DNA of 64,000 nt, taken from positions 1 through 64,000 of the IMG/VR virus record IMGVR_UViG_3300009506_000012; one strand, written 5' to 3'. Both the position numbers and the translations under genes were made by a program. The notes below the pieces were generated by a model that saw only the letters and a list, made by a program, of their open reading frames with translations, ran no database searches and was not told the origin of the DNA. This DNA comes from a virus. This document shows, one piece after another, positions 1 to 64,000 of the stretch (position 1 is the first letter of the stretch; each line of letters opens with the position of its first letter).

Positions 1-485
1 ATTCGGCACAGGTATTCATAGAAGAAGAACGGCTCACCATCATGCTCTTTACCGGTCCAATCCAAAACCATAGTCCTGTAATCTATCGGGAACGTAGGCA
101 CAAAACCAAACCAGGTCTTGACCCGTTCAGCTCCGGACTTGAACAGCATAGGCTTATCGATCCCATTCACTACGCCCCAGTCCAGACCATACACAAAGGC
201 ATTTTGAATGAAATCTACGATGTCTGTCCATACCTGGATTGCACCTTCGACACTGGCAAGAGGCCGTATCATTTCAGTGTTCTTGCCGGCAATTTCAATA
301 GCCGAATCAAGAACGTGCTTGGCTTCTTCAGCGGGAAGCAGTTCGCCTTCGACTTCTTCATCATCCATATCAGTTTCCTTGGGTTGGGTTTCAGTCTCTT
401 GTACTTCTTCAGCCTCTACAACTTCTTCAGCAGGCTTCTTTTCAGTTTCTTTTTCAGCAGGGGGGTTGGTTGTTTTCTTAGCCAT
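1..485 (-). CDS. Partial ORF (runs off left edge), possible single-strand annealing/recombination protein
   Basis: Not in ORF track; read manually from ATG at 485 with GGAG SD: MAKKTTNPPAEKK...DWGVVNGIDKPMLFKSGAERVKTWFG. Resembles the DYGxIPGxxKPxLxKxGAE segment common in phage proteins; function inferred. Confidence 0.6.
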   Translation of the reverse strand, partial: MAKKTTNPPAEKETEKKPAEEVVEAEEVQETETQPKETDMDDEEVEGELLPAEEAKHVLDSAIEIAGKNTEMIRPLASVEGAIQVWTDIVDFIQNAFVYGLDWGVVNGIDKPMLFKSGAERVKTWFGFVPTFPIDYRTMVLDWTGKEHDGEPFFFYEYLCR

Positions 486-502
486 AGTTACTCCATTTCA
501 GA

Positions 503-566
503 TGATAGTCGTGACATCAAAATGATATAGTCGTGATATCAAAATGATATGATGCACGTGATATCA
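503..566. repeat. 22-bp tandem repeat x2 plus partial third copy
   Basis: ATAGTCGTGAYATCAAAATGAT at 505-526 and 527-548; CGTGATATCA again near 557; TGAYAT recurs every 11 bp (512, 523, 534, 545). Confidence 0.85.
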
Positions 567-568
567 GT

Positions 569-597
569 ATTATATTACAGTGTGGTAGTAGTGTCAA
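569..597 (-). promoter_or_regulatory. Consensus sigma70-type promoter
   Basis: Minus strand TTGACA-17 bp-TATAAT. Confidence 0.85.
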
Positions 598-1211
598 AGC
601 AATTTGTCCTGGATGGCAATATTCATCGAGAAATCTTTTTGAGTGTAAATGTCATTGTCCCGAATGGGTATCTGAATAACAGGATCCCATAAAGGATCGG
701 GTTTCCTGTAATGTAATATTCTATTGTGTTTGTCTTTGTTGATTTTGCGCCAACATTCATCAGCTTCAGCCAGGGTTGTAACATTGTGCTTCTTCAGAAT
801 TTCAGCACATCCACAAGTACACTCAAGATTCAACACCGAAGGTCTACCCATGACAACATGATGATCACACAATACTACAGGTCTGTCATTGGCAATACAC
901 TTGATGCCTTCATATCCAAAACGGAATGGATGATCATCAGGCAAAGCCACATGTTCAGGATAAAACAAAGGTAAATCTGGATGAGGTGATCTGTAATCCC
1001 TAAGTGAGATAACTCGATACACATCATATCCAGTTTCCCAGTTTTGTTTTTTTGTCAGTTCACTCAGTGCTGATCCAGTAGATACCCAATAGGCACCATG
1101 TCTAAAGACAGGTGCCTTTATTTTTACTTTGGCCCATATTCTGGGATTTTCGTAAGAATGAGTACCGTACCATTTGGTATCACCAATATAAGGAGCAAAT
1201 TCATCCAGCAT
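594..1211 (-). CDS. Hypothetical protein
   Basis: 205-aa ORF packed in minus-strand operon. Confidence 0.65.
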   Translation of the reverse strand: MLDEFAPYIGDTKWYGTHSYENPRIWAKVKIKAPVFRHGAYWVSTGSALSELTKKQNWETGYDVYRVISLRDYRSPHPDLPLFYPEHVALPDDHPFRFGYEGIKCIANDRPVVLCDHHVVMGRPSVLNLECTCGCAEILKKHNVTTLAEADECWRKINKDKHNRILHYRKPDPLWDPVIQIPIRDNDIYTQKDFSMNIAIQDKLL

Positions 1212-1213
1212 AG

Positions 1214-2833
1214 TTAGTCCTTGGGTGCCATCAGTGCCTTCGCGTTACTTATAGGAATTTGATGGTCATAGTTGAAATACTTCAAAGCTATATCTACCGG
1301 ATAATTCATTTCGGTGATGATCTCGTCCACACTATTGACCCATTTCAGAATACGTGCAGCCTGAATGTTAAGTGCCTGGATTGCTTCAGGCATAAAGCGC
1401 ATATGCAGGTTGCCATTCTCATAGGCTTTGACCTGGAACACAATCTCATTCCAATTGCTATCATACCAATCCTGCCATTGTCCTCGTTTCCATTGTCGGT
1501 CCCTGGATCCAAGTCCATTCGTATTGAATCCAAGGTTCCCCATAACGGCGATGATATCTGAGACTATTTCATGTGCTCTATCTTTCAGGTTTCCTTGATC
1601 ATGATAATCAGAAGCGTGTCCACGGTAATAAGCACCACCCCAGCAGCTGACCACAATGCGGTAATCAAGTCTGTAATGTGTGTAGCCTTCATCTTTTCTG
1701 TTATAGCGCCAATTGTTTTTCTGCCATGTTTGCTGATTCGATTTGTACTTGAACACACTCTCAAATACAGACAGGTCATAGAACAATTCTACAATCTGAT
1801 CTTCGATGTACTGGTTGGCATTCTTGATAGCCCACAACACAACAGCATAAGCATTATTAGCAGTAAACTCGACTGTGTTTCTCCTGGTCAGTTTATCTAT
1901 CAGTTTTTTGGATGACGAAGTTGTCAATCGGGATGTAATTGCATCCAGTCTCTTAAACAGAATACCCCAGTATTTGATTTTCAAACCGGTTATTCTTTTC
2001 TTCAGGGCTGTGCAAACAGTGTCTTTATTTACTGCCAGTTCTCGAAGAACCTCGAAGTCCATCTTGAAGATTGCCTTATAGTTAGATTCCAACAAAGCAT
2101 ATTCTTCTCGATAGGCTTCAACCATTTCTGTGATGTTGGAATTCTTATGCTTCTTGGCAATTTCTGAACCAGTCGGCTCATCTTCAATCTCTTTAGGCTT
2201 TTGGAATGTGCCAATCATGTCATCAAACCAGATATCAAACGGATCCTTGATATCCTGTTTGACAGTCCTGTAAGAGTAACCCGCTACTCGTTCCGGGAAC
2301 CTGATCACCACGATGTCAACGATCGCACGTGATTTCCGGTCAGCCGCTAAGAAGTCATCACTATGGATGACTTCTGCGGTAGCACCTCGCTTCTTCAGCG
2401 CTCCATCGATCCACTTGGACTCTTTCCAACGCTGAGGAATAACCAGGTAAGCACGTCTTGCATAACCTTCAGAGATAATCTTTGCAGTCCACTCCTCATA
2501 ATCACTATATTTCGGATTAGAGAAAATGAAATCAACTGGAAGATGTGATAGATTTTGTTCCCAAAGGTCTGTCCCGATAGGAATGATATCCTTTGACTGT
2601 TGCTGTACCAGGATGGGTGACTTCTCAATACTGTACAGTTCAGCATGCTCACATTTCTCTTTAAGGAGTTCCAGCACACGCCCATCGCCGGCACCTATAT
2701 CCATGATAGAAGTAGCGTCATGAGCAATATGTCGTTTAACCACATTGATCATGTCAATTGTAGTTGGATACCATTCGAAATCCTGATCATTGTCTTTCAG
2801 TGCAGTAACCAAATCCATAGTTGTATTGGTCAT
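1214..2833 (-). CDS. Class I SAM-dependent amino-DNA methyltransferase-like protein (DUF4942-type)
   Basis: FEWYPT, motif I MDIGAGDG, YSIEKS, motif IV variant FSNPKY, C-terminal KAYENGNLHMRF typical of DUF4942 proteins. Confidence 0.8.
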   Translation of the reverse strand: MTNTTMDLVTALKDNDQDFEWYPTTIDMINVVKRHIAHDATSIMDIGAGDGRVLELLKEKCEHAELYSIEKSPILVQQQSKDIIPIGTDLWEQNLSHLPVDFIFSNPKYSDYEEWTAKIISEGYARRAYLVIPQRWKESKWIDGALKKRGATAEVIHSDDFLAADRKSRAIVDIVVIRFPERVAGYSYRTVKQDIKDPFDIWFDDMIGTFQKPKEIEDEPTGSEIAKKHKNSNITEMVEAYREEYALLESNYKAIFKMDFEVLRELAVNKDTVCTALKKRITGLKIKYWGILFKRLDAITSRLTTSSSKKLIDKLTRRNTVEFTANNAYAVVLWAIKNANQYIEDQIVELFYDLSVFESVFKYKSNQQTWQKNNWRYNRKDEGYTHYRLDYRIVVSCWGGAYYRGHASDYHDQGNLKDRAHEIVSDIIAVMGNLGFNTNGLGSRDRQWKRGQWQDWYDSNWNEIVFQVKAYENGNLHMRFMPEAIQALNIQAARILKWVNSVDEIITEMNYPVDIALKYFNYDHQIPISNAKALMAPKD

Positions 2834-3036
2834 TTAGCCTTTACAATTTTCAGTGTTCCGTTGGCTACATCTCCCAGCATTTTTGCAATCATCACAGTCT
2901 TGCAGAAGCGGTCCCCCTGCCGCTTCATGTGATCCGGAATAGTGTAGCCAAGATCTTTAGCAGTATCTGCCAGTTCTTCGAATCTTTCTTGATACTGGTC
3001 ATCAGGAATAGGAATAACTACATGTAAGCCGGCCAT
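2830..3036 (-). CDS. Hypothetical protein
   Basis: 68-aa ORF, 4-bp overlap with downstream gene. Confidence 0.6.
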   Translation of the reverse strand: MAGLHVVIPIPDDQYQERFEELADTAKDLGYTIPDHMKRQGDRFCKTVMIAKMLGDVANGTLKIVKAK

Positions 3037-3038
3037 GA

Positions 3039-3728
3039 TTATTCTAATTTTCTCATTGTATTGGTCAGTGTGAACATACTGGTTGTAGGGAAATGCTCAA
3101 GCATCAACTTGATACGATAAACATTTTGCCTGGCAACTTCAAGCGCACCGCTGGCCTGTTCGCGTTTCACTTTTGCATCATATACTGCTGCCATTTCTTC
3201 TGGATAATGCTCTTGCATCCAGGCATCTCGAAGCGTGTCATTACTACCAGGCATTTTGCCATCTTTCCCAACTACTTTTCCTTTGACGACTTGCAGCTCC
3301 TGTTCAACTTTCATTACCTCAAGACAGGCATTAGTGTAATCTTCATTACAAGAGATCAGTTCATCATAAACTGCCTTGATGGTTCGCCTGTCAATCCGTA
3401 TCTGTGTAGGTTCTGGAGGTATGGCTTTGTTGTAATCAAAATCAACAATATTGAAATCCTCTATATTACTGTCATCATATATGGCAGTTGTCCAATCACC
3501 ATAGTACATACCATCGTAATAGATGCAGTCACCTACAATCATCAATCGGCACATACCATCTTTATCTTCAATTTCAAATTTCAAATCAGTAGCATAGGTT
3601 CCCTGAAGATATTTCAATGGCCCAAACGCAGGACCAGTTTCTCCCCAATCATCCATATTTTCATCAGGATTTGTACGTCCATGAAACAGAAGTAAATATT
3701 GTTTTTCCATCTTATTTTCCTTTATCAA
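3039..3728 (-). CDS. Hypothetical protein with C-terminal coiled coil
   Basis: 229-aa ORF in operon. Confidence 0.65.
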   Translation of the reverse strand: MIKENKMEKQYLLLFHGRTNPDENMDDWGETGPAFGPLKYLQGTYATDLKFEIEDKDGMCRLMIVGDCIYYDGMYYGDWTTAIYDDSNIEDFNIVDFDYNKAIPPEPTQIRIDRRTIKAVYDELISCNEDYTNACLEVMKVEQELQVVKGKVVGKDGKMPGSNDTLRDAWMQEHYPEEMAAVYDAKVKREQASGALEVARQNVYRIKLMLEHFPTTSMFTLTNTMRKLE

Positions 3729-3912
3729 TTCTTTCTACAATTTCAAGAGTGATATCATCCCGGCCAAGAGGACCAGTCACCTTTGAGCGCCTGAAGGCTC
3801 TTGGGTCATTGTCTTTGACCATGTTTTCAGCCTCATCTGGATTATCAGCTGGTACTTCATACAGTGTTTCAGTGATACGTGTTTCAATTCTACGGACTAG
3901 ATAGGTTGGCAT
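3712..3912 (-). CDS. Hypothetical protein
   Basis: 66-aa ORF, AAGGA SD. Confidence 0.6.
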   Translation of the reverse strand: MPTYLVRRIETRITETLYEVPADNPDEAENMVKDNDPRAFRRSKVTGPLGRDDITLEIVERIDKGK

Positions 3913-4135
3913 GTGTGTGTCCTTCTTTCATCCGGATACGAGAAATTTCAATTGCATTTGGAAATTGCAAATCTATTTCACATGACGGACAAACTACTAC
4001 CAAAGTTTCGTATTCATCTAATGCCTGTTCAAGATAAGTAGCATCTAGTCCAATAGCAAAATGACAGTATCCGCATTCATAAACCTCCAGATGATACTTA
4101 TCGGTCTGTATTTCACCTAAAAAGTTTACGTTCAA
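3890..4135 (-). CDS. Zinc-ribbon protein
   Basis: CGYC...CPSC. Confidence 0.6.
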   Translation of the reverse strand: MNVNFLGEIQTDKYHLEVYECGYCHFAIGLDATYLEQALDEYETLVVVCPSCEIDLQFPNAIEISRIRMKEGHTHANLSSP

Positions 4136-4500
4136 TCTTCACCTTTCAATGACTTGACAGCATGCTCCATGGCCAACCAGTAACATTCCATCAACGCTTC
4201 AGACTTCATCATTTTCTCAGCCACATCTTCCAGCTCTAAATCCTGGCCACCATAACTATCGACCTCTGCCCTATCAATATAGGTCAGCGGGAATTCGGTT
4301 TCTGTTTCAGGATCTGAGAACTTCTGATACAGGTGAAAAATGATTTCTTCCAGTGCTTCACGTGTCAGTTTAGGACTGTTGTTGTGCCGTAGTGAACCGA
4401 TAATGGTCCTGAGAAACTCAGGATCTTCTTCGTCCCCCTCCCAAGTTGTTAACCAACTTGAGAGGGTGTCATCCAACCAGGCTCTTATTTCATCATTCAT
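4132..4500 (-). CDS. Hypothetical protein
   Basis: 122-aa acidic ORF with overlapping start/stop. Confidence 0.65.
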   Translation of the reverse strand: MNDEIRAWLDDTLSSWLTTWEGDEEDPEFLRTIIGSLRHNNSPKLTREALEEIIFHLYQKFSDPETETEFPLTYIDRAEVDSYGGQDLELEDVAEKMMKSEALMECYWLAMEHAVKSLKGED

Positions 4501-4757
4501 TTAGATTCTGTTTCCGCTTCAATATAAGGATAGATTTGCATTTCAGGAATGCCATGACGCCCGCCAATCCGGACAACACTATCCATGATGTCATGTAAAT
4601 CCTGATAGTCACCATCATTATCATGACCATCAAAATCTATACCCAAAACAGTAGATACCATATCGCAAACAGCACCTTCAAACTCGTCAATCTGTTCGAT
4701 CTGTTTGAGAGTCAGTTCTTCTTTAGCACATACATCTTCAACTTTAATCTTTGTCAT
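4497..4757 (-). CDS. Hypothetical protein
   Basis: 86-aa ORF, GGAG SD. Confidence 0.6.
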   Translation of the reverse strand: MTKIKVEDVCAKEELTLKQIEQIDEFEGAVCDMVSTVLGIDFDGHDNDGDYQDLHDIMDSVVRIGGRHGIPEMQIYPYIEAETESK

Positions 4758-4759
4758 GG

Positions 4760-5065
4760 TTACTCCGTGAAGGAACCACCAATCGTATTGGCATATTCTT
4801 CTACAGTGCCACTTTCAAAAAGACTCTCAAGCATCTGTAATAGATCATGGCTGACACTACCAAGCAGCTCGAGGTATTTCTGGTCATCCATTGTTCGTCC
4901 AATGCGTTCTTCAATCTTTTCTTTTGTCAGTGCGCCAAGAATTTCAGCAATTTCCTCATCCTCGTGTACAGGGTTATACAATTCGTGATATAGATCTTTG
5001 TAATGTTCACAAACAAAAGCACAAACTCTTTCAGCTTCAGGAGGATAGACTCTAGGATCAGGCAT
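4760..5065 (-). CDS. Hypothetical protein
   Basis: 101-aa ORF in operon. Confidence 0.6.
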   Translation of the reverse strand: MPDPRVYPPEAERVCAFVCEHYKDLYHELYNPVHEDEEIAEILGALTKEKIEERIGRTMDDQKYLELLGSVSHDLLQMLESLFESGTVEEYANTIGGSFTE

Positions 5066-5243
5066 CTTCTTCCTCGTCTATTTGTTCATAGGTTACACCT
5101 ACTGCGCCATCAGGATATCTACCTTTAGGGTAAATATTTTCAGCATCCAAATCCAATCCCTCTTTGCATGCTTCCCAGGCTTCATCAGCATCTTCCCCCC
5201 AACCTACTCCACAAATAACAAACTCAAAACATTTATTCGTCAT
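5058..5243 (-). CDS. Hypothetical protein
   Basis: 61-aa ORF in operon. Confidence 0.55.
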   Translation of the reverse strand: MTNKCFEFVICGVGWGEDADEAWEACKEGLDLDAENIYPKGRYPDGAVGVTYEQIDEEEDA

Positions 5244-5781
5244 TTTGTTTGGCCTTCACAACAGCATCATAGGGCTTCATGCCATCCTCGTACCAATCTT
5301 TGAAGTTGCAATCTGACAGATCGTGAATACTACATCCATATTTCGCCTGACAAATCCCATCCAACTTACTCATCCAGTCATCATAAGAAACGGTAGACGC
5401 TTTTGTTTTCTTTCCTGTAAATTTTGGACTAACATCATCCGGACGAGGATATTCACCATCTGATTCCTTGACCTGGCACCGGCAAAAGACACTCGTGTTA
5501 CGAGGTACCCGATAACTTTTTGGTCGGCCATTCTTGTCCTTTTCAGTTTTTGAAAATCTCTCAACAAAGGTTGTGATCTTGACCCCGTGTTCACCCTTTT
5601 GCACCTGCATCCCCTGTGCTTTCCAGCGCTTGTAGGTAAACCAGTCTACATAAGGTTGACATTCACAACCCCTAGCTTCAGCTGCATCCATCAATGTCTG
5701 AGCATTGAATTCAGAATAGCTTTCAAAAGTTGTAGCATCTTCAGCGGTCATAGGTTCCTGTGTAATTACCAAATCGCTCAT
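5233..5781 (-). CDS. ArdC-like N-terminal ssDNA-binding domain protein
   Basis: WFTYKRWKAQGMQVQKGEHGVKI...VFCRCQV fits the ArdC N-domain pattern W.T..QW...G..V.KGE.G..I...VF...Q. Confidence 0.7.
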   Translation of the reverse strand: MSDLVITQEPMTAEDATTFESYSEFNAQTLMDAAEARGCECQPYVDWFTYKRWKAQGMQVQKGEHGVKITTFVERFSKTEKDKNGRPKSYRVPRNTSVFCRCQVKESDGEYPRPDDVSPKFTGKKTKASTVSYDDWMSKLDGICQAKYGCSIHDLSDCNFKDWYEDGMKPYDAVVKAKQNDE

Positions 5782-5993
5782 CTTATATATCTCATTTGCA
5801 GTATCTTCTTGATGTTGTCTCGATGCAACATATTCATACCATCATCACCAGCTCGAGTATTACAACGATGTTCTCCTTTTCCGTTGCAAATAGCCAGCAT
5901 AATTTTCTCTTTGTTTTCAAGATGACGTGTTGCTACCCAGTGACGTTTCCCATATACATCCAGTACACGAGTGACTCGAGTTTCGTCTGTCAT
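5778..5993 (-). CDS. Hypothetical protein
   Basis: 71-aa ORF, GGAG SD. Confidence 0.6.
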   Translation of the reverse strand: MTDETRVTRVLDVYGKRHWVATRHLENKEKIMLAICNGKGEHRCNTRAGDDGMNMLHRDNIKKILQMRYIR

Positions 5994-6238
5994 TATTTAT
6001 CTCCATTTGATGAAGAAGTTTTGCAGATACATTGAACAGCTTGCTTCCCGGCTTTGACAATCACCAAGCCTGTATCCATACAGACCCGGCAATTGACAGC
6101 CAGTAAAACAGGTTGCTGCTCTACAACAGGCTTGAATTCCTTGATCTGAATCTTTACAGGAGTCCTTGAGAACAGTGGCATATCAGTAGGGTTATCAGAG
6201 AACATGTTGAATGTTTTATCCTTGTTTCTTTTTGCCAT
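5993..6238 (-). CDS. Small Cys-motif protein
   Basis: CRVCMDTG...QCIC. Confidence 0.6.
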   Translation of the reverse strand: MAKRNKDKTFNMFSDNPTDMPLFSRTPVKIQIKEFKPVVEQQPVLLAVNCRVCMDTGLVIVKAGKQAVQCICKTSSSNGDK

Positions 6239-6300
6239 CGCTACCCGATTTTTTTTCAGGGCTCTCGTTTTGATTTTTTTTCAGTTTCCGAAATTCCGAA

Positions 6301-6531
6301 TTATTTTTTAGACTCTGAATTTTCAGTGGTAATGTTTTCAAATGCAGTTTGTGCTTTTACAGCATCGTCAAGGCTGATCATGACACCTGGACTTGCTAAT
6401 TCAGCAGGAAATCCATCAGGAGGTGAAACTTTCGGTGGAACTGCAAAAATATTCCATTTCCAGCGTTTTTTTGTCAATTGTTCGAGAATTTCAGTTTCTT
6501 GATTGTATTCGTCACTTGTTACTTTAGCCAT
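6301..6531 (-). CDS. Hypothetical protein
   Basis: 76-aa ORF directly after replication protein. Confidence 0.55.
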   Translation of the reverse strand: MAKVTSDEYNQETEILEQLTKKRWKWNIFAVPPKVSPPDGFPAELASPGVMISLDDAVKAQTAFENITTENSESKK

Positions 6532-6532
6532 G

Positions 6533-6934
6533 TTATTTCTTTAGGGTTTTCAGTATTGCTTCCTCGATATTCAACCAGTTTTCGGCCTCTATGTGAAAAT
6601 TGACATTGTGCATAATGTGATTGGGTACTTTCGCAATAAAACCGAATTTGATCAGTTTCTTTCCAGCTCTCCATTGTTGTTTTCTGTCTAAGCCGGTATG
6701 CTCTTGAATTTGCGTTGACCGTTTATAGGTGTAATGCCTTCCTGGACTACCATGAACCCATCCAGTATCGAAGTCAAACCAACCTAAAATGTAACTCAGT
6801 AAGATCGCCGCTTTGAAATCTCCCTCACATATTTTTACGTAAATTGGCCTCAGTAGTACAAACCCATCACCAACTAGATATTTGATGTTTTGCAGCGTTT
6901 GTAGAGGTGGTGTTTGTGTCGATGTTTGTGTCAT
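6533..6934 (-). CDS. Winged-helix protein resembling phage replication-initiator N-terminal domain
   Basis: AAILLSYILGWF...YKRSTQIQEHTGLDRKQQWRAGKKLIKFGFI; adjacent iterons. Confidence 0.65.
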   Translation of the reverse strand: MTQTSTQTPPLQTLQNIKYLVGDGFVLLRPIYVKICEGDFKAAILLSYILGWFDFDTGWVHGSPGRHYTYKRSTQIQEHTGLDRKQQWRAGKKLIKFGFIAKVPNHIMHNVNFHIEAENWLNIEEAILKTLKK

Positions 6935-6950
6935 TTGCTTTCCTTCAGTG

Positions 6951-7024
6951 AGTGTGTTCCATTTTGGTACACACTGTCCATAGAGTCTGTTCCATTTTGG
7001 AACACTAGTGTTCCATTTTGGAAC
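6951..7024. repeat. Three palindromic iterons, candidate replication origin or operator
   Basis: TGTTCCATTTTGGWAC at 6955, 6988, 7009, followed by AT-rich 7029-7070. Confidence 0.75.
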
Positions 7025-7071
7025 TCCGTTAATTACATAGATACTACATAGCTACTAAAAGACATATATAC

Positions 7072-7089
7072 ACCGCTTCGCGGTTTTTT
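7072..7089 (+). terminator. Small hairpin plus T-tract
   Basis: ACCGC-TTC-GCGGT-TTTTT. Confidence 0.4.
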
Positions 7090-7118
7090 AGGTTACCATT
7101 TTACCATTTCCTTCCAGG

Positions 7119-7156
7119 AAAGAGTAAAGCCACGCTATTAACGTGGCCTACTCTTT
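7119..7156 (-). terminator. Intrinsic terminator-like hairpin, possibly bidirectional
   Basis: AAAGAGTA..GCCACG-loop-CGTGGC.TACTCTTT. Confidence 0.6.
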
Positions 7157-7197
7157 TTCGGGATGGGATTTTCACCCCCTAAGCAAGTGACGGTAAT

Positions 7198-7226
7198 AGT
7201 ATAGCACGTTTATTCTAGTGCGGCAA
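7198..7226 (-). promoter_or_regulatory. Extended -10 promoter
   Basis: Minus strand TTGCCG-17 bp-TATACT with TG extension. Confidence 0.55.
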
Positions 7227-8850
7227 TTACATCATCAACTACCATATCGAAATTTTCAATATCCAGAACTTCAATAGATTCAACAAATTCAGTATCCTCC
7301 CGGATCCATTGTGCAACCAAATCCTCTCGATCATAAACAGGAAATGGACGCCAAACATAACCGCTACCAGAGCGAGCCGAATCAAGTACATGATCTACAA
7401 AATCCTGTATATCCGGATCATCGCCAAGACCCCATAACTCATTATGTCTTGCGCTTATCAATTCATTGGCCTTGCGTTCCAGGTTGGTCCGAATCTCTGT
7501 AACCAGGTCATCTTGTGCGTTTCTTAAAATGTCGATAGCGTTGCTGATCTTGATGTACTTTTCTACGTTGCCGGCAAATTCGTTCTCCATTCGGAAAGAG
7601 ATATTCATCCCGGATACGTTTCTGGTAGAAATATCACGCAACCCATCGATGATGGTATACCAATCTACAAGAGACAGGAGCTGATCAACCATAGCTGCAT
7701 AATAATCAGCTGATTGCAAGGCTTCTACTTCAAACCCATGAGGACGTTCATAATCAGAAATAGTTACCTGCATCAAAGATCCACACCGAGGACACGGATC
7801 ATTAGCCGTAGTGATAAACTCGTTACCTTGATACAGTTTGGGATTGTAATTAACAGGTGATACGCCTATCGAAAAGGCTTCATGCCCGCAGGAAGAACAG
7901 GTGGCCATAACAAGTGCATGCTGGTCAGCCCATTCCCGGTAAGCAGCATTATTCATTTTGACCTGGTAGCTGGCTTCCCACGGATCCGGAGTAACATCGA
8001 TCACATGTTCCGGGCGAACTCCTACTCGAGCTTCACCAGTAATATCAATGTACCGGCGCATCTGGTCACCAAAAGTAGGCCCAATTACAGCCTGACCATC
8101 ATAATCATGATCAGATAGGTGTAACACTAGATTCTTGGCACCTTTAAATCGGTCCTCTCCCCAGTAATCTCCCCATCCAAGCTGACGCAAAATCCGTTCA
8201 GTGCTGGCTTTCGAATTTTTGCCTTTTCCTGAAGTAACTGCGATACATCCCAATGCCCCTGAAGCAGCTACAAAGTCATCAAAAAGACTATCTTTCTCGA
8301 CAGCCATAAAAATATTCAGTCCATCAATGAGCTGATTTTCAAATCCAAAGATATTGCGCATCCTGGAAGCATCCTCAACCCATAGATCCTTGTAAGTGCA
8401 TTCGTTGCTATCCACGAAGCCAGCATATACCTGTGACAACCTTCCCGACCACTGGATATCATTCATGACTTTCTTCCCGCTTGCATCAATATCTACTTTG
8501 TCCAGCAAAGCAGCCAGCATCTGGGAAAACTGCTTAAAGTACGCATACCAGTGTCGGCGCAAAGCCTTGGGCTTATTGTCTTGTTCCGGCCCACCCAAAA
8601 GGTCATACAGCATCATTTGCACAAGAACGACCAGACGGCAAATTCCAATGATGTTAGGTGCATTTCCATTCGTGGCCTGATCTACGGCACGAAGGAATTT
8701 TGCAGGATCATCACGTAATATCCGCACAAGAGGATTCTCGCGGTCCATTTCAACACGTTGTTCAATGGAATATTTATCCATGTCCAAATAAAACAGGACT
8801 TTATTTCCATGACTATCAATGAGCGATTTCCAATTTACACTATGTATCAT
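7210..8850 (-). CDS. Spo11/topoisomerase VI-A-like TOPRIM protein with zinc-finger insert
   Basis: LRRHWY (candidate Tyr), MAVEKDS, SGKG, HLSDHDYDG (DxD), FEVEAL; CSSC/CPRC insert. Confidence 0.6.
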   Translation of the reverse strand: MIHSVNWKSLIDSHGNKVLFYLDMDKYSIEQRVEMDRENPLVRILRDDPAKFLRAVDQATNGNAPNIIGICRLVVLVQMMLYDLLGGPEQDNKPKALRRHWYAYFKQFSQMLAALLDKVDIDASGKKVMNDIQWSGRLSQVYAGFVDSNECTYKDLWVEDASRMRNIFGFENQLIDGLNIFMAVEKDSLFDDFVAASGALGCIAVTSGKGKNSKASTERILRQLGWGDYWGEDRFKGAKNLVLHLSDHDYDGQAVIGPTFGDQMRRYIDITGEARVGVRPEHVIDVTPDPWEASYQVKMNNAAYREWADQHALVMATCSSCGHEAFSIGVSPVNYNPKLYQGNEFITTANDPCPRCGSLMQVTISDYERPHGFEVEALQSADYYAAMVDQLLSLVDWYTIIDGLRDISTRNVSGMNISFRMENEFAGNVEKYIKISNAIDILRNAQDDLVTEIRTNLERKANELISARHNELWGLGDDPDIQDFVDHVLDSARSGSGYVWRPFPVYDREDLVAQWIREDTEFVESIEVLDIENFDMVVDDVIAALE

Positions 8851-8852
8851 GT

Positions 8853-9119
8853 TTATATCTCTATTTTTGTCAGTTGATCTTCAGTGAATGTTGAAAAGCC
8901 AACCAGGGTCAAAACACCAACCTCATCATTTTTGTTTTTAGGATGAAACTCAACCAACATCTTGCGGTCAAGTAAATACATCCCATATCCATTGATGTAA
9001 CCCACAACTTTTGCCATCCCATTACAACGGTGTACATGTACCCGGTCACCTTTTTTGAATTTCCGTTTTACAGCCATTTGCCTACCATTTTTGATAAGGA
9101 GCTTCTTCAACCAGGTCAA
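8853..9119 (-). CDS. Hypothetical protein (KOW/SH3-like start)
   Basis: KFKKGDRVHV; true start probably ~9077. Confidence 0.55.
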   Translation of the reverse strand: MTWLKKLLIKNGRQMAVKRKFKKGDRVHVHRCNGMAKVVGYINGYGMYLLDRKMLVEFHPKNKNDEVGVLTLVGFSTFTEDQLTKIEI

Positions 9120-9369
9120 AATCTTTATCGGTCACATTTACATACCAAAAAGATTTCTTTCGATTGGATACCTGTTTTTTCAGTGCATCTGTTACCGGCG
9201 TCAACAAGAACACGCTTCGATCCTCGTTATACAAAAGAGCCTTAAACTCTGAAGGTTTCTTAGCGTTCTTGATTTCTACCGGAAGTAATACTTTCAAGAT
9301 TATTCTGGTAAATTTCATAGTCACTCTGCTTATCCCATATGCAACTTTTTCAGTATTTTTGCGCTCCAC
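9082..9369 (-). CDS. Hypothetical protein
   Basis: ORF in operon; start uncertain. Confidence 0.5.
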   Translation of the reverse strand: MERKNTEKVAYGISRVTMKFTRIILKVLLPVEIKNAKKPSEFKALLYNEDRSVFLLTPVTDALKKQVSNRKKSFWYVNVTDKDFDLVEEAPYQKW

Positions 9370-9379
9370 TTTGTGGAGC
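9363..9379. promoter_or_regulatory. GCTCCAC-N-GTGGAGC palindrome, copy 1 of 7
   Basis: GCTCCACTTTGTGGAGC overlapping a stop codon. Confidence 0.7.
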
Positions 9380-10515
9380 TATTTGTTTTTGAATAATAGT
9401 TCAGCGTCCTCGCCAAGTTCATCCATCATCATTTGTGCAGCTTGCGTTGCCAGTTCCATTGGTTCTCCAAAGTGCATTTCAACCAGTGAAGATAAAGCAT
9501 TCCCGATTGCAGTCATCATTTTTGTATCTGTACATGAGATCATGATGACACCACCATTTTTCAGATTGTACTGATATCCCAAAGCCTTTTCAGGTTCCGG
9601 AGCTGTCCGGGTTGCCTTACGCAGAGCTTCCTGAAAATTCTTTCGTGACAGTCCCTGGCTTGCCGGTTTTGCCATTTCGTCAAAGAATAAAGTCAAAGTA
9701 TCCTTTAATCCCGGAGTAAGCACCAAAACATCTTCCATGGCTTCCTCGAGGTGTAATCGTTCTTCTGGATCCTTGCATTCCTTGATTGCTTTTTCGATTT
9801 CTTTTTGCTTGGTCATATTGTCTTGTAGCAATTCACGGAGCTGAGGAATAGCATAACGGCTTTTTGCAAAGTTGACTGATATATCCAACATGCGTTCTCT
9901 TTGAAAACCATTGGCCTCCATTACGGGTATCAACCAGTCACACATAAAACTAATTTCACTGTGGTTCCCAGGTCTTTTTCCGACACCATCCCAATCTGAT
10001 TTTTTGGTTTCAAGAAATTCAGTAATCGTGTCTATTTCAAGAAAAGGAAGTAACCCGTTCTCTTTCAAATACATGACAAGATGTACTTGCACCGGTTCCA
10101 TGGCTTCTTGTATCCTGGTACTGATAACAAAAGCACTTTCTGCGGCACCGGCCAGCATTTTCGAACGAACATAATCGTCACGTTTGACAAGAGCAATCAG
10201 TTCATTTCGTTTTTCAGCTTTGACATATTCAAACACATCATCTAAAGGACTGATTTCTTTCCTGGCAGCTGCATCGGCCATTTCATCCAGCTGTTTCCAG
10301 AAATTCCTGGCAACCATATCTCTTGCTATTTGACCTTTTGGAGTTTTACTTGGGTCAAATAACCATTCAGGAGTTATGTTGGTTTCTAAAGGAATAATCG
10401 AGCTTTCTAGTTCTTTTTTAGTGGTGGGCAGTTTGTCACCCACGGCAGATGTATTCTGATTGGGTGTGTTTTTGGTAATCGCCATCCTTGATTGGGTTTC
10501 CAGTCTAACGTCCAT
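9379..10515 (-). CDS. Hypothetical helical protein
   Basis: 378-aa ORF. Confidence 0.7.
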   Translation of the reverse strand: MDVRLETQSRMAITKNTPNQNTSAVGDKLPTTKKELESSIIPLETNITPEWLFDPSKTPKGQIARDMVARNFWKQLDEMADAAARKEISPLDDVFEYVKAEKRNELIALVKRDDYVRSKMLAGAAESAFVISTRIQEAMEPVQVHLVMYLKENGLLPFLEIDTITEFLETKKSDWDGVGKRPGNHSEISFMCDWLIPVMEANGFQRERMLDISVNFAKSRYAIPQLRELLQDNMTKQKEIEKAIKECKDPEERLHLEEAMEDVLVLTPGLKDTLTLFFDEMAKPASQGLSRKNFQEALRKATRTAPEPEKALGYQYNLKNGGVIMISCTDTKMMTAIGNALSSLVEMHFGEPMELATQAAQMMMDELGEDAELLFKNK

Positions 10516-11018
10516 TGTTGAAATACCTCCATACTATAGATATCTGCTTTGCGACTTGTCGGTTTGTAGGGAAACGACTTCATACCTTCAGAAAAAGCCT
10601 GTTCTACGAATTGATTCCAGACTTGAATTGAAATCAGCCAGGCGTATCGATCCGGTATTTGCGTTCCAAGTGTAACGAAAACAAAAGATGCTACTCCACG
10701 ACCATAAAAGGACGTTAGAAAATCATTTTGTTTTTCAGTGAGATCAGTAAAAGGGATTCGGGTTTTTCCGGGTTTCCCTTTTACCTCTATCCAAACAGGG
10801 TAATGTTGGAAGAATGCAAGATAATCCACAATAGTCTCATCGAGGTCTTGTTGATCTCGATCTGTCATGAAAATACGACCTTTGCAAATTTGCTCATGAC
10901 CACATTCTTCACATTTTACTTTGTTGGTACAAATACGAACATCCGACCACTTGTGGATCCACCAATTATAGGAATTGGCCATAGTGACCAGTTCGCGTTC
11001 AGCTTGTTTGACGGCCAT
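10407..11018 (-). CDS. PD-(D/E)xK nuclease, RecU/VRR-NUC-like resolvase
   Basis: VDYLAF...WIEVKG...LTEKQNDFL; Cys cluster insert. Confidence 0.7.
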   Translation of the reverse strand: MAVKQAERELVTMANSYNWWIHKWSDVRICTNKVKCEECGHEQICKGRIFMTDRDQQDLDETIVDYLAFFQHYPVWIEVKGKPGKTRIPFTDLTEKQNDFLTSFYGRGVASFVFVTLGTQIPDRYAWLISIQVWNQFVEQAFSEGMKSFPYKPTSRKADIYSMEVFQQWTLDWKPNQGWRLPKTHPIRIHLPWVTNCPPLKKN

Positions 11019-11184
11019 ATTTTATCCAGTTTCTGATTCTTGCATAACGCCTGACTATATGCTTCTTGAACCACAATACTAATGGACTAGCAATACAGAC
11101 ATAGTGATAAACATCATCATTTTTTTGTACAATTCTTTCTCCTCCAAAAATTTCTTTTTTGCATTTTGGACATATCGGAGGCAT
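10999..11184 (-). CDS. Small zinc-finger protein
   Basis: CPKC...HYVC. Confidence 0.55.
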   Translation of the reverse strand: MPPICPKCKKEIFGGERIVQKNDDVYHYVCIASPLVLWFKKHIVRRYARIRNWIKYGRQTS

Positions 11185-11185
11185 T

Positions 11186-12055
11186 TTATATCACCTGCTT
11201 TAGCAATTCTCGAATTTCATCAAACACATCAATAGGCACTTGTACTGCCTTATTTTCAACGACATATGTTTTATCAAGCAATCTCAGTGCTTTCATGACG
11301 GGAGAATCAGCGACAAGTTGTTCATAATCGATCAGGATTTCAGGTTGACCGGCATCGTTGACCGCTTTTTCTACTGCTTTGTGTGAAGCCTGTTGAATTT
11401 CTGTAGTGCTGACACCTTCACCATCTTCCAGTTTTTTGATAATCGGTTTTTGTTGTTTATTGGGTAGGGCTGCAAGAAGTTCCATTCCGCGCTCAGTGAT
11501 CATTCCTTCTGCAAATGCAACATAAACCGCATCCGGAAGGCTCATAACCTTGACCAGTTTTCGAATAGTGCCAACACTGGTTTTGAATTTCCTGGCCACG
11601 GCCTTTTGAAAATCATCATTATGGATATCAGATTTCATGTCCTCCGCAGCACTCCGTATCGCTTCCATATCGGTCAAGATATTCGCGCTTCGAGTATTAT
11701 TCTCTGCAAAAGCAATCTCATGTGCATTTACATCGGTTGGCTTCAAATCCTCTCGAAGTAAAGCCGGCCATTTGACTTTATTGATATAGCGACCATGATA
11801 CTTGTGTTCCATTTCGGCCAATTTGCGTAAAGCCAGTAAGCGCCGGCGTCCCGCAAGAGGATAATAGAGCCCAGTTTTAGGATGAAAGCAAACCACAAAA
11901 CTTTGCAATACACCCTTTTCAGCAATTGAGAGAACCAGGCCCCGATCCGGAGGAGGAGCAACAATATATTTGTTTGGTACCATGTCATCGGCACAAATCC
12001 TGATGCTTTTCCCTTTTGGGTCTAGTTCCAATGGAAGTTGAAAGTTGTCATTCAT
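11186..12055 (-). CDS. ParB/Spo0J-like protein
   Basis: SIAEKGVLQ, AGRRRLLA arginine patch, AENNTR, downstream HTH. Confidence 0.8.
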   Translation of the reverse strand: MNDNFQLPLELDPKGKSIRICADDMVPNKYIVAPPPDRGLVLSIAEKGVLQSFVVCFHPKTGLYYPLAGRRRLLALRKLAEMEHKYHGRYINKVKWPALLREDLKPTDVNAHEIAFAENNTRSANILTDMEAIRSAAEDMKSDIHNDDFQKAVARKFKTSVGTIRKLVKVMSLPDAVYVAFAEGMITERGMELLAALPNKQQKPIIKKLEDGEGVSTTEIQQASHKAVEKAVNDAGQPEILIDYEQLVADSPVMKALRLLDKTYVVENKAVQVPIDVFDEIRELLKQVI

Positions 12056-12260
12056 TTTGTTTTTCTGGAAACATCAATTCGTTAATAGACAGATCGAATT
12101 GTTCTTCAAACCAATGCCAAATGGTTTCCCTGTGAGTTCCTACTGGAAAATGTAAGAATTCTTCTTCAATCTGTTCATCAGTATCAATGGGAATATCACC
12201 TAATTTTTCCCAAAGAATAGTTGCTGTTTTTCTTGTGAATTTCACAAAACTAAACGGCAT
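12048..12260 (-). CDS. Hypothetical protein
   Basis: 70-aa ORF, FLHFPVGTHRETIWHWFEE. Confidence 0.6.
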   Translation of the reverse strand: MPFSFVKFTRKTATILWEKLGDIPIDTDEQIEEEFLHFPVGTHRETIWHWFEEQFDLSINELMFPEKQNE

Positions 12261-12675
12261 ACTTTTTCTCCCAGGCTAAGAATTTATCAATCAATTCTTG
12301 ATATTCATCACCTTCAGTGGCACCACATTCCACACATTCTTGATGACCACCAATGTAAACAGTATGTGGCATTCCTGCAAATCCCTTTTTTTCTTCAGTG
12401 ACAGCGCCTATCAATTCTGTCTGTCCATGACATACTGGACAATTACCCATTTCCCATAGATCCAAGTCAATTGTGATGTAGGATAATTGACGATTGTACT
12501 TATCAGTTATATCATCCACACATCCAAGGCTTATAAAACAGAATACAGATTCCCCAGCAACTAGTCCGGTTGCCTTTTCATCTCGGTGTGGTTCCTTTGG
12601 AAATGTAACAATCGCAGCCGGAATAAGAGTGGCCAGGCCTTTCAGAAAATCACGGCGTGATACTTTATTGCTCAT
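12250..12675 (-). CDS. Twin-arginine-signal protein with zinc ribbon
   Basis: SRRDFLK at N-terminus; CPVC...CVEC. Confidence 0.65.
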   Translation of the reverse strand: MSNKVSRRDFLKGLATLIPAAIVTFPKEPHRDEKATGLVAGESVFCFISLGCVDDITDKYNRQLSYITIDLDLWEMGNCPVCHGQTELIGAVTEEKKGFAGMPHTVYIGGHQECVECGATEGDEYQELIDKFLAWEKKYAV

Positions 12676-13446
12676 TTAGTAAATTTCCTTATCAATATCG
12701 ATTACCTGAGTAGTAAAGCCAGCTTTCTTCATCGCATCCAGTACCTTTTCAAGTTCATCTGATACCTTTTTGTCTTTGGTCATTGTACCCATGAAACCTT
12801 TCAGTGGCAGCCACATGAATGCCCCAAAATCGAATTTGGGTTCTTTGTCCAGAACTGGTTCACAAGTGTATGAGAATGATGGGCGTATTCGTCCATATCC
12901 AGATTCTGAATTTACACATTCACTGATAGGAATTTCACTCCACCACATCGCAGAACAGGTATCTCGAAAACCCTCATCAAATGGCTTTGGATGTTTGCTC
13001 ACTGGACGAAGGCACTTACGATGGTTATGATTTACCTGCCCCAGAACAAGACCAATATCCTGCAAAGCGCCAGCATCCGTACACAGATAGTGACGTGATA
13101 CTCCTGGAGTCAGTTTATCAATTGGGGTATTGGTTGGCCACCGGCGTGAAATCCCGAACCGCTTGGCTTCTTCAAAGAAATCAGTTTTATACGGATAGTG
13201 CTTACGACCAATGATATCGAACACATCATAAATAGGCCGGCCATCCGGATCCGTCATGTGCTTGCCCTCTGACATCCTGGGAACAATATTCATTCCTTGT
13301 GATGACAAATGGAATGCACTCTTATCAATTGTCCAGACCGGACAAATTACAAATTGCTCAATTGGGATTCCATCTCTGGAAACTCCCCATTCAATATACA
13401 TGGCATCATAAGCCATGGATCCGCAACCTCTACCGGTTGTTTTCAT
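12676..13446 (-). CDS. Hypothetical protein
   Basis: 256-aa ORF. Confidence 0.7.
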   Translation of the reverse strand: MKTTGRGCGSMAYDAMYIEWGVSRDGIPIEQFVICPVWTIDKSAFHLSSQGMNIVPRMSEGKHMTDPDGRPIYDVFDIIGRKHYPYKTDFFEEAKRFGISRRWPTNTPIDKLTPGVSRHYLCTDAGALQDIGLVLGQVNHNHRKCLRPVSKHPKPFDEGFRDTCSAMWWSEIPISECVNSESGYGRIRPSFSYTCEPVLDKEPKFDFGAFMWLPLKGFMGTMTKDKKVSDELEKVLDAMKKAGFTTQVIDIDKEIY

Positions 13447-13790
13447 GAATTTTCAAGCACCCATTCAATCATTTTCTGAACCCATTTGTCAAAAACACTG
13501 TTGAATTTCACCAGGTTGGCGATTGGGGTTGCTTCAGAATTGGCTTTTGTGCGCAGTTCAGGCATCCAAGGCACACGAATAACATCATCGTGATCTAATA
13601 ACCAATAACGGCAATAAGCAACCTGCTGTTTCCAGTTGACTGCCATCACAAAACCAGGTTGCAATCCATTCGGATATTTCCAGTTTTTAGGCTTTCTGTA
13701 ATTCAGTTCTGCCAAATGATCAGGAATATAAACAATCTGATCACCACGTTCAAGCGTTTGAATTTCATCCATTGTAATAGAGTCCTTCAA
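13443..13790 (-). CDS. Hypothetical protein
   Basis: 115-aa ORF. Confidence 0.6.
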   Translation of the reverse strand: MKDSITMDEIQTLERGDQIVYIPDHLAELNYRKPKNWKYPNGLQPGFVMAVNWKQQVAYCRYWLLDHDDVIRVPWMPELRTKANSEATPIANLVKFNSVFDKWVQKMIEWVLENS

Positions 13791-14127
13791 TCAGTTCAGG
13801 AGGAATGTAGCTCTTTGCAGTTTCAGAATACAACTTATCCCCAAATTGCGATATGGCTTCAATGGCCAAGGAAATCGGCATATTCAACGGGACAAGTCCC
13901 CAATACGCTGAATAGTCATCTCCGTATCCAATTGACAAAATCACAATCTGATAAAAGGCTTTTTCACTGGGATTTTCAGTTATGATTCTTTTGGTATTGT
14001 CATACCAGCCTGAAACATCCCGGAAAACCTTCATCTGTTGATCGATGCGGGGTGTAAATTCTTTGCAGTATACAATTAGCTTGGTTCCCGGAGGGGGAAC
14101 GCGAATAACATTGTTGTCACTTGTCAC
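13765..14127 (-). CDS. Hypothetical protein
   Basis: 120-aa ORF, AAGGA SD. Confidence 0.6.
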   Translation of the reverse strand: MTSDNNVIRVPPPGTKLIVYCKEFTPRIDQQMKVFRDVSGWYDNTKRIITENPSEKAFYQIVILSIGYGDDYSAYWGLVPLNMPISLAIEAISQFGDKLYSETAKSYIPPELIEGLYYNG

Positions 14128-14142
14128 TTTGTCATCCTTTTT

Positions 14143-14158
14143 GCTCCACTAGTGGAGC
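14143..14158. promoter_or_regulatory. GCTCCAC-N-GTGGAGC palindrome, copy 2
   Basis: GCTCCACTAGTGGAGC between promoter and SD. Confidence 0.7.
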
Positions 14159-14167
14159 GCCTATATC

Positions 14168-14196
14168 AATATACTACCACTCAGTAGTATTGTCAA
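14168..14196 (-). promoter_or_regulatory. sigma70-type promoter with palindromic spacer
   Basis: TTGACA-17 bp-TATATT; spacer contains TACCAC-TCA-GTAGTA. Confidence 0.8.
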
Positions 14197-14944
14197 GAGG
14201 TTCATTATTATCTTTCAGAATAGTATATCTATCAGTATAACCAGGTGAAAGTTCAACTTCAACCATATCAATCAAATCCCAAGGATGAATCATGATCGGT
14301 TTAGCTTGATATCTACCATAATCACCTTCTTCCATCCAACCTGATGTAAGAGGCATATATCTTTTGGCTAAATAAACAGTTTGATGAAATCCAGGATCCA
14401 GGCCACCGGGCTCATAATCATATTCCTCACCCCAATCACCATAAGAATATCCTGAAGATGGAGGAAACCATTTTCCAGTCATGTAACGTTTTGTGTCTAC
14501 AAGTTCTATCAAAACATCTTTATGATAGGGAAAACGGTTACCAATATCACGAAACCAGAATCGCCGCCATTCAGCATCTTCGCCCACCTCTCTGCGTTTC
14601 TTGGTAGTTAGGCTTCCACGTGCTTTATATTCAGGTAGCGGATATCCGGATTTCGACATTTCAGCCACTAGTCTTTTGGCAATCTGACCGGACTTTCCAG
14701 GGTCCTTGTCAAAATAAAACGGCAATATACCCAGAAAAGAATCATATAGCAGTTTCTTGGCTTCTTCAATAACCTCATCAGGCATATGTAATTTAGGTTC
14801 AAACATATAGCCAACACGATGAATATATCGTTTGACCAACCAAAAAGTACCTAACCAGTCCTTACGTGTTTTGACACTGGTACAGTCTCTTTCGCGAATG
14901 AAATAACTCGTATCGTTTTCGACTTTCGAAAAAGTAATAGTCAT
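14174..14944 (-). CDS. Hypothetical protein
   Basis: Start moved to ATG 14944 (ATGA overlap with upstream stop). Confidence 0.65.
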   Translation of the reverse strand: MTITFSKVENDTSYFIRERDCTSVKTRKDWLGTFWLVKRYIHRVGYMFEPKLHMPDEVIEEAKKLLYDSFLGILPFYFDKDPGKSGQIAKRLVAEMSKSGYPLPEYKARGSLTTKKRREVGEDAEWRRFWFRDIGNRFPYHKDVLIELVDTKRYMTGKWFPPSSGYSYGDWGEEYDYEPGGLDPGFHQTVYLAKRYMPLTSGWMEEGDYGRYQAKPIMIHPWDLIDMVEVELSPGYTDRYTILKDNNEPLDNTTEW

Positions 14945-15540
14945 TTCCAGCTCTCCGGTATTTTTCCTTGATACAAACGATCTCCACAGGGATAAGCATA
15001 AACACAACGCCCAACCTGTTTTACTGTTTCAATCTTTCGTTTACAGTGAAAACAATAATCTACTTTGTGTTCATGAAAAGCCCAGGACCATTCTACATAT
15101 TCTTTTACAAGATCATCTGCATCTTTGTTTGTTTCTGTGTATCCAGTTTCTTGTTTATAATCAGTTACAACTTCAATAACTCGATGACATTCATCTTCAG
15201 TCATTTGGGAAATGTGTGTATTTTCAACTTCAGTACCCAAGAGTGTAGCCAATAAACGATAAGCAGCCTTACGACTCATGTTCTTGTTTTCTTTCCACAG
15301 AACATCAAAGGTATTATGTGCTTTGATTCTTAATTGTCGTAATTCTGCATTAGCCATATCTCCCAGGGGTTTTCCATTTGGATGTGATCCTACTCGATAA
15401 TCACAATCATATTCAGGACATTTCCATACAGTGCGCCCGGACCATGAACCATCTTTCCCATAGAAAACATTCGCTGAGATAGGTATTGCGGGTACGTGAT
15501 GAACAGGGCATAGCGGAGGTGTTATGGTATCATCTGACAT
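14941..15540 (-). CDS. DUF3268-like zinc-finger protein
   Basis: CPVH...CPEYDCDYRVGSHPNGKPLGDMANAELRQLRIKAHNTFD...AYRLLA; start moved to 15540. Confidence 0.75.
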   Translation of the reverse strand: MSDDTITPPLCPVHHVPAIPISANVFYGKDGSWSGRTVWKCPEYDCDYRVGSHPNGKPLGDMANAELRQLRIKAHNTFDVLWKENKNMSRKAAYRLLATLLGTEVENTHISQMTEDECHRVIEVVTDYKQETGYTETNKDADDLVKEYVEWSWAFHEHKVDYCFHCKRKIETVKQVGRCVYAYPCGDRLYQGKIPESWK

Positions 15541-16198
15541 TATGCCTAACCTTTCAGAATCAACAGAAGCTGGCCGCGTTCTACAGGCTTTAATTGCGCT
15601 CCAAAAGTTCGTCCGAGGTGCAACTAAAGCTGAAGCCTGTGAAGAAGCCGGTATCAGTGTTTGGCAATTCGAACATTGGATCGGGGAAGGTGGCCCCGTC
15701 ATTGAGAAGTTCCAAGAGACTCTCGTTGAGCAAGAGAGAGTCAGGATGGTTCAAATCTCCAGCGCTCAAGGGATCATCTTGAATCAGCTCATTAAGGCAG
15801 CTACAGCAGGTGCCTGGGTTGAAACAGTTGAAGTCAACGGGGAAACCAGGGATGTTATCATTTATCGGGATGTTAAGCCCGGTGATCAGCTCAAGATCCT
15901 CAAGTATCTGGATGGACTCCGCGCAGAACTTGAGAGCAAATACGGTGTCAAGGCCGAATCCGATGCAGCCGGGGATTATCTGACCGGACCCAAAACCCAA
16001 ATCGAACAGTCTAAAATGCTTGAACAACATGAAATGTCTCGTTCCAGTGTGAACGTGAAGCCACAGAACGATGGTTCCGTGGACATCACGTTCAAAAAAC
16101 TAATGGACCCGATTGACGTTACGCCTACAGCTGGATCGAACCAGTCCCCAGAAGTTTCTGACCCAGAGTCTCAGACAGAAGATTCTCCTGAAGATTGA
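15524..16198 (+). CDS. N-terminal HTH protein, candidate terminase small subunit
   Basis: GGAGGT SD; TKAEACEEAGISVWQFEHW HTH then long helices; only clear plus-strand gene in left arm. Confidence 0.5.
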   Translation: MVSSDIMPNLSESTEAGRVLQALIALQKFVRGATKAEACEEAGISVWQFEHWIGEGGPVIEKFQETLVEQERVRMVQISSAQGIILNQLIKAATAGAWVETVEVNGETRDVIIYRDVKPGDQLKILKYLDGLRAELESKYGVKAESDAAGDYLTGPKTQIEQSKMLEQHEMSRSSVNVKPQNDGSVDITFKKLMDPIDVTPTAGSNQSPEVSDPESQTEDSPED

Positions 16199-16742
16199 GG
16201 TTTGTTTCCGAACTGCCACCTGAAGCATTGGCCAGCTGCCGCATGAACTTGATCGCATCTGCATCTTCTGGACCAATGTAAATCGTATCAATCTTGGTCT
16301 TAAACAGTTTTGCAAGTCCCAAAATCTCAGTCTCCTGACCATAATCAGGACTCCCATCCGATAGCAAAGCAATCTTCACACCCAAGTCATCCACTCCTTG
16401 ATGGTAAATATGCTTAAGTGCATTCAGCATATCCGTGTTCCCGAAATAAGGTGTAGGAATTCCGCTTGGACACCACTCGCATAAACCGGAAAACGAAAAT
16501 ACTGCTACTTTGCCTTCGAAGCGCTTCATCAACTTCTCAAGCTCAACCAGCAACCGTTCGTAACGAGTATCACCACCCAGTTTATCTGACATATCCATTG
16601 ACCCGGATGTATCACAAAGTGTGACCATATCCACATTCATCCAGGTTTCAGCCAGGGAAGTCTGGTTGCGCTGTGCCATATCTGCCTGGCTGCCAACCAG
16701 TGCATTCCCAGTACGTTTTGCTAATTTATTATTTCGTGCCAT
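16125..16742 (-). CDS. von Willebrand factor A domain protein
   Basis: MIDAS DTSGS, GNTDM, LLSDG; start moved to 16742. Confidence 0.85.
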   Translation of the reverse strand: MARNNKLAKRTGNALVGSQADMAQRNQTSLAETWMNVDMVTLCDTSGSMDMSDKLGGDTRYERLLVELEKLMKRFEGKVAVFSFSGLCEWCPSGIPTPYFGNTDMLNALKHIYHQGVDDLGVKIALLSDGSPDYGQETEILGLAKLFKTKIDTIYIGPEDADAIKFMRQLANASGGSSETNLNLQENLLSETLGQKLLGTGSIQL

Positions 16743-16914
16743 TGTTTTCCTCATAATATTCAATGTGCAGTACATATCGATCCGGATACACACGGGGAAT
16801 CAGTTTATGAATAACGATTTCACCTGCATTGGATTTATTGATGTACTCTCCGGATTTTTGTTCAAGTTCCTCTTGAGTTCTACAGGTGATATTCTCAACT
16901 TTTAGTTTACTCAT
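16729..16914 (-). CDS. Hypothetical protein
   Basis: 61-aa ORF between J-domain and vWA genes. Confidence 0.55.
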   Translation of the reverse strand: MSKLKVENITCRTQEELEQKSGEYINKSNAGEIVIHKLIPRVYPDRYVLHIEYYEENNGTK

Positions 16915-16919
16915 AGCGT

Positions 16920-17795
16920 TTATCCACGATATGGACCATTCCAGCTTTCAAAGAATTCCGGATTGACCCAAATTTCAGTTGGCGAAGTATCACCCATCCG
17001 CCAGGACGTGACCAGGATTTGACCTTTGTTATTGGTGATATCATCCCATTTCTTGATTTCTTCAACAATACGCCGGCCAAGGAACACACGATAGTCACAG
17101 TGTAGAATTCCACAACGCAGATCAGGCTGATAATCGTAACCAGTCTTGAATTTTGTATCGACTTGTGCTGAAGCTGTTTCTTTCAGCCCAAAGATATAAC
17201 GACTGCGCAATTTAGGATCTGACAGTGTTTGATAAGCGTCATTGATTTGTTTGAAACGTTCTTCGGCATTGGGCTCTTTGCAAACGTCCGGATGCCACTG
17301 TCTTGCCATTCTTCGGAAACCTTTACGGATTTCGTCATCAGTTGCGGTTTTAGAAACACCCAGCAACCCGAATAATGTTTGCGTAGACGGATCCCCGGTT
17401 CTCTTTACAGTAGACCCAGAGAAAAAGGCTTGCAATACATCCTCATGAATCAGGATATCCCAGGCACTCGTTACATAATCCATACCAAACGAATGCCAAT
17501 CGTTCTTCTCCTTTGATGTGCCCAGATACTTGACCTTGATTGTACCGGTTTGCAGTTTTGGTTTTGACTTGATAACCGGGATTATTGGCGTTTCGTCATA
17601 ATGTTTTTTGATTAGCTTGGCCAACAAATCAGCATGTTTTGGATGTATAAGCCAATGTGGTTTATCCCAAGCACGATCGCTGCTCGGAATTTTCCATTTC
17701 AGATCATCCAGAAAGTCATGGTCGTAACGTGTCAGGCAAGCAAGCGCACCATCTTTGTCAGTTACAACACATGGTCCATCATAATATTTTCCCAT
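16920..17795 (-). CDS. J-domain (DnaJ-like) co-chaperone fusion protein
   Basis: LLGVSKTATDDEIRKGFRRMARQWHPDVCKEPNAEERFKQINDAYQTLSDP. Confidence 0.9.
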   Translation of the reverse strand: MGKYYDGPCVVTDKDGALACLTRYDHDFLDDLKWKIPSSDRAWDKPHWLIHPKHADLLAKLIKKHYDETPIIPVIKSKPKLQTGTIKVKYLGTSKEKNDWHSFGMDYVTSAWDILIHEDVLQAFFSGSTVKRTGDPSTQTLFGLLGVSKTATDDEIRKGFRRMARQWHPDVCKEPNAEERFKQINDAYQTLSDPKLRSRYIFGLKETASAQVDTKFKTGYDYQPDLRCGILHCDYRVFLGRRIVEEIKKWDDITNNKGQILVTSWRMGDTSPTEIWVNPEFFESWNGPYRG

Positions 17796-17814
17796 AGAAT
17801 TACCTGCTTTCAGT

Positions 17815-17836
17815 GGGGGAGGGATATCCCTCCCCC
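17815..17836. terminator. Perfect 22-bp palindrome after ssb
   Basis: GGGGGAGGGATATCCCTCCCCC; no clear U-tract. Confidence 0.5.
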
Positions 17837-17854
17837 GATAGTTCAGTTGTTATC

Positions 17855-18277
17855 TTAGAACGCGCGCCCCTCAACAGGAGGCGGGGGTGCCTGGTCTGCC
17901 AGTTCTTCTTCCTCATCCGGAGGAGGAGCGGCTTGATTGCCGTTGCCACTACCGCTACCTAAAAAACGAACATTGGATGCGGTTACTTCAAGCTGATCAT
18001 GTACAGTACCCTGCTGATCGACCCAGTGCTTTGCCTCTACACGGCCTTCCACAAAGACTTCCGAGCCTTTCTTCAGCCATTTATTACAAGCCTCACCCTG
18101 TGCCCCCCATACAGCAACCCGGTGCCAGGTCGTGGTCTTGATCTGACTTCCCTTGCTATCAGTATATTGCCGATTGGTGGCCACGTTGAAATTGCAAACG
18201 AAAGTACCAGACGGAATAAAACGGCCTTCAGGGTCTTTTCCTAAGTGTCCAATTAACTCGATACGTTGATGGGTCAT
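17855..18277 (-). CDS. ssb: Single-stranded DNA-binding protein
   Basis: LIGHLGKDPE...TTWHRVAVWG...LKKGSEVFVEGR; acidic tail ending in F. Confidence 0.95.
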   Translation of the reverse strand: MTHQRIELIGHLGKDPEGRFIPSGTFVCNFNVATNRQYTDSKGSQIKTTTWHRVAVWGAQGEACNKWLKKGSEVFVEGRVEAKHWVDQQGTVHDQLEVTASNVRFLGSGSGNGNQAAPPPDEEEELADQAPPPPVEGRAF

Positions 18278-18654
18278 ACTTTTTTCTCCTTAACAGTTGG
18301 ATATGGAATTGCAATACTTTCAAGATACTTGATACGTTTTTCATACAATGATGCCCAGACTTCATAATACATAAAGCATTCATTGTGAACGTGCCAAGGA
18401 TTTTCAGTTCTCAAATTGCCTGTAAAATATTCAAGCGGTAATTTGAACACGCACAGACTTGCAGTTTCTTGTTTCTTCAGCCAGGGAGTGATATGCAAAT
18501 GGACCTCACCTATAGAGCTGTGATTGCGCAAATAGATACCTTGCTTGAAGATACCGGCATCTTTGGCCACCAGTAGCCAGGCGGTTTGTCCAGAGAACCA
18601 TTGTGTTCTGCTGGCATATCGATTTAGTGAGATTCTAAGGTAGTTTTCTGTCAC
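18274..18654 (-). CDS. Hypothetical protein
   Basis: 126-aa ORF overlapping ssb start. Confidence 0.55.
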   Translation of the reverse strand: MTENYLRISLNRYASRTQWFSGQTAWLLVAKDAGIFKQGIYLRNHSSIGEVHLHITPWLKKQETASLCVFKLPLEYFTGNLRTENPWHVHNECFMYYEVWASLYEKRIKYLESIAIPYPTVKEKKV

Positions 18655-18686
18655 TTACTAATCCATGGTATCAGTATTTGGATGCT

Positions 18687-18704
18687 TGCTCCACTAGTGG
18701 AGCA
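18687..18704. promoter_or_regulatory. GCTCCAC-N-GTGGAGC palindrome, copy 3
   Basis: TGCTCCACTAGTGGAGCA, intergenic. Confidence 0.7.
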
Positions 18705-18741
18705 GAGGTTCCCTATGGATAACTATGTATTTCAGGCTTTT

Positions 18742-18760
18742 ATTATACTACGATGTGGTA
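18742..18760 (-). promoter_or_regulatory. -10 hexamer overlapped by TACYAC-N3-GTRGTA palindrome
   Basis: Minus strand TACCAC-ATC-GTAGTATAAT; no good -35. Confidence 0.5.
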
Positions 18761-18948
18761 AGTTCTTCCTTGGTTTTTTGACGTAATTCATTGGCCTGTT
18801 CCAATACAGCAGGGACTGCATCAAGAATTTGACCAGCATCCATAGACTTGTCAATGAGAAACTCTTGCCGGCGAACAAGAAACTTGAATACCGTATCATC
18901 AATCAGTTCGTTAAGCGTTTCTAATTCTTTCTGATTTAGCTTTTTCAC
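18748..18948 (-). CDS. Hypothetical protein
   Basis: 66-aa ORF, AAGGAG SD. Confidence 0.6.
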   Translation of the reverse strand: MKKLNQKELETLNELIDDTVFKFLVRRQEFLIDKSMDAGQILDAVPAVLEQANELRQKTKEELTTS

Positions 18949-19847
18949 TAGACTCCTTTCAGTTCATATTGGCCAACAGCAATCCGCTGGAATTCAGGAT
19001 TTTGTCCCACGGTCTGACGGACTTTTTCCTGCCAATGCGGATTTGCTTTAGCCTTATCAGTTCCTTCAATGGCCTCGTATAGCTCCTGAAGCGTAGCTAT
19101 TTTCCCACGACTGCGTAAAGTATGAGCCACCAGGTTACGCCAGGTCACATTACTCATATTGACCCGGTTGATTCCAGACACGATTGCAACATCCAGGGCC
19201 ATCATGTATCCAGACTTCTGCCATACCAGCAATTTCTCGTGCATAATAGGCACAAATCCATTGGCTCCGGACCATTTCCCACCACGCATCGAGGTCACAT
19301 TATTCTGCACTTTGATGATTTCCTCTTTGAGGGTACCTGGACAATTCAGTTCGAGCATAGAAGCCAGGGGATAAAACTCTCCGCTTTTACGCATATTGCC
19401 CATCAGAATTGCATAATACCCACCACGCTTCAAAGCCCGATAGATATTCATGGTGGCCAGGAGAGTCTTTTCCAGAAACTCATCAACGTCCTTGCATTGA
19501 CTGAGATCATCCGGATGCGATGAATAAGTGATCATTGTGTGATAAGGAGGATGGAAAAAACAGGTTGCAGCTTCCTCGCCCAACACATTCAACAGGTCAT
19601 CTTTCAGTAAATTAAATCCTTGCTGAAGATCAAAACCGGCGTAGCGAATACTCATACTTGCAGCTACATCACGACTGGTGCCGCTACCTTCAGCAGGATC
19701 CACGAACAGTTCTTCACGATTCCGATGCCAGCGCTCGAGGAAACCATAGACTACATGTCCGGACGTATTTCCACGGAAATCAGACCGACCCCAGGGACCG
19801 CGATTTGGAAAACTTACAACGCTATTCTGGATTTTCATCGATTCCAT
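18948..19847 (-). CDS. N4-C/N6-A DNA methyltransferase with C-terminal winged helix
   Basis: FVDPAEGSGTS (motif I), FFHPPYHTMITYS (motif IV), LKRGG, C-terminal LQELYEAI...WQEKVRQ. Confidence 0.85.
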   Translation of the reverse strand: MESMKIQNSVVSFPNRGPWGRSDFRGNTSGHVVYGFLERWHRNREELFVDPAEGSGTSRDVAASMSIRYAGFDLQQGFNLLKDDLLNVLGEEAATCFFHPPYHTMITYSSHPDDLSQCKDVDEFLEKTLLATMNIYRALKRGGYYAILMGNMRKSGEFYPLASMLELNCPGTLKEEIIKVQNNVTSMRGGKWSGANGFVPIMHEKLLVWQKSGYMMALDVAIVSGINRVNMSNVTWRNLVAHTLRSRGKIATLQELYEAIEGTDKAKANPHWQEKVRQTVGQNPEFQRIAVGQYELKGV

Positions 19848-20373
19848 AGGTTTTATCAGAAATCATATCAGTACATAAATTGAATATATCTAGTGCTTGG
19901 GCTCCGGACAAAGGACGTACCGCATTATCATCAATAGTGACCATGGCACGTATTTTAGTCAATGCCTGTTTCAATTGCTGAATACGTTGAAGATAAGGAT
20001 TTTCTTTTCTTTCAGCCAATTCACGAACGAACCAACTAACCTGATCAAGTTGACGCTGTTCAAATGAATTACGATCCATATATGTAAAAAGCATATTTAT
20101 AGTCCAATGAAGAATACGTTGTTCAATCAGGGGATGAACAATCAATTCAAGTTCTGCAAGTTTATTATGTCCTCGAGCATTGACTTCGAGAGAATCGTCT
20201 TTGAACATTTCCAATTCTTTCAAGGCACCCATCATCAAAGCAATTTCACTATAATTGAAACCCATATCTAAAATGGGTCCGACATTCTGATTTTTCTCTG
20301 GGTGTGCCAGTGTTTTGAGTACAAGATATTGCAGAATAATACGTTCATCATTAGAAAATTCTTTTGTTGTCAT
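19822..20373 (-). CDS. Hypothetical protein
   Basis: 183-aa ORF. Confidence 0.6.
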   Translation of the reverse strand: MTTKEFSNDERIILQYLVLKTLAHPEKNQNVGPILDMGFNYSEIALMMGALKELEMFKDDSLEVNARGHNKLAELELIVHPLIEQRILHWTINMLFTYMDRNSFEQRQLDQVSWFVRELAERKENPYLQRIQQLKQALTKIRAMVTIDDNAVRPLSGAQALDIFNLCTDMISDKTYGIDENPE

Positions 20374-20669
20374 GAATTTTCCTTTTCCACTTTATTCATC
20401 AATTTGAGTATCACGGCATCACGTTCCTCTTGGGATAAACCTTCAAGAGAAGCCATGTTCTTATATTTCTTATCAGTTTCAGTTTCTACATTTGCAATTT
20501 TAATCAACTTGTCAAGCACAGCATCCCAACTGATAAACGGTAAACTGCCACCATTGGGAAAGATGATACGCTGCACACCCTGAATGCGCTTGACTTGCAG
20601 GTTCAGTTCATGATCAGCAATATATCGCTGGCAAATAGCTTTATTCGCTCTTGCCATCATCATCATCAT
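20370..20669 (-). CDS. Hypothetical protein
   Basis: 99-aa ORF; start uncertain. Confidence 0.55.
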   Translation of the reverse strand: MMMMMARANKAICQRYIADHELNLQVKRIQGVQRIIFPNGGSLPFISWDAVLDKLIKIANVETETDKKYKNMASLEGLSQEERDAVILKLMNKVEKENS

Positions 20670-20786
20670 CCTTCATCATCCTACCAGTAGGAGGATACAA
20701 AATTGTCAGAATTTCTTTTGCCAGGCTTAACAGTCCAGTTGCCATACCTACAAGCATTTTTACAAACCACATAGTTTTATTCCTTT

Positions 20787-20803
20787 GCTCCACATTGTGG
20801 AGC
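20787..20803. promoter_or_regulatory. GCTCCAC-N-GTGGAGC palindrome, copy 4
   Basis: GCTCCACATTGTGGAGC right after a stop and before an AAGGA SD on minus strand. Confidence 0.7.
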
Positions 20804-20950
20804 CTAAACCGATCCTAGTAAGCTATTGAACCAATCCAATAGACCAGCCAGTATCAACAAGCCAACTCCAATCAGTAACAAGAGAGTCGCGCCAACTTTG
20901 CCCATAAGATTCCACCATATCCAGAATTCTTTTTTCAGTTTTACAACCAT
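20804..20950 (-). CDS. Small membrane protein
   Basis: Manual read MVVKLKKEFWIWWNLMGKVGATLLLLIGVGLLILAGLLDWFNSLLGSV. Confidence 0.5.
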   Translation of the reverse strand: MVVKLKKEFWIWWNLMGKVGATLLLLIGVGLLILAGLLDWFNSLLGSV

Positions 20951-20956
20951 TTTTCA

Positions 20957-21280
20957 TTATCCAAAATAGCCGAATTCTTGAGCAATACCCCAGTACACTC
21001 CATCATTTTCATCTCCGGCAATCAGATCAGCCATTTCTAAAGCTGGATGATCGAATTCGTTATTCTGCCACTGTTTAGACTTTTTTCCAGTACAGGTGAT
21101 TTGATGTTGTTTCAGGGTTTCTTCAGTAAAGGGTTTACTTTTTCGTGATCGAGTACGACCACATCGGTTGCATTCCAGGCCACTATGCACATCATTCATG
21201 TGCTGCTTGAGGCTTTCTTCCGTGAACGGTTTTCCACTGTTCAAAGAGACATCCATATCGCAAATCTTACATCGAGGCAT
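20957..21280 (-). CDS. Tandem C2H2/C2HC-like zinc-finger protein
   Basis: CKIC-x-KPFTEESLKQHMNDVH and CNRC-x-KPFTEETLKQHQITC; start moved to 21280. Confidence 0.7.
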   Translation of the reverse strand: MPRCKICDMDVSLNSGKPFTEESLKQHMNDVHSGLECNRCGRTRSRKSKPFTEETLKQHQITCTGKKSKQWQNNEFDHPALEMADLIAGDENDGVYWGIAQEFGYFG

Positions 21281-21680
21281 GATACTGTGTATCCAATTCT
21301 GTAACAAAATCCAGAATGCTCTTTTTGAATACGGCACTATAGTTCAGAAAGCCAACAAGTTTAGCAATTGCTTCAATATGTTCTTTGCTGAAGGCTTCTT
21401 CTTCCATGTATTCTGTAATCCATGGAATGGTATTGGGTTCAAGTTCACCCCATTTAGTACCATCAATAAAATCAGTTTCTATGTAAGTAGCATCATGATC
21501 ATAAGCATGTTGCGCTCTTACAATCAAGATAGAATCATCTGTAGTTTTGATGAAAATAGTGTTATCAGTTGATTGTATAGCTTTAATTTTTTTACCGAGA
21601 ATTTCTTTCAAAATATCATTCATTTTTATTATCCTTGTCCTAAGTAAAGAATATTTGAGCTTCTTTAGTAGCTTTAGCAA
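21267..21680 (-). CDS. Hypothetical protein
   Basis: ORF in operon; true start probably ~21623. Confidence 0.55.
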   Translation of the reverse strand: MLKLLKKLKYSLLRTRIIKMNDILKEILGKKIKAIQSTDNTIFIKTTDDSILIVRAQHAYDHDATYIETDFIDGTKWGELEPNTIPWITEYMEEEAFSKEHIEAIAKLVGFLNYSAVFKKSILDFVTELDTQYHASM

Positions 21681-21948
21681 TTAAGCTTATAGGTACATTG
21701 AAATGAGAGGCCCAAATATGCAAAGTTTCATCTTCAATTTCGACTCCTCGTTTCAACTCAAGGAAAATCCAATCTCGAATTTCAAGGAATTTCATTTGAG
21801 TACGGCAACGAAGAATTTCGCTAATAGCATCATCAATTGCATCGATACACACTTCAGGATCTTCAAGACGTTCAATTAGATCAGGCATTTTATATCCTTC
21901 CTTCACGTTTCCATTTCTCTTTGATTTCAAGCCCCATGACAATTCCAT
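21640..21948 (-). CDS. Hypothetical protein
   Basis: ORF in operon; true start probably ~21888. Confidence 0.55.
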   Translation of the reverse strand: MELSWGLKSKRNGNVKEGYKMPDLIERLEDPEVCIDAIDDAISEILRCRTQMKFLEIRDWIFLELKRGVEIEDETLHIWASHFNVPISLIAKATKEAQIFFT

Positions 21949-21999
21949 AAGGCAATCTCAATATATGCAAACGCCACATACGTTTAAGCCAGATCCACA

Positions 22000-22353
22000 T
22001 TACAAATTCCCATCATCTCCAATGCCATGACCCATTTGACCGCTATAGTTTTGCATTGTTTGCCAGTTCTGTGCTGCTCTTGGAAATGTTGATCGGAAAA
22101 AATGTAATTCAGCTTCTAAATCTTTGATTTGATTCTGAAGTTCTGCAATTTCGTGTTCAAGAGATAACATATGCTGATCAACAAAATCAGGTAATGGTGG
22201 TTCGGGTTCAGGATATACAGGCTTTGGGTTTACATCCTTATAGGGAATCCCACAATGCTTACAGAAATCATCAGGGGCATCAAAATCACCACACAAAGGA
22301 CATCGTTTCATTGTGGCTCCACTGGATTGTACGCTTGAGGTATTGGAGCCCAA
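22000..22353 (-). CDS. Zinc-ribbon plus coiled-coil protein
   Basis: CPLC...CKHC then leucine heptads. Confidence 0.6.
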   Translation of the reverse strand: MGSNTSSVQSSGATMKRCPLCGDFDAPDDFCKHCGIPYKDVNPKPVYPEPEPPLPDFVDQHMLSLEHEIAELQNQIKDLEAELHFFRSTFPRAAQNWQTMQNYSGQMGHGIGDDGNL

Positions 22354-22523
22354 CCAACCATCGTTATTGAATTCATGGCAAGACCTGTATCCATAGTAAC
22401 AGCACCTGCAAAAACTTCAGCAAGAGCAACATAATGCCCACCATATTCAGATTCGCACAGTACGACTACCTGTTCACCTGGATGATCTCGGACGGCTTTT
22501 TTGAAATCCGAATTCCAATTCAT
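22308..22523 (-). CDS. Hypothetical protein
   Basis: 71-aa ORF ending VGWAPIP, AAGGA SD. Confidence 0.55.
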   Translation of the reverse strand: MNWNSDFKKAVRDHPGEQVVVLCESEYGGHYVALAEVFAGAVTMDTGLAMNSITMVGWAPIPQAYNPVEPQ

Positions 22524-22705
22524 TCTTTTCCTTTCATTTTGAATATCAGTTCAACGAATCTTGCAATCATCAAAAGACAATAACCCAGGATCCGTATCGG
22601 GAGAGGAGCATTTTCAATCATTAATCATTCCATCAGAATCATGCAGGATACATCCAATTGCAACCAGTATGATGCCAATAGCCCATACCAGTTCATTAAC
22701 CGGTA

Positions 22706-23017
22706 TCATTCCAGATCCGGGATATCATTTTCGTGAATGAACATTATGACCGTACCCTGTTCACCTATTGAAATTGCAATTGCAGGATGACAATCACAAT
22801 CGTTAACAGTAGGGTGATCCAAACTGAGCATCAAACAGGAATCATCATGTGCAACATCTACATCTGCATATCCACATACTCGATCTTTCAATACATGCTT
22901 TGCCATATCCTGTACATGAGTTTCAAGAATATAGGAACAAACACCTTCTCCGGACTTGATTCCTTTCTGGACTTCTTCATCAGTATAGATAATGACTTCT
23001 GGTTTATTTTCCATCAT
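22706..23017 (-). CDS. Hypothetical protein
   Basis: 103-aa ORF, GAGG SD. Confidence 0.6.
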   Translation of the reverse strand: MMENKPEVIIYTDEEVQKGIKSGEGVCSYILETHVQDMAKHVLKDRVCGYADVDVAHDDSCLMLSLDHPTVNDCDCHPAIAISIGEQGTVIMFIHENDIPDLE

Positions 23018-23328
23018 TCCTCTTTTAGTTCGTTTTGCCTCATTGCATACGCAGTTTGTGGAAGTCTTGTATTGAGCCTTTCAGGAACCACAAGGATTTC
23101 AGCCTCAATACATAAGTAGGAGCTTTACCAGTTCTTATTCCCATTCATCAAAACTGCATTATTCTCCTCACACCACAACTCACGATAGTATGCAATACGC
23201 CATCCCATGTGAATTCAATGTGATCTGTATGTTCTTTTCCAGCATCTTTTACCTACCAATTAGTATACGGACGCTATGTTCAGCCCAAATCCTGCCGAAA
23301 ACAAAAAAATCACCGAATTTTCCGGATT

Positions 23329-23679
23329 CTAGTCGGATTCTTCGGAATTTGCTTGAAAATCGTCAAGTTGTGGCATATAAGCCCAGGCTACCAATTTGCT
23401 TGTATTCTTGGTGGCCAGGTACTTTGCAGCTTCTACGGTTATGATGTGAATTGCTTTGAGGTCCTCTTTAGGGTCATAGAACAGGCCCAAAACGAATTCA
23501 TCAATCATAGTGGCTAACGCATTCATGTCCATATTCCATCGATGATGGTACTTATGGTGTTCGATCAGTGTTCTGTAGCCGTCAAGCTGTTTTTGCAGTT
23601 CAGCCTTTTCATGGCGCAGTAGTGTGAGTTCAGCGAACGCACGTTCAATATCTTCGGTTTCATAGGAATCGCGTGTCAC
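23329..23679 (-). CDS. Hypothetical protein
   Basis: GTG start at 23679 after AAGGA SD. Confidence 0.6.
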   Translation of the reverse strand: MTRDSYETEDIERAFAELTLLRHEKAELQKQLDGYRTLIEHHKYHHRWNMDMNALATMIDEFVLGLFYDPKEDLKAIHIITVEAAKYLATKNTSKLVAWAYMPQLDDFQANSEESD

Positions 23680-23691
23680 TTGATTTCCTTT

Positions 23692-23706
23692 CTCCACATG
23701 GTGGAG
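23692..23706. promoter_or_regulatory. CTCCAC-N-GTGGAG palindrome, copy 5
   Basis: CTCCACATGGTGGAG between promoter and SD. Confidence 0.65.
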
Positions 23707-23751
23707 GGGGAGCAGGATGTCTCAGCGTCACCCTGCGTCCCTCCCATTTCA

Positions 23752-23780
23752 GTTATACTCTAACTACTACCAGTTGTCAA
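23752..23780 (-). promoter_or_regulatory. sigma70-type promoter
   Basis: TTGACA-17 bp-TATAAC. Confidence 0.75.
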
Positions 23781-23782
23781 TA

Positions 23783-23890
23783 CTATGGGCAGGTCGCAGC
23801 TACGTGCAGGGTGTACCAGGTCAACAGGAACACCAGTGCCCAAGCCAAGCCGCGTAGGAATTTGTAGAAGTTCTCATTCACACGGTGCAT
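23783..23890 (-). CDS. Small membrane peptide
   Basis: Manual read MHRVNENFYKFLRGLAWALVFLLTWYTLHVAATCP, GAGG SD. Confidence 0.5.
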   Translation of the reverse strand: MHRVNENFYKFLRGLAWALVFLLTWYTLHVAATCP

Positions 23891-23907
23891 TGTACCTCTG
23901 AAGTCAC

Positions 23908-23948
23908 AGTGCATCCCCCGGCGAAATGTGCATGCCGAGGGACGCACT
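23908..23948. terminator. GC-rich hairpin after early operon
   Basis: AGTGCATCCCCCGGC...GCCGAGGGACGCACT. Confidence 0.45.
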
Positions 23949-24005
23949 TGTGCTATTCAGTTCAGGGGTGCTATGTCAGTATCCAGCAGGGCTAACCGGT
24001 TAGGG

Positions 24006-24986
24006 TTAGAGTTCTACAGTAATGCCAGGCTGACTGGTGATAGCCGTTGCAGCGGCCAAGCGGGTAGCCAGGGAGTCGCTGCCCCACTGAGGCAGACGAA
24101 TGGGCTCCATCAGCATGCCGCCATCGCTACGGCGCATGATGGGCGTGCGGTACGGCCAATCCTTCAGGGTGATTTCGCCGCCAGTGTACAGCGGTACCAT
24201 GTAATCTGCATCAGGTACACCAGCATTGACTTGTACCTCCGCAGTTTCCAGGTTGTCACGCATTTCGCGGTTGACACGAGCAGCCTGCCGGTTGACGAAG
24301 CGGCGCTGTTCGTTCATTTCTTCAGGATTGTCTGCGTTGACCACGGCCATGACCTGCTGGGCACGTTCGATCAGTTTCGGGCCAATAGAAATCGACACAT
24401 TGACATCTTCGCTGAGCATGGCGCTACCAGTCAGGCAGTACCAAAAGATCCAGGGGTTCTCGCTACGCACCGTGAAGGAATCTTCATAGGAGCGTTTGTA
24501 GAGCTTGCCTTGCAGCAAGTCCAGGCGGTTCCAGCCCTCATTGGGGATATCGCGCTGATCGACCGTGAGCGTGTATTTCACGCCTTCGAGTTCGACCGTG
24601 ACAGCATCACGAGCAGGATCATACGCGCTACTCACATATGCCATCGTTCCAGTGCCGAAGGTAGCAAAGAGCTTCTCGACCGGGGCGACCAGGATCAGGT
24701 TGGCGTTGCCGAACACACCACCAGCAACATACTTGGCCACCATCTCCAAGCCGGCCTTGCAAGCCAGGAGGTTGTTGGACAGTGACAGGTCGCGCATCGG
24801 GTCATAGGGGCGATCCGAGTGATAGGCGACCAGGCGGTGGGAATTGCCGTTGGCAGTGGTTTCCAGAAGGACGTTCAAAGCAGTATTGACAGTGGTTTGG
24901 GTGGTTGTGTTTGTATCGGACATAGTATTCTCGACTTCAGCAGCGTTCTCAACAGTAGTAGAAGGTTGGGTCTGTTTCTTAGCCAT
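24006..24986 (-). CDS. Hypothetical protein
   Basis: 326-aa ORF, higher GC than neighbours. Confidence 0.75.
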   Translation of the reverse strand: MAKKQTQPSTTVENAAEVENTMSDTNTTTQTTVNTALNVLLETTANGNSHRLVAYHSDRPYDPMRDLSLSNNLLACKAGLEMVAKYVAGGVFGNANLILVAPVEKLFATFGTGTMAYVSSAYDPARDAVTVELEGVKYTLTVDQRDIPNEGWNRLDLLQGKLYKRSYEDSFTVRSENPWIFWYCLTGSAMLSEDVNVSISIGPKLIERAQQVMAVVNADNPEEMNEQRRFVNRQAARVNREMRDNLETAEVQVNAGVPDADYMVPLYTGGEITLKDWPYRTPIMRRSDGGMLMEPIRLPQWGSDSLATRLAAATAITSQPGITVEL

Positions 24987-24991
24987 AGTGA

Positions 24992-26428
24992 TTAGAGGGT
25001 TTCAGTGATGCCAAGGCGCTCGAATTCAGCTTCGAACTGGTTTCGCGGCGCTTTGACCTTTTCAGCAACATAGGACAAGAAACGTCCGGGCAGAATTTCA
25101 GGCTTCTGCTTCTTAGCGCCCTGGAAGTCGTGCCGTTCCAGAACATCGATCAGGTTATAGCCTTTATTCTGCTTCTGCACAGAGATGCAGGCATTCAGTA
25201 GTTTGGTTGACCACACAGCGAATGGCAGATGGGCCGTTTCGCTGAATGTCTCGTTATCCCCCAATATCATTTCCCCCGAATCGTTCACGTGAGCATGTTT
25301 CCCAACATACGAGAAATCATGGCTCTCGAAGAACTTATACCGGCTCATCTGATAGTCAAAAACTTCATTCCAGACAGCACGAGTATCTTCTGGGGTCCAA
25401 TCCTTGTACCACTTGTCACCCAGGTCACGTTTCAGGATCCCGTTCAGCTTCCACATGGTGTCGTGCATGAACGAAATTGCAAAGTGATTCTTGTCATCTT
25501 CAGGAATGCGATAGGAGATCGCTCCATCAGTTTCGTACTTGGTTGGCACCCAGATTTCACCCCAGAGCATGCGCTCAAAACGAGTGTTTTCCCGGTCCAG
25601 CCAGTCCTGTGCCCGTTTCTGAACGTTCGCACCCAGATCGGCATTGTGTTCAGCAGCCAGTTCTTGTGCATGGCGCATGTTGTTCATAAGCGCAATTTCT
25701 TCTGCACTGGTCTTGCCGCGCTTGTAGCGGGGATCCAGCTTCAGAACGGCCAGCTGTCCGATCGCGGCGGCCAGGGTCTGATTGAGGGTTTCAATCATGG
25801 CCTCATCGCGGTATGCTTCCGGGATTGCCATCAGTGCGGGCATGCTTTCATCTTGGATGGTTTCAATCAGGTCTTGTTTCTCGCGGATTTCTGCGAAGAA
25901 AGCCTGATCTTCAACAGCCTGGTTGTGAGCTTCTTCAGCCGTGAGCTTCACCGTATTAATGAATTCGCCCAGCACAGCGAATGGATCTTTTGCAGGTTCG
26001 GGTTTTTCAATTTTTGGTGCAGCAGCCTTTTTCTCTGCCTGCTTCTTTGCACAGGCCTGCTCATGTGAGTACAGCCCAATAGCTGATTTGCATGCACGTG
26101 AGCAATATTGACAGATATGCTCTTTCACAACATCCTCTTTCTGCTCTATCACAGTAGTAGCAATAGAGTCATCTAATACACCAACATTAGCTATTGTTTC
26201 TTCAATAGCTTTACGTTTGTTGGCTTTAGTCTTAGGCTTATTAGCCTTAGCGCTGGGCTTGCTAGTGCCCTTATTAGCGCCCTTGTCAGTAACAGGCTCA
26301 TCAATGAGGTCAGGATGCATCTCAAAGTTATGCCATGCAGCCATATCCTCCTGGGACATAGGCCCAGAGAAATCAAAGTCCTGCTTGCAGATGTCACAGT
26401 GGTACAGAAGGTCATTAGTAGTAGTCAT
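24992..26428 (-). CDS. Zinc-finger-containing protein
   Basis: CDIC...H...H and HICQYCSRACKSAIGLYSHEQAC; AAGGAGATAT SD. Confidence 0.75.
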   Translation of the reverse strand: MTTTNDLLYHCDICKQDFDFSGPMSQEDMAAWHNFEMHPDLIDEPVTDKGANKGTSKPSAKANKPKTKANKRKAIEETIANVGVLDDSIATTVIEQKEDVVKEHICQYCSRACKSAIGLYSHEQACAKKQAEKKAAAPKIEKPEPAKDPFAVLGEFINTVKLTAEEAHNQAVEDQAFFAEIREKQDLIETIQDESMPALMAIPEAYRDEAMIETLNQTLAAAIGQLAVLKLDPRYKRGKTSAEEIALMNNMRHAQELAAEHNADLGANVQKRAQDWLDRENTRFERMLWGEIWVPTKYETDGAISYRIPEDDKNHFAISFMHDTMWKLNGILKRDLGDKWYKDWTPEDTRAVWNEVFDYQMSRYKFFESHDFSYVGKHAHVNDSGEMILGDNETFSETAHLPFAVWSTKLLNACISVQKQNKGYNLIDVLERHDFQGAKKQKPEILPGRFLSYVAEKVKAPRNQFEAEFERLGITETL

Positions 26429-26439
26429 GTCATATCTCC

Positions 26440-26646
26440 TTAGATAGACTGGTAAGAAACGATCAGATAATCAATATACGCATCCCATACATGCTGAGGA
26501 AGCGTAGCCCAATATTTCTCTCGTGCAACAACATCGAGCATGAGAGTACGGGCATGGACAAGGCGTACTGCTACAGAGATGGGCACCTCTAGTAGCCGCT
26601 TACTATGCGTGCCGCATAATAAGACTTTATCAGTGGTGTTGGACAT
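26440..26646 (-). CDS. Hypothetical protein
   Basis: 68-aa ORF, AAGGAGGT SD. Confidence 0.65.
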   Translation of the reverse strand: MSNTTDKVLLCGTHSKRLLEVPISVAVRLVHARTLMLDVVAREKYWATLPQHVWDAYIDYLIVSYQSI

Positions 26647-26657
26647 CGAATACCTCC

Positions 26658-27206
26658 TTATTTGGTGTTCTTGTCTTTTTTGGGAGCAGGTGTTTTATCA
26701 GGCTTGCCTGTGCAGTCTGCGTCACACCCATTGTGCTTGTTGTGTACATCGTTGGGGTTGTTATCAGGCTTGCTGTCATTCCCATAGTGATTACCATGGT
26801 CTACATGTACCTTGACCACAGGTGCATCATCATCAGGGACAACGACAATAACAGGATCATCGTCATCATCAGGCACATCGATAGCAGGCGTATCAGGTGT
26901 ATTTTGATGTGTGCGTACTGCTACATCAGTGTCACTACCACAATCACGCATGGTGTCATGCACACCACCAGGGTAGGGGAATACATCAACTGCGATGCAC
27001 AGTAGCACAGGTACATCCTCTTTAGCTGACCATGTAACAATCACATGGCTGGTAGGACGTACACTATTAGGCACATGCACAATGGGTGCATGCACAGAGG
27101 CTGCATCAACAGCAGGGGTCATAGTGCTATTGGACAGCACTACTGCTACAACGGCCAGTATGATGACCAGTAGCGAGGGCAATAGGGCCTTACAATTGTT
27201 GGACAT
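26658..27206 (-). CDS. Secreted or membrane-anchored low-complexity protein
   Basis: N-terminal hydrophobic helix; D/N/H-rich tail with HGNHYGN; AAGGAGATAT SD. Confidence 0.7.
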   Translation of the reverse strand: MSNNCKALLPSLLVIILAVVAVVLSNSTMTPAVDAASVHAPIVHVPNSVRPTSHVIVTWSAKEDVPVLLCIAVDVFPYPGGVHDTMRDCGSDTDVAVRTHQNTPDTPAIDVPDDDDDPVIVVVPDDDAPVVKVHVDHGNHYGNDSKPDNNPNDVHNKHNGCDADCTGKPDKTPAPKKDKNTK

Positions 27207-27253
27207 TAGATATCTCCTTTCTATGTCCTAATAGAGTATGAGTGTGCGAATGC

Positions 27254-27300
27254 ACACCTTTATGCTCATCATCTCTAATGATGATGAGCATCAGAGGTGT
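27254..27300. other. Long hairpin upstream of the leftward early operon
   Basis: ATGCTCATCATC/GATGATGAGCAT 12-bp perfect stem extended by ACACCT/AGGTGT. Confidence 0.6.
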
Positions 27301-27542
27301 TCACTAGCGGGCGCGAACAATCGAAGCGAACACGTTCGAGATACGGACAGCCGCAAGCATCTTTTCAGATCGTTGCGGATCGTTGACAGGCATCTCGTAT
27401 GCCTTGCCTTCCCAATCCAGGCGCAAGCGATGAAGCTCACGCTGTGCCGGGCTCAGGGGAGGGATGTGGGACTTACGGGTCTTATTCATGGGGTTACTCC
27501 TCCGCCCCCGCCCTATAGGACGGGAGCATAATAAGAATGAAT

Positions 27543-27574
27543 GGGGTAGGTTCACTTATGGATACTCCTACCCC
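27543..27574. other. Inverted repeat at strand switch, candidate genome end or packaging site
   Basis: GGGGTAGG-N16-CCTACCCC; composition differs on the two sides. Confidence 0.4.
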
Positions 27575-27613
27575 CTTACTATGCCCCGTCAAAAAGTATG
27601 GCAACTAAAAATG

Positions 27614-27622
27614 TGATATACT
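27614..27622 (+). promoter_or_regulatory. Extended -10 element
   Basis: TGATATACT upstream of first rightward gene. Confidence 0.45.
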
Positions 27623-27647
27623 ACCAATCGGAAGGTGACTACAAAAA

Positions 27648-27980
27648 ATGAGAAAAGCAAAGACTTTAGATCTACCAGTAATTGAGAAATGGGTATATGC
27701 TTATTTCTATGATGGAGAGATACCTGGAACGTGTGAGGAGGCTGAGTCTGGATATCTTTTGGGTGCAAGCACCACGAAGGTAAGGCTTGCGGTTACTCCA
27801 CTTGAGGGGAATTCGAATTTGTTGCATTTCCAAATACTGGGAGTGAGGCAGGGCATTCCTACGTATTGCCGGCTGAAAGATGAAACAGGGACAACGATTG
27901 CACAGGTGACTGAGATCGAAGTTTTCAGAATAGAACCAGGGATATTGAAACCATATGAGATAAATTTCAGAGTGGAATGA
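27648..27980 (+). CDS. Hypothetical protein
   Basis: 110-aa ORF, AAGGTG SD. Confidence 0.6.
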   Translation: MRKAKTLDLPVIEKWVYAYFYDGEIPGTCEEAESGYLLGASTTKVRLAVTPLEGNSNLLHFQILGVRQGIPTYCRLKDETGTTIAQVTEIEVFRIEPGILKPYEINFRVE

Positions 27981-27991
27981 GGAGGCTGTAT

Positions 27992-28117
27992 ATGAGATTT
28001 CAGGATATTTGGGTGGTAGTGGTACGCGAGGGAAAAGAACTTTTTTGGGCGCTGGTGCGGGCTCTTGTGGCGCTGGCGATTGGGATTGCGATCTTGATTG
28101 TGTTTGGAATGTTCTGA
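27992..28117 (+). CDS. Small membrane protein
   Basis: Manual read MRFQDIWVVVVREGKELFWALVRALVALAIGIAILIVFGMF, GAGGAGG SD. Confidence 0.55.
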   Translation: MRFQDIWVVVVREGKELFWALVRALVALAIGIAILIVFGMF

Positions 28118-28118
28118 G

Positions 28119-28283
28119 ATGAGAATCAAGATCAAGAGAAAGAATGCGTTTACTGCTCTTACGATTTACAGTTTTGTGATTTTTCCTTTGGTTGCTCTTT
28201 TTTTCAGGCTCAATCCGTATGTAGTATCAGCCGGGTTTCTTTTTCAAGTAATTTTGGGGTTCTTGTATCTTGCATCGGAATAG
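28119..28283 (+). CDS. Small two-helix membrane protein
   Basis: Basic N-terminus then two hydrophobic segments. Confidence 0.5.
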   Translation: MRIKIKRKNAFTALTIYSFVIFPLVALFFRLNPYVVSAGFLFQVILGFLYLASE

Positions 28284-28292
28284 GGATTTGAG

Positions 28293-28499
28293 ATGAAATT
28301 GACTGCACCAAAACCCTGTCATCTGGATGACATCACTAGAGAACAGTGGATTGCATTCAAGTGGAAATCGGTCTACGTGCTTGCGGAAACAGCTCCGCTG
28401 ATGTTCTGTATTGGGGAAGCTGATGCTGAAGGCGCCGAACAACGTGGCCGGGATTGGGATATGCTGATGGCTGCACGAAAGAAGATCGTGGATGGATAA
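28293..28499 (+). CDS. Hypothetical protein
   Basis: 68-aa ORF. Confidence 0.5.
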   Translation: MKLTAPKPCHLDDITREQWIAFKWKSVYVLAETAPLMFCIGEADAEGAEQRGRDWDMLMAARKKIVDG

Positions 28500-28836
28500 A
28501 ATATTTTCTATTCGCAAACATCCAATACGCAAGGTCATTCATGAAGGAAAAGTAATTCATGCCGACTATGGCCCGAGAGATGCCCGCACCTATGGGGAGG
28601 TTACGCTTACCGGAGTTACAGATGATGACCAGTTATCTTTTCCGTTGCAACTGGGAACGCATATTGGGATGCCCCGTATCAAAAGATTTTTGCTAGAATA
28701 TAATGACCAGACATTTACAGTCAGAGTCTTTTTTACGGTAGAAGCTCTTTACATAGACAAAAAAAAGAAAAAATATGAAACGATAGAAATCTATGAATGT
28801 ATCGATTATGACCCATCAGATGAAATTCCATTTTGA
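28492..28836 (+). CDS. Hypothetical protein with SSB-like acidic tail
   Basis: Ends SDEIPF. Confidence 0.55.
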   Translation: MDKIFSIRKHPIRKVIHEGKVIHADYGPRDARTYGEVTLTGVTDDDQLSFPLQLGTHIGMPRIKRFLLEYNDQTFTVRVFFTVEALYIDKKKKKYETIEIYECIDYDPSDEIPF

Positions 28837-29063
28837 AAGGAAACAAAGTCATGGCTAAAACAAAAATGAGAGCGCTAAGTTTGATCCCCATCCGGACCCA
28901 AATGGACACAAATCCCGAAAACGTCAGTGGCAACGTGCGGAAAGATGAAGAAGTTATGGTCACCTCGACCCGCGAAAAAGACGATATTGTTTACGGGAGA
29001 ATCGGGAAAGGCCTGTATGTGATTGTGGAACGTAATGGAGTATCCAACTTCGAACAGGTCTAA
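28833..29063 (+). CDS. SH3b-like small protein
   Basis: IPIRTQMDT...GNVRKDEEVMV...YGRIGKGLYV. Confidence 0.45.
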   Translation: MKGNKVMAKTKMRALSLIPIRTQMDTNPENVSGNVRKDEEVMVTSTREKDDIVYGRIGKGLYVIVERNGVSNFEQV

Positions 29064-29082
29064 AATCTGGTAAAATACCTGT

Positions 29083-29184
29083 GGCGCAGGTGGCCACACC
29101 TCCATTACAGACGATGATAGTTTTCACTCCTTTGGTAGCTAACCTTAGTAGCAAATCCTGGAAATCCGATCCCACACCTGCGCC
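29083..29184 (+). ncRNA. Candidate ~100-nt small RNA
   Basis: TGgTAAAAT extended -10 at 29068-29076; terminal 10-bp stem GGCGCAGGTG/CACCTGCGCC. Confidence 0.4.
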
Positions 29185-29213
29185 TTGACTTTTTTACTAC
29201 ATAGTAGTATATT
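29185..29213 (+). promoter_or_regulatory. sigma70-type promoter with palindromic spacer
   Basis: TTGACT-17 bp-TATATT containing TACTAC-ATA-GTAGTA. Confidence 0.75.
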
Positions 29214-29220
29214 ATTTTCC

Positions 29221-29268
29221 AACACACGTTTGGGTGCCCCCCTCACCCCGGCGTGTGTTTTTTTTTTG
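29221..29268 (+). terminator. Hairpin with C-rich loop and long T-tract
   Basis: AACACACG..GGGTG-CCCCCT-CACCC..CGTGTGTT followed by T run. Confidence 0.65.
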
Positions 29269-29348
29269 TGTATAATAGCCCACAACACTACATAAACAGT
29301 AACCAGAAAAGAGATAACCCGTCATGACACTACAGGAGCGCAATATCA

Positions 29349-29591
29349 ATGGACGACAATGCCGAATACCAGAATATGGTTACTTACTGGAAAAGTGTAG
29401 GGCAACCTGAGTATATAGAATATGGAGGGGGCAGCTACCGGGTCTTTACTCCCAATGGAGAGGATCAACCCACTTTTCAAGCTCAAGACTCAAACGCGAT
29501 GTACGGCACAACTTCAACCTCGAAGATGGCCAAGGAGCCAACCAAACGGGTAGCTCCAAATCCCAATAAAGCATCCGATCTGGGGGACTGA
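29349..29591 (+). CDS. Hypothetical protein
   Basis: 80-aa ORF, AGGAG SD. Confidence 0.6.
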   Translation: MDDNAEYQNMVTYWKSVGQPEYIEYGGGSYRVFTPNGEDQPTFQAQDSNAMYGTTSTSKMAKEPTKRVAPNPNKASDLGD

Positions 29592-29592
29592 C

Positions 29593-29922
29593 ATGGATAA
29601 CCAGGATAATATTTATTCAACTTCTGATAAAACGGTTTGCTTTGCGCTGGATATGCTTTTTGAATTAGTGGACACGGCCACTGATGAACGTGACAAGATG
29701 GTTTACAACTTCAGGAAAAACGACAAGCGTAGCGTTCCTGTTCTTGTAGATGACACTACCTGCAAATTCGAGGTATTGAGTGTCATGGATATCGTTACCA
29801 TGATCCGCAACGGCCAGGCTAACAAGATCATGTTTTCTTTTGGGGATTACTGGACCTCTGAAGGCACGTGGCTGACAAACCTGCGCCATTTCCACAACGA
29901 AAGAGCGTATCACCGGAAATGA
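29593..29922 (+). CDS. Hypothetical protein
   Basis: 109-aa ORF. Confidence 0.6.
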   Translation: MDNQDNIYSTSDKTVCFALDMLFELVDTATDERDKMVYNFRKNDKRSVPVLVDDTTCKFEVLSVMDIVTMIRNGQANKIMFSFGDYWTSEGTWLTNLRHFHNERAYHRK

Positions 29923-30045
29923 TGGTTTTGTATTTATGGTGGAACAATACGACTTTTTGGGCTGACCGTTCTTATTGGCGCAAAGCCTGGGAGGTCGTAT
30001 ACACACAAACAGCACCCGATCATATATGGACAAGGAGAAATTGAG

Positions 30046-30321
30046 ATGAGTGAAATGAATATAGCTTCTACAAAGATGAACGAAGTTCCATCAGCGCTTG
30101 AAAGGCTGGATACGGTAATCGAAGATCTTCTTTCACTTCCAGAAATATTCGAGGCTCAATTCGCACCTGTACTGAGTCCGGTCAAAGATTCCGAAACCGA
30201 GAAATCAGTGCCCGATGCTCGTTATGAAAGCGCACTGGCCAATGAGATCATGGAACGCGCCCGGAGAGTAAGGCTTGCAGGTGTTCGGCTTCACGCTATT
30301 CTTCAGCGTAATCAACTTTAG
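30046..30321 (+). CDS. Hypothetical helical protein
   Basis: 91-aa ORF abutting terminase, AAGGAG SD. Confidence 0.6.
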   Translation: MSEMNIASTKMNEVPSALERLDTVIEDLLSLPEIFEAQFAPVLSPVKDSETEKSVPDARYESALANEIMERARRVRLAGVRLHAILQRNQL

Positions 30322-31940
30322 TGTACACACTCAATAAATCACAGGTTGAGATAATCAAGAGAGGGCTAACCGATTCATCTCAACTTGATTTTTTTACTGG
30401 GTATTGGTTCGATAAGGGTGGGGGGCATGGCTTTCAGTTTGACCGTGGTTTCGTTCCTGAATATGCCTGGCAAAAAAAACTCGTTTTTGCACAACAAAAT
30501 CTGATATGCGGCGTCATGGGGATCGGTTCTGGGAAAACACTGGGGGTCGGGATGGCTGCATATACCTGGGCTATGTCTACAGAGGGTTTCAAATTCATGA
30601 ACGGCGCAAACTGGGCATACCAGTCCCGCTTGATGAAGGACCTGATTGAGACTCAGATCATTGATACCCCTGCGGAAAATCTGGTTGATAACAGTGTAGA
30701 TACTCCCTATCCCAAGATCACCCTGGCTTACAAGATCGGAAAGATCACCTACAGGTCAACCATGGAATTCATGTCCATGGATAAACAGGCCGCGAAGATA
30801 TTTTCATGGCGTGGTGACTGGATCAACCTGGATGAAGCTGCCCTGATCGACCAGCTGGATGTGGCGTTGATGAACCTGTCCACCCGTCTGACCGGTAAGA
30901 CTGCTCGAGGCCGTGAATACCTGGCGCGAATGTCCCTGATGACCAATCCCTGGGCAAATGAATCAGCTACACATGTGTATTATTTCTATGACCTGGCTAT
31001 TGATAATCCGGATGAATGCCTGTCTATCAGTGTGCCCACCTCAGCCAATACTAACATTACGGAACGGCAGATCAAGAACACCTTACGCTTCATCCGTGAC
31101 CCTGAAGAACAGGAACGTCTTTTGGATGGCCAGCGACCTGAAGGTAAAGGCCTGTTCTTCTCGAAACCGTCTGTAGGCCAGTGTGCCGATCCGTATATGT
31201 CAGAATACATTGAAACCAAGTTCAAGGCCGGTGTACCGGGTTTTCAGGTTGTTAAGGCTATGAGTTTTGGTGTGATCGAGTACCAGACCCCCAAAACCAG
31301 CGATTATTGTTTCCTGGTCGGGGATCCGGGCACCGGTAACTTTCCTGCAAGGAATGCACCCTGTATTGCGGTTATTGATGCCTCCGGACTTCCCCAGGAG
31401 CCGGCTTTCATCGTGGCGTTCTGGTGGGGAAGCGGAAACCGGCGCATTCAGCCGTTTATGAACAAGTTCTATGACTATAAGGACAAGTACCGGCCTATCT
31501 TTGCTGGCGTGGACAGTACCGGACCCCAAGCCGGTATGGTACAGCTCATGAATTTGACGAAAGTGTGGTCGGGACAGGTAGAGAGCCTGGCAGACCAGCA
31601 ATCGGTTTATGGGATGGACTTCAGTGTAGGCCGAAAGGACTCAATGCTTCTTGCGAACCGGAACCTGCTTGAATTGGGGCTGATTCGTTGGGCAGACTTC
31701 GCAAAAGGCATTAAAATGCAATACTATAATTATGATCGCGCACTGGATCGCTCAGGTCAACCTAAGATTGCACAAGATATTGTGGCATGTCTCTCGATGG
31801 GGGCGTTCGCTATCCGCGCGTATTACAATATTGGTCCGGACGAGCAAGCTGAGCGTGAGCGACAAGTTAGATCAAACCTCGACACGGCTTACCGAAATAT
31901 CAGACGACCTGCGCAGGAGCGCAATTACAGATCAAGATGA
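30321..31940 (+). CDS. terL: Terminase large subunit
   Basis: Walker A GIGSGKT, Walker B WINLDEA, MTNP coupling motif, RNase H-like VGDPG / GVDSTG / QDIV. Confidence 0.9.
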   Translation: MYTLNKSQVEIIKRGLTDSSQLDFFTGYWFDKGGGHGFQFDRGFVPEYAWQKKLVFAQQNLICGVMGIGSGKTLGVGMAAYTWAMSTEGFKFMNGANWAYQSRLMKDLIETQIIDTPAENLVDNSVDTPYPKITLAYKIGKITYRSTMEFMSMDKQAAKIFSWRGDWINLDEAALIDQLDVALMNLSTRLTGKTARGREYLARMSLMTNPWANESATHVYYFYDLAIDNPDECLSISVPTSANTNITERQIKNTLRFIRDPEEQERLLDGQRPEGKGLFFSKPSVGQCADPYMSEYIETKFKAGVPGFQVVKAMSFGVIEYQTPKTSDYCFLVGDPGTGNFPARNAPCIAVIDASGLPQEPAFIVAFWWGSGNRRIQPFMNKFYDYKDKYRPIFAGVDSTGPQAGMVQLMNLTKVWSGQVESLADQQSVYGMDFSVGRKDSMLLANRNLLELGLIRWADFAKGIKMQYYNYDRALDRSGQPKIAQDIVACLSMGAFAIRAYYNIGPDEQAERERQVRSNLDTAYRNIRRPAQERNYRSR

Positions 31941-32007
31941 GTTCCCTGAACAGTGGCCAACCACAGACCGTGATTACAGGTTACGAAACAGAGATCAAAG
32001 GAGATAG

Positions 32008-32322
32008 ATGATGTCAGACGATAAACTGGATATGAATAACCTGCCTTTTGACGCCCATGAAGCTGCGGAGATGCTTAACAAACATTTCGAAGATATCTCA
32101 GAACCGGCACCCTTGATTCCTTCTGAAGCGCTGTACGGATTTGCGGCCTGGCTGACTGCTCTGAAGGAACCTGTCACGATGGGCGCAAGTCATCCTGCCG
32201 GCATTGTTGCCCAATTGGTAGACGAATTCTGCAAAGCGAATCAGCTTATGGATCCGCGTCCTGGTTTCGAAAAACGCTTCAAATATCCCATCACAAGGAC
32301 GCTCCACGGCAAAAAGAAATAG
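32008..32322 (+). CDS. Hypothetical protein
   Basis: 104-aa ORF, AAGGAG SD. Confidence 0.6.
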   Translation: MMSDDKLDMNNLPFDAHEAAEMLNKHFEDISEPAPLIPSEALYGFAAWLTALKEPVTMGASHPAGIVAQLVDEFCKANQLMDPRPGFEKRFKYPITRTLHGKKK

Positions 32323-32349
32323 ATGGTGCTGAATGCAATTCTTTCGTAA

Positions 32350-32378
32350 TTGACATTTAGAATTAGACAACTTACAAT
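32350..32378 (+). promoter_or_regulatory. sigma70-type promoter of head-tail operon
   Basis: TTGACA-17 bp-TACAAT. Confidence 0.75.
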
Positions 32379-32444
32379 AAAAATAACATAAACCTCACAT
32401 GAACACTAAAAGTCGCATTGTCGCTGCTATTCGTGTGAGGTTTT

Positions 32445-34073
32445 ATGGTTGTCCCAATCAATACGCAGGTCGAGGAGATCATGGGGGAAGCCCAGCTTAT
32501 CAAGTTCTCTTTGTCCGACATAAAAAGTTTCCCTCTGAACGAATTCCTTGAGCGCAGGATCATCTATCAGAATCTTTTCTCATGGTACAACGGCGACAAG
32601 CTGAAGGAAACACAAATCCAGGGCGGGAAACAGGTAGAAAAATTCCCAATCAAACTAAATCCGATCCGGGGTGCAGTTTACAAACATGCCTATGCCTTGT
32701 TTGGCGAATTCTCAATGGATTCAAGGCCACTGGCACCGGCTCAGCTGCGTCCGGACGATATGAGCAAAAAGGACCAGGCGCAACGCGGTCAGGATTTCCT
32801 GAATACCGTATGGGCAGAATCCCATGGTCGTTCTGTGCAAATGCGGAACGGTCTTATTTCACAGATCAACGGGGGATGTGTATTCAAAACAAGCTACGTC
32901 CCTAAAGCAAGATTCAGGACTTATCCATTCAGAGTAGAAGGCATACATGTCAGCAACTTTATTGGTGTGCCTATGTCCGGGGAAGAATTCAGGCTCGAGG
33001 AGGCCTGGATCGTTAAGGCGATCAGCCATGACGAAGCCAAGCGAAAATTCGGATTGAGTTTTGACCCGGCAGAACCGGTCTATTATGTTGAATACTGGAA
33101 TCCGGATGAATGTGATTTTTCAGTCAACGGTGTTCGCATTACTTCAGGTATCCGGGATACCCTTGGCAAAGAGATTCTTTATGGCGGGAAAAACCCTTGG
33201 GGGTTTGTGCCTATTACATATATTCCCAGAGTGCGCACAAATGGCTTTTATGGGGAATCTCTCATTACAGACAACGTGCAGGGTATTGTAGAGGAACTCA
33301 ACCGCAGAACCGCGGATTTCGGGGATGCAGTTTCCGATGATAGCCATACCTATTATGTACTTGTGGGTGCCAGCAAACGTCCGGATATCTATGAACTGGC
33401 TCCGGGGGTGCGTGTCATCCAGATCAAACCCGAACCCTCCTTTACAGGGAAAGAAGTACCACCGTCATTGGAAAGACTGGGGGCACAGAAAGCCAATGAG
33501 TCCATGGATAAGCTGATTGACCAGCTCTATAACAATTTCAGACGCGAAGCCTTTGTACCTGCCGTTGCAGATGGTGAGGATGAAGGTTCACAGCGTAGCG
33601 CCCTTACCCTGGCGATGCGCATGTGGCCTTTGCTTTCTCACACCTCCATGCAGCGTATCCTGTGGGGTGACGGGTTGTCTCAGGTTGACAATCAGCTCTT
33701 ACGTATGGCTCAGATCAAGGGTTTTGGGGATATTCCACAAAGTGTGACCAGGATGCGTATCGAGCGCAAATGGGCTCCATTCCTGCCAAGGGACAGCGAG
33801 TCCTTTATCAATGAACTGGTCAATCGTGCTTCTGCAAATCTTGGGTCCACGGAACATTTGTTATCGCTTATTGATGACATCGAGGATCCCGCAGAACAAT
33901 ACAAGATGATCATCGCGCAACTCAAAGAGATTGCCGATATCGATGCAAAAGCAACTGCCGAGGCTCAGGCTGCCGCCTATCAAGCTAGAGCAGACGCGAC
34001 TGCGCAAAATCAAACATCAACACCACAAAAACAGACGAGCAAAACCACATCAAAAGCCAATAATAAGGAGTAA
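32445..34073 (+). CDS. Portal protein
   Basis: Size and position after terL; NPWGFVPITYIP, SALTL segments typical of SPP1-like portals; alternative start 32481. Confidence 0.85.
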   Translation: MVVPINTQVEEIMGEAQLIKFSLSDIKSFPLNEFLERRIIYQNLFSWYNGDKLKETQIQGGKQVEKFPIKLNPIRGAVYKHAYALFGEFSMDSRPLAPAQLRPDDMSKKDQAQRGQDFLNTVWAESHGRSVQMRNGLISQINGGCVFKTSYVPKARFRTYPFRVEGIHVSNFIGVPMSGEEFRLEEAWIVKAISHDEAKRKFGLSFDPAEPVYYVEYWNPDECDFSVNGVRITSGIRDTLGKEILYGGKNPWGFVPITYIPRVRTNGFYGESLITDNVQGIVEELNRRTADFGDAVSDDSHTYYVLVGASKRPDIYELAPGVRVIQIKPEPSFTGKEVPPSLERLGAQKANESMDKLIDQLYNNFRREAFVPAVADGEDEGSQRSALTLAMRMWPLLSHTSMQRILWGDGLSQVDNQLLRMAQIKGFGDIPQSVTRMRIERKWAPFLPRDSESFINELVNRASANLGSTEHLLSLIDDIEDPAEQYKMIIAQLKEIADIDAKATAEAQAAAYQARADATAQNQTSTPQKQTSKTTSKANNKE

Positions 34074-34078
34074 GTATC

Positions 34079-34858
34079 ATGCCTTCATCCGATCCATCCG
34101 ATCCTGTCACCCAGACGCCAACCAAGGAACCTGCTGTTACGGAACCAAAGACGGCTACCGGAACCCAGACGGAACCGACCGCCGATTACAAAGGCAAAAC
34201 CGCCGAGGGCTGGCATACCGCCTATGCCGCGTTGCAAAATAATTACAATAGTCTCAAAACAGACACCGATCAAAAAATTGGTGATCTTACTGGCCAACTT
34301 GAGACTGTCAACACGGACTTGAAAACAGCCCGGAACCAGGCGTCCCAGTTTGAGCAAACCAACACCACATTACAGGAAACCATTCAAAATCTCAATAAAA
34401 CCTTTGGCCTTGAAGATGGCGCTGACGCAAAGGCTCTTGTTACGAAAGCGGGTGAAATTGTCACCCAGAGTGAAGCCGGATCAAAAGCCATATCGCAATT
34501 AGAACGTGCCAATCTGATCATCACAGAGTATCCGGAACTCGCAAGCTGGGAAGCAAAAGGATTGCTACCGACTGCCGAGGATACTGAAACGCTGAAAACC
34601 AAACTTAATGATTTCAAATCCAACCTGGGAATGAAGGTTGGAGAAGATGTCAAAAAGACGATTGAAGGCGCTTCTCCGGACACAGTAGTTACTGAACCCA
34701 AGACCCCTGATGACGCCAATCAGGAATCCGAAGATTATTTGTGGAATCGGCTTACCGAACTGGCGAACGAGACACCGTTCAACCGTGTTGAGTACAACAA
34801 GGTTCAGGCACGCTATGACGAACTTCTAGCGAACAAGGCGAAGGCAAAACAGCAATAA
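34079..34858 (+). CDS. Capsid scaffolding protein
   Basis: P/T-rich N-terminus, coiled coil, located between portal and capsid. Confidence 0.75.
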   Translation: MPSSDPSDPVTQTPTKEPAVTEPKTATGTQTEPTADYKGKTAEGWHTAYAALQNNYNSLKTDTDQKIGDLTGQLETVNTDLKTARNQASQFEQTNTTLQETIQNLNKTFGLEDGADAKALVTKAGEIVTQSEAGSKAISQLERANLIITEYPELASWEAKGLLPTAEDTETLKTKLNDFKSNLGMKVGEDVKKTIEGASPDTVVTEPKTPDDANQESEDYLWNRLTELANETPFNRVEYNKVQARYDELLANKAKAKQQ

Positions 34859-34870
34859 TAGGAGTTTACG

Positions 34871-36256
34871 ATGGCAGACCCCATCACTGATTATTATGCA
34901 GACAATCCGGTTGAGGTACTGGATAAGAACCAACGTACCTGGTACGACCCCGATGTGCTGCTACTGTTCAAAAATAGGTCACTCTTTACCAATGTTGTGA
35001 CCTATGCGCGAAATCTCGGTGACGTTCGCGCTACAAGCATGGTGGTAACCCAGATCCTGGAACCACATGCCAATTACAACGCCCTCGCAACCCGGCAGCT
35101 GTGGCTCCCGGCGATGCACATTGACTCTCGTTCTATCGAGATCACCTTCAGTCACCACGGTGGCAAGGTGGCCATGCACGATTATGATGAGCTGGTGACT
35201 TACTGGCAGACCAATGGAAACCCAGGCCTGCGCGTCATCCTCAATCGTGTCCTCGGTCAGAACATTGTTGATGTCCATGACTTCCTGGCCCGTAACGCTT
35301 TGCTGTACGGCGCTTTGGCACAAACCGGTTATGTGTATTACGCCGGTTCTGCAACCAACTTTTCCGATCTTGTCTCAACCGATTCGATGACCCCTGATAT
35401 CTGTATGGAAATCCAGCTGGGTATGAAGTACCGTGAAGTCGCCGGCGCTCTCAATCCGGATGGCTCTCCCGGCGCTGTGGTGTGCTACACCACGCCTGGT
35501 GTGATTTATGAATTCCAACAGGATCCAGACTGGGTTGAGGTTGCAAAATATGCGGATCCGGCTCGCTTGTTCCGCTATGAGGTTGGCACCTACAAGAATG
35601 TGCGTTTTGTTGAAAATACGCGCCTGACCCTGTTCAACTGCGGCACGATTGAATTCCAGGCCGCAATCAGCGCGGCTGCACATGCCGGTGATGGTGCGCC
35701 CAATCCTTCTACGACCAAGGTCGATGGTACCTATATGGTCGGTCAGACTACAGCTGGAATCGTGAACTACATTCAGCTTGATACGCCCATCACTGGAACG
35801 ATCGCTGATAACCTGGCTGTCAATGACATTCTGACCATTCACACCTCTCGTACCAGCACTTTCAACGTAACCAATGGCGTGAACCCATTCGATGGCACCC
35901 TGCACAATCGCCGTCTGGTCGAGATTGATGAGGCCAATGGCCGGCTTATCTTCGATAAGCCGATCATGATGGACTTCGCAACTGACCTGGGTGGTGGCGT
36001 TTATGGATACGTGACCAAAGGCTTCCATATCCACTCGAGCATCTTCATTGGTGCCCCGCAGGGTATTGTCGCTGGCCTGGCCGCGCCTATCCGTCTGCAC
36101 ACCCCGCCCCCCATCGATGACCTGGAAGCGATTTATCGTTTCTCATGGAATGATCGTATGGGCTATCAACCATATGCCCCAGAGGTGTATGAGGTTGTGT
36201 TTAGCGCTGGTTCTGTCCGGTTCAAGGGCAAGATGGGCGCTGCTGCTGGATCCTAA
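34871..36256 (+). CDS. Major capsid protein
   Basis: Position; LFRYEVGTYKNVRFVEN (N4 gp56-like motif); ends AAAGS. Confidence 0.9.
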   Translation: MADPITDYYADNPVEVLDKNQRTWYDPDVLLLFKNRSLFTNVVTYARNLGDVRATSMVVTQILEPHANYNALATRQLWLPAMHIDSRSIEITFSHHGGKVAMHDYDELVTYWQTNGNPGLRVILNRVLGQNIVDVHDFLARNALLYGALAQTGYVYYAGSATNFSDLVSTDSMTPDICMEIQLGMKYREVAGALNPDGSPGAVVCYTTPGVIYEFQQDPDWVEVAKYADPARLFRYEVGTYKNVRFVENTRLTLFNCGTIEFQAAISAAAHAGDGAPNPSTTKVDGTYMVGQTTAGIVNYIQLDTPITGTIADNLAVNDILTIHTSRTSTFNVTNGVNPFDGTLHNRRLVEIDEANGRLIFDKPIMMDFATDLGGGVYGYVTKGFHIHSSIFIGAPQGIVAGLAAPIRLHTPPPIDDLEAIYRFSWNDRMGYQPYAPEVYEVVFSAGSVRFKGKMGAAAGS

Positions 36257-36270
36257 TCCATCGAGGCTTT

Positions 36271-36906
36271 ATGTCTACTCTATCAGAAGTTCGATTGAAG
36301 GTATTGAGGGTGCTGTCCGATGAGGATGGTGCCCAATACTCTACAGACCTGCTACAAGATGGGATTGAGGCGGCTCACATCGCCGTTTTGCCATGGGTCT
36401 ATAAGAGAAGCGAACAGACACTGGTTGCTGATGAAGAAACGGTTTCATTCGCTTTGCCTTCGGACTTCTATAAGGTCATATCCATATTCGACTCTGAGAG
36501 TGGTTACTACATTCCGGAAGGTGTACAGGCTGCATTCTCGCAACCTGGTGACAATGTGAACGTCAATCAGGAATTCGCGCAATATCCGGAAGGATATCTG
36601 ACACTCCTGAACGCTCCGACCGAAGATCTGGTGATGAAGTACGCAGCATATTGGAGCGTACCGACCGGCGAAAACGATTCGCTTGAAGTCCCATCCACAC
36701 TGATTATGCCGATTGTGCTTTTTACGGCTTCTTATGCACTACTAGAGAAGTCAAGTAACGTCAGCTCGATCCGTCAATGGGCAGACAAGAACGTAGATGC
36801 CGGCACCCCGGTGATGAATCCAATGCGTGACCAGTCTAACTTCTACCTGTCACGTTTCACGGAAGCTATGAAGCTCCTGCCCGCACTTTCCCAAGGGTTT
36901 GCATAA
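36271..36906 (+). CDS. Head-tail adaptor protein
   Basis: TLSEVRLKV...FALPSDF pattern; follows capsid gene. Confidence 0.7.
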   Translation: MSTLSEVRLKVLRVLSDEDGAQYSTDLLQDGIEAAHIAVLPWVYKRSEQTLVADEETVSFALPSDFYKVISIFDSESGYYIPEGVQAAFSQPGDNVNVNQEFAQYPEGYLTLLNAPTEDLVMKYAAYWSVPTGENDSLEVPSTLIMPIVLFTASYALLEKSSNVSSIRQWADKNVDAGTPVMNPMRDQSNFYLSRFTEAMKLLPALSQGFA

Positions 36907-37463
36907 TGGAAGAACCTTCACACATCGTTCCTATGCTGTGTAACCGGATACTCACCTCTCTGACAGATGTTTGCATTACGAATATAGAGAGTAGAGATCC
37001 AACACGCATGAACGATATCAAGGTTGGTCGCTTTCAAGAGGACCCGCAAAAAACCATGATTCGAGCATCCATCCAGGGCGGTGATCTTGAGGATCCAGGC
37101 CTGATGGATGAGATTGTGGATCCGGAGAAATCAAAGAACAGGCTTGCCTTTTACGCACCTGCTAGAGAAATTGGCGGTGGCCAGTTATGGTGGCGCAAGG
37201 GTGTTATCCGTCTTGAGATGTTCTTTATGGTTGAACGTCCTGCCGTATCTGAAGAAGAAGCCAGGGAGCGTGCTTATCTTGTGCTTGGCCGCATCCAACA
37301 ACACATCGAGACAATTCCGGTATATGACCTTACAGACCAACATGGAGAAAAAGCCATAAAGCTATTTCACCCGCGAAATAGTTTCTATCAGTCTGGTGGC
37401 CCTCCCTCGTCATGGATTTGGCGAGGCAAACTAATCTGGGAATGCCTGACTGAAAGACCATAA
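36906..37463 (+). CDS. Neck or tail-terminator protein
   Basis: Position before tail tube. Confidence 0.6.
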   Translation: MEEPSHIVPMLCNRILTSLTDVCITNIESRDPTRMNDIKVGRFQEDPQKTMIRASIQGGDLEDPGLMDEIVDPEKSKNRLAFYAPAREIGGGQLWWRKGVIRLEMFFMVERPAVSEEEARERAYLVLGRIQQHIETIPVYDLTDQHGEKAIKLFHPRNSFYQSGGPPSSWIWRGKLIWECLTERP

Positions 37464-37473
37464 GGAGTAACAA

Positions 37474-38556
37474 ATGGCTACAACTGCTCAGGCCGGGATT
37501 TTTGGATGGGGTCCTCAAAGCGCCATGGAATCTGCCGCAACGCAGTATTGGCGTCACAAGGCCACAAATATCGATCTCGGTATCTTAGACGATATCAGGG
37601 TCGGACCGCTTGAAATTGGTTCCGGCCCATTTCCCACGTTCCCGTACAAGGCCGGTTATGTGATCGGCGGGGGCGTGGATATGCAGCCTCGTCTGGAGGA
37701 TTCTCTAGGCTGGCTGTTGTACGCGCATCTGGGTTCTCACAGTGTCGGTGCGGCTGTTGATGGGGTTTATCCTCACACGTTCGTGCCTGATACTGACCCG
37801 TCATTCGTGCGCTGGCTGTCTTTGCGCAAGTACATTCCTCAGAAGGAATCAGACCCGGCTACTGACCTCGGTGAACTTTATACCGACTGCAAACCAGTCA
37901 ACCTTGGCCTGACCCTGCCTAACGATATGCCCATTACGGCACGTTGGGACTTCATGGGACGTTCCTTCACCCTGGTTGACGACATCACGCCGTGGACCTG
38001 GGAAAATGCCGCGTATGAGGACTGGCAGTCCATTCCGGTAGGTTGTGAAACCGGTGGCGACATCCAGTTTACCGGTGGCGATCTATCCGGGCTGTCCGTT
38101 CCTGTGGTACGTGCGCAGGTTGCTTTCGGCAATCAGAACCTGGATATCCGTCAAGAAAAGGTGTATGGCTCACCTGAACTAGAGGACATCACCATCATTC
38201 AGCGTCAGTTGACCTTCGATGTAACGATCAAGTGGAATGATCCCTCGATCTATCGAAATATTCTGACCCTGCTTTCCAACGGTACTAGCTGGTCATCCCG
38301 TCCTTTGACTGGTTCACTGGATATCAAGACCGTAGGTACTGCATTAGCCGGTTCGTCCACTACACAGAAATTCGAGCTTGATATTACTGCCGATGAAGTC
38401 ATGTGGCAGATGAACGGCCCAATCACGATGGCCGCTGGTCAGGCAATCATGATGCGGTTCACTGGAACTGCATTGGAGCCTTCCAGTGGTGACTATGCAA
38501 CATTCACGTTGTATAATGAGGTGGCTGATTACGCTTGGCCTTCTGCGGGCTCTTAG
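37474..38556 (+). CDS. Major tail tube protein
   Basis: Beta-rich, YPHTF, C-terminal FTLYNEVADY; ends SAGS. Confidence 0.8.
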   Translation: MATTAQAGIFGWGPQSAMESAATQYWRHKATNIDLGILDDIRVGPLEIGSGPFPTFPYKAGYVIGGGVDMQPRLEDSLGWLLYAHLGSHSVGAAVDGVYPHTFVPDTDPSFVRWLSLRKYIPQKESDPATDLGELYTDCKPVNLGLTLPNDMPITARWDFMGRSFTLVDDITPWTWENAAYEDWQSIPVGCETGGDIQFTGGDLSGLSVPVVRAQVAFGNQNLDIRQEKVYGSPELEDITIIQRQLTFDVTIKWNDPSIYRNILTLLSNGTSWSSRPLTGSLDIKTVGTALAGSSTTQKFELDITADEVMWQMNGPITMAAGQAIMMRFTGTALEPSSGDYATFTLYNEVADYAWPSAGS

Positions 38557-38577
38557 GCGCATGATCCTCCTTCTGTT

Positions 38578-38609
38578 GGCCTGGGTGGGTTCCACGACCT
38601 GCCCAGGTC
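38578..38609 (+). terminator. Hairpin after tail tube gene
   Basis: GGCCTGGGTGGGTT-CCAC-GACCTGCCCAGGTC; no U-tract. Confidence 0.45.
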
Positions 38610-38640
38610 GACCACATCACACAAACAGGAATACAACAAT

Positions 38641-39336
38641 ATGACAACTAAATTCGCAATCATCGCAGGCCCCAGAACCGGAAGCAGTACGATCCAAGTC
38701 TTTCTTGAAGATCTGGGGGTTTTTGTTTATAGAGAACCATTTAGACCCGAGAAAAATATACATCCATATCCGGATACTCTCAATGAGATTTATTTCAAAA
38801 AGAACGCAGTTGGATTGAAGCATGTTTACACTCATGTCAACATTGAGGAAAATATCCGAATGGTTGAATGGCTTTATCAGAGAGGCATTACTACTGTTCT
38901 TCTGACGCGCAGGAATAAATTTCACCAGGCGGTCAGTCTTTTGATTGCCAAAAAACTGAATATCTGGGCAGTCAAACCTGATGTCATGGCGGCGCTTGAA
39001 TACAGGAATGTTGAAAGTTTTGAAATCTCGATCAGCGAGATTGAAAAGTTTATTGAATATGCTGAAACGATTGAAAGCGCTATTATGGGTATCCATATTC
39101 CCGACTATCAGATTTTTCAGACATTGTATTATGAAGCCTATTTCAATCAGGACTCTGCCAGGGCATTGACCAATGCAAGTCAGCTTGTTCGGGCGCTGGG
39201 TATCACAGCACCGGATTACATCGCTCCAATGATCCAACAGCATTTTGCGCCAGGAAGAAAACAGAACACCGAAGCTATCTATAGATTGATTTCTAATCGT
39301 GCTGAAATTGAAGAACATTTCGGAGCAAAATTATGA
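38641..39336 (+). CDS. PAPS-dependent sulfotransferase (Stf0-like)
   Basis: 5'-PSB loop AGPRTGSS, 3'-PB LTRRNKFHQAVS, YYE. Confidence 0.85.
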   Translation: MTTKFAIIAGPRTGSSTIQVFLEDLGVFVYREPFRPEKNIHPYPDTLNEIYFKKNAVGLKHVYTHVNIEENIRMVEWLYQRGITTVLLTRRNKFHQAVSLLIAKKLNIWAVKPDVMAALEYRNVESFEISISEIEKFIEYAETIESAIMGIHIPDYQIFQTLYYEAYFNQDSARALTNASQLVRALGITAPDYIAPMIQQHFAPGRKQNTEAIYRLISNRAEIEEHFGAKL

Positions 39337-39899
39337 CAGACAAGGTTATTGTCGATCTTGGAGGAGAGGGGCATTACCAAAATGGCACCGTAACGGTCAA
39401 CATCAATCCCGAATCAGGTAGCGACATCATATGTGATATCACGGCGCGTGGCCAGGAGCTGCACAGATACTTTCCTTATGGGAGTGTGGACATGTTTACC
39501 TGTATCCATACTCTTGAACATCTTGACCCGGCTGATGTTCCTGAAAGTCTGCTTTACTGGAAATCCATTCTGAAAGATGGAGGCCGGTTATTGGTTATCG
39601 TTCCGGACCTGAAGCAGTTATGGCAGGATGTAATGAATGAAATTGTTTCCGAAGATGTTGCAATCGCAATCACATTTCGTAATAATTTCAATGGAAAATT
39701 TGAATACTGGGACACCCATAAATGGGGCTGGACACGTAAAACTTTGCGCCGGGATATGGCATCCTGTGGTTTCAAAGTCATTGATCCTGAACGACCATTT
39801 TCGAAAGATTACATCTTCGATGATTACAGCTTTAGCTACACCGGTGATGTGCATCATTATGTTATTCCAAATTTGCGAGTGATGGGGTTGAACAAATGA
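39333..39899 (+). CDS. Class I SAM-dependent methyltransferase
   Basis: VDLGGEG, HTLEHL, LKDGGRLLVIVPD. Confidence 0.85.
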   Translation: MTDKVIVDLGGEGHYQNGTVTVNINPESGSDIICDITARGQELHRYFPYGSVDMFTCIHTLEHLDPADVPESLLYWKSILKDGGRLLVIVPDLKQLWQDVMNEIVSEDVAIAITFRNNFNGKFEYWDTHKWGWTRKTLRRDMASCGFKVIDPERPFSKDYIFDDYSFSYTGDVHHYVIPNLRVMGLNK

Positions 39900-40663
39900 A
39901 TGAATATCTTGAGAAGTTTCACCTGCAATATTTTCTGGAACACAAAAGAGAGAATCGCTATTGGTGGTTTTTGAGGAATCAGTTTATGCCACCTGTGTAT
40001 ACTACCTTGGATGAACCTGAATTCTTATTGCTGATGGAGTGGTTTCGAGAAACAGACAAGAGAGGTGTTGCCGGGGAATGTTCTGTGCCTCTCATCTCTG
40101 CTTTGCTTGGATTTATCGCCGGGTCCGGGATAGATGCAGTTGTACAGCTGGGTCATGCTTACGGATATTCCAGTCTGCTTATGGGCTGGATGCTTCGCAG
40201 AATGGGGAAAAAACATGCACTATTTTCAATCGATATCAATCCGGATGCAACTGCTTTTGCCCAACACTATATTGACAAGGCTGACCTCAATGAAGTTGTT
40301 GCGCTCCGTGTTGGCAATAGTGCTGACCCAAAGATGGTAGATCGTGCCAGGCAGTATTTTGGAAAAGAACCACAAATGATCTTCATTGACAGCAGTCATC
40401 AATACAAACATACACTGAATGAATTACGGCTTTATTACAATGCGCTTCCCAAGAATGGGATTATCTTTCTGCATGATATCTCTCGTTTTGCAACCAGGTT
40501 TGATAAAACAGGAAAGGGGGGAGTCATGAAGGCGGTCTGCGAGTTTGTTGAAACCAATCTTACTGAATCCGGTCTGTTCAATCGGCATATCGAAGGTAGC
40601 GACAGGGACGCGCCTTTGATTTTGTTGGATGGGTGTGGTCTGGGAGTGATACAGAAGTTATGA
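39896..40663 (+). CDS. Class I SAM-dependent methyltransferase (Methyltransf_24-like)
   Basis: VVQLGHAYGYS, SIDIN, IFIDSSHQY, GIIFLHD. Confidence 0.85.
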   Translation: MNEYLEKFHLQYFLEHKRENRYWWFLRNQFMPPVYTTLDEPEFLLLMEWFRETDKRGVAGECSVPLISALLGFIAGSGIDAVVQLGHAYGYSSLLMGWMLRRMGKKHALFSIDINPDATAFAQHYIDKADLNEVVALRVGNSADPKMVDRARQYFGKEPQMIFIDSSHQYKHTLNELRLYYNALPKNGIIFLHDISRFATRFDKTGKGGVMKAVCEFVETNLTESGLFNRHIEGSDRDAPLILLDGCGLGVIQKL

Positions 40664-42813
40664 ACAGTTTCGATTGTTTTGATACTCTGATTGGTCGAAC
40701 TTGCGTTGATCCTGTCAATATTTTCGAAATGGTTGGAAACGAGATTAGGGATCCGGATTTTGTCAAAAAACGGATTGCCGCAGAAAGATTCTTTCAGCGC
40801 AAAAAGGCTCCTTATACACTTGATACTATTTATAAACAGCTTGGCCAACCAGAGCTGGCTGAAATTGAATTCGGCTTCGAGCTTAAGAGTACATTCAAAA
40901 TAAAACGCTATGCAAAAATGCTTCGGGAAGATGACATTATTATTAGTGACATGTACCTGACTGAAGATCAGGTACGCTTACTTCTCGAGAAAGCCGGCAT
41001 TCATTTCGGCGGGAAGATATTTGTTAGCAATTATGGAAAGTTTTCTGGAAACATTTGGAGAACGGTCAAAGAGCAGAGTCACAAGATCGAATTTCACCAT
41101 GGGGATAATTCTTTCACAGACTTTGAAAGTCCAAGAAAACACGGTATTCGTGCAATCAGGGTCACTGACACAAAACTGAACAAGATCGAAAAGCTGTATG
41201 CCGATACGCTTCCGGAACTGGGTGCCTGGGTGCGCAACAATCGGCTTCGGTATATCGTGGACGAGCGCAAAGAATTCTTGACGTTTATGCAAAATCAGTA
41301 CAACATGCCGCTGTTGTGGAGTATCTGTCAGGAACTTGATCACTATCACAATGTGTATGATTTATTATTTATGTCCAGAGATACCCAGCTTCTGCACCGC
41401 ATGTACACGACCCTGGTTCCGGACGCGAGAGCTGAATATATCTATATCAGCCGAGATACTTTGCGAGGTGACAGTCAGTCTTATTTCGAATATTTGAATT
41501 CGAAGTTAACAAACAGATCTATACTGGTTGACATGGCATCCTCTTGTGGATCTTTGAAAGAATCTCTACCTCATCTTCAGGTAAAAGAGCCCAATGTGTT
41601 TACAGCTGTTTTTTTACCTGTGCCGTTCAAGGTCGATCTTGGCCCAATCCATTGTTTTGCGATGACAACCAATACCCAGATACAAATCAACAATACCTAT
41701 TTGGAGATGTTGAATTATGCAGACCATCTTCATGTGGCTGATGTTGTTGACGGAAAACCTGTATTCGATCTTCCTGGTGAATATGACATGGAAAAGGTCA
41801 AAGCTTACCATCGTGCTTTCAACCTGATGCTTGAAAATATTCCCAACCGTATAGTTGATGCAAAACCAGTATTCTTCCATGCACTAGCTGAAATCCAGAA
41901 GAACAAAGACAGAATCGGCAAAGAGTTTCCGAATCATGTTCCTATCGAAATCAAGCATAAAAAAACCATAAAGCAGGAACGCGCCAAAGACAATGTGATT
42001 GTGATCGGAGCTATCGCTAATTATTCCTGGACAAACATAGAACCATGGTGGAAATCTTTGAAGGCAACCGGTTTCGATGGGGATATACATATGCTGTGCT
42101 ACAACATTGGAGGCCAGTCAATTCGGTACATGGAACGTAGAGGCATTCAAACACATGTCAGAAAGTTGACCGGGAAACAGATTGTGATTGATCGCTTTCG
42201 TGACCTGGCTACGCTTCTGGATGATATCGATCCGGATACCTGGATTGTTTTTCCGGATGTTGGGGATATCGTATTTCAGTACAACCCGAGACACTACCTC
42301 GAATCTGTATCAAAAGATATTGTGGTGACGCATGAAGGTGTTCTTTTCAGCGGAAACAAGTGGATGCTGAATAACCTCTATGAGAGCTTTCCAAAATACG
42401 CTGAAGGTCTGAAGGATAAGTTCTTCTTCAATGCTGGCTCCATAGCTGCTAAAGCTGGAATACTTTCGCAAATGTCAGAACACATCTACAAACTATGCTT
42501 GGAAAATCAGAACGCCACCAGTCACGACCAGACCGCCATGAACATCCTGCTTCACAATAACCCTGTTTATCGAAAGAAAACATTATTTTTGAGTCCCAAT
42601 GATCCATGGTGTTTTTGCGGAGCTTCAAGTATATTTGCACGACCCGAAGATGCCAAGAATTATTTGAGCGATCCGGTTACAGTTCAGAACGGAATTTGCT
42701 ATTCGCGCCCTAATGTAAAGACCTGCATGTTTCATCACTACACACGAAACAAAAATATTGCCAGGCAGGTGATAACCCAGGTCAATCGCAGATTTGTAAA
42801 TTCAAGACGGTAA
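40660..42813 (+). CDS. HAD phosphatase / phosphoribosyltransferase-like / GT-A glycosyltransferase fusion
   Basis: SFDCFDTL, ISDMYL, HHGDN...D (HAD); FMSRD, LVDMASSCGS; C-terminal FPDVGDIVFQYNP, FNAG, HDQ, HHY; start at ATGA overlap 40660. Confidence 0.8.
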   Translation: MNSFDCFDTLIGRTCVDPVNIFEMVGNEIRDPDFVKKRIAAERFFQRKKAPYTLDTIYKQLGQPELAEIEFGFELKSTFKIKRYAKMLREDDIIISDMYLTEDQVRLLLEKAGIHFGGKIFVSNYGKFSGNIWRTVKEQSHKIEFHHGDNSFTDFESPRKHGIRAIRVTDTKLNKIEKLYADTLPELGAWVRNNRLRYIVDERKEFLTFMQNQYNMPLLWSICQELDHYHNVYDLLFMSRDTQLLHRMYTTLVPDARAEYIYISRDTLRGDSQSYFEYLNSKLTNRSILVDMASSCGSLKESLPHLQVKEPNVFTAVFLPVPFKVDLGPIHCFAMTTNTQIQINNTYLEMLNYADHLHVADVVDGKPVFDLPGEYDMEKVKAYHRAFNLMLENIPNRIVDAKPVFFHALAEIQKNKDRIGKEFPNHVPIEIKHKKTIKQERAKDNVIVIGAIANYSWTNIEPWWKSLKATGFDGDIHMLCYNIGGQSIRYMERRGIQTHVRKLTGKQIVIDRFRDLATLLDDIDPDTWIVFPDVGDIVFQYNPRHYLESVSKDIVVTHEGVLFSGNKWMLNNLYESFPKYAEGLKDKFFFNAGSIAAKAGILSQMSEHIYKLCLENQNATSHDQTAMNILLHNNPVYRKKTLFLSPNDPWCFCGASSIFARPEDAKNYLSDPVTVQNGICYSRPNVKTCMFHHYTRNKNIARQVITQVNRRFVNSRR

Positions 42814-42814
42814 T

Positions 42815-42831
42815 GCTCCACATTGTGGAGC
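42815..42831. promoter_or_regulatory. GCTCCAC-N-GTGGAGC palindrome, copy 6
   Basis: GCTCCACATTGTGGAGC just after a stop codon. Confidence 0.7.
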
Positions 42832-42839
42832 TGATTAGC

Positions 42840-43907
42840 ATGAGCGCCTACAATCCTCCAAGACTTGTTTCCAAAGCATACGATAGACCTGTTGACATAC
42901 TGGCTACCAGGCCGCATTTTGTTGACCATATCGCTCCTGTATGGAGGCACCTAGAAAATCGAGGTGGCTTTTATGTTCCTGAAGTATTGTTAGATTATGC
43001 TAAAACCAAAGTACCTGAAGCCGTAGGGGTAAAGCCAGTTGGCAGAAGCGATAAGCTGAATATCAGGCCTCCCGAAAAAAATGTGTACTTTACCTGCGCT
43101 TATGGGGATTTAGAGAAAGGCATGATTACTGACCTGAAACGGGTTTTTATCTTTATGGAACACGGAGTCGGGTTAGTGTTTCCGGGAAATCCTCACTATG
43201 CCGGGAGTGTTGGCCTTCGAAGGCGTGTTCATTTCTTTCTTGCGCCAAATCAGAATATTCATGATAAGACCTGGACCACTTTTCCAGAAGCACCGCAAGC
43301 TATTGTTGGCACCCCAAAGATGGATAATGTTCCAACAGATATGCCGATCAACCGGGATGACCCGTTGATTATTATCTCATTTCACTGGGATGGAAGGAAG
43401 GTGGCCAGGGAAGCGGCGAACGCATATCCACATTTCAGAGAGATTCTTCCGGAAATTGCAAAACGATATCACTTGGCCGGCCATGCTCATCCACGTATCG
43501 CAAACTACTTCGAAAGAGTGTATAATGAATTAGGCATTGAGTTCATTCGTGATTTTGATGAAGTCATGCGCAGAGGGGACCTTTATCTAAATGATGCCAG
43601 TTCAACAGCATATGAATTCGGCGTCACTGGGAAACCAGTCATCTTACTTAACTCGCCCGGTTACCGGCGTAACATAAATTTTGGAATCCGATTTTGGCAA
43701 TACACAGATTGGGCTATTCAGGTTGATGAACCTGGCCAGCTCATTTCTGCTATAGAACAAACACTACATAAACCCTCACATGAACAGAAACAGAAACAGA
43801 TGGTAGCAGACCTCTACCCGTACCATGGGCAGAGTGCAAAGCGTGCTGCTGATCAAATAAACAGATTTCTGAACATGCGAGGAACCAATGCCATACAAGA
43901 TACCTGA
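42840..43907 (+). CDS. TagF-like CDP-polyol phosphotransferase / GT-B transferase
   Basis: MEHG, VGTPKMD, HAHP, DLYLNDASSTAYEFGVTGKPVI parallel TagF motifs; start 42813 or 42840. Confidence 0.75.
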   Translation: MSAYNPPRLVSKAYDRPVDILATRPHFVDHIAPVWRHLENRGGFYVPEVLLDYAKTKVPEAVGVKPVGRSDKLNIRPPEKNVYFTCAYGDLEKGMITDLKRVFIFMEHGVGLVFPGNPHYAGSVGLRRRVHFFLAPNQNIHDKTWTTFPEAPQAIVGTPKMDNVPTDMPINRDDPLIIISFHWDGRKVAREAANAYPHFREILPEIAKRYHLAGHAHPRIANYFERVYNELGIEFIRDFDEVMRRGDLYLNDASSTAYEFGVTGKPVILLNSPGYRRNINFGIRFWQYTDWAIQVDEPGQLISAIEQTLHKPSHEQKQKQMVADLYPYHGQSAKRAADQINRFLNMRGTNAIQDT

Positions 43908-44388
43908 TGTTGTTGAAACCGAATTCAGACTCGAGGAATTAGATTCCAGAGAGAATATTCCTGATGAAGAAGCCACAATGATTATGGTCAAGACTGCTTC
44001 AGTGGCTGAAAATTCAAAACGATCCCAACTGTTTTCAAAATACGTGCAGGAAATTCCAAAAGATGATGCAGAACCAGAACGCATTATTTATAACTTCCCA
44101 CTGTATACGCTTATGCAGAAGGAAACCTTTCTGACCCTGGTAGGGTGCAATATCCAATTCCCAACTGGAAAGAGTGATAATGAAGGTAATCCGGAGCTGA
44201 AGCCTTTGTTTAGATTCCGTAAGACTCCCCGTGGAAACGAACTGAATATGAGTGAATTGGAATTCAATAAAGCCTGGGGGATGCTTGACGATGATGTTGC
44301 CGCCGAGATCCATTCCAAAGTTTTAGAAGTCAATCCACACTGGATATTCCAGAATGTCGGAGGTAACACGGACCTGGGGGAAGGCTAG
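43888..44388 (+). CDS. Tail assembly chaperone (G-like)
   Basis: Upstream of tape measure; ends at slippery GGGGGAA. Confidence 0.75.
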   Translation: MPYKIPDVVETEFRLEELDSRENIPDEEATMIMVKTASVAENSKRSQLFSKYVQEIPKDDAEPERIIYNFPLYTLMQKETFLTLVGCNIQFPTGKSDNEGNPELKPLFRFRKTPRGNELNMSELEFNKAWGMLDDDVAAEIHSKVLEVNPHWIFQNVGGNTDLGEG

Positions 44389-44672
44389 TATCCGCAGAGC
44401 TACAAGGTCTAAAGGCTGCTTTGTGGGATTACTTTGGCCAAGCAAATGAACGAGCAGAAGGTATAAAGGTAACAGAAGAAGAACGTGTAGACAAACCAAA
44501 AGCACTGACCAGATACGAACAAATACAAGAACTGCACATTCCATATGTTGATGGTGGCCTTATGGATCAACCTTACTTATGGATGCAGCAGCATGGCGTC
44601 ATCAAAAGTTTCCTCGTTGAATGGAACGCCACGCAAAAAGCATTAGCACAACTTTCAGCGCAAGGACAGTGA
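44376..44672 (+). CDS. Tail assembly chaperone -1 frameshift extension (T-like)
   Basis: G GGG GAA at 44376-44382; -1 frame open to 44672; GGLMDQP motif. Confidence 0.75.
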   Translation, partial: GGRLVSAELQGLKAALWDYFGQANERAEGIKVTEEERVDKPKALTRYEQIQELHIPYVDGGLMDQPYLWMQQHGVIKSFLVEWNATQKALAQLSAQGQ

Positions 44673-44673
44673 T

Positions 44674-47600
44674 ATGCCCTACACGGTTCCAAATCCTACA
44701 ACCGATCAATTCAGGACTTATCTTGAAAACCTTCTGAAAACATTTGATAAAACCTATCAGGTTCAATATGTGCCTCCACAGAAGGATGCCGGCAATAGCG
44801 ATATTGAAGGAACGGATTTTTTCAACATCACAAAAAAATCCTCCAACAATGCTGGTGTTCTCAAGACTAACCTCAAGATAAACTTGGGACATGAGTCTCG
44901 TTTTAGAACGACCTACGGTGGACAGACTCCCCAGCAATTTGAACGTGCCCCGGAAATCCTAACGGGTTCCGGGCAAAGTGCTTATACCGTTGGTGGCTCC
45001 TGGGCTTCAGTGGCCACGGTTGTCGATCAGCCTGGCGGGAAATCTGATATTGATATCAGGCATGATTTGCGCTCTCCAATAGAAAGCCTGGCCACTTTGA
45101 TCAGCACTGGTTTTTCAGATGTCGAAAAAGAAAACCGGTTCAATCCCGGAGCTGTTACGGGTGATGTAACCAGCAAGATTATGAATCTGCTATCCACAGG
45201 TTCCAGTGAACACAGTGATTTTGCGGTCCCTGCCGGCGCTTTGATGACAACAACTGGAATTGATGTAGATGCTGTTCGCAGAAAAGCCGCTCAAGCCATT
45301 CAGCTCGTAAATAGCTACGACCCTACTGGCACCGCAGAGGTAGGGCAGTTTGCACAACGAGAGGCGATAGCCAAGGCGCGTGAAAACATGATGCGTCTTA
45401 GCATTCCTGTACCTGGCCGGGGAGGAAAGCCAATTGATTCCTTTTTCAAAGAAGCTGGGTATGCTCCCGATCGCGCACAGGCTGACCGCCTTGTCGCATT
45501 ATCACAGGCTTCTCGGGTTGTCCGTGATGCTCTTGGTCAGCCAACAGATACTGAAATCTATCTGCCTTCTCCGAAGATAGCCAAACACATGACTATTTTG
45601 AGTTCTGGTCGTCAACAAGCATCTTTACTTGGTGAAGATTATCAACCTATTGCGCCAAAGATGATCACAGGACGTGTACCAACATCCGGATACAGAATGA
45701 CAACCGCTGATGTTGGAGGCAGAATTCCTGAAAAGTCTCTAGTGCTTGGAACAATGTTTTCGCCTCAATATCCTATTCCGGGTGCAGGAATGTATTTTCC
45801 GGAAACTGTAGATGCCAATGTGAAATCAGGTGGCTACAAGGCTACTCAAAGTTTTGGAGTAACTCGGAATGTCAAGGATCTTCTTACCGATAAAACCCAG
45901 CTTAATTTACAGCAACAAACCGGAAATGTAATCCCATCTTCTCTGAATTATGACGTTTTCTCAATGCGTACTAAAGAGATGAAAAAGTCTGATCCGGATA
46001 TTATGTTACAGCAACGAGCAGGCACACATTCTTTTGCCGTTGGAAATCAGCAATTGCGTATTCCCAGATATTACACGGCTGAAGGAATCGGAGCCAGCTA
46101 CGATAAGCAGATGCTTCGCAAGAAACAACTTCAAGAGGTGACCCCGGCAGAGATTGAAGCACTTTCAAAACGCCTGGGCGTGAATGTTGTTCCAGACGCA
46201 ACCATTGAAGAAGTCCTCTTAGAGATGGAAGGCCAAAAACTAGTTGGTGGCAAGTTTGCCATTGAGGGTGTCAAATCAGATATCACCCCTTATACCGGCA
46301 CTCCAACTTTTTCAGCTGGTGGCAAGGAAAGAGCCATCAGCGCAGTAACCTGGGAATCCAAGCAAATGCTGGAAACCTTTACAGGTAGCCTTGGGGCTAT
46401 TTCTCCTACAGCCCAATATGGAATCCTGAATGAATATCAAAAATCGCTTACGGCTTCAGGGGATACGGATATGGCCGCGAACGTTCGTGCCGTCATCAAA
46501 CAGCAAAAGGCATTGAGGAGAGAGGATCCTACAGCCAGGCTTGATCTTCAAGCAGCTGCAAATCAAATAGCAGGAACTGCAACGGATGCACCTGTACATG
46601 GATTGTCCAGAGATATCTTTCAGCGTGTATTTCTGGGAGGCTCTAAGGTACAAGATTTTGCAGGTATGAATGAGGCAGACCTATCTGCGTTTGCCCAATC
46701 TGATCTGAATGTTCGCAATCTGAAAAAATTCGGTATGGGATGGGTATCTCCCGAAATGAGCAATCCCATAACAACCATGTGGGACAGAAGCCAGGTCGAG
46801 GCTTTGTTCACTGGATACCGTCAGGGAAGTAATGTACCTGAAGCTGAATTACGTGCGCGGTTTGGGCGTCAATATGGTTTTGATTTTTCAAATGCAAAAG
46901 GTGACCAGATTGCACAGACGTTCAGGCCTAGTGGGTTTTACATGCCAGCGATTGCCGGTCCATCTGTGGAGTTTTCCGGAGGCGGCACACTTGGTTCCGA
47001 AGAAACGCAAATCCTTTCAGCGATTGCACCAGGCTTTGCAAACCGTCTGGGCGCTAATGCAGAAGGACTGACCCGGCGTGATCCTGTGCGTTGGGCTCAA
47101 CGTCAGATCGCACATATCGCCGCTACTGAAATGGATCGGGGCGAGGGTAAGTACACCAAGATTGATAATGCGCTTCAGATTGGCACAGAACAGGCGACCA
47201 AAATGTGGGCAGATCCGGAGTTTCGTGCCTTGCTTGGAGATGAGGCCGGTGATTTAGCTGGAATGAAACGCTTTGAAGAAAAGCTGAAAAGTTTCTTTCC
47301 GGGCTCAGAGGATTTGAACCGCAGGCCTATTACCTTTGAAGCTGCCCCAGGTCGTTACCTTCCATCAACCAGGGCAATTTCTGCTTTAGCTACTGAAAGT
47401 TCGGCAACTATGCGAGGCGGCATAAGAACAGGTGAGGATGTTACACGTTCTTGGAATATGTTCCAGAGCGCTTTTTCCCAGGCTGTCACTTCGCAGATCA
47501 ACGAGGACCCGACTGGTTTGCTTGAGGGTACCCAGAATCTAACATCGCATTTTATGAGACAGTTTGGCCTCCCTGAAGGCGGCAAGCGTGATGTTATCAA

Positions 47601-50600
47601 GAAAATGATGGGAAGCGAAATCGGTGTTGCTTCAGGTCACTATGCTTTCTGGAATGAACTTAAACAAAACGAGGTTTATGCCAGTAAAGAGAAATACATG
47701 GAAGCAATCCGTAAAGAGCTTTCAGCCCAGGGACTTGATACCCCCGAACGACCATTATCCAATCAAGAAGTAGAACAGGTCTACAACATGATTGCAGGTC
47801 TGCCTTCAGAGGTTGGAACTGCGCCTAATGATGTGCGAACCAAAGGGTTACCCGGTGTGGTGGCTCGCTGGCCTATTGTAGCCGGTGAGGAATCCATGCT
47901 GGGAATGCGCTTTGTCACCCCGGAGCATCTACAGCGTTCGGGCCGGCAGGCACCTGTTGAGGCCGGTATGGGAAACCTTCACTGGCGAATCGGTGTTGGG
48001 CCGTCCAGTATTATGCAGGGTGACTTCGATCTTGACTACATGCTTGGTTTGATGGGGCTGACCGGAACAAGAGATGAAAGTGGCAAGCTGGATGTGAGTT
48101 TCGCAGCCTATAATAGAAACGGCAGGCTCGGAAAAGATATAAGTGCGCTTGTCAATCGAACACAGCAAATGAGCTATGAGACTATTCAGAGGATCCTTTA
48201 TCCATCTAAAAATGCTCAACAGCAATTCGACCCAATTTTCCAGGCATTCCAGGATAGAGATAAAACAGGTACGCTTGGGCCAATGCAACAAGTGGCAAGA
48301 AATCTGATTGGCGAACAGTTTGGAAAATCAGGCTGGCAGCCTTACGGCCATCTGTTAGACAGCGTGGCTACATATGGGGGAGCCAAAATGATGATGGGTA
48401 CTTCTTATAACTTCACTCGTGCGCTCGAAGCAGCAGCCGGTGTAGGCGGCTGGTCAACTGAGGGAATCATGCAGGGACGTAGAGGCAGGGCACAGATCTA
48501 TCAACCTCACCTTGATCTTCAGACATCCCAGGCTGCACCGATGGTTCGTATGTATCAGTCATCCTTCTTGGCCGAGGGCAAGGGTGGCAAACTGGGATTG
48601 GGCTTTGGTACCGATGTGGCTGGGTATGGATTGCAGTTCATGAAAAATGCCGGCAAGATCATGAATCTGAGCGAGGATAATACCAGTCGCATTATTACCA
48701 TGCTGGCAGGTAGTGCCATTACTCCTACAACAGCCGGTGAGCTTCCATCTCCGGAAATGCTTGGGTATGCTTTCTCTCCGGAAGAAGGTAGGGTAAATAC
48801 TGCTCCTGAAGATATGCAGACTTCACTGGACCTGTTCACAAAATGGAAAAATGCAGAACGCCACCCAGAGAATGCTGCCGAATACAATAAACGCGCAGAT
48901 TACGAGGAGGCTTACATGAGAACAACCGGCCTCGCTGACGTACTTCAGGCACCCTATAACATGGAGGGCACCACAGATGAAAGAGCTACTGCCATGCAAC
49001 ACACTCTTTCCCAGTGGATGAAATATAACTATTACGGCACGAAAGAAGGCCGTGAAACAGCCTTGCAGGGCAACTTCATTACAGCCATGTTCTCGAAGTC
49101 TTATGCAAAGAAACAGGAAAAGGAACCAGGATGGACACCTCCACTCGACTTCAGGACTTCGAAACTCGGTTCACGGATGATGGGCAAAGCCAATATCCAG
49201 GCACCTCTTTTCAATATGATGAAAGGCGGTTTATCTTCCGGACGCACCTTGCGCCGTCTGCTGAACTCCATAGGACAGACATCCGGTCTGACAAGTTGGG
49301 CAACCGGCAATCTTCAGGCTCTTGGTTTTGGAACGGACGAGACTATCTTCCCGCAATCACAGGTATCCGCTTCGGGTAACGTGCGATCTACCGGGCCGAA
49401 CGGTGAACCGATTATCGTCAGTCCAGAAATGGAACGTCTATGGGCTAAAGACTGGGCACGTATGAAAAACAAAGGTCTCTACGAGGGCAACTTTGGTCAA
49501 TACATAGAAGAACGCAAGGCAGACCTGGCTAGGCTAAACACATCTTTTGCAGGAAAGCCTGTGGATCAAGCAAGAGTAAATCCGGAAACAAAAGACATCG
49601 AAGGTGGCTTCGAGAATATTCCCATGGTGGATTTCGATGCCATCAATAATGCACAACCAGAACCAGAACAAACGCAAACTACTACTACACAACCCGAACA
49701 AACTACTGCAAAACCACAACAAAAAACGCCAAAACCACAACAGCCCAGTAGTACCCAAAAACCGCAACCTGGTGGTACACAGCCTCCCAATAAACAACCA
49801 CCCGGAGGAGGAACGTCTACTCCAGTAAGCCCCACCACCCCACCCTCTGGTACTCCCCCACCCAGAGCGCCGCAGGATGCTTCTCAGAACACCAAGTTTC
49901 CTGGTCTACCTGCCAACAGTATTCCGACTGAACAGGCACAAGAGTACATCGGCAAGTTTAGAGAGTACATGCCAAATATCACACAAGCAGCTGGCGCAAT
50001 TCAGTCAGAACTTGGCGCTATTACTGGGGCAACCCCTGGACCAATGGGTGTGTACGAAGCTATGGCGCAACTTCCTGAAGAACAGCGCATGGAAATCCTG
50101 AAAAAGTATCAGGAACCGGCGCGTCAGGCTCAGGAGCTGATGGGACTTGCGAAAAAGGTTTATCCAAATCTTGAGAAGAACGTGATCGACCCGGCTGTAC
50201 TCAGGCAGTTCGGTATGTCCGGAGCTGATCTGCGCATCATGTCTGAAGATACTCTGCTCACCAACAATCCAGTTGGGCAGAACCTGGTTGACCTTGGTGG
50301 TCTGACGGGTGTTCCGGGGTTTGAAACCTTGAAAAAGCGTGGAGGTACCACAGCCGCATCCGGTCAGGTTAGTGCAAATATTGCTCAGATCCATTTCCAG
50401 GAATTGGGCGAAATTACAAAGAAGCTAACTGAGAATTTTGAGAACCTATCAAAAGGTCAAATCAAACATAGCGATGCCCTGAAGGAAGAAACCAAACTCC
50501 TTGAACAGCGTGAACAGGCCAGGCAAAAACAAGCGTTATCAGAGAAAGCTGCTCCACTAGTGGAGCAAGGCTTACTCGAGCCTGAAATCACGGCCACCAA

Positions 50601-53600
50601 ACGAGGAAAACCGCAAATCTCGTACAAGCGTACTGACAAACCAATTCCTCAAGAAATGTATAAGGCTTCCCAGGCTTATGATGAACAGCTTCTGAAAACT
50701 GAAGGTCTTGGTGGGACAGAAGGCCAGGATAGATTGATCGGTGGTGTACGTCCGAGTTTCATGCGCCGGGTGCTGGGTGGCTTTGGACTCATGTACATGC
50801 GTTCATTAGGCAATATCATTACAGGTGGGTTAGGGTATGGCCAACAAGAGCGCACAAACATGGAGCAAGTATTCGGAGCCTCAGCTGGTGGAATGGCTGG
50901 CATTGGATATACTCCTCAGAATCAGGCGCAAGTGCTTCAGAATCGGATGGCGCTGGGTGGCCAGGCTTATAACCCTATGCTTGGATTGCAGATGGCAAGA
51001 GCGCAATCTCCACTACTTCAGGATATTTCAGCAGCTGGTGGTGCTGGACTTGGTACTTATGCCCTGTTACAACAGGCTGCTCTTTGGGGTGGTGAAGGAT
51101 CCATATTCCAACAAATAGCCAATGGCGGTTTATCTGCTTTTGGTGGTCGATTGAATATCGGTGCAGGGACTGTGGTTGGCGGTGCAGTTGGCGCTTCGTT
51201 GCTGGCGCAAGGATATGCCAAGTCTCAAGATACTGAAGGCCTTGCTTACCGATGGGGTACTGGGAATGCCTTCTCAAAGATCACAGGCTTGACCGATACT
51301 CTTGGTCGAATTGGAGCTGGCCAGGCATTTACAGGTGATATCTATCAACGCGGTGCTACATATCGAATGCTTCAGGAAAACCTGCAACGTCCTGAAGGAA
51401 TGACCACTCAAGGTGTTATGGATTGGGTTACAGAGCAGGGTCTTGGTGGTCAGAAGTATGTTGATGCCGGGACTCCGGAAGGTCAGGCATGGTATGGCCA
51501 GGCAACACAAAAACTATTGCTTGACCAAAACCCCGAATTTGCTCCTGAAACAATTGCGGCAACTTATCAGTTCATGCAACGGAACCAGATGAACCTGAAA
51601 GACTTTGGGACAATTGCATCCCAATTTCAGACAGGGTATACAGAAGAATCTGTTTCATCGATGCTCAAGGGTTTTGGAATGAGCATGGGGCAACAACTTT
51701 CGCAAACTGAGAATTGGGCTGGCGGGAATGCGCCTACCAATTTAGGTGTTGCTTACATGCAGACGCTTGGCATGATCAACCAAAACAACGCGCCGCAATT
51801 CCAGGCCGGTCTTGAGTATATGGGTCAGCTTGGATTTGCCCCGCAAATAATGCAACAACAGCAAGGATTGAGCAATCAAGAAATGGTCAACCAGGTCTTA
51901 CAGTGGGGAGGCCAGGGAGCTATGCAGGGTGGTTTGTACGCACAACGAGCGCAGGCCTATCAGCAAGGTGCCTTTATGGGTTGGAATGTTCAGGCTCCGG
52001 AAGCACCTCCTGAAAATCTGACACCCGAGCAGTTCGGTCAGGGGATGTATGAGTCCCAGAAGCAATCCCAGAAGATGATGCAAATCGAGCAGATTGCTAA
52101 CCAGTTCTCATCCAATTTCGGATGGAGTGGTGAACAGCGTCAGGGTTTCCTGGGTGACATGGAAAGTTTCTACAAGTCCGGACGCTTCAATGCTTATTAT
52201 GCTGATGTTCTGGGTGGCGCTTCCCAGATGAATCCTTATGCCATGACTCAGCTGTATACCCAACAACAGCCAGGCGGGGCACTGGCCGGTATTGGACCAC
52301 AGATACAACCATGGCAGGTCACCAAAGATATTTGGGGGCCAGGTGCGGGAGAGTTGGCAGGTAAAGCCGTGAACCTGCCAGCTTTCACCGTGTCCGGAGG
52401 AACACACCCACAATTCCAGGCATTGTCTGAAATGCTTGGACCTGATTTCATGCAACAATTGCTTGGCACCGATGCCGGGAATGCCTTTGTCAATGGGTAT
52501 CAGATGGAAGGCACGAACATGCCGGCTGTGGCTGGTCTTATGGGATATCAGATGCAACAAGCTGATAAACAGTGGGATTTGCGTCAAGCACAAATGGGTA
52601 TTTCAGATCGAGGCAATCAGCTTCAGATGGAATATCTTCCCAAGATATGGAATATTCAAGATCAAATGCGTGACCTTGGATATCGTCATCAGATGTTCCA
52701 GTTTGGTCAGCAAGAAAAACAGATTGCCATGCAAGCCGGTCAATTCTATGAAAACATAGGCCTCAGCGAGTATCAGTCCCAGCTTCAGCGTGGATGGACC
52801 CAACAGGATTGGGCATTCAATTCCGAAACCAGAGCGATGCAACACGGATGGCGAGTAGAGGACTTCGAGGAACAACGCCGCTTTATGACTGGTCGTCAGC
52901 GCCGGTTGGCTGAACGCCAAATGGAACGCGAGAACATCACCTATGGTCGTGAGGGTGAACAGATCGACCGTCAGCAAGAACGGCAAAAAGAACTTTGGGC
53001 ACTTGAGGATGAGCGCTTCCAGATGCAGAAGGACCATTATGAAGAACAGCGTCAGATGCAGGAAGAATCTCTCAAGGAAAACAAGAAGTATTATGAGCAG
53101 AACTTTGAACTTCAGAAAAAGCTAACTGATCTTCAGCGCGAATTGACCATGAAGCAGCTGGAACTTCAGAAAGAATCTCTTGAACTTCAGAAACAAATTG
53201 CTGAAGAACAACACAAGATGCAACAAGTACAGCAGGCTATCCAGTTACTAATGCTTCAAAATCAGACCAAGCTAGAGGACAGCCAGCAAATCTTTGGTGG
53301 CATCAGTGAGGAGATGCGCACCCTGTTCGAGGATTGGGCTGATGTTATTGGCAACGGCGGTTCGGGCTCCGGAGGTTATACCAATTACACTGTATACGGA
53401 TCCGGAGGTGCTAGCGGTACTATCAATAGTGGTGTCCGTCCGGAAGGAAGTAGCGGCGGCATGCAGATGGCCGAGGGTGGCGACTTCTGGGTGGGAGAAA
53501 ACGGTCCGGAACTGCTCAGTGTTGGTATGGATGGTCCAACTACCAGGATGCGAGGACGCATTCAACCTACCAAATACGATCCTTGGGGTTCTACAGCGAT

Positions 53601-53709
53601 AGATTCAAAACCCTCTTTCAAAGAAACCAAAGAGCAGACCATTGTTGTGCAGATTGGCAACGAGGAAATCAAGCGCTTTGTTGTCAGAACAGTAGAGGAT
53701 GACTTGTAA
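44674..53709 (+). CDS. Tape measure protein with N-terminal two-barrel RNA polymerase-like region
   Basis: After chaperones; C-terminal coiled coil and MAEGG...VGENGPEL tape-measure motif; GGKFAIEGVK (K527, K534), RWP (R1065), DFDLD (1117-1121); P/Q/T linker near aa 1660-1740. Confidence 0.8.
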   Translation: MPYTVPNPTTDQFRTYLENLLKTFDKTYQVQYVPPQKDAGNSDIEGTDFFNITKKSSNNAGVLKTNLKINLGHESRFRTTYGGQTPQQFERAPEILTGSGQSAYTVGGSWASVATVVDQPGGKSDIDIRHDLRSPIESLATLISTGFSDVEKENRFNPGAVTGDVTSKIMNLLSTGSSEHSDFAVPAGALMTTTGIDVDAVRRKAAQAIQLVNSYDPTGTAEVGQFAQREAIAKARENMMRLSIPVPGRGGKPIDSFFKEAGYAPDRAQADRLVALSQASRVVRDALGQPTDTEIYLPSPKIAKHMTILSSGRQQASLLGEDYQPIAPKMITGRVPTSGYRMTTADVGGRIPEKSLVLGTMFSPQYPIPGAGMYFPETVDANVKSGGYKATQSFGVTRNVKDLLTDKTQLNLQQQTGNVIPSSLNYDVFSMRTKEMKKSDPDIMLQQRAGTHSFAVGNQQLRIPRYYTAEGIGASYDKQMLRKKQLQEVTPAEIEALSKRLGVNVVPDATIEEVLLEMEGQKLVGGKFAIEGVKSDITPYTGTPTFSAGGKERAISAVTWESKQMLETFTGSLGAISPTAQYGILNEYQKSLTASGDTDMAANVRAVIKQQKALRREDPTARLDLQAAANQIAGTATDAPVHGLSRDIFQRVFLGGSKVQDFAGMNEADLSAFAQSDLNVRNLKKFGMGWVSPEMSNPITTMWDRSQVEALFTGYRQGSNVPEAELRARFGRQYGFDFSNAKGDQIAQTFRPSGFYMPAIAGPSVEFSGGGTLGSEETQILSAIAPGFANRLGANAEGLTRRDPVRWAQRQIAHIAATEMDRGEGKYTKIDNALQIGTEQATKMWADPEFRALLGDEAGDLAGMKRFEEKLKSFFPGSEDLNRRPITFEAAPGRYLPSTRAISALATESSATMRGGIRTGEDVTRSWNMFQSAFSQAVTSQINEDPTGLLEGTQNLTSHFMRQFGLPEGGKRDVIKKMMGSEIGVASGHYAFWNELKQNEVYASKEKYMEAIRKELSAQGLDTPERPLSNQEVEQVYNMIAGLPSEVGTAPNDVRTKGLPGVVARWPIVAGEESMLGMRFVTPEHLQRSGRQAPVEAGMGNLHWRIGVGPSSIMQGDFDLDYMLGLMGLTGTRDESGKLDVSFAAYNRNGRLGKDISALVNRTQQMSYETIQRILYPSKNAQQQFDPIFQAFQDRDKTGTLGPMQQVARNLIGEQFGKSGWQPYGHLLDSVATYGGAKMMMGTSYNFTRALEAAAGVGGWSTEGIMQGRRGRAQIYQPHLDLQTSQAAPMVRMYQSSFLAEGKGGKLGLGFGTDVAGYGLQFMKNAGKIMNLSEDNTSRIITMLAGSAITPTTAGELPSPEMLGYAFSPEEGRVNTAPEDMQTSLDLFTKWKNAERHPENAAEYNKRADYEEAYMRTTGLADVLQAPYNMEGTTDERATAMQHTLSQWMKYNYYGTKEGRETALQGNFITAMFSKSYAKKQEKEPGWTPPLDFRTSKLGSRMMGKANIQAPLFNMMKGGLSSGRTLRRLLNSIGQTSGLTSWATGNLQALGFGTDETIFPQSQVSASGNVRSTGPNGEPIIVSPEMERLWAKDWARMKNKGLYEGNFGQYIEERKADLARLNTSFAGKPVDQARVNPETKDIEGGFENIPMVDFDAINNAQPEPEQTQTTTTQPEQTTAKPQQKTPKPQQPSSTQKPQPGGTQPPNKQPPGGGTSTPVSPTTPPSGTPPPRAPQDASQNTKFPGLPANSIPTEQAQEYIGKFREYMPNITQAAGAIQSELGAITGATPGPMGVYEAMAQLPEEQRMEILKKYQEPARQAQELMGLAKKVYPNLEKNVIDPAVLRQFGMSGADLRIMSEDTLLTNNPVGQNLVDLGGLTGVPGFETLKKRGGTTAASGQVSANIAQIHFQELGEITKKLTENFENLSKGQIKHSDALKEETKLLEQREQARQKQALSEKAAPLVEQGLLEPEITATKRGKPQISYKRTDKPIPQEMYKASQAYDEQLLKTEGLGGTEGQDRLIGGVRPSFMRRVLGGFGLMYMRSLGNIITGGLGYGQQERTNMEQVFGASAGGMAGIGYTPQNQAQVLQNRMALGGQAYNPMLGLQMARAQSPLLQDISAAGGAGLGTYALLQQAALWGGEGSIFQQIANGGLSAFGGRLNIGAGTVVGGAVGASLLAQGYAKSQDTEGLAYRWGTGNAFSKITGLTDTLGRIGAGQAFTGDIYQRGATYRMLQENLQRPEGMTTQGVMDWVTEQGLGGQKYVDAGTPEGQAWYGQATQKLLLDQNPEFAPETIAATYQFMQRNQMNLKDFGTIASQFQTGYTEESVSSMLKGFGMSMGQQLSQTENWAGGNAPTNLGVAYMQTLGMINQNNAPQFQAGLEYMGQLGFAPQIMQQQQGLSNQEMVNQVLQWGGQGAMQGGLYAQRAQAYQQGAFMGWNVQAPEAPPENLTPEQFGQGMYESQKQSQKMMQIEQIANQFSSNFGWSGEQRQGFLGDMESFYKSGRFNAYYADVLGGASQMNPYAMTQLYTQQQPGGALAGIGPQIQPWQVTKDIWGPGAGELAGKAVNLPAFTVSGGTHPQFQALSEMLGPDFMQQLLGTDAGNAFVNGYQMEGTNMPAVAGLMGYQMQQADKQWDLRQAQMGISDRGNQLQMEYLPKIWNIQDQMRDLGYRHQMFQFGQQEKQIAMQAGQFYENIGLSEYQSQLQRGWTQQDWAFNSETRAMQHGWRVEDFEEQRRFMTGRQRRLAERQMERENITYGREGEQIDRQQERQKELWALEDERFQMQKDHYEEQRQMQEESLKENKKYYEQNFELQKKLTDLQRELTMKQLELQKESLELQKQIAEEQHKMQQVQQAIQLLMLQNQTKLEDSQQIFGGISEEMRTLFEDWADVIGNGGSGSGGYTNYTVYGSGGASGTINSGVRPEGSSGGMQMAEGGDFWVGENGPELLSVGMDGPTTRMRGRIQPTKYDPWGSTAIDSKPSFKETKEQTIVVQIGNEEIKRFVVRTVEDDL
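50550..50567. promoter_or_regulatory. GCTCCAC-N-GTGGAGC palindrome, copy 7 (intragenic)
   Basis: TGCTCCACTAGTGGAGCA identical to copy 3. Confidence 0.6.
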
Positions 53710-54140
53710 TGGCTACTAATCGATATATCACTTTACAAGACAGTGAACTATCCGTGGTGAAACGCTTCAAATCCATAGGGCTTCGAACTCCATGGCAACG
53801 CACCGACAATTTCAGAGTCACGCTTGGTGGTGATATTGATAAGGTTGCTGGAACTATCTTGTATGCTTATCAATATGTCTTGCGTGTTCCTGCTGAAGTT
53901 GATGATCTGAACTACGGAACGCTTGACGATCTAAAGTCCTTGTTTGTTTTGAACAATCCGAATGGTACTCCGAACGATATCATTACACTGATTGATCACT
54001 ATGGAGATTCCCACACGGTCCTTTTCAACGAGGATGTTACCCCGGAGCCTTTGACAACTATGCTTGAAGGCTACAATGCCTGGTTTATTGTGCCAATTTC
54101 TTTCGTTGAAATATTTTTAGCCGGAGGAAGCGGTTCATGA
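53709..54140 (+). CDS. Distal tail protein-like
   Basis: 143 aa directly after tape measure; ends AGGSGS. Confidence 0.65.
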   Translation: MATNRYITLQDSELSVVKRFKSIGLRTPWQRTDNFRVTLGGDIDKVAGTILYAYQYVLRVPAEVDDLNYGTLDDLKSLFVLNNPNGTPNDIITLIDHYGDSHTVLFNEDVTPEPLTTMLEGYNAWFIVPISFVEIFLAGGSGS

Positions 54141-57100
54141 GTAGAAGCATTACAGGCACAATGAGTGCAGCGCTTGCCAATGACCATGCAGTCGGGCCGT
54201 TAGCCAGGGCTGAGGTGTTTCCATCTCTGGTATCTTTTGAAGCCCTTACAAGAGATAATGCAGTTTCAGGGGCAGACACCAATCCTGCTTCTGATGATCC
54301 GATGAGGCAGGATATTATTTACAATGCCACAGCTGGCCTGGTTACTTTCTACGCTGATGGGACTCTTAAGTATGCACTTGATGGAGATTCCTCCCCAGTC
54401 TCTACCGTGGAATCATCCAGTATCAAGCCGGGGGTATACGGAAACAAGTTGTATGTCTTGGTTGGAAGTTCCATTTATCGCAGGTCAATCAATTGGAGCC
54501 AGGTGACTTCCAAGAACACCAATCCTTTCAGTGCTGATGCAACCCTGTCCCCAAGTAATACCATTGTAGCCATACATGGAATCAGCGAAACAGAATGTGT
54601 GGCCATTGGGGATGATGATGGTGGGTTCTCAATAGCATATTTTACAGGTACAACTGAGATCGTATGTTCTTCTCGTTTTATGTTTCCAAGTTCAATTGAC
54701 TGGGACGGGTCTGATAGAACAATGGAATCGCTTGGCCTGTTCTCTACTGCCTTCAGGCTTGGAAACAGAATATTCGTTTATATCAGTAATGCTTCAAGTG
54801 GCATGGTGCAGGGTGTATTCTACGACCTGGACACACAGGTTTGGAGTGATGTTTTTGTAGCCTTGCCTACAGATCTGGATGTTAGTCTGTGTGAATTCAG
54901 AATTGCAAATTCGTTTGTCCGGAACAATGTTGGTTACATGGTTGGCCAGCTTATTCGAACGGACATCTATGAAACCGATCAGCCTTATACGCTTATCCTG
55001 TCTACGGATGACGGCAGGAATTTTGATATCTCTCGTTTTTCATTTGTCGCAAACTTAGGCTATAGATTCTTAGGAACGGTTGGTACAGATAATAATCTCT
55101 ACCTGGGTAATTGCAATCGTATCTGTCAAGAGCCCTCTACCTGGGTATTTGACGGGGACGATGATAGTACCTCGCCTATGACCGATATCCCCATGAGCGA
55201 TATCCTGTCTGTTGAATTCAATGCAGATGACATGACCCTCACCCTGAAATCCGGGAACGAGGCTGTTTTAGAGAATACTCATTTCAGTGAGGGTTCTCGT
55301 GTAAAACTCTATTCCGGATACAAGACTTCTTCAGGGGATGAATACATCAAGTTTGGAACCTATATCATAGATTCTCAGGGGCTCAAGTTTGCCGATGGGG
55401 ATCGGGGTTATACAGCCAGGTGTGTGCATGAAGGACAGTGGAAATTGCAAGGACTATCAATGCCGTTCTACGCGGAGATCCTTGGGTTATCCAGTATGTA
55501 TGACCCAATGACAGAAGAATCGGGCGACCTCTATGCAGCTCCTAACAACAATCTAACTGAAGAACATTTTTATATTGACTTCTGGAATAGCGAACCATAC
55601 GCTAATGCCAGCGAGGGAATCACTGGCCACGATATCATGAATACCGGTGTAGGAACCTGCAATACAACAGCCTCGCACAAGGTTGGTTTTATCACCAAGG
55701 AATTGTCGATCGTTCTTAGCACAAGCGGAAATCCGAAAATCACAGGTACAACACTGAACGTGAAGATCTATGGATGGTCCAGACCTAACCCGAGTGGGCT
55801 GAATGATGTGGTCAATCTGGTACTTGTCACCTGCGATGAAGATGGCAAAAACGAGGAAACCGTTATTACCGCAGACACAAAGCGCTGGAAAACAACTTAC
55901 CCGACCGCAGTAGCTGGCGAAGATCCTATCACCCTGGCCGTTTCAGGTATGACTGTAGACCGCTACATCAAGAAGGTTGGCCTTGTTTTCGAACAGACGA
56001 ACGGTGCGATATCCTGTCCGGGACGTGTCGAGTTTGTGGATAATGTTGAGGTGCCTGTATCTTTATCGTTATCGAATACTCCATGGGAACGAACCGGGGA
56101 AGGTACGTTCAAGATTCCCGCTGCCGGCCAGCCTTTTATTATGTTTTCACAGAAACCCTATAACGCTTTCAACTTCTTCCTGACTTCTCTTTTTGAGAAT
56201 ACAGTTACAGGTGGTATTTCCGGATACCCGGTTGCGGTTGGGCTGATCGGCCTGGCCGAGGACGCTTCAAATTTCATAGTTGCCCGATATGATAAGGTTA
56301 CTGATAAGGCACAGCTCGTACTGGTTCGGAACGGACTTGAAACCGAATTAGCAAATGCGGCTCCTGGGTGGTCAATGGGAGATCTTCAGGGGATGCAATT
56401 CTCTCATCAGGATGGGCATTTTGAAATCAAGATGTACAACGAAAGCACAGAAACTTACAGCACAGTCCTGACTTATGACTGGGGTGCAGCTGATGGGTTT
56501 ATGTTCACATCCAGAACTGTCACGCGCAAGTGCGGAATCTATGGGGCGATTATGGCTCCTAGTGTTAAGCTGATCGCTTACGATGGAAGCTCACAAGAGG
56601 ACACCACCACGGCTGACGGCATGCCGATTGATCCGCTTGGAGATATTACAGACTTCCCCAGCTCAGGTGATCTGTATGTGGAAGGAAATATCTACAGCTA
56701 CACAGGCAAGATATCTCACCCAGCCTACATTCCTGGCCCTCATCAGCTGAGGAATACAGGCAAGGTCAATGCACCTTATGGGATTGGAAAGCCTGGTGTG
56801 GAATGTTATCTGTTCGATTGGAATGGCAGTACCAGTGCCTACAATGGGAAACTGATTGCCCTGGATAATGGCAAGAACTTTATCAGCATCGGTTCTCAAT
56901 GGCATATCTACATCACAACCGGTGGGAAGAAGATTTGGCTTCGCAATCGGTCCAGACACTATTCTGAAAACACTCAACTTGTTGGCGCATCTGGTACCAC
57001 AGCGACCAGAGTATGGCCGGGGCTTGGAGGCTTTTCCGGGGTCAGTCTGAAGTCCGGAACACCAAGGCGCATCGGTAGAAATTCGCGCGCGATTCTAAGC

Positions 57101-58255
57101 CTGGATGGAGAGATAACCTGTTATTGGTTTATGGGCTCCGGTGGGCAGCACGATACTACGGTGAAAGATTTGATTGAGTCTACCTGTGCGATCAGCGGCA
57201 CAAAAGCCTTGTTCCCTGGTGACTTCTACGATAGTCAGATTGATGTGAATGGGTCAGAAGTAGAATTTTTCAACGATGCTTATGGTGAGGGCTTTGACCT
57301 TGAATTCGATCTCAGCGCTCCGGAAACCTTTGAGATCCGGACGAACGTCAGGATTGTTCCGGACAACTATGACAACAGCACAGAAATAGAATCGGATACT
57401 GGTACAAAGTTGGTTTGCACTGACCTGGGCAGCGGTAGCTTCAGCATCTCGTTAGTTTCCACGCCTTCAGATACGGTCATGTACACGTTTGTATATTCGA
57501 ACGGAAATGCTTTCCAACACTACAGGATCTTGTATTATGAAAACAATATTAGTGTATATCACAATTATCGCTGGGTGGCTTCTATTGCGCTGGATGAACT
57601 GGACTATAACCAGACAGGTTCTGTCACAGTTAACGGATATTCTTCTTCTCTGGTGAGCTTCCTGGATGTTTACATCCGTGACTTAAGTGATTGGCGCGAA
57701 GCAATCTACATTGATCTTGAAACAGACGGTGCGGCAGCAATCGGCTCGATCATTCAGGAAAGGCCGGTTGAGATTGTTCCTAACCCTGATGGAAGTCTTA
57801 GCTTCTTCTACGACATGACTAGGCCAAGAGTCACCATGCTTTATACCCCTTTTACCCATGAACACAACAAAAGCATTCCAAGGGACGGTGCTTCAGATGC
57901 TATTGTTTATGGATCTGATGATGTCAAGACGATTGTGAATGCAGATTTTGCTAACACCTTTGGATTTTCCACTGTCTTGTTACGCTTTCCTAATCTGAAT
58001 GTGGGTGCAGTAGAGGCTGCCCAGAGAACCCAGATAAAAGCCTTTGAAAGAAAGGATGAACATACCTTTACAGCGCGTATTGATTTCCGTATCATGCCAA
58101 GTGACGTGATCGATTATGACTATATAATTTCTGGAACGGGTAGAGCCGTTTCCGGATCTGCTATTGTTGAAAGTGCAAATTTTTCAATATCCCAGAACGG
58201 AAAGAAGATAAGCGCAAACATGACGGTCAAGGGTAGAGGAGAATACGGTGCCTAA
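54137..58255 (+). CDS. Tail tip / baseplate hub protein
   Basis: 1372 aa, beta-rich, hub-like RVKLYSGY...FGTYIID segment. Confidence 0.7.
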   Translation: MSRSITGTMSAALANDHAVGPLARAEVFPSLVSFEALTRDNAVSGADTNPASDDPMRQDIIYNATAGLVTFYADGTLKYALDGDSSPVSTVESSSIKPGVYGNKLYVLVGSSIYRRSINWSQVTSKNTNPFSADATLSPSNTIVAIHGISETECVAIGDDDGGFSIAYFTGTTEIVCSSRFMFPSSIDWDGSDRTMESLGLFSTAFRLGNRIFVYISNASSGMVQGVFYDLDTQVWSDVFVALPTDLDVSLCEFRIANSFVRNNVGYMVGQLIRTDIYETDQPYTLILSTDDGRNFDISRFSFVANLGYRFLGTVGTDNNLYLGNCNRICQEPSTWVFDGDDDSTSPMTDIPMSDILSVEFNADDMTLTLKSGNEAVLENTHFSEGSRVKLYSGYKTSSGDEYIKFGTYIIDSQGLKFADGDRGYTARCVHEGQWKLQGLSMPFYAEILGLSSMYDPMTEESGDLYAAPNNNLTEEHFYIDFWNSEPYANASEGITGHDIMNTGVGTCNTTASHKVGFITKELSIVLSTSGNPKITGTTLNVKIYGWSRPNPSGLNDVVNLVLVTCDEDGKNEETVITADTKRWKTTYPTAVAGEDPITLAVSGMTVDRYIKKVGLVFEQTNGAISCPGRVEFVDNVEVPVSLSLSNTPWERTGEGTFKIPAAGQPFIMFSQKPYNAFNFFLTSLFENTVTGGISGYPVAVGLIGLAEDASNFIVARYDKVTDKAQLVLVRNGLETELANAAPGWSMGDLQGMQFSHQDGHFEIKMYNESTETYSTVLTYDWGAADGFMFTSRTVTRKCGIYGAIMAPSVKLIAYDGSSQEDTTTADGMPIDPLGDITDFPSSGDLYVEGNIYSYTGKISHPAYIPGPHQLRNTGKVNAPYGIGKPGVECYLFDWNGSTSAYNGKLIALDNGKNFISIGSQWHIYITTGGKKIWLRNRSRHYSENTQLVGASGTTATRVWPGLGGFSGVSLKSGTPRRIGRNSRAILSLDGEITCYWFMGSGGQHDTTVKDLIESTCAISGTKALFPGDFYDSQIDVNGSEVEFFNDAYGEGFDLEFDLSAPETFEIRTNVRIVPDNYDNSTEIESDTGTKLVCTDLGSGSFSISLVSTPSDTVMYTFVYSNGNAFQHYRILYYENNISVYHNYRWVASIALDELDYNQTGSVTVNGYSSSLVSFLDVYIRDLSDWREAIYIDLETDGAAAIGSIIQERPVEIVPNPDGSLSFFYDMTRPRVTMLYTPFTHEHNKSIPRDGASDAIVYGSDDVKTIVNADFANTFGFSTVLLRFPNLNVGAVEAAQRTQIKAFERKDEHTFTARIDFRIMPSDVIDYDYIISGTGRAVSGSAIVESANFSISQNGKKISANMTVKGRGEYGA

Positions 58256-60554
58256 AAAGAATACATCGCTAAGTCGTAAGATCAATGACAGCATCAAGCA
58301 AGGAAAGCTCATGCCAGCCGTGGTCGTGGACGTATTCAATAAACGTGCGACTATTCAGCTTTCAGGAAATGGCGCACTACTTCATAACCTGCGTGTGATT
58401 GGCGGGCCAGTAGATAAACTGCAAAAAGTAGATGTAGACTTCACGACCCCGGAACCGACTGTGGTGGCGATCAGCAAAGAATGGGTGACTAGCGATGAAC
58501 TCGAGAAAGCACTGAAGGCGCTTACCGCAGACAGTATCGAGCAGAAGTTGCGCTTCGATATTGTTCTTTTTTCCGGAGGTGGCGCACAGGACCAATACCC
58601 CCCAACCGCCGAAGGCCTCTCGAGCGCAGTTGATGCTGCCGGCAACGGGGATGTCATTTTTCTTCCGGATGTTGATATTGAGATCGACCTGACAATTCCT
58701 GAATATGTGACCTTGCGAGGAGTGAGCAAGCGGCAATCTATTATTCGTGGAAGCATCACCTTCAGCTCCGGGGTATCTTTTGAAAACCTGTGTTTGCTTC
58801 AGGGAAGGTTCACCAGTGAAGAAGTCGTAGGAATTACAGTCCCGGCTGTCACAAGTAAAACCTTCATCCGTCATTGTGAGATACATGGCTATAACTGCTC
58901 AGATGGGAACGCGGTAGCGGTTGACCTGGCGGCTGGTGCCAAGTTAGAGATCGAGCATTCCGTAGTGATCGGTGACGCGGCCAATGCAAGCGCCTGGGCT
59001 GTTCGCGGTGTAGCTGGAAGCACGTGCAGAATCAGTAATGGACAGGTGTTTGGAAAAACTGATGTGTATACCGGTACAGGGATTTATGAATATTCAAACC
59101 TTGAATTTGAAAGCGAGATTGCAAGAGGTTGTATTGTTAGTGGGGAATTAAGGAACGGGGCCTCTGTCTCTAATTCGGTATACAACACTCTGGTTCCTGC
59201 GGGTGCTATTCTGGATCCAAGTGGTATTGTGACAGAACCTTATTTCAAGGAAATTTACGATAGTGTTCTCAATCTGTATGTTGGAGGCACACCTGTTCTT
59301 CGCGTGGGAGACTACATTTATTTCATCGATATGGATGGGTTTGCAGGTTCAAACGGGCAAGTCATAGTTACTGAATATGATATCGTCAATGATACTTCTA
59401 AGAGTCTCAACGCAGGGACTTACTATACTCTTACGGGCAGGGATATAATCTGTGCTGGGGACAACAGGAAAATCTATGCCGCTTTCAGATCTACCTTCAG
59501 CACAGTCGAAATTGATGTGATCGAGTGTGATTTTGAAAATGATACAGTTACCAATATAAAAACATGGGAAGATGGAGATGAACCAGGGTTCTACGACAAC
59601 CCACGGGGCATCTACTGCCTTCAAGATACTTCGGGCAATTTGCATCTTGTCCTGTTTGGACAGTGGGAAAACACAAACAACACAAATGTGAACACGATAA
59701 CCTGCTCCGGTGTTTACATCCGTCATTATGATTTTGCGGCTGATGCCTGGGTGACTAAAACACTTGAATACAATTCTAACTATTATGGGATAAGTGCAAA
59801 CTGGTATTTTCCTCCTGGCATGTGGGAAGATAAATTCCTTCTTTTTCCAACCCCGTCAACATTCGTTGCTGAGGATGCCGCTGGCAACGATCTGAATAAC
59901 AATTACGATATACCTCCTGATGGACTATACGTGATGAGTGTTCCCATCTATGACATCAAAAACAAAACATTCACACAACTCTATAGAGAGGTCACAGGCA
60001 CTGATGACTGGACAGGCCAACCAAGTCTTGATATCGCAGCTGTCAGTCCTGCCACGGGTGAAGTCATCATAGGCTGGCAAAATGGCGATGGAAGCAACAC
60101 CTATGATTCAGTCCATATATACAGGTGGGATATTGATACCGGCAACATCACTCACATTCATGAGACTGCTGATACTGGTACCCTAAGTTTCATGAACTCT
60201 GACACCGAACTCTATATTTTTGAATACACCAGCTACAGTCCTTATGTCGGTATTCTTAGAAAAGCCTCTGACTGGTCAATTCTCAGCTCTAATTTTTCGG
60301 TATCTCCTTTTGGGGTACGTATTGTGGATGATCAGGACCGGTTCTGGAGATATGATGAGACTACTGAAAAGGTATTTGGCACCAAGGTCACAGATGATAG
60401 CGATCAAATATCTTTTGATGCACCTAAAAGTTTATTGTCTGACGGACAGGCTCAAGATTATTTCTTTATTCTTCTCATGGGTGACTGTATTGCAATCTGG
60501 ATAAAAGAAGGCATATCTACTACTAATAGAGTACATATCTGGTTGGTGAAATGA
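58248..60554 (+). CDS. Tail spike or receptor-binding protein
   Basis: AVDAAGNGDVIFL...VTLRG beta-helix start, then propeller-like region. Confidence 0.65.
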   Translation: MPKKNTSLSRKINDSIKQGKLMPAVVVDVFNKRATIQLSGNGALLHNLRVIGGPVDKLQKVDVDFTTPEPTVVAISKEWVTSDELEKALKALTADSIEQKLRFDIVLFSGGGAQDQYPPTAEGLSSAVDAAGNGDVIFLPDVDIEIDLTIPEYVTLRGVSKRQSIIRGSITFSSGVSFENLCLLQGRFTSEEVVGITVPAVTSKTFIRHCEIHGYNCSDGNAVAVDLAAGAKLEIEHSVVIGDAANASAWAVRGVAGSTCRISNGQVFGKTDVYTGTGIYEYSNLEFESEIARGCIVSGELRNGASVSNSVYNTLVPAGAILDPSGIVTEPYFKEIYDSVLNLYVGGTPVLRVGDYIYFIDMDGFAGSNGQVIVTEYDIVNDTSKSLNAGTYYTLTGRDIICAGDNRKIYAAFRSTFSTVEIDVIECDFENDTVTNIKTWEDGDEPGFYDNPRGIYCLQDTSGNLHLVLFGQWENTNNTNVNTITCSGVYIRHYDFAADAWVTKTLEYNSNYYGISANWYFPPGMWEDKFLLFPTPSTFVAEDAAGNDLNNNYDIPPDGLYVMSVPIYDIKNKTFTQLYREVTGTDDWTGQPSLDIAAVSPATGEVIIGWQNGDGSNTYDSVHIYRWDIDTGNITHIHETADTGTLSFMNSDTELYIFEYTSYSPYVGILRKASDWSILSSNFSVSPFGVRIVDDQDRFWRYDETTEKVFGTKVTDDSDQISFDAPKSLLSDGQAQDYFFILLMGDCIAIWIKEGISTTNRVHIWLVK

Positions 60555-61123
60555 TGGCCGCAATTCCGCTGAAAGGTGATCGGTCTGCTAGAGATGATGT
60601 CAACTATCCCTCTCTGCATTCCAAAGGAATAGAGGATGGAAATCAAACTATCCATCTTCCTCCTGGGACAAGTGTAGGTGACATAGCTTATTGGGATGGA
60701 ACCAAATGGACAACTCAACCTCTGACAGGCAGTCAAGGAGTCGTCCCACCTATCATGACCCTTGGCACCTATGAAGGATCCATACAGGTTGCTACCTCAC
60801 CACTTGGAATTTACAACCGCTATGGGGAAAGCCGTGAGATCATAGAAGTCTTTTTATCCGTGTCTGCCGCTCCGGTCGGAGCAGATATTCTTGTTGATAT
60901 TCTTGTCGGAGGTGCTTCTATCTTTGGAGCAACCAAAGCCACTCTTGCAGCTGGTCAAACTACTGGTGTGATTACATCTTTCCTGGATCCTGTTTGGTTA
61001 GCCAACAGTAAGTTGGTTTGGGACATTACTCAAGTTGGTTCAAGCACACCTGGTTCCGACCTGGTTGTTCATATTCTGCATGAGAAATATTCAGTGCCTG
61101 GCTCTGGAGGCTCGGGTTCATGA
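60551..61123 (+). CDS. Minor tail or fibre protein
   Basis: GDIAYWDGTKW fibre motif; DITQVGSSTPGSDL; ends GSGGSGS. Confidence 0.7.
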   Translation: MMAAIPLKGDRSARDDVNYPSLHSKGIEDGNQTIHLPPGTSVGDIAYWDGTKWTTQPLTGSQGVVPPIMTLGTYEGSIQVATSPLGIYNRYGESREIIEVFLSVSAAPVGADILVDILVGGASIFGATKATLAAGQTTGVITSFLDPVWLANSKLVWDITQVGSSTPGSDLVVHILHEKYSVPGSGGSGS

Positions 61124-62178
61124 CTAGACTCATTACTGATGATCTTGAATCTGGTTCTGGGACTTGGGATAGCAGTACAAGCGCATCTGTTGTTACAGCT
61201 CCCGTTGCTCACGGGACATATGCAGTTAGACTTGGATCATATGGACAGGCACGATGGCTGAGTCTTACACTCACCGAAGCCTATACCCGTTTTTATTTCA
61301 TGACAGATGATCATTCTAATTTGTATATGATCACAGGAATGAAAGCCAGTGCTACTATGGTAGCGAATTTAAGACGAGATGGAAGCACCAAAAAGTTACG
61401 CTATTATTTAGCAAACACTTTGAAACAAACAGGAAGCATTGATATCGAGCCGGGTACGTGGTACCTGATTGAAACTTATTTTCTTGAAGCCTCTAGTGGT
61501 GGACGTTATGTTGTAAAAGTGAATGGGGTAACAGATATTGATTACACCGGAGATACAAAAGGACCTTACGGGAATTGCACCGAATTCAACGTAGGAAAAT
61601 ACGATGTAGGGATTATCTATCACTATTTTGATGACATCGCAGTCAATGATCCGAACGGGGGTTCAGATGATTCCTGGATAGGCAATTATCCTGGTATCAA
61701 CTTACTGAAAACGTTCGAGGGTATGACCCTGGCGGGGACTGGAACGGTACCTACAAGTGCGACATTAGACAAAACTCTTGGCAACATGACAGTTGCAGGA
61801 ACTGCCGATATTGTTGTTTCAGGCGATCTTGATAAGTCCTTTGAGAACATGACCGTTTCAGGCAGCACTGAAACCTTCATTACAGCCTCACTGTCCAAGA
61901 CTTTTGAGAACATGTTCACCGCAAGCCGTTCTCTGAATTCTGCTGGAAAGCGTTCCAGTGCGTTACAGTATCTAAAACCTTATATGATTGTTGGTGTGCT
62001 TCCGGATAATTACATTTCAAGTGAAGATCGAGCCCATGTTCTCGGTTATTATTCTCTTGTAGTAGACAACTTGCAAATAAACGCATCTCTAACAATAATT
62101 TTTGATGACTTTGTATTGGACGGGCTTATCCTTGCTCGAGAGGGCCGGGTCTGGGGACCGGCGATACAGGCAGGCTAA
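61120..62178 (+). CDS. Virion protein with ConA/LamG-like domain and repeats
   Basis: GTWYLIE, YFDDIAV; four L.K(T/S)(F/L)..M repeats. Confidence 0.65.
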   Translation: MTRLITDDLESGSGTWDSSTSASVVTAPVAHGTYAVRLGSYGQARWLSLTLTEAYTRFYFMTDDHSNLYMITGMKASATMVANLRRDGSTKKLRYYLANTLKQTGSIDIEPGTWYLIETYFLEASSGGRYVVKVNGVTDIDYTGDTKGPYGNCTEFNVGKYDVGIIYHYFDDIAVNDPNGGSDDSWIGNYPGINLLKTFEGMTLAGTGTVPTSATLDKTLGNMTVAGTADIVVSGDLDKSFENMTVSGSTETFITASLSKTFENMFTASRSLNSAGKRSSALQYLKPYMIVGVLPDNYISSEDRAHVLGYYSLVVDNLQINASLTIIFDDFVLDGLILAREGRVWGPAIQAG

Positions 62179-62879
62179 TGGCAAATTTCACTCATCTTGG
62201 TTCTATGTCAAACATCTCGTGGACAACTAACTTGACCATAGCAATATACCTGTCAGTTGATTTCGCCTGGCCTTTATGGATATTGAATATTATTGTCGAT
62301 AATCCAGCTGGAAGAAATTCTCCCGATACACCTGTTTGGAATACTGGCTATACCAGTGATCCATTTACCGATTGCGGTCAGGGAGTTGTTAGCTCCGGAG
62401 GAGAGTTAGCCATTGAACAATGGTATATCCAATATCCAACAGTGGTGAATAATCGCGCATTATCTTTTCACAATTACAACCAGGACAATGTTGGTGTGTT
62501 TTATTCACGCTTTGACATCGATACCGCTTTTGAAAGTTGTCAGCTCGAGGATTCTGGAAGCGGTTCAGGAACGGGTGCAGATCCATCTGTGGCAACTGCG
62601 AGTCTATCTGCAAATTCCCTGCTTTATGGACTTCTTGGTTCCGGATACAGAAATGCACCTGTTACGGGTTCCGGATTTACTATGCTGGCTGAAGATGATG
62701 CCGGTCAATACGGTGCAGGTATCGAATATATGATTGATACTGGGGCAGCTGGCTCGAAGAATGTTGGTTGGACACAAAGCGCTGACGATTGGGCCGCGAT
62801 TTACACGGCCTTTGAGGTTACGGCTGGTGGTATAGCGGTTCCTGTAATGACAGACTTGGCCAGGCAGAGGAGAAACTAA
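62178..62879 (+). CDS. Putative virion protein
   Basis: Beta-rich, G/S/T-rich, in tail cluster. Confidence 0.6.
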   Translation: MANFTHLGSMSNISWTTNLTIAIYLSVDFAWPLWILNIIVDNPAGRNSPDTPVWNTGYTSDPFTDCGQGVVSSGGELAIEQWYIQYPTVVNNRALSFHNYNQDNVGVFYSRFDIDTAFESCQLEDSGSGSGTGADPSVATASLSANSLLYGLLGSGYRNAPVTGSGFTMLAEDDAGQYGAGIEYMIDTGAAGSKNVGWTQSADDWAAIYTAFEVTAGGIAVPVMTDLARQRRN

Positions 62880-63665
62880 ATGCGATTCCTGCGAAAGAAC
62901 ACAGCGGTTATTATTACAGTAGGACCGTTTCTAGATCCAGCCGATGGGGTTACTCCGGAAACAGCTCTAACTGTCACAAACTGCCATTTGACCATGATGC
63001 TTGATGACGATGATGGTTCAGCACCCAACCTGATTGTTGACACAGCTCCAACAGCTTCAGGAGGGGATAATGACATGGTTCACATTACCGGTGATGATGC
63101 CGGTTTCTATTCTCTCGAACTGACTGCCGCTCAGACCAACTACAATGGACGTGTCATCCTGGCCATTACAGATGCCGCCAATCATGTTCCAGTATGGCAT
63201 GAATTCACCATCTTGCCTGGTGTGGTGTACGATTCGATTGTAAGCGGCTCCGATTATCTTCAGGTTGACACGCTTCAGATTGAGGGTACGGACGCAACCG
63301 ATCAGCTGGATGCGCATGACGGCAACCCTCTTGATGCTGCTGGCGTCCGAAGCGCTGTTGGCCTGGCTTCTGCCAATCTTGATACCCAGCTTGATGCAAT
63401 TCCAACTGCTTCAGAGATCAATGCTGAGGTTGTTGATGTATTGAAAACAGACACATCCACATTACCCGGACAAGAATCCCCGTCTGCTACTCCGACCATT
63501 GAGGAAATGATCACCTGGCTGTATAAGTTTTTGCGCAACAAGAGTACGCAATCAGGTACCCAGATGAGTGTTTACAATGATGCTGGTGATACAGTCGATC
63601 ACAAGGCAACTGTTGGAGATGATGGGACGACATTTACACGTGGTGAAATACAAACTGGGCCATAA
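62880..63665 (+). CDS. Putative virion protein
   Basis: VGPFLDPADG...GFYSLELTAAQTN; in tail cluster. Confidence 0.65.
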   Translation: MRFLRKNTAVIITVGPFLDPADGVTPETALTVTNCHLTMMLDDDDGSAPNLIVDTAPTASGGDNDMVHITGDDAGFYSLELTAAQTNYNGRVILAITDAANHVPVWHEFTILPGVVYDSIVSGSDYLQVDTLQIEGTDATDQLDAHDGNPLDAAGVRSAVGLASANLDTQLDAIPTASEINAEVVDVLKTDTSTLPGQESPSATPTIEEMITWLYKFLRNKSTQSGTQMSVYNDAGDTVDHKATVGDDGTTFTRGEIQTGP

Positions 63666-63751
63666 AATCACAAAACATTTATAATAGATATGTACATCCA
63701 ACATAAACCAGACAGAACTGAATACTTCTTTTTTATAAAAGTGAGGTCGAA

Positions 63752-64000
63752 ATGACTATTCAACTGTCTACCGCCGTTCGAAATGCAAAACTGGATGCTG
63801 TGGAATCTACTATTGGTGCTTCTGCTATCATGAAAATCTTTGATAGTGGTGGTTCTCCTCCGGCCAACTGCGCTGCCGCTGATGTTGGAACTGTACTGGC
63901 CACCATCAACCTTCCTGCTGACTGGATGGCCGCAGCTGCTTCAGGGGCAAAAGCAAAATCAGGAACATGGGAAGATACAAGTGCTGACAATGCCGGTGAC
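63752..64000 (+). CDS. Partial virion structural protein (runs off right edge)
   Basis: Manual read MTIQLSTAVRNAKLDAVESTIGASAIMKIF...; GAGG SD. Confidence 0.7.
   Translation, partial: MTIQLSTAVRNAKLDAVESTIGASAIMKIFDSGGSPPANCAAADVGTVLATINLPADWMAAAASGAKAKSGTWEDTSADNAGD

Follow-up and report, generated by a model that had tools for sequence, protein, structure and literature searches.

A genome-specific palindrome dispersed through an uncultured siphophage, with equivalents in its relatives, as a possible recognition site for a lineage-specific factor

The window analyzed here comprises 64,000 nucleotides (positions 1 to 64,000 of IMG/VR record IMGVR_UViG_3300009506_000012) of an uncultured siphophage, G000, whose record of 82,163 bases corresponds to a circular length of about 81,952 bp; G- and L-numbers label this phage and its relatives. 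As in the Thermus phage P23-45, a giant tape-measure-like protein is encoded, here by a plus-strand ORF of 3011 aa (44674..53709) with an invariant GDxDxD motif (GDFDLD, aa 1116-1121). The original prediction described seven dispersed GCTCCAC-N2/3-GTGGAGC palindromes, mostly at gene junctions, and all seven are present, six of them perfect and the one at 23692 with 6-bp arms. Three abut stop codons, as proposed: GCTCCAC-TTT-GTGGAGC at 9363..9379 overlaps by 1 nt the TAG of a minus-strand 378-aa ORF (9379-10515) and is followed on the plus strand by TATTTGTTTT; GCTCCAC-ATT-GTGGAGC at 20787..20803 lies, on the minus strand, right after the TAG of ORF 20804-20950 and directly 5' of AAAGGAATAAAACTATG; and GCTCCAC-ATT-GTGGAGC at 42815..42831 lies, on the plus strand, 1 nt past the TAA of a 726-aa ORF and at the start of a 364-aa ORF that has an in-frame ATG at 42840, 9 nt past GGAG. 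Three others lie downstream of a -10 box: GCTCCAC-TA-GTGGAGC at 14143..14158 is 11 nt downstream of a minus-strand sigma70-like promoter (TTGACA-N17-TATATT, 14168..14196, 11/12 matches) and is followed on that strand by AAAAAGGA and the GTG start of ORF 13765-14127; GCTCCAC-TA-GTGGAGC at 18688..18703, in the gap 18655-18747 upstream of ORF 18274-18654 and the SSB gene, is 38 nt after a TATAAT that lacks a good -35; and CTCCAC-ATG-GTGGAG at 23692..23706 is 46 nt downstream of a second minus-strand promoter (TTGACA-N17-TATAAC, 23752..23780, 11/12 matches), with AAAGGAAATCAAGTG next on the minus strand. AAAGGA and a start codon come immediately after the 14143, 20787 and 23692 palindromes, which agrees with the proposal that several copies directly precede a Shine-Dalgarno sequence. 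The seventh copy, GCTCCAC-TA-GTGGAGC at 50551..50566, is within the 3011-aa ORF and encodes AAPLVE. Beyond the window, copies at 67299 (6-bp arms, within a 958-aa ORF), 72514 (in a convergent gap, with a T-run after it on the plus strand) and 81525 (within a 263-aa ORF) bring the complete ~82-kb genome to ten.

This repetition is not random. The window holds six perfect GCTCCAC-N2/3-GTGGAGC elements against 0.00 in 100 dinucleotide shuffles, or seven against a shuffle mean of 0.02 when the copy with 6-bp arms is included, and the palindrome is both the most repeated word of at least 10 bases in the G000 genome and its sole strongly repeated one. Gene boundaries account for seven of the ten copies (P=7e-4) and ORF interiors for three, and the spacer is 2-3 nt. 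Eight of the ten GCTCCAC heptamers genome-wide belong to palindromes, and the 16 lone hexamer half-sites outside them, where models of different Markov order predict 22-36, represent neither enrichment nor clear depletion in G000. The hairpin alone is stable (-9.4 to -10.9 kcal/mol) and, when folded within its sense contexts, forms part of the minimum-energy structure in 10 of 11; most copies have no U-tract, and only two or three of the ten have a promoter.

Of the 11 sigma70-like sites that score highest (at least 11 of 12 matches) in G000, G001, G007 and L162, six have a palindrome within 50 nt. Its position relative to the promoter varies, being downstream, just upstream of the -35 or in the spacer, as at 40540 in G007, where the palindrome fills the spacer of a 12/12-match promoter; such variable geometry is what repressor operators would show, and shared intergenic space may be a partial cause of the association. 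G000 and G001 have two promoter regions in synteny (G000 14143 with G001 10086, and G000 23692 with G001 17046), and each bears its own genome's palindrome. Copies within ORFs (50551 in G000 and 11740 in G007) lie in conserved peptides without indels. At 50551, homologues conserve the AAPLVE peptide, whose Leu is encoded by CTA, the rarest codon for that residue (7.3% of Leu codons); the joint codon probability is about 4e-4. The within-ORF copies are maintained through rare codon choices.

Comparison with other genomes revealed that every distinct relative with at least 20 kb of sequence (11 of 11) carries its own equivalent dispersed dyad element, in 3-23 copies against at most 0.085 in shuffles; conservation in relatives, a point raised by the original prediction, is thus evident as the motif itself or an equivalent. 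The elements are CTCCAC-N3 in G002 and G003 (six and five copies), TTCAGA-N5 in G001 (eight), CTCAGA-N2-4 in G006 and G007 (10 and 11), TTCGGC-N2 in G010 (20), AGAAC-N2 in G011 (22) and TTTCC-N4 in G004 (23), to which are added five copies in L162, four in G008 and the CTCTAGCGCTAGAG type in G009 (three perfect, about seven with variants). Arms of these equivalents span 5-7 bp across the phage group; core arms are never mutated, centres are variable and degenerate copies are few, a pattern of protein-read half-sites rather than of loop-read RNA hairpins. Spacer length varies within four genomes (G000, 2-3; G006/7, 2-4; L162, 3-4; G008, 0-1). The argument that constant arms and a variable centre speak against a rigid dimer is reinforced by the CTCAGA-N2/N3/N4-TCTGAG element, which occurs with three spacer lengths inside one genome. 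An outer YTC...GAR is common to seven motif classes while the inner bases vary, and the capsid identities agree with one change of class, from CTCCAC to TCAGA; these two observations are consistent with co-evolution with one inherited reader. CTCCAC arms are common to relatives of 42-55% G+C that have unrelated early genes and probably different hosts. Copies deep within ORFs make up 8 of 11 in G007 and 15 of 20 in G010, which equals random expectation and indicates that the element does not depend on gene boundaries.

Because each relative has its own arm sequence, the palindromes are probably sites for a phage-specific factor rather than ordinary terminators, and our preferred, still tentative, interpretation is that they are DNA-level recognition sites for a putative lineage-specific factor. 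An unlikely but credible alternative is that the element acts in cis as an mRNA hairpin, located in 5'UTRs and intercistronic regions, that protects transcript ends, attenuates read-through or modulates ribosome access, where a hairpin-specific RNA-binding protein or nuclease may read the 6-7-bp stem. Loop-length variation would be natural for such a hairpin, and its strength in G000 together with the seven boundary copies leaves room for an RNA role in that genome. The order stop codon, palindrome, AAAGGA, start is repeated in G000, G010, G011 and G002; the GTGGAG(G) arm itself serves as the Shine-Dalgarno sequence of the chaperone gene in G002, L010 and L182, where relatives without the motif have ATGGAG at the same position; and flanking bases lengthen the stem after the tube gene to 15 bp in L162 and 9 bp in G007, which suggests selection for folding there. 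However, fixed stems with free loops are the opposite of most RNA-protein recognition, hairpins of the other motif classes are weaker (-4.8 to -6.7 kcal/mol), motif variants show no excess of G-U wobble, and a purely structural role leaves the sequence identity between copies unaccounted for. The operon-end copies at 72514 in G000 and 29524 in G003, just ahead of a true terminator, have no downstream gene to regulate, and the deep-ORF majority in G007 and G010, found in both orientations at places where a signal for processing or termination would be harmful, argues against RNA processing or translational control, one of the originally proposed functions, as the primary role. Quite improbably, the copies could instead be attenuator hairpins in promoter/terminator/Shine-Dalgarno cassettes that need no dedicated binder, resembling T4-type PeSLs, stem-loops described upstream of, within or downstream of sigma70-like early promoters, between a stop codon and the next Shine-Dalgarno sequence, that terminate transcription and mediate recombination (PMC2839356, PMC4122927); recombination among copies and co-infecting relatives would keep them identical, and they would act as crossover points for module shuffling. 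Common to both systems, as far as those accounts describe PeSLs, are the succession of stop, sigma70-like early promoter, stem-loop (variably placed relative to -35 and -10), Shine-Dalgarno and start, and the recurrence in early regions (PMC2839356, PMC4122927). The 42815 copy lies in a block of five genes inserted between the tube and chaperone genes, which in G002 and G003 are neighbours; this position and the T-run after 72514 also fit this explanation. PeSLs as described are conserved over ~100 bp and have polyG/polyC stems, whereas conservation here is limited to a 14-17-bp palindrome, most copies lack a promoter and a U-tract, and many are within ORFs; the codon-maintained, indel-free ORF copies and the sharing of arms by relatives that span 42-55% G+C and differ entirely in their early genes would be left without explanation.

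A candidate domain for a virion RNA polymerase lies in the 3011-aa ORF and is among the possible readers of the motif. It is distinctly unlikely that the sites are promoter, pause or termination signals for this domain, read as short DNA hairpins in the manner of N4 promoters; in that role they might assist in pulling in or transcribing the genome on entry. One G-DxDxD motif occurs at ~aa 900-1300 in all ten giant ORFs examined, GDxDxD is invariant across 11 aligned homologues, and the domain is the sole nucleic-acid enzyme in the conserved core common to all these phages, to which may be added that G000 has no strongly repeated word other than the palindrome. The best 50 Foldseek rows, all weak, are nearly all largest subunits of RNA polymerases, including those of AR9 and PhiKZ. 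The fold support is nevertheless weak (pLDDT 60.7; best polymerase Z 4.8; no Foldseek match at E<=1e-3), and neither a sequence match to solved structures nor sequence-level homology to P23-45 gp96 was detected. A virion polymerase fused to the tape measure is proven in P23-45, where 14 start sites are preceded by a strongly conserved promoter word and where the hairpin terminators, likewise conserved, adjoin the next promoter (PMC10770324). Like G000, P23-45 has a single DxDxD motif in a giant tape-measure ORF and many repeats of short, highly conserved words, but its promoter word (…TTATTCCTTTA) is a linear sequence whose copies cluster in an end region of 9 kb, and T-runs are present in the P23-45 terminators (PMC10770324). 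In G000 the sites are genome-wide, in early and late regions alike, and also within ORFs, near-consensus host-type promoters lie beside several of them, and a transcript starting downstream of the hairpin would lose the abutting Shine-Dalgarno sequence. Stems of N4 early promoters range from 5 to 7 bp. They are described as hairpins in which a 3-base loop caps a stem no longer than 7 bp, whose bases are read via the major groove (PMC4496689), and the likeness to G000 lies in short DNA hairpins in which stem sequence matters (6-7 bp here) and in apparent polymerase injection by both phages. N4, however, has three promoters at one genome end, a fixed start site, conserved loop bases (-11 purine, -10G) and a T7-like polymerase (PMC4496689), whereas G000 has ten dispersed copies with free loops and a DxDxD-type domain fused to the tape measure. 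None of 49 ORFs matches the N4 vRNAP family, by which an N4-like phage was rejected, and the suggestion of N4-type promoters was not borne out. It is very improbable that the palindromes are paired inverted half-sites, each read alone by a spacing-tolerant host or phage enzyme, which would be, for example, a host end-processing nuclease recognizing a Chi-like signal in both orientations or a nuclease dimerising across the half-sites. This would account for invariant arms, free spacer length and sequence, gene independence, the absence of any phage protein that co-varies with the motif and a class switch with host, and GTGGAGG may resemble G-rich Chi-type words. Independent half-sites need no adjacency, though, and lone half-sites are not enriched; the same CTCCAC arms span 42-55% G+C and probably different hosts, and arms such as TTTCC and AGAAC are unlike known Chi words.

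The interpretation as DNA-level recognition sites has a close parallel in the Cluster O mycobacteriophages (Corndog), in which TGTTCGG-N3-CCGAACA occurs 34 times, roughly one third of the copies lying within ORFs, and for which a dimeric DNA-binding protein is predicted to act on the 17-bp repeats (PMC4351075). As far as that account describes the repeats, the two systems share the 7+3+7 architecture with invariant arms and a variable central trinucleotide, a dispersed distribution that is denser in non-structural regions, a fraction of about one third within ORFs (3/10 here) and a lack of orientation relative to transcription (PMC4351075). They differ in arm sequence, in copy number (10 here), in spacer length (2 or 3 here and 2-4 in relatives) and in belonging to unrelated hosts and phage lineages; the sequence class changes among relatives here but not among the five near-identical Cluster O genomes of that account. 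A candidate binder in G000 only is a minus-strand ParB-like protein (11186..12055) with an AGRRRLLAL box and an HTH-like segment, which occurs only in G000 and G001 and is missing from the complete genome G010. Pfam identified no HTH regulator among 103 G000 ORFs, no early proteins common to G000 and G002 were detectable despite the same motif, and our searches found no motif binder.

Cluster A stoperators, RK2 KorB operators and phage P1 C1 operators are dispersed operators of global regulators; each replicon of 50-95 kb carries from ten to thirty-odd sites that are almost identical and occupy short gaps between genes, either close to promoters or far from them, and their specificity co-evolves with the binder. 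The sites in G000 resemble these in number per replicon, in their short gaps and in being placed near or far from promoters, but asymmetry and a set orientation characterize stoperators and C1 operators, spacing is fixed in KorB and ParB sites, and G000 has no identified repressor gene. The original interpretation is thus partly supported, since of the options it offered operators, as putative protein-bound DNA sites, fit best, and N4-like polymerase signals and RNA-processing or translational sites fit less well. The analysis shows that the element is non-random, occurs family-wide, has invariant arms with free centres, is under selection within ORFs and is associated with promoters; we infer that a protein binds these sites, acts on DNA and affects transcription. 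The window's seven sites would then be part of a ten-copy, genome-specific, dyad-symmetric "signature" element whose invariant arms are bound genome-wide by a sequence-specific, lineage-specific and probably phage-encoded factor, which, given the spacer variation in some genomes, would be a flexibly linked dimer or a reader of extruded DNA hairpins. Sites would accumulate wherever a constant word of 14-17 bp can be accommodated, namely past stop codons, before ribosome-binding sites and beside sigma70-type early promoters, and would be retained in long genes through codon choice. Such sites would be like the operators of a global regulator or transcription roadblock, as with Cluster A stoperators, KorB operators and the Cluster O repeats.

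Six matches to GCTCCAC-N1-5-GTGGAGC were found in the window, against none in 100 dinucleotide shuffles, and seven palindromes with 6-bp arms against a shuffle mean of 0.02; all seven positions of the original prediction (9363, 14143, 18688, 20787, 23692, 42815 and 50551) were confirmed. The record is 82,163 bases long, the window being its first 64 kb, and is a complete genome, because its final ~200 bases repeat its start and an independent 81,952-base contig spans it circularly. Ten palindromes are present in total, the three outside the window lying at 67299 (6-bp arms), 72514 and 81525. The palindrome is the top repeated word of at least ten bases in the genome, and eight of the ten GCTCCAC heptamers sit in palindromes. 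A test for half-site avoidance was not significant, and the idea that the sites are paired independent half-sites is very unlikely. The predicted pairing of constant arms with a centre of varying length was borne out, four copies having N2 and six N3 centres (TTT, TA, ATT, ATG and CTT were seen). Only the seventh, outer pair varies, being unpaired mainly at ORF-internal copies; no one-mismatch variants of the 6-bp arms occur in this genome, and the ten copies share no flank beyond the palindrome plus a few bases. Three DNA runs contained the same strain at low depth, with zero variation at the palindrome sites, which is uninformative. Rfam gave no matches to the window, our literature search found no description of this element or this phage group, and a scan of viral contigs for CCTCCAC-N3-GTGGAGG returned, among the matches listed, mostly single and unrelated occurrences.

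In coding-strand orientation, 9363 shares one base with a TAG stop, 20787 lies immediately 3′ of a TAG and immediately 5′ of AAAGGAATAAAACTATG, and 42815 begins 1 nt past a TAA, in agreement with the prediction that three copies abut a stop codon; 72514 lies 4 nt past a TAA and has a canonical terminator right after it. Three further copies had been placed ~10-45 nt past a -10 box, which also held: 14143 is 11 nt downstream of TTGACA-N17-TATATT (11/12), 23692 is 46 nt downstream of TTGACA-N17-TATAAC (11/12), and 18688 is 38 nt downstream of a TATAAT without a good -35. The copies at 50551, 67299 and 81525 are ORF-internal. Seven of ten copies are not deep within an ORF, against 19% expected (P=7e-4; crude ORF set), although all counts of copies inside ORFs are approximate since the ORF sets are greedy longest-ORF calls. 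The ten copies spread across 9-81 kb, three of them in the late region.

Minus-strand genes extend from ~27 kb down through position 0 and onward to 72.5 kb, and plus-strand genes occupy 27-72.5 kb. The minus block encodes ArdC-like, RecU-like, ParB-like, SSB and DnaJ-domain proteins, a DNA methylase, RNase H, a DnaB-like helicase and its loader; the plus block encodes portal, capsid, adaptor and tube proteins, two chaperone-like proteins, a 3011-aa ORF and large tail proteins. The early arm at 5233-19847, with its ArdC-like, ParB-like, SSB, DnaJ-domain and DNA methylase genes, recalls the leading regions of conjugative plasmids, and no integrase was seen. The tube and chaperone genes, adjacent in the relatives G002 and G003, are here separated by an insertion of five genes at 38557-43907, three of them ORFs of 231, 726 and 364 aa and two encoding methyltransferase-like proteins; the 364-aa and methyltransferase-like genes also occur in the overlapping contigs G006/G007. 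A 15-bp palindrome, GTTCCAAAATGGAAC, is present three times (once mismatched) within 70 bp at 6956-7024 (0.2 in shuffles), upstream of a 546-aa ORF of no known family (7210-8850); it looks like an operator or origin cluster separate from the dispersed motif. The region 508-597 contains a perfect sigma70-like promoter, TTGACA-N17-TATAAT (12/12, minus strand, 569-597); after it come direct repeats of ATTTTGAT(A/G)TCACGAC, two or three in number, which look like iterons or an operator. A TTGACA-N17-TACAAT promoter (11/12, plus strand) at 32350-32378 lies just upstream of the portal gene, so host-type promoters may also serve the late region.

Relatives were found by capsid-based scans of IMG/VR and metagenomes and are metagenomic contigs, most of them incomplete; a search via the SSB found none. 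CTCCAC-N3-GTGGAG is also found in distant relatives whose capsids share 52-59% identity with that of this phage, in six copies in G002, five in G003 (G005 and L166 are copies of the same phage) and two each in L010 and L182; most of these copies have C-G, not G-C, as their outer pair. In the closest relatives (capsid identity 72-77%) the CTCCAC motif is missing and a different one takes its place: TTCAGA-N5-TCTGAA in G001 (8 copies), CTCAGA-N3/4-TCTGAG in L162 (5 copies) and CTCAGA-N2/3/4-TCTGAG in G006 and G007 (10 and 11 copies). CTCCAC palindromes were absent from all ten further IMG/VR relatives, each long one having its own family: TTCGGC-N2-GCCGAA in the complete, 90-kb G010 (20 copies), AGAAC-N2-GTTCT in G011 (22 copies), TTTCC-N4-GGAAA in G004 (23 copies), TTCCAAC-N0/1-GTTGGAA in G008 (4 copies) and a CTCTAGCGCTAGAG type in G009 (3 perfect and ~7 variant copies). 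Shuffles of the relatives' genomes gave at most 0.085 copies per genome. The original prediction had named conservation in relatives as one test, and a dispersed dyad of this kind is thus present in 11 of 11 distinct phages of at least 20 kb, each with its own. Among 30 metagenome loci, most shorter than 10 kb, a family of at least two copies was found in only five, and none of five IMG/VR loci of 10-21 kb has a family of at least three copies; such loci are mostly uninformative, being too short to weigh against the pattern. Seven motif classes have a common outer YTC...GAR and differ in their inner bases, and the capsid identities fit a single change of class, in the clade that is sister to this phage, by which CTCCAC gave way to TCAGA.

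The geometry of the element and its placement also differ among genomes. The spacer is variable within this genome (2-3), G006/G007 (2-4), L162 (3-4) and G008 (0-1), and fixed in G001, G002, G003, G004, G009, G010 and G011. Preference for gene boundaries is strong here, in G011 (11/17, P=2.5e-5) and in L162 (4/5), and is absent in G007 and G010, where 8 of 11 and 15 of 20 copies, respectively, lie deep in ORFs. Spacing tends towards regularity in G010 (CV 0.61, P=0.018) and G011 (CV 0.55, P=0.010), and not significantly so in this phage (P=0.16) or in four other genomes; this is no more than a weak hint. The central base of the N3 copies is T on the plus strand in six of six here and G in five of six in G002, a strand consistency that was not found in G001, G007 or G010 and that may come from common descent. 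Two of these genomes have other features of note. At ~23.7-32 kb of its record, G004 (L038) has many repeats of the tRNA T-arm-like words GGATTTGAACC and GGAATTGAACC, which suggest a large tRNA gene cluster, and one of its palindromes lies immediately after a tRNA-like 3′ end. G010 encodes a PARP catalytic-domain protein and an RNA ligase (L236 12969-14225; L233 3505-4206), together with ribonucleotide reductase, ThyX, a dCTP deaminase-like protein and two T5orf172 (GIY-YIG-like) proteins.

The ORF-internal copies bear on the level at which the element is maintained. The copy at 50551 encodes AAPLVE, which is conserved among tape-measure homologues with no indel, and does so using CTA, 7.3% of Leu codons, with a joint codon probability of ~4e-4. 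The ORF-internal copy at 11740 in G007 behaves in the same way, also with no indel against homologues. By such codon usage, the ORF-internal copies are selected at the nucleotide level. A third copy, at 16731 in G007, coincides with a two-codon length difference against homologues; two copies without an indel and one with this difference are not enough to support mobile insertion. Unlike REP/RAYT elements, the copies here carry no GTAG or CGTC head, and the 103 ORFs of this genome contain no Y1 transposase by Pfam. Ten distinct genomes, with G006/G007 taken as a single phage, contain the giant tape-measure-like ORF in full, and in seven of them it holds at least one copy.

We tentatively read the palindromes as DNA-level sites whose arms are recognized by a lineage-specific reader. 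The arms are invariant and the centres free, codons within ORFs are chosen to preserve the site in either orientation, and placement in G007 and G010 is independent of genes, which together point to a reader that acts on DNA and does not rely on gene boundaries. Such sites resemble stoperators and KorB or C1 operators. To our knowledge, short dispersed palindromes have been noted in a few phage groups, including the Cluster O mycobacteriophages, and have never been explained. The Cluster O repeats likewise have two invariant ~7-bp inverted arms, a short variable centre and many dispersed copies, although their spacer is fixed at 3 bp and four of our ten copies have a 2-bp centre. Recognition as DNA agrees with the proposal made for these architecturally identical repeats, for which a dimeric DNA-binding protein is predicted in the Cluster O report (PMC4351075). 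The main difficulty of the DNA-site reading is the variable spacer, because of which the reader must be a flexible dimer or recognize an extruded hairpin.

The search for a reader protein among the genes of this phage and its relatives yielded no candidate. The ParB-like protein at 11186-12055 matches PHROG 4715 (E=1.3e-10) and has an AGRRRLLAL box. Its only homologue among nine relatives (phmmer) is in G001, and none of the 90 ORFs scanned of 118 listed in the complete G010 has a ParB match in Pfam; ParB was thus rejected as a general binder. Nor do the sites have the fixed length of parS or KorB palindromes, their spacers being 2 or 3 in this phage and 2-4 in G006/G007. Pfam found no HTH regulator in the 103 ORFs, and no early protein shared with G002 was detectable, though the motif is common to both. 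Autoregulation by the small gene that opens the promoter-proximal operon (13765-14127 here) was rejected: its homologue in G010 is likewise preceded by G010's own palindrome, but G007 and G001 have unrelated genes at the corresponding place.

A primary function as an RNA hairpin is unlikely, although the hairpin will, in a trivial sense, form in transcripts. As RNA, it forms part of the minimum-energy fold of 10 of 11 contexts, and the isolated palindrome folds with -9.4 to -10.9 kcal/mol, as a 6-7-bp stem with a 3-nt loop in six of ten copies and as 6 bp with a 4-nt loop in the four N2 copies. The stem and not the loop is conserved, and the majority of the copies in G007 and G010 are ORF-internal. 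One-mismatch variants across genomes show no excess of G-U wobble and comprise about as many transitions as transversions, which is uninformative. The sense strand 3′ of the sites is A-rich or carries a Shine–Dalgarno (SD) sequence; T-runs come only after 9363, where the run is antisense to the genes, and after 72514, both on the plus strand. Most copies are therefore not intrinsic (rho-independent) terminators, for which a GC stem with a U-tract on the transcribed strand is expected. An RNA role may well matter locally, as a terminator at 72514 and in SD sequestration after the tube gene. A palindrome lies right after this gene in G002, G003, L010 and L182, its GTGGAG arm replacing the ATGGAG SD of motif-free relatives; flanks at this site lengthen the stem to 15 bp in L162 and 9 bp in G007, and the CTCTAC-ACA-GTAGAA of L184/L185 is a possible compensatory variant. 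Of the 11 strongest sigma70-like sites in this phage, G001, G007 and L162, six have a palindrome within 50 nt: downstream of the promoter here, 4-7 nt upstream of the -35 in G001 (twice), L162 and G007, and filling the spacer of a 12/12 promoter at 40540 in G007. Two of these promoter regions are syntenic between this phage and G001, each with its own genome's palindrome. This promoter-proximal subset matches PeSL modules, a sigma70-like promoter and stem-loop between stop and SD, whose variable geometry resembles that across our relatives (PMC2839356). PeSL-like modules are nevertheless quite unlikely as a general account: an 11/12 promoter lies within 50 nt of only two of ten copies (18688 having a -10 only), the PeSL cassette is conserved over ~100 bp while the flanks here share nearly nothing and conservation spans 14-17 bp only, and the ORF-internal copies would be unexplained.

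It had also been suggested that the palindromes serve a phage RNA polymerase in the manner of the N4 virion enzyme. This did not stand in that form: none of 49 ORFs, the giant ORF included, matches a PHROG or Pfam polymerase family, a DxDxD motif being found instead, and an N4-like phage was rejected, there also being no DNA match in the phage collection. The N4 promoter is described as a hairpin with a 7-bp stem and a 3-base loop (PMC4496689), and six of the ten copies here share the short stem and 3-base loop. The N4 loop bases are conserved (-11 purine, -10G) with a fixed start downstream, whereas here loops vary and an SD lies downstream; N4 promoters are few and clustered at the first-entering end, upstream of early genes, whereas the ten copies here are dispersed. 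The giant ORF (44674-53709, 3011 aa) occupies the tape-measure position and contains GDFDLD at aa 1116-1121; beyond this motif are a Pro/Thr-rich linker (~aa 1650-1745) and then a Gln/Gly/Met-rich C-terminal half. GDxDxD is invariant across 11 aligned homologues, and each of ten giant ORFs examined has one such motif. A predicted model of the polymerase-like region (pLDDT 60.7) gave no Foldseek match at E<=1e-3 (best E=0.03), although nearly all of the best 50, weak, rows are largest subunits of RNA polymerases; the best polymerase Z was 4.8, with Z at most 5.8 in a wide VIA search, and the ORF had no sequence match among solved structures. In the Thermus phage P23-45, a virion RNA polymerase is located at the start of the tape measure (PMC10770324). 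The giant ORF matches this case and is probably an RNA polymerase fused to the tape measure as in P23-45, here in a mesophilic phage of marine sediment, although the fold evidence is weak. A domain profile found no second polymerase-like protein; this profile missed the giant ORFs of G008-G011 and is thus insensitive.

That the palindromes are signals for this polymerase-like domain is a rather slim prospect. The domain is the sole nucleic-acid enzyme in the shared core, and strongly conserved promoter and terminator words are described for P23-45 (PMC10770324). However, the P23-45 signals lie together in a short pre-early stretch at one genome end and ours are genome-wide, loops are free, host-type promoters adjoin the sites and an SD directly abuts the hairpin. 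Slimmer still is the chance that they are DNA-hairpin signals for a tape-measure-fused RNA polymerase of the two-barrel type. Once injected, this enzyme would read the stem sequence of hairpins extruded from the entering or supercoiled genome, and would start, or pause and restart, at sites every few kilobases, thereby coupling early transcription to genome entry; polymerase and arms would co-evolve to give each lineage its own arms. If true, this would be the first hairpin-promoter system to use an enzyme other than the T7-like one of N4, and in mesophilic phages the first promoter code of a two-barrel-type tape-measure-fused polymerase.

The dispersed palindrome is a family trait of uncultured long-tailed phages with a polymerase-like tape measure. 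Its natural specificity variants (CTCCAC, CTCAGA, TTCAGA, TTCGGC, AGAAC and TTTCC) are material for finding the reader by co-variation and for testing it by arm swaps. A reader protein, if one is found, would define a new genome-wide phage recognition system, as a global regulator, roadblock or set of polymerase signals, and would yield DNA words with their binders as orthogonal pairs; failing such a find, the elements still flag cistron boundaries and early promoters for annotation.

Follow-up and report, generated by a model that had tools for sequence, protein, structure and literature searches.

The stretch of DNA analysed here, referred to as the window, comprises 64,000 nucleotides (positions 1 to 64,000 of the IMG/VR virus record IMGVR_UViG_3300009506_000012). 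At 38641-43907 it carries five co-directional genes on the + strand that overlap their neighbours at the start and stop codons, with three ATGA overlaps and one TAATG overlap. The ORFs encode a sulfotransferase (38641-39336, 231 aa), a small SAM methyltransferase (39333-39899, 188 aa), an O-methyltransferase (39896-40663, 255 aa), a HAD/PRT/GT-A fusion (40633-42813) and a TagF-like enzyme (42813-43907, 364 aa). For the fusion gene the ATG at 40660, just 5' of the HAD motif, is the more likely start and gives 717 aa, and for the TagF-like ORF the ATG at 42840 is likelier. The ORF coordinates and overlaps confirmed the original prediction of five tightly coupled genes.

The upstream border is a tail-tube-like protein (37474..38556, + strand, 360 aa) ending in ...AWPSAGS, which matched PHROG 290 at E 1.1e-12 and Pfam Phage_tube_2 at E 2.4e-5, with 24.5 bits and so below the cut-off of 27. 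Downstream, the TagF-like ORF overlaps by 20 nt the first of two small + strand ORFs (43888-44388, 166 aa; 44421-44672, 83 aa), which are followed by a 3011-aa ORF. The two small ORFs had no family match (Pfam and PHROGs among the searches), and their homologues in the closest relatives, L003 and L004, lie in identical order. The cassette had been predicted to sit between tail tube and tail chaperone; the PHROG match upheld the tube side, and the two small ORFs are presumed tail assembly chaperones by position alone. A scan of 36-45 kb found 12 promoter-like sites versus 16.5 expected and 13 terminator-like sites versus 7.6 expected, none of them convincing at the cassette borders. Megablast of 10 kb of the genome against the phage collection returned zero matches. 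Sequencing runs with matching DNA came from three marine-sediment samples of a single study, one of them possibly the source, and a fourth run had a share of 0.06; the run search listed no RNA dataset.

Enzyme families encoded by the cassette

Profiles and folds confirmed the five predicted enzyme labels, though these were weak or sub-threshold in single-sequence Pfam searches. Single-sequence PHROGs searches gave no match for four of the five proteins and a weak 'DNA methyltransferase' for the third (P0003). NCBIfam yielded nothing over its cut-off, and phmmer against the PDB was blank or noise for P0002 (small methyltransferase), P0004 (fusion) and P0005 (TagF-like). The predicted product of 39333..39899 was confirmed as a small class I SAM methyltransferase of the Methyltransf_11/23 type, with 21.3 bits against Pfam MT_11 (cut-off 21.2), E 1e-5 against MT_23 and, in the ESM Atlas (features 0.97), TM 0.78-0.80 to MT_11 clusters, most of them viral. 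The product of 39896..40663 was confirmed as a putative cation-dependent-type O-methyltransferase, Methyltransf_24/CmcI/COMT-like (MT_24 E 7.4e-16, RMNT_CmcI E 2e-9, MT_3 E 1.3e-6; O-methyltransferases in the PDB from E 8.7e-6). In other phages the MT_24 domain is fused to TagF-like genes.

The product of 38641..39336 was confirmed as a predicted PAPS-dependent, carbohydrate-type sulfotransferase resembling NodH and Stf0. Its family profile (39 relatives) matched NodH at E 8.1e-19 and Stf0 at E 2.9e-7 in the PDB. With its AF2 model (pLDDT 92.9) as the query, all 50 matches listed by VIA were PAPS sulfotransferases (Z 10.7-12.0), a match to the fold of the whole domain. In alignment A3 (39 of 63 relatives), R12, G14, R90 and S99 were invariant and S15 was conserved in at least 90%; we take these residues to lie at the positions expected for the 5'-phosphosulfate and 3'-phosphate PAPS-binding motifs. 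The enzyme is thus like NodH and Stf0 in profile, fold and invariant residues, and differs in being phage-encoded, 231 aa long and part of a small family (63 cluster representatives at E<=1e-3).

These results bear on whether the cassette could instead hypermodify phage DNA, placing sugar, phosphate or sulfate on its bases. In favour of this, the sulfotransferase has a kinase-like fold, a 5-hmdU DNA kinase came up weakly in BFVD (rank 44, E 8.4e-3), and DNA methylase-like proteins are encoded elsewhere in the phage. However, the NodH profile match outweighs the weak kinase fold match and the invariant residues fall at the expected PAPS motif positions. None of the ten large early proteins scanned matched base-hydroxymethylation or DNA-glycosylation families, and the relatives of the enzymes work on carbohydrate chains. 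DNA modification would also leave unexplained the association with C-terminal tags described below. We rejected this reading as highly improbable.

The product of 42813..43907 was confirmed as a TagF-like polyol-phosphate transferase, as judged from its relatives. P0005 itself was sub-threshold against Pfam PF04464 (E 0.0019, 17.6 bits versus a cut-off of 22.1); 32 of 33 aligned relatives matched the family at E<=0.01, the best at 1.7e-10. The family profile matched Cps3D (E 4.3e-4) and TarL (E 3.5e-3), with donor-side motifs aligning with both, and ESM Atlas comparison gave TM 0.71-0.84 to PF04464 clusters. By sequence alignment only, H117 (EHG) and H224 and H226 (GHxHP) were invariant in 33 sequences (A2, from 257 matches, picked from the best 120), and GHxHP aligned to GHH of Cps3D; the catalytic histidines of Bcs3 CroT are H96 and H233 (available text of PMC10299916). 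The phage enzyme shares the PF04464 family with TagF, TarL and Cps3D of wall teichoic acid and capsule synthesis. Unlike these, the phage proteins are encoded beside capsid genes and are ~320-365 aa long, and would therefore comprise the catalytic core only.

The fusion gene (40660..42813, + strand) encodes a predicted three-domain enzyme with a HAD phosphatase (~1-200), a PRPP-type ribose-5-phosphate transferase (~200-435) and a GT-A domain (442-717), and its AF2 model had pLDDT 89.9. In VIA, residues 1-435 matched Bcs3 chain 382-969 (CrpP+CriT) at Z 20.4 with 421 residues aligned, and the family profile matched Bcs3 at E 5.2e-20, placing positions 2-270 on Bcs3 386-715. Bcs3 has the order CroT-CrpP-CriT, and its D386, S678-R679-D680, S707-R708 and R712 were reported to be functional (available text of PMC10299916). 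The phage FDxFDT motif aligned with the CrpP nucleophile D386, and its SRD (239-241), SR (264-265) and R269 aligned with the CriT residues S678-R679-D680, S707-R708 and R712. D5, R240, D241, S264 and R265 were invariant in 16/16 sequences of alignment A1 (the query and 15 full-length proteins of 58 matches). Invariant D291 and E349 are candidates, by spacing only since the HMM alignment ends at 270, for Bcs3 E818, the second ribose-binding acid, and E874, the proposed base (same source, available text).

The GT-A region (442-717) matched the LH3 GT domain (Z 18.6), R699 (Z 17.5) and GlyE, LARGE1, GT6 and LgtC (Z ~16) in VIA, and its D533 and D536 (DVxD) were invariant in 16/16 sequences. The pairing of a HAD domain with a PRPP-type ribofuranosyl transferase recurs in Thermobacillus composti, whose polysaccharide ribofuranosyl transferase (PDB 7shg) matched at E 7.7e-12 in Foldseek and at Z 17.1 in VIA, although with an rmsd of 13.3. 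Unlike the phage fusion, the T. composti enzyme has these two domains without a fused GT-A domain, and its substrate is a bacterial polysaccharide. Together with the TagF-like enzyme, the phage is predicted to have all three Bcs3 activities. Cytidylyltransferase families (PF01467, PF12804) and PF01583 and PF13793 (APS kinase, PRPP synthetase) were absent from the 82-kb genome, with control genomes positive. Every donor must therefore be supplied by the host.

Gly-Ser C-termini in loci with a TagF-like gene

Several late proteins of the phage end in Gly-Ser (GS), and we propose them as acceptors. In addition to the tail-tube-like protein, they include the 461-aa major capsid protein (34871..36256, + strand, ending ...KMGAAAGS; PHROG 1357 major head protein, E 3.4e-15), a 143-aa late protein without a family match (53709..54140, + strand, ending ...LAGGSGS) and a 190-aa late protein (60551..61123, + strand, ending ...PGSGGSGS). 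Six of 108 ORFs in this genome are GS-ended (capsid, tail tube and four others), all in the block of late genes on the + strand (34.8-70.1 kb). The ending recurs in homologues: the capsid proteins of L003 and L005 are likewise GS-ended, the tail-tube homologue in L003/L004 (71% identity) ends in WPSAGS, and the homologue of the 190-aa protein in L111 (47% identity) ends in GSYGSGS.

We found that GS was the top C-terminal dipeptide in TagF-like viral loci, of which those from related samples are not independent. It closed 56 of 1217 distinct ORFs, where the frequency of internal dipeptides would predict 6.6. With the same ORF calling in all loci, a crude one that takes the longest non-overlapping ORFs, 50 of 1098 distinct ORFs were GS-ended in TagF-like loci, compared with 0/308 and 3/702 in control loci. 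The tags are carried by proteins of unrelated families, namely major head (capsid), major tail or tail tube, and head closure. Ser-ended in TagF-like loci were protease-capsid fusions (16/16), HK97-type capsids (9/10) and Rctr41k-type tail proteins (7/7). GenBank homologues of one such tagged capsid were untagged in 7/7 cases (8 of 574 records taken and 7 read; L194 was excluded as unannotated and without an in-frame stop). The tagged capsid gene often lies directly 5' of the TagF-like gene. A tally of neighbouring genes covered 145 of 171 distinct neighbours (the first 150 less five long capsid-fusion ORFs). C-terminal Gly-Ser or small-residue-Ser tags thus accompany the TagF-like gene across unrelated phages. 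There were exceptions: 8 of 31 large TagF-like loci had no tag within 10 kb, and a complete 88.7-kb phage with a TagF-like gene had 0/133 GS-ended ORFs.

The enzymes might instead remodel the host envelope by altering polymers of the teichoic-acid, capsule or LPS-like kind in the infected cell, for instance to exclude superinfection or to assist release, with the tags unrelated. This would agree with the characterised relatives, since TagF/TarL, Cps3D, Bcs3, NodH and Stf0 all act on cell-surface glycoconjugates, and with the host origin of the donors. However, it leaves unexplained both the roughly tenfold locus-specific GS excess on structural proteins and the adjacency to capsid genes. The genes are also located in head or tail modules, and none of the five cassette proteins showed a segment resembling a membrane span, membrane anchor or signal. 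We regard host-envelope remodelling as quite unlikely. A virion target has strong comparative support: the tags accompany the TagF-like gene across unrelated phages, are virtually absent from control loci and are missing from all seven GenBank capsid homologues.

Core and accessory genes

TagF-like relatives were present on 136 viral contigs in IMG/VR, and a single GenBank phage record among 50,697, Rctr41k, had one. The other four genes turned up in this one GenBank phage and a handful of metagenome contigs, where they occupy different places in the genome. As a single query P0004 found no relative in viral contigs, and alignment A1 as the query found relatives. Searching P0004 and P0005 by tblastn against the 50,697 phage records returned only Rctr41k and one partial faecal-phage match, so neither protein has a close mycobacteriophage relative there. 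Rctr41k carries four of the five cassette genes, and the proteins they encode were the only ones it had in common with this phage (4/22 tested); its capsid fusion, major tail protein and two other proteins are GS-ended. L107 has the TagF-like gene, the sulfotransferase, MT_24 and the fusion; L115 has the TagF-like gene, a methyltransferase, MT_24 and a split fusion. These comparisons suggest a widespread core of TagF-like gene and tag, to which the other four genes add a portable accessory module.

The virion coating originally proposed for the cassette thus gains a virion target from the locus-specific tags, and loses the idea of a fixed five-gene set at a conserved site. L003 and L004 have both the TagF-like gene and the tags and lack all four accessory genes, and the sets vary elsewhere. 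In Rctr41k and L115 the gene set lies upstream of the terminase, so its location here, between tube and presumed chaperone, is not conserved.

This distribution could also mean that the TagF-like enzyme alone acts on the tags, with the four other genes merely co-located and directed at some different substrate, for instance a glycan that is free or belongs to the host. Besides L003 and L004, it would account for the distance of ~9 kb between three accessory genes and the TagF-like gene in Rctr41k. It would also account for a complete 128.9-kb phage whose fusion-enzyme relative (32% identity) occurs without a TagF-like gene or tags, so that the fusion enzyme can serve another acceptor. Against such a split, the gene sets recur jointly in different orders in L107, L115 and Rctr41k, the cassette genes are translationally coupled here, and HAD relatives occur fused to PF04464. 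Furthermore, CriT/CrpP and a TagF-like enzyme serve one and the same polymer chain in Bcs3 (available text of PMC10299916). A split function therefore seems unlikely.

Proposed pathway and relation to known systems

Collectively, we consider it probable that the five genes form a cytoplasmic phage pathway for assembling a glycan on structural proteins of the phage itself, at the C-terminal Gly-Ser tag. The predicted enzyme activities are consistent with a glycan that contains ribofuranose and phosphodiester links and carries methyl and sulfate groups; the support is comparative rather than chemical, and the order and chemistry of the steps given here are what we infer from it. The TagF-like enzyme would first transfer glycerol- or ribitol-phosphate from a host CDP-polyol onto the hydroxyl of the C-terminal Ser of capsid, tail tube and other late proteins. 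The terminal Ser, with its CH2OH beside a free carboxylate, may resemble the anionic polyol end normally extended by TagF enzymes. The CriT-like domain would then add ribofuranose-5-phosphate from PRPP and the CrpP-like HAD domain would strip the 5-phosphate, as for Hib capsule, and alternation with the TagF-like step could yield a short ribosyl-polyol-phosphate chain. The GT-A domain could attach a hexose from a nucleotide sugar, after which O-methyl groups would be added to the chain by the two methyltransferases, and sulfate, from host PAPS, by the NodH/Stf0-like enzyme. The product would be a polyanionic coat over head and tail. Only tentatively do we suggest the full scheme, in which the TagF-like enzyme primes a polymer like teichoic acid or Hib capsule directly on the C-terminal Ser of virion proteins, which it would recognise by the free carboxylate, with the polymer extended here by the fusion, the two methyltransferases and the sulfotransferase to a methyl-capped, sulfated ribosyl-polyol-phosphate chain.

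If true, this would amount to protein modification of a new class, a polyanionic, cell-wall-like virion coat widespread in uncultured phages (the 136 IMG/VR contigs), and TagF-like and Bcs3-like enzymology would reach protein acceptors, beyond lipid-linked polymers. The acceptor rule proposed is simple and portable: a protein ending in Gly-Ser. If it holds, self-coating phages and their coated proteins could be predicted from sequence, and a small tag and enzyme pair could serve for decorating capsids in the laboratory. More speculatively, a polyanionic coat could alter particle adsorption and host recognition in sediments. In the open-access text searched, we found no report of a phage enzyme of the TagF-like type that modifies the C-termini of capsid proteins, none of a phage virion sulfotransferase, and none of virus self-decoration of this kind.

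Virion glycosylation by phage-encoded enzymes is known from a few mycobacteriophages, which offer the closest comparison. In Corndog, the glycosylation genes are said to lie among virion genes, with attachment near C-termini. Freeman et al. (2023, Cell Host Microbe) reportedly described virion glycosylation in Che8, Corndog and Myrna. According to the available text of PMC11600133, mycobacteriophage transferases and an O-methyltransferase modify the phages' own capsid and tail-tube proteins, and this glycosylation weakens the neutralising antibody response. The likeness lies in phage-encoded enzymes and in capsid and tail-tube targets, which are predicted here from genes alone. In contrast to mycobacteriophages, the core enzyme here is a TagF-like polyol-phosphate transferase rather than an ordinary glycosyltransferase, the proposed acceptor is a tag with Ser as the very last residue, and PRPP-dependent ribofuranosylation and a sulfotransferase are predicted in addition. 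Our results point to a chemistry of polyol-phosphate, ribofuranose and sulfate that differs from the mycobacteriophage kind and is much more widespread.

Haemophilus influenzae b Bcs3 likewise combines a TagF-like transferase, a HAD phosphatase and a PRPP-type ribose-5-phosphate transferase. Unlike Bcs3, the phage splits these activities over two genes, with the TagF-like enzyme separate, and lacks the SH3b domain and the C-terminal amphipathic helices. Most of the CriT helical bundles are absent (421 residues align across a range of 588 in the Bcs3 chain), and a GT-A domain is fused in addition. Finally, the acceptor proposed here is a protein Ser, whereas that of Bcs3 is a lipid-linked capsule primer.

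Late genes and borders of the cassette

The full record, 82,163 bp long, carries direct terminal repeats, and its completeness is estimated at 100; an exact terminal repeat of 144 bp was detected in it, and the window is its first 64 kb. Late genes on the + strand begin at about 30 kb. By position only, a 539-aa ORF (30321-31940) is a putative terminase and a 542-aa ORF (32445-34073) a putative portal. These are followed by the major capsid protein (34871-36256, PHROG 1357), an SU10-type adaptor and a tail-tube-like protein (37474-38556), which matched PHROG 290 (E 1.1e-12) and, below the cut-off, Pfam Phage_tube_2. The tail tube is followed by the five cassette genes, a pair of small ORFs and an ORF of 3011 aa, all on the + strand. 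The last of these (44674-53709) occupies the tape-measure position and is unusually long for a tape measure. On the - strand, a 291-aa early-arm protein (16920-17795) contains a DnaJ domain (E 3.7e-22).

The five enzyme ORFs were found at 38641-43907, where the original prediction had placed them, and the tight coupling it described is borne out by their overlaps, ATGA at three junctions and TAATG at one. GC content is 0.43-0.45 across 38-44 kb versus 0.48-0.51 in the flanking late genes, a dip that is consistent with horizontal acquisition of the cassette block. Cassette DNA is present in three marine-sediment metagenome samples, all from one study; the record may derive from one of them.

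For the fourth gene, ATG 40660 (MNSFDCFDTL, which contains the HAD motif) is a more probable start than GTG 40633. For the fifth, TagF-like gene, the second ATG (42840) appears to be the likelier start; homologues of its product align only from residue 10-28 onward. A palindrome, GCTCCAC-ATT-GTGGAGC (42816-42832), lies between the fusion-gene stop and this ATG, and its right arm provides GGAG 9-12 nt ahead of it. In the 84-nt gap 3' of the tail-tube gene there is a hairpin, CCTGGG-N16-CCCAGG (38580-38607), without a T-run, which could limit read-through to the enzyme genes downstream.

Enzymes encoded by the cassette

In Pfam alone, P0001 (38641-39336) gave a sub-threshold Stf0 match. A search of 1.84 billion representatives yielded 63 relatives, and a profile of 39 of them matched the LPS sulfotransferase NodH (E 8.1e-19) and Stf0 (E 2.9e-7), in agreement with the sulfotransferase originally proposed. 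Among the 50 fold matches listed for its AlphaFold model (pLDDT 92.9) we found PAPS sulfotransferases only (Z 10.7-12.0, spanning residues 1-231). R12, G14, R90 and S99 are invariant in an alignment of family members and lie where the two PAPS-binding motifs would be expected. The two expected methyltransferases were identified as a minimal Methyltransf_11/23 enzyme (P0002, 39333-39899) and a Methyltransf_24/CmcI/COMT-type O-methyltransferase (P0003, 39896-40663). Membrane-span-like segments were found in none of the five cassette proteins.

The structure model of P0004 (40660-42813), built from 16 sequences with a pLDDT of 89.9, resolves into three domains and confirms the proposed HAD/PRT/GT-A fusion. 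Residues 1-435 superpose on residues 382-969 of Bcs3 (Z 20.4, 421 residues aligned), and also on 7shg, a polysaccharide ribofuranosyl transferase of T. composti. Residues 442-717 form the GT-A domain, for which the closest structures were the LH3 glucosyltransferase domain, mimivirus R699, GlyE, LARGE1, GT6 enzymes and LgtC. The Bcs3 report (PMC10299916) divides that protein into CroT (TagF-like, 1-373), CrpP (phosphatase, 374-591) and CriT (PRPP-using ribose-5-phosphate transferase, 592-1036). Given the superposition and this domain map, P0004 carries CrpP and CriT. The P0004 family profile also matches Bcs3 by sequence (E 5.2e-20). Its FDxFDT motif aligns on the CrpP nucleophile D386, SRD (239-241) on S678-R679-D680 and SR...R (264, 265, 269) on S707-R708 and R712, all residues that the same paper ties to catalysis or PRPP binding (PMC10299916). 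Three giant-virus MAG contigs (GVMAG; L085, L086 and L090) encode relatives of the P0004 HAD domain and of the beginning of its second domain, aligning over query residues 1-265 to 2-295 at 32-33% identity and fused to other C-terminal parts.

P0005 (42813-43907) belongs to a large family, with 257 proteins at E<=1e-3. PF04464 was matched by 32 of 33 aligned family members, confirming the TagF-like assignment; Atlas neighbours agree with it, and a profile of the 33 matches the TagF-like polymerases Cps3D and TarL. From sequence and modelling, P0005 and P0004 would between them hold the three activities found in the Hib capsule polymerase. Relatives in L006-L021, L033, L042, L048 and L050 are about 590-620 aa long and have an extra C-terminal domain, which is Methyltransf_24 in 5 of 120 listed TagF-like relatives (257 in all). 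Genes of this length usually lie behind a protease-capsid fusion of 880-1040 aa that ends ...EEAAS or ...EEPAS.

P0005 and full-length P0004 each have relatives in only one of 50,697 GenBank phage records, Virus Rctr41k, a partial genome recovered from a methane-oxidising/anammox enrichment. It has four of the five cassette proteins in common with the window phage (37-45% identity) and none of 17 other late proteins compared. In Rctr41k the Methyltransf_24 (MT_24), sulfotransferase and split fusion genes lie upstream of the terminase, and the TagF-like gene directly follows the capsid-protease fusion region. The gene order is TagF-like, sulfotransferase, MT_24, fusion in metagenome contig L107; MT_24, sulfotransferase, fusion in L108; and TagF-like, P0002-like methyltransferase, MT_24, split fusion in L115, where the set lies ahead of (upstream from) terminase, portal and protease. 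Cassette genes are thus found again in Rctr41k and in these three contigs, in differing orders and positions and not as a fixed five-gene unit.

The closest relatives of the window phage, L003/L004 (capsid 76%, tube 71% identity), carry at the same site an insertion holding only a TagF-like gene, a 205-aa ORF and an MT_24-like ORF. The insertion site is therefore conserved in the lineage and its content variable, with the TagF-like gene as the constant. When the neighbours of TagF-like genes were scanned (145 of 171 distinct ORFs), they were mainly methyltransferases (MT_24 12, Methyltransf_23 11, FkbM 5), together with glycosyltransferases (GT11 5, GT7C 5, GT2 2) and head-module proteins; there was no cytidylyltransferase among the 25 families listed. 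Donor-synthesis genes (PF01467, PF12804, PF01583, PF13793) were absent from the 82-kb genome, and the donors therefore depend on the host.

C-terminal Gly-Ser ends of virion proteins

Six of 108 ORFs in the window phage genome end in Gly-Ser (GS), every one in the late block. They encode the capsid (AAAGS), the tail tube (PSAGS), tail-region proteins of 143 and 190 aa (GGSGS) and two proteins at 69139-70088, past the window. Of this last pair, a 202-aa HD_5-domain protein (E 5.6e-26; genome 69480-70088, L213 5480-6088) ends GYTGS and the 112-aa ORF preceding it ends IQGS. In a different viral locus, an HD_5 protein is encoded next to a TagF-like gene. GS also ends four Rctr41k proteins: its capsid fusion, its major tail subunit, a protein of 128 aa encoded after the tape measure, and one other.

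We counted C-terminal dipeptides in 80 of 136 IMG/VR loci encoding a TagF-like relative; ORF calls were crude, but C-termini are independent of start choice. GS was the commonest (71 of 1419 ORFs), although many of the loci are not independent, coming from related samples. After de-duplication, 56 of 1217 ORFs ended in GS versus 6.6 expected from internal dipeptide frequency, and AS was second (18 versus 7.3). With controls called alike, GS ends numbered 50/1098 in TagF-like loci versus 0/308 in viral loci retrieved via the HAD domain and without a TagF-like match, and 3/702 in metagenome loci.

The tagged families are mutually unrelated. They include HK97-type major head proteins (PHROG 10, Pfam Phage_capsid), head proteins of PHROG 544 and 1357, S77 protease-capsid fusions, lambda-type and PHROG 158 tail tubes and the head-closure protein Hc1. 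In TagF-like loci, serine ends 16/16 capsid fusions (AS, GS, SS or PS), 9/10 HK97-type capsids (GS) and 7/7 Rctr41k-type tail proteins (GS, SS, TS or FS), and a tagged capsid gene is often the directly upstream neighbour of the TagF-like gene. None of seven GenBank homologues of one tagged capsid (33-42% identity; hosts Acutalibacter, Clostridioides, Faecalibacterium, Arthrobacter, Bifidobacterium and Microbacterium) ends in Ser. The FLT[AP]A stretch ahead of the GSGS tag in L049 also occurs in FP_Lugh and Bbif-1, with the sequence diverging thereafter; since these two continue differently, we read the tag as a probable short appendix on the capsid protein.

The association has exceptions. Of 31 loci that are 15 kb or longer, 8 lack an ORF ending in a small residue and Ser within 10 kb of the TagF-like gene. 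One of the eight, a complete 115-kb record, carries, 9 kb downstream from that gene, a 355-aa ORF whose product ends PIVGS; another, a complete 88.7-kb record, has no such tagged end among 133 ORFs. The complete 128,867-bp record G002 (L084/L195-L201) encodes a full-length fusion relative (32% identity), with no TagF-like gene and GS ends in 0 of 168 ORFs. The tags thus go with the TagF-like gene rather than with the fusion, and the fusion enzyme can act on a different acceptor.

Proposed pathway and known systems

The cassette likely decorates virion proteins, with the C-terminal serine as the attachment point. Priming would be the TagF-like step, because its gene is constant and adjacent to tagged genes, and the free carboxylate beside the serine CH2OH might mimic a polyol-phosphate end. 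From the characterised activities of relatives, subsequent steps could comprise ribose-5-phosphate transfer from PRPP, dephosphorylation, GT-A hexose addition, O-methylation and sulfation, named here without implying an order. WbdD in O-antigen synthesis is a precedent for chain-capping, and by that analogy our guess is that the frequent methyltransferase partners act as capping enzymes.

The open-access literature searched described neither a phage TagF-like enzyme linked to the C-termini of capsid proteins nor a virion-directed phage sulfotransferase. The closest known biology is the glycosylation of mycobacteriophage virions (cited in PMC11600133), and the closest known enzymology is that of Bcs3 and the wall-teichoic-acid polymerases. 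Whereas Bcs3 is a single protein, its activities are split over P0005 and P0004 in the window phage, and P0004 has a GT-A domain fused in addition.

Follow-up and report, generated by a model that had tools for sequence, protein, structure and literature searches.

A single gene of an uncultured phage, whose source sample was probably a marine sediment metagenome, likely encodes one 3011-residue virion protein in which a single-chain, two-barrel RNA polymerase is joined to a tail tape measure and which would serve early transcription after injection (probability about 0.7). A fusion of this kind had been proposed in a sequence-only reading, and two AlphaFold models together with conserved motifs now support it. 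What the analysis shows is the open reading frame (ORF) itself, motif conservation, the polymerase-like folds in the models, the gene order and a complete lack of cysteine; this reading has no data on virions, transcripts or activity behind it. Because the tail ruler protein appears to begin with an RNA polymerase, injection of a phage-encoded transcription enzyme is probable. In the literature searched, an injected, tape-measure-fused polymerase has been published only for Thermus phages (P23-45), to which this phage is unrelated. The window, i.e., the whole stretch of DNA that was analyzed, comprises 64,000 nt of the viral record IMGVR_UViG_3300009506_000012 (Table 1).

Table 1. Features of the giant gene and of the two ORFs preceding it; positions refer to the window
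Feature	Residues	Position	Strand	Basis or remark
Tail assembly chaperone, G-like ORF (166 aa)		43888..44388	+	directly upstream of giant gene
T-like ORF, candidate G/GT programmed frameshift		44367..44672	+	-1 frame, overlaps G end
Whole ORF (3011 aa): putative RNA polymerase, linker, tape measure	1-3011	44674..53709	+	ATG start
N-terminal conserved region	1-308	44674..45597	+	31-37% mean family identity
Beta-like (second-largest-subunit-like) module with lysine barrel (DPBB-B)	309-772	45598..46989	+	model 2, Foldseek, VIA
Beta-flap-like domain	386-523	45829..46242	+	model 2 residues 106-243
K527 and K534 in GGKFAIEGVKSDI, candidate active-site lysines	525-537	46246..46284	+	K-x6-K in 13/13 rows
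GGGTLGSEE	769-777	46978..47004	+	resembles E. coli beta GGQRFGEME block (beta 1266)
Beta-prime-like module (clamp-like N-terminal part and metal-binding barrel)	823-1200	47140..48273	+	model 1
Double-psi beta-barrel A	980-1171	47611..48186	+	model 1 residues 530-721
R1065-W-P1067 (RxP)	1065-1067	47866..47874	+	14/14 alignment rows
D1117-F-D1119-L-D1121, candidate Mg-binding loop	1117-1121	48022..48036	+	DxDxD in 13/13 covering rows
Long helix, candidate bridge helix, including GGAKMMMGTSYNFTRALEAA	1225-1257	48346..48444	+	model 1
Mainly helical conserved region	1258-1552	48445..49329	+	model 1 helices; 25-45% family identity
P/Q/T-rich linker	1661-1740	49654..49893	+	composition per 100-aa bin
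Tape-measure part	1741-3011	49894..53706	+	synteny
Gly-rich hydrophobic segments (GGFGLMYMRS; NIGAGTVVGGAVGASLLA)	2020-2182	50731..51219	+	composition, hydropathy
Highly charged, Q-rich helical stretch	2690-2870	52741..53283	+	best-conserved protein part
VGENGPEL C-terminal motif	2940-2947	53491..53514	+	motif search

The giant protein and its family

All motif positions given in the sequence-only reading were recovered exactly within the ORF: the lysine motif at 46246-46284, VVARWP at aa 1062-1067 with R1065 at 47866, and QGDFDLD at aa 1115-1121 (48016-48036), with 52 aa from R1065 to D1117. The suggestion that the protein is globular up to residue ~1650 was roughly right, but model 1 (see below) is confident only to about aa 1550, and its pLDDT is <50 at aa 1553-1650. 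The motif check placed the P/Q/T linker at aa 1661-1734 (49654-49875); relatives carry long insertions here, amounting to several hundred extra residues in P0003 and P0004.

The family is rare. Among 1.84 billion cluster representatives, 12 relatives were found at E ≤ 3e-85, 10 of them with lengths between 3391 and 4095 aa. The full-length members (n=12, all 3011-4095 aa) carry DxDxD at residues 865-1175, and the fusion of polymerase and tape-measure parts is kept in 12/12. Overall identity within the family is 28-48%.

The family is also sequence-dark. Pfam and PHROG returned nothing for the giant protein or any of the 14 family members, and the Pfam models RNA_pol_Rpb1_2 and RNA_pol_Rpb2_6, both detected in 14/14 control genomes, had no match in this genome at E ≤ 10. 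No polymerase was found when the family profile was compared with PDB sequences, and when hhalign compared the family with the two large E. coli subunits (beta and beta-prime) and with residues 1-1200 of gp96 from Thermus phage P23-45, every probability was <1. For aa 1-1650, the ESM Atlas yielded no usable match and tblastn against 50,697 phage records yielded nothing.

Not a single cysteine occurs among the 44,976 residues of the 14 family proteins (0.87% in 13 other ORFs of the phage). P23-45 gp96 (5002 aa) likewise has none; in E. coli, beta contains 7 and beta-prime 15. Without cysteines, the giant protein lacks the zinc sites found in cellular beta-prime.

Predicted polymerase folds and catalytic motifs

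Two regions were modeled with AlphaFold, both from shallow alignments of 13-14 relatives: model 1 covers aa 451-1650 (pLDDT 70.2, pTM 0.37) and model 2 aa 281-830 (pLDDT 77.8, pTM 0.66). Residues 1-280 lie outside both models, and aa 281-313 are of low confidence in model 2. A beta-like barrel followed by a beta-prime-like one had been read from the letters, and barrel regions of these two kinds are indeed predicted in that order.

The beta-like half gave the clearest result. Foldseek against the PDB returned 123 matches for model 2 at E ≤ 1e-3 (best E 7.5e-7, probability 1.00); those listed were all chains of RNA polymerase entries and included AR9 7s00_C and phiKZ 7ogp_C. VIA, a search independent of Foldseek, placed second-largest polymerase subunits at all of ranks 1-9 out of 48,161 chains (Z 8.6-5.5, 172-310 residues aligned), with 6rfl_B at Z 8.6 over 261 residues; in a second VIA look, 46 chains reached Z of at least 8 (best 9.2). 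Among the BFVD viral models there were 19 matches at E ≤ 1e-3 with jumbo-phage and giant-virus polymerases on top, the best being a phiKZ-like phage RNA polymerase (E 2.9e-6). The flap-like domain aligned with two isolated flaps, one from T. thermophilus beta (702-830) and one from E. coli beta (830-1057), at VIA ranks 10-11 (Z 5.2, 91-93 residues).

The beta-prime-like match of model 1 is only middling. Residues 373-750 of the model align with beta-prime 20-517 and with AR9 and phiKZ polymerase chains (Z 6.5-6.9, rmsd 8-9 Å, 220-270 residues), and ranks 1-13 of the 48,161 chains were largest-subunit-type polymerases or QDE-1 (Z 5.7-6.7); with this search tool, Z <8 may reflect a common arrangement. 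Foldseek found no match to model 1 at E ≤ 1e-3, and all 50 matches listed were RNA polymerase entries. Predicted barrel A alone aligns with E. coli beta-prime 344-500 (Z 6.8, rmsd 4.3 Å, 126 residues) and with residues 356-534 of the Pol II largest subunit (Z 6.7, rmsd 2.8 Å, 104 residues, 17% identity). The designed DPBB protein 7dww reached Z 4.8 against model 1.

QDE-1 (7y7p_A) is among the tied matches to model 1 (Z 6.3, 138 residues, rmsd 3.6 Å, 14% identity), which leaves room for an active two-barrel polymerase on a tape measure whose job is not early mRNA synthesis, such as a motor that draws in the genome through transcription, a primase-like enzyme for replication or an RNA-templated polymerase of the QDE-1 kind. 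No second polymerase or DNA polymerase was recognized among the ORFs scanned in this phage, which therefore relies on host enzymes or on the giant protein for several tasks. We nevertheless consider such another role unlikely: the flap-bearing beta-like half matches DNA-dependent multisubunit polymerases far above others, and the sole characterized tape-measure fusion is a DNA-dependent transcriptase (PMC10770324). Genome pulling and early transcription are moreover compatible and do not exclude each other.

The expected catalytic residues are in place. K-x6-K is present in 13/13 alignment rows covering the site, and K527 and K534 lie 4-11 residues past the flap-like domain; K1065 and K1073 of E. 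coli beta lie 8-16 residues past flap residue 1057. For RxP and DxDxD, the E. coli counterparts NRAPTLH (beta-prime 424) and NADFDGD (beta-prime 458) fall within the structurally aligned range. A bare DxDxD is weak evidence by itself, as 9/68 ORFs of at least 150 aa in this genome carry one, and what matters is its conservation: the proposed aspartate motif held up as D[FYQE]D[LAWY]D in 13/13 homolog rows covering the site, a count that leaves out the 560-aa fragment P0012, which stops short of it. In model 1 the loop itself has a pLDDT <50. G769-771, E776 and E777 are invariant in a four-sequence alignment, and the correspondence of this block to GGQRFGEME is suggested by motif and order only.

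The 33-residue helix following the metal-binding barrel (model 1 residues 775-807) is inferred to be the bridge helix; it lies outside every structural alignment. A similar E. coli block, SGYLTRR, is found at 793, and Y1234, G1236, A1237, K1238, M1241, G1242, Y1245, F1247, T1248, R1249 and L1251 are invariant in alignment A1. The models give no structural confirmation of a bridge helix or trigger loop. Together with the loss of the zinc-binding cysteines and a sequence diverged past all profile methods, this would be expected if the polymerase-like region were a catalytically dead relic that serves the tape measure as a structural spacer or plug. We hold this to be highly improbable, since the expected catalytic residues are kept in every member despite the low overall identity and conservation of aa 300-1300 is at least that of most of the tape-measure part. 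In addition, gp96 is equally diverged and free of cysteine, yet active (PMC10770324).

Tape-measure part and gene order

The G-like ORF has no Pfam or PHROG match, and ORFs with 38-47% identity occupy the equivalent position in the related loci L004, L005 and L006. The -1 frame is open from 44367, shares the last 22 nt of G and stops 1 nt before the ATG of the giant gene. This -1 arrangement, with TGGGGGAA at the end of G, was found in 3/3 loci examined (window, L004, L006); the G/GT frameshift event itself is inferred. Three related loci share one gene order: portal, capsid, tube, G, T (-1 frame), the giant gene and then two conserved downstream genes. No other long ORF separates the tube gene from this conserved pair.

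The C-terminal half had been read as a tape measure, and the conserved synteny of the G/GT pair and a weak C-terminal similarity bear this out; the assignment rests on position and this weak similarity. Using the last 132 aa, tblastn hit 12 records, all weakly (E 0.02-10), of which 9 lay on proteins annotated as tape measure or tail (query residues 37-132) and the other 3 on a terminase. The nearest ESM Atlas clusters (score 0.90-0.91) include the TMP_2, TMP_3 and Tape_meas_lam_C families, a resemblance that is a lead only. Hydropathy peaks at aa 2114-2182, glycine reaches 21 per 100 aa in the two bins of aa 2001-2200, and the exact pattern GGFGxMYxRS occurs in 7/12 full-length members. The charged stretch has 39 charged residues per 100 aa, and mean family identity is 59% in the bin aa 2701-2800; coiled-coil segments are present as well. 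Lambda gpH-type siphovirus tape measures share the gene order, the upstream -1 frameshift pair, the Gly-rich hydrophobic stretches, the coiled coils and a C-terminal motif of the GE-GPE type. In contrast to these, half of the giant protein is predicted to be an enzyme, and no tape-measure family model in Pfam or PHROG matches its tape-measure part.

This lack of a family match, which extends to every family member, would also suit an ejected internal virion protein of the N4 or crAss-like type that sits in the tail gene block, the tail being measured by another protein or only by a cleaved C-terminal fragment. A tube lumen cannot hold a folded polymerase, and the linker with its variable insertions could house a cleavage site. 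Such an arrangement seems quite unlikely to us, as the tail block holds no other long ORF as a candidate ruler, the giant gene directly follows the conserved frameshift pair in all three loci examined, its C terminus shows a weak similarity to annotated tape measures, the protein has hydrophobic stretches rich in Gly as well as coiled coils, and every full-length member retains the fusion.

Known systems and proposed course of infection

The closest parallel to the proposed polymerase-tape measure fusion is P23-45 gp96, a virion polymerase that is fused to a tape measure and transcribes the pre-early genes; its type also occurs in Thermus phages P74-26, G20c and TSP4 (PMC10770324, whose data statement gives the structures as PDB 8H2M and 8H2N). 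Both proteins combine an N-terminal two-barrel polymerase, predicted here, carrying DxDxD with a C-terminal tape measure in a single ORF, lie at the tape-measure position in the genome of a long-tailed phage (~82-84 kb) and lack any cysteine. No similarity between their sequences was detected (hhalign probability 0.15), and their DxDxD motifs sit at different points, residue 1117 here and 779 in gp96. The description of gp96 is of a flat enzyme that lacks a clamp and is most similar to its own gp64 (PMC10770324), whereas the giant ORF best matches multisubunit beta and beta-prime, flap domain and clamp-like part included. Neither a metallopeptidase domain in the giant protein nor a gp64-like second polymerase in this phage was found.

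That the protein is packaged in the virion and ejected, is catalytically active and transcribes early genes is an inference from the analogy with gp96. Residues ~300-1300 would form a cell-type, DNA-dependent polymerase on a single chain: a beta-like half with the flap domain and then the barrel bearing K527 and K534, and a beta-prime-like half with the clamp-like part, the barrel of R1065 and D1117/D1119/D1121 and then the candidate bridge helix. Residues ~1740-3011, after the linker, would be the tape measure around which the tube is assembled, assisted by the G/GT chaperone pair. The tail tube should be too narrow for a folded module of ~1300 residues, and therefore an unfolded or head-proximal state is assumed. 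During infection, the tape measure would exit the tail before the DNA; the cysteine-free polymerase end, nearest the head, would enter the cell after it, then fold and transcribe the first-entering genes without host polymerase, possibly anchored at the entry pore.

Other phage polymerases share parts of this scheme. The N4 virion RNA polymerase has a T7-like single-subunit fold and is a capsid cargo, not a tail ruler. It would be a functional analog of the giant protein, being carried in the particle, injected and used to read early genes (PMC10770324). In crAss-like phi14:2, the virion polymerase gp66 is fused to a large protein (PMC10770324). Both barrels lie on a single chain in gp66 and Neurospora QDE-1, as predicted here; QDE-1 is the tied match to the metal-binding barrel noted above. 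In contrast to both, the beta-like half matches cellular-type second-largest subunits; neither QDE-1 nor gp66 was among the 50 matches listed for it, which does not exclude these families. The AR9 and phiKZ polymerases consist of several polypeptides and belong to contractile-tailed jumbo phages; we know of none joined to a tape measure, whereas here both halves are in one chain of an 82-kb phage. As very diverged phage beta/beta-prime proteins, these non-virion enzymes (7s00, 7s01, 7ogp, 8que) resemble the giant protein and are among the best fold matches to both of its halves.

Motifs, conservation and relatives of the giant protein

The giant ORF starts with ATG and encodes 3011 residues. 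The sequence-only reading had proposed a tape-measure protein fused to a putative two-barrel RNA polymerase, and a check of the sequence found all the motifs it had named exactly where it had located them (see table). A bare DxDxD is unremarkable, as it occurs by chance in 9 of the 68 ORFs of at least 150 aa in this phage; it is therefore conservation and fold that carry the case. In a 14-row alignment (28–48% identity to the window protein), K-x6-K was present in 13 of 13 covering rows, RxP in all 14 rows and D[FYQE]D[LAWY]D again in 13 of 13 covering rows, the fragment P0012, one of the relatives, stopping short of the site. The expectation that DFDLD would be conserved in homologues was thus met, with DxDxD in every row that covers it.

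Coordinates of features in the giant gene and elsewhere in the phage genome (window positions unless stated otherwise; aa, residues of the giant protein)
Feature	Position	Strand
Giant ORF	44674–53709	+
GGKFAIEGVKSDI	aa 525–537	+
VVARWP	R1065 at 47866	+
QGDFDLD	aa 1115–1121	+
P/Q/T-rich stretch	aa 1661–1734	+
VGENGPEL	aa 2940–2947	+
G-like/T-like overlapping ORFs	43888–44672; related locus L004, 7878–8626; related locus L006, 7960–8759	
Palindrome copies	9364, 14144, 18689, 20788, 23692, 42816, 50552; beyond the window 67299, 72515, 81526	
DUF4942 protein	1214–2833	-
DnaJ-domain protein	16920–17795	-
HD_5/HD-domain protein	L002, 5480–6088	+
Five-ORF block	38641–43907	
958-aa late-operon protein	G000 (record positions beyond the window), 66266–69142	+

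A word-indexed search recovered three relatives of the giant protein, and HMMER over 1.84 billion cluster representatives recovered twelve at E≤3e-85, ten of them 3391–4095 aa long and one a 560-aa fragment, together with a weak thirteenth match (E 8e-4). IMG/VR contained three related loci, two of which are nearly identical to each other. The fusion is retained in 12 of 12 full-length members (Asp loop at residues 865–1175), for which reason an assembly or gene-calling artefact as its source was rejected. The window protein is the shortest full-length member of the family. In the relatives P0003 and P0004, ~700–1000 additional residues, absent from the window protein, lie between the polymerase and tape-measure parts (four-sequence alignment A1, window aa ~1560 to ~1990). 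No relative was found among 185,579 prokaryote species represented by one genome each, so that no prophage is available to indicate the host, and tblastn of aa 1–1650 gave no match among 50,697 phage records.

Neither Pfam nor PHROGs matched the whole protein, four pieces of it or any of the 14 family members. RNA_pol_Rpb1_2 (PF00623) and RNA_pol_Rpb2_6 (PF00562) had no match in the genome at E≤10, the control genomes being positive in 14 of 14 cases. Searches of PDB sequences with phmmer and the family profile returned coiled-coil and designed-repeat noise only, an ESM Atlas search with aa 1–1650 came back blank, and hhalign of the family found no match to E. coli beta, E. coli beta-prime or residues 1–1200 of gp96, the tape-measure-fused virion RNA polymerase of Thermus phage P23-45. 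Because these sequence searches were blank, we filed the protein as one that works and folds like a fused beta/beta-prime polymerase, its polymerisation activity being inferred. As far as sequence comparison alone can tell, it is filed outside both the Pfam-defined polymerase families and the gp96 family.

Predicted folds of the beta-like and beta-prime-like halves

The beta-like half (model 2, aa 281–830) was predicted from 13 sequences without templates, with a pLDDT of 77.8 and a pTM of 0.66. A Foldseek search of the PDB reached E≤1e-3 with 123 matches (best 7.5e-7, probability 1.00), and among the matches listed all were RNA polymerase entries (bacterial chains C or I, AR9 7s00_C and phiKZ 7ogp_C). 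A Foldseek-independent fold search covering 48,161 representative chains placed second-largest polymerase subunits at ranks 1–9 (Z 8.6 to 5.5), headed by vaccinia 6rfl_B (Z 8.6, 261 residues), Pol I 4c2m_B (Z 8.3) and ASFV (Z 8.1) and continuing with AR9, Xanthomonas beta and phiKZ, down to Z 5.5. When the Foldseek candidates were re-examined, 46 chains reached a Z of at least 8, with a best value of 9.2 (VIA). Among predicted viral structures there were 19 matches at E≤1e-3, the named ones mainly polymerases of jumbo phages and giant viruses, and the best was a phiKZ-like Pseudomonas phage polymerase (E 2.9e-6). A PolD-type DNA polymerase was considered as an alternative identity and rejected, since the matches listed included no PolD chain and those of the beta-like half were specific to RNA polymerases.

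Directly below the second-largest subunits, at ranks 10–11, came two isolated beta-flap domains, 3woe_A and 3tbi_B (Z 5.2, 91–93 residues), which correspond to a flap-like domain at aa 386–523. The flap domain marks the multisubunit-type (beta/beta-prime) branch. The invariant lysines come 4–11 residues after the flap-like domain; the corresponding distance in E. coli beta, from flap residue 1057 to K1065 and K1073, is 8–16 residues. Further on, GGGTLGSEE (aa 769–777) is similar to the E. coli GGQRFGEME block (1266), and the order is preserved. The lysine-barrel region (barrel B) anticipated by the sequence-only reading is accordingly predicted, with K-x6-K lying inside the model that matches second-largest subunits (E 7.5e-7, Z up to 9.2).

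Support for the beta-prime-like half (model 1, aa 451–1650) was weaker in the model itself, with a pLDDT of 70.2, a pTM of only 0.37 and an Asp loop of low confidence. Foldseek returned nothing at E≤1e-3 (best 9.3e-3), and among the 50 matches listed all were RNA polymerase entries. In the Foldseek-independent search, polymerases took ranks 1–13 of 48,161 chains with Z from 6.7 to 5.7 (AR9, Sulfolobus, Mycobacterium, plastid, Pol I–IV, phiKZ, vaccinia, ASFV and QDE-1), followed by unrelated helical proteins. No titles of P23-45 gp96, of gp64, the second polymerase of that phage, or of phi14:2 gp66 occurred among the 50 matches listed per fold search, which excludes nothing.

Residues 980–1171 aligned with E. 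coli beta-prime 344–500 (Z 6.8, rmsd 4.3 Å, 126 residues) and with residues 356–534 of the largest Pol II subunit (Z 6.7, rmsd 2.8 Å, 104 residues, 17% identity). The E. coli motifs NRAPTLH (424) and NADFDGD (458) fall within the aligned beta-prime range, and the offsets of R1065 and D1117 in the aligned stretch match those of the E. coli motifs within ~20 residues. The metal-loop barrel (barrel A), which had also been proposed from the motifs, is thus predicted at aa 980–1171, with Z values of 6.7–6.8 that are middling by the fold-search tool's own standard and with low pLDDT in the loop. Alignment of aa 823–980 with the N-terminal region of beta-prime was loose (rmsd 8–9 Å), and at a pTM of 0.37 the domain arrangement is unreadable. 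A helix of 33 residues in model 1 (aa 1225–1257), eleven of which are invariant in A1, resembles the E. coli bridge-helix block (793); it lies outside every structural alignment and can be regarded as no more than a candidate bridge helix in a predicted model.

The case draws its strength from polymerases alone topping the list, from the invariant residues inside the matched barrel and from the well-supported beta-like half directly upstream. We put at about 0.9 the probability that the N-terminal part is homologous to two-barrel polymerases and has kept its motif set intact.

The probable tape-measure part and the phage genome

The tape-measure part matched no Pfam or PHROG family model, either in the window protein or in any family member, and the evidence for it is therefore indirect. 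The window and the three related loci share the gene order portal, capsid, connectors, tube, G-like ORF, T-like ORF, giant gene and two downstream genes, whose products (1372 and 768 aa) matched nothing among PDB sequences. The T-like ORF lies in the -1 frame, overlaps the end of the G-like ORF and stops beside the start of the giant gene; the -1 overlap was seen in all three loci examined. A tail assembly chaperone pair with such a -1 arrangement precedes tape-measure genes, and the giant gene occupies the place expected of one, behind this pair and ahead of the presumed distal tail genes. In the same three loci (the window, L004 and L006), TGGGGGAA is found at the end of G or in the G–T overlap; it is not the textbook X_XXY_YYZ slippery heptamer.

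Within the protein, Gly-rich hydrophobic segments occupy aa 2020–2182, and the highly charged residues 2690–2870 are the best-conserved part of the whole chain. With the last 132 residues, tblastn produced 12 weak matches, three of them on a terminase and nine on proteins annotated as tape measure or tail; the strongest of these nine had an E of 0.02 and 51.5% identity across 33 residues. Neighbours of this part in the ESM Atlas (0.90–0.91) include three tape-measure Pfam families, which we take as a lead only. The C-terminal part is, very probably, a tape measure. Tape measures correspond to ~0.15 nm of tail per residue, and by our own arithmetic this predicts a tail of ~450 nm for the whole chain or ~190 nm for aa 1741–3011 only.

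The IMG/VR record is 82,163 bp long, carries direct terminal repeats of 144 bp and is rated complete, the window being its first 64 kb. The genes upstream of the giant gene on its strand include those for an SPP1-type portal, the major capsid protein and the tail tube. A tblastn search with the portal drew a blank in 50,697 phage records, indicating a lineage without cultured relatives. Three marine-sediment DNA runs of one study shared sampled words with the phage (shares of 1.00, 0.45 and 0.27), and the run labelled marine sediment metagenome with a share of 1.00 may be the source of the phage DNA; no RNA run was listed among the sequencing runs sharing words with it. No tRNA genes were found. 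Other products of the phage include an HD_5/HD-domain protein (E 5.6e-26), one with a DnaJ domain (E 3.7e-22) and one with DUF4942. A block of five ORFs, only two of which recur in the related loci, separates the tail tube gene from the chaperone genes; its sub-cut-off Pfam matches (E 0.001–0.002) are to nucleotide-diphospho-sugar transferase and TagF-like glycerophosphotransferase.

Comparison with P23-45 gp96 and possible meaning of the fusion

Cysteine is absent from all 44,976 residues of the giant protein and its 13 relatives, and averages 0.87% in thirteen other ORFs of the phage. P23-45 gp96 (5002 aa) likewise contains none, E. coli beta seven and E. coli beta-prime 15. Cysteine clusters of cellular beta-prime bind zinc; without any cysteine in the family, these zinc sites must be absent. 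The lack of cysteine fits a protein that would have to pass through the envelope extended and fold only later, which is an inference, and a total lack common to gp96 and the new family could mark tail-delivered enzymes. A 958-aa late-operon protein without Pfam or PHROG match is also cysteine-free (0/959), unlike its neighbours.

According to its published description, gp96 carries DFDGD at 779–783, was found in virions, shows in vitro activity and uses AT-rich promoters to transcribe pre-early genes; its architecture is flat and clamp-less, and it clusters together with gp64 within a branch made up of single-subunit enzymes from phages, plasmids and RNAi (PMC10770324). The same source relates the 5002 residues to a tail of 800 nm (PMC10770324). 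From this ratio, ~0.16 nm for each residue, the polymerase part may count towards tail length there. As in gp96, the polymerase of the giant protein is N-terminal to the tape measure in a single ORF. Unlike gp96, with which it shares no detectable sequence (hhalign probability 0.15 for the family against gp96 1–1200), the giant protein best matches cellular-type beta and beta-prime and has a flap-like domain, and its Asp loop lies 340 residues further from the N-terminus.

The two phages also differ in that no second polymerase comparable to gp64 was recognised in the present genome. A family-profile hmmsearch of all ORFs of at least 60 aa found no paralogue, no polymerase family was detected among 30 large ORFs scanned, and none of the nine ORFs carrying DxDxD resembles the giant-protein family; sequence-dark enzymes could escape such searches. 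The fused enzyme may be the only polymerase of the phage. If so, a multisubunit-type enzyme of ~150 kDa would travel through a siphovirus tail unfolded and refold unaided in the host, and would perhaps also pull the genome in.

We rate the arrangement as the same strategy as in P23-45, carried out by a different, unrelated polymerase family. The mechanism as a whole, including injection and early transcription, appears likely to us, virion presence, catalysis and transcription all being inferred. That the fusion arose independently and by convergence, joining a cellular-type beta/beta-prime polymerase (with flap and clamp-like parts and without zinc sites or cysteines) to a tape measure, is a tentative suggestion about which we remain doubtful. 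In the literature found, only PMC10770324 describes a tape-measure-fused polymerase, a statement limited by the fact that its supplementary survey of viral genomes lay outside our scope. The sole published fusion, from a small group of Thermus phages, had seemed a thermophile curiosity with 800-nm tails; the same design now appears in a sequence-unrelated family, in an ordinary-sized 82-kb phage, probably from marine sediment, and with an enzyme that resembles a fused beta/beta-prime rather than gp96. A second, unrelated family of this design argues for more than one origin of the delivery of a transcription enzyme by the tail ruler, and such delivery may be common among uncultured phages. A compact, cysteine-free, single-chain polymerase of the cell type could reveal the minimal working beta/beta-prime core and how it survives passage through the tail.

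For gp96, a conserved 26-nt terminator motif is reported in P23-45 (PMC10770324). The present phage contains ten copies of the palindrome CTCCAC-N2-4-GTGGAG, most of them extended to GCTCCAC...GTGGAGC, which may serve the phage polymerase as promoters, terminators or processing sites. Seven lie in leftward gene blocks; when these are read on the minus strand, an A-rich run (GGAGC-AAA), not a T run, comes after most of them. One copy is located inside the polymerase/tape-measure gene.
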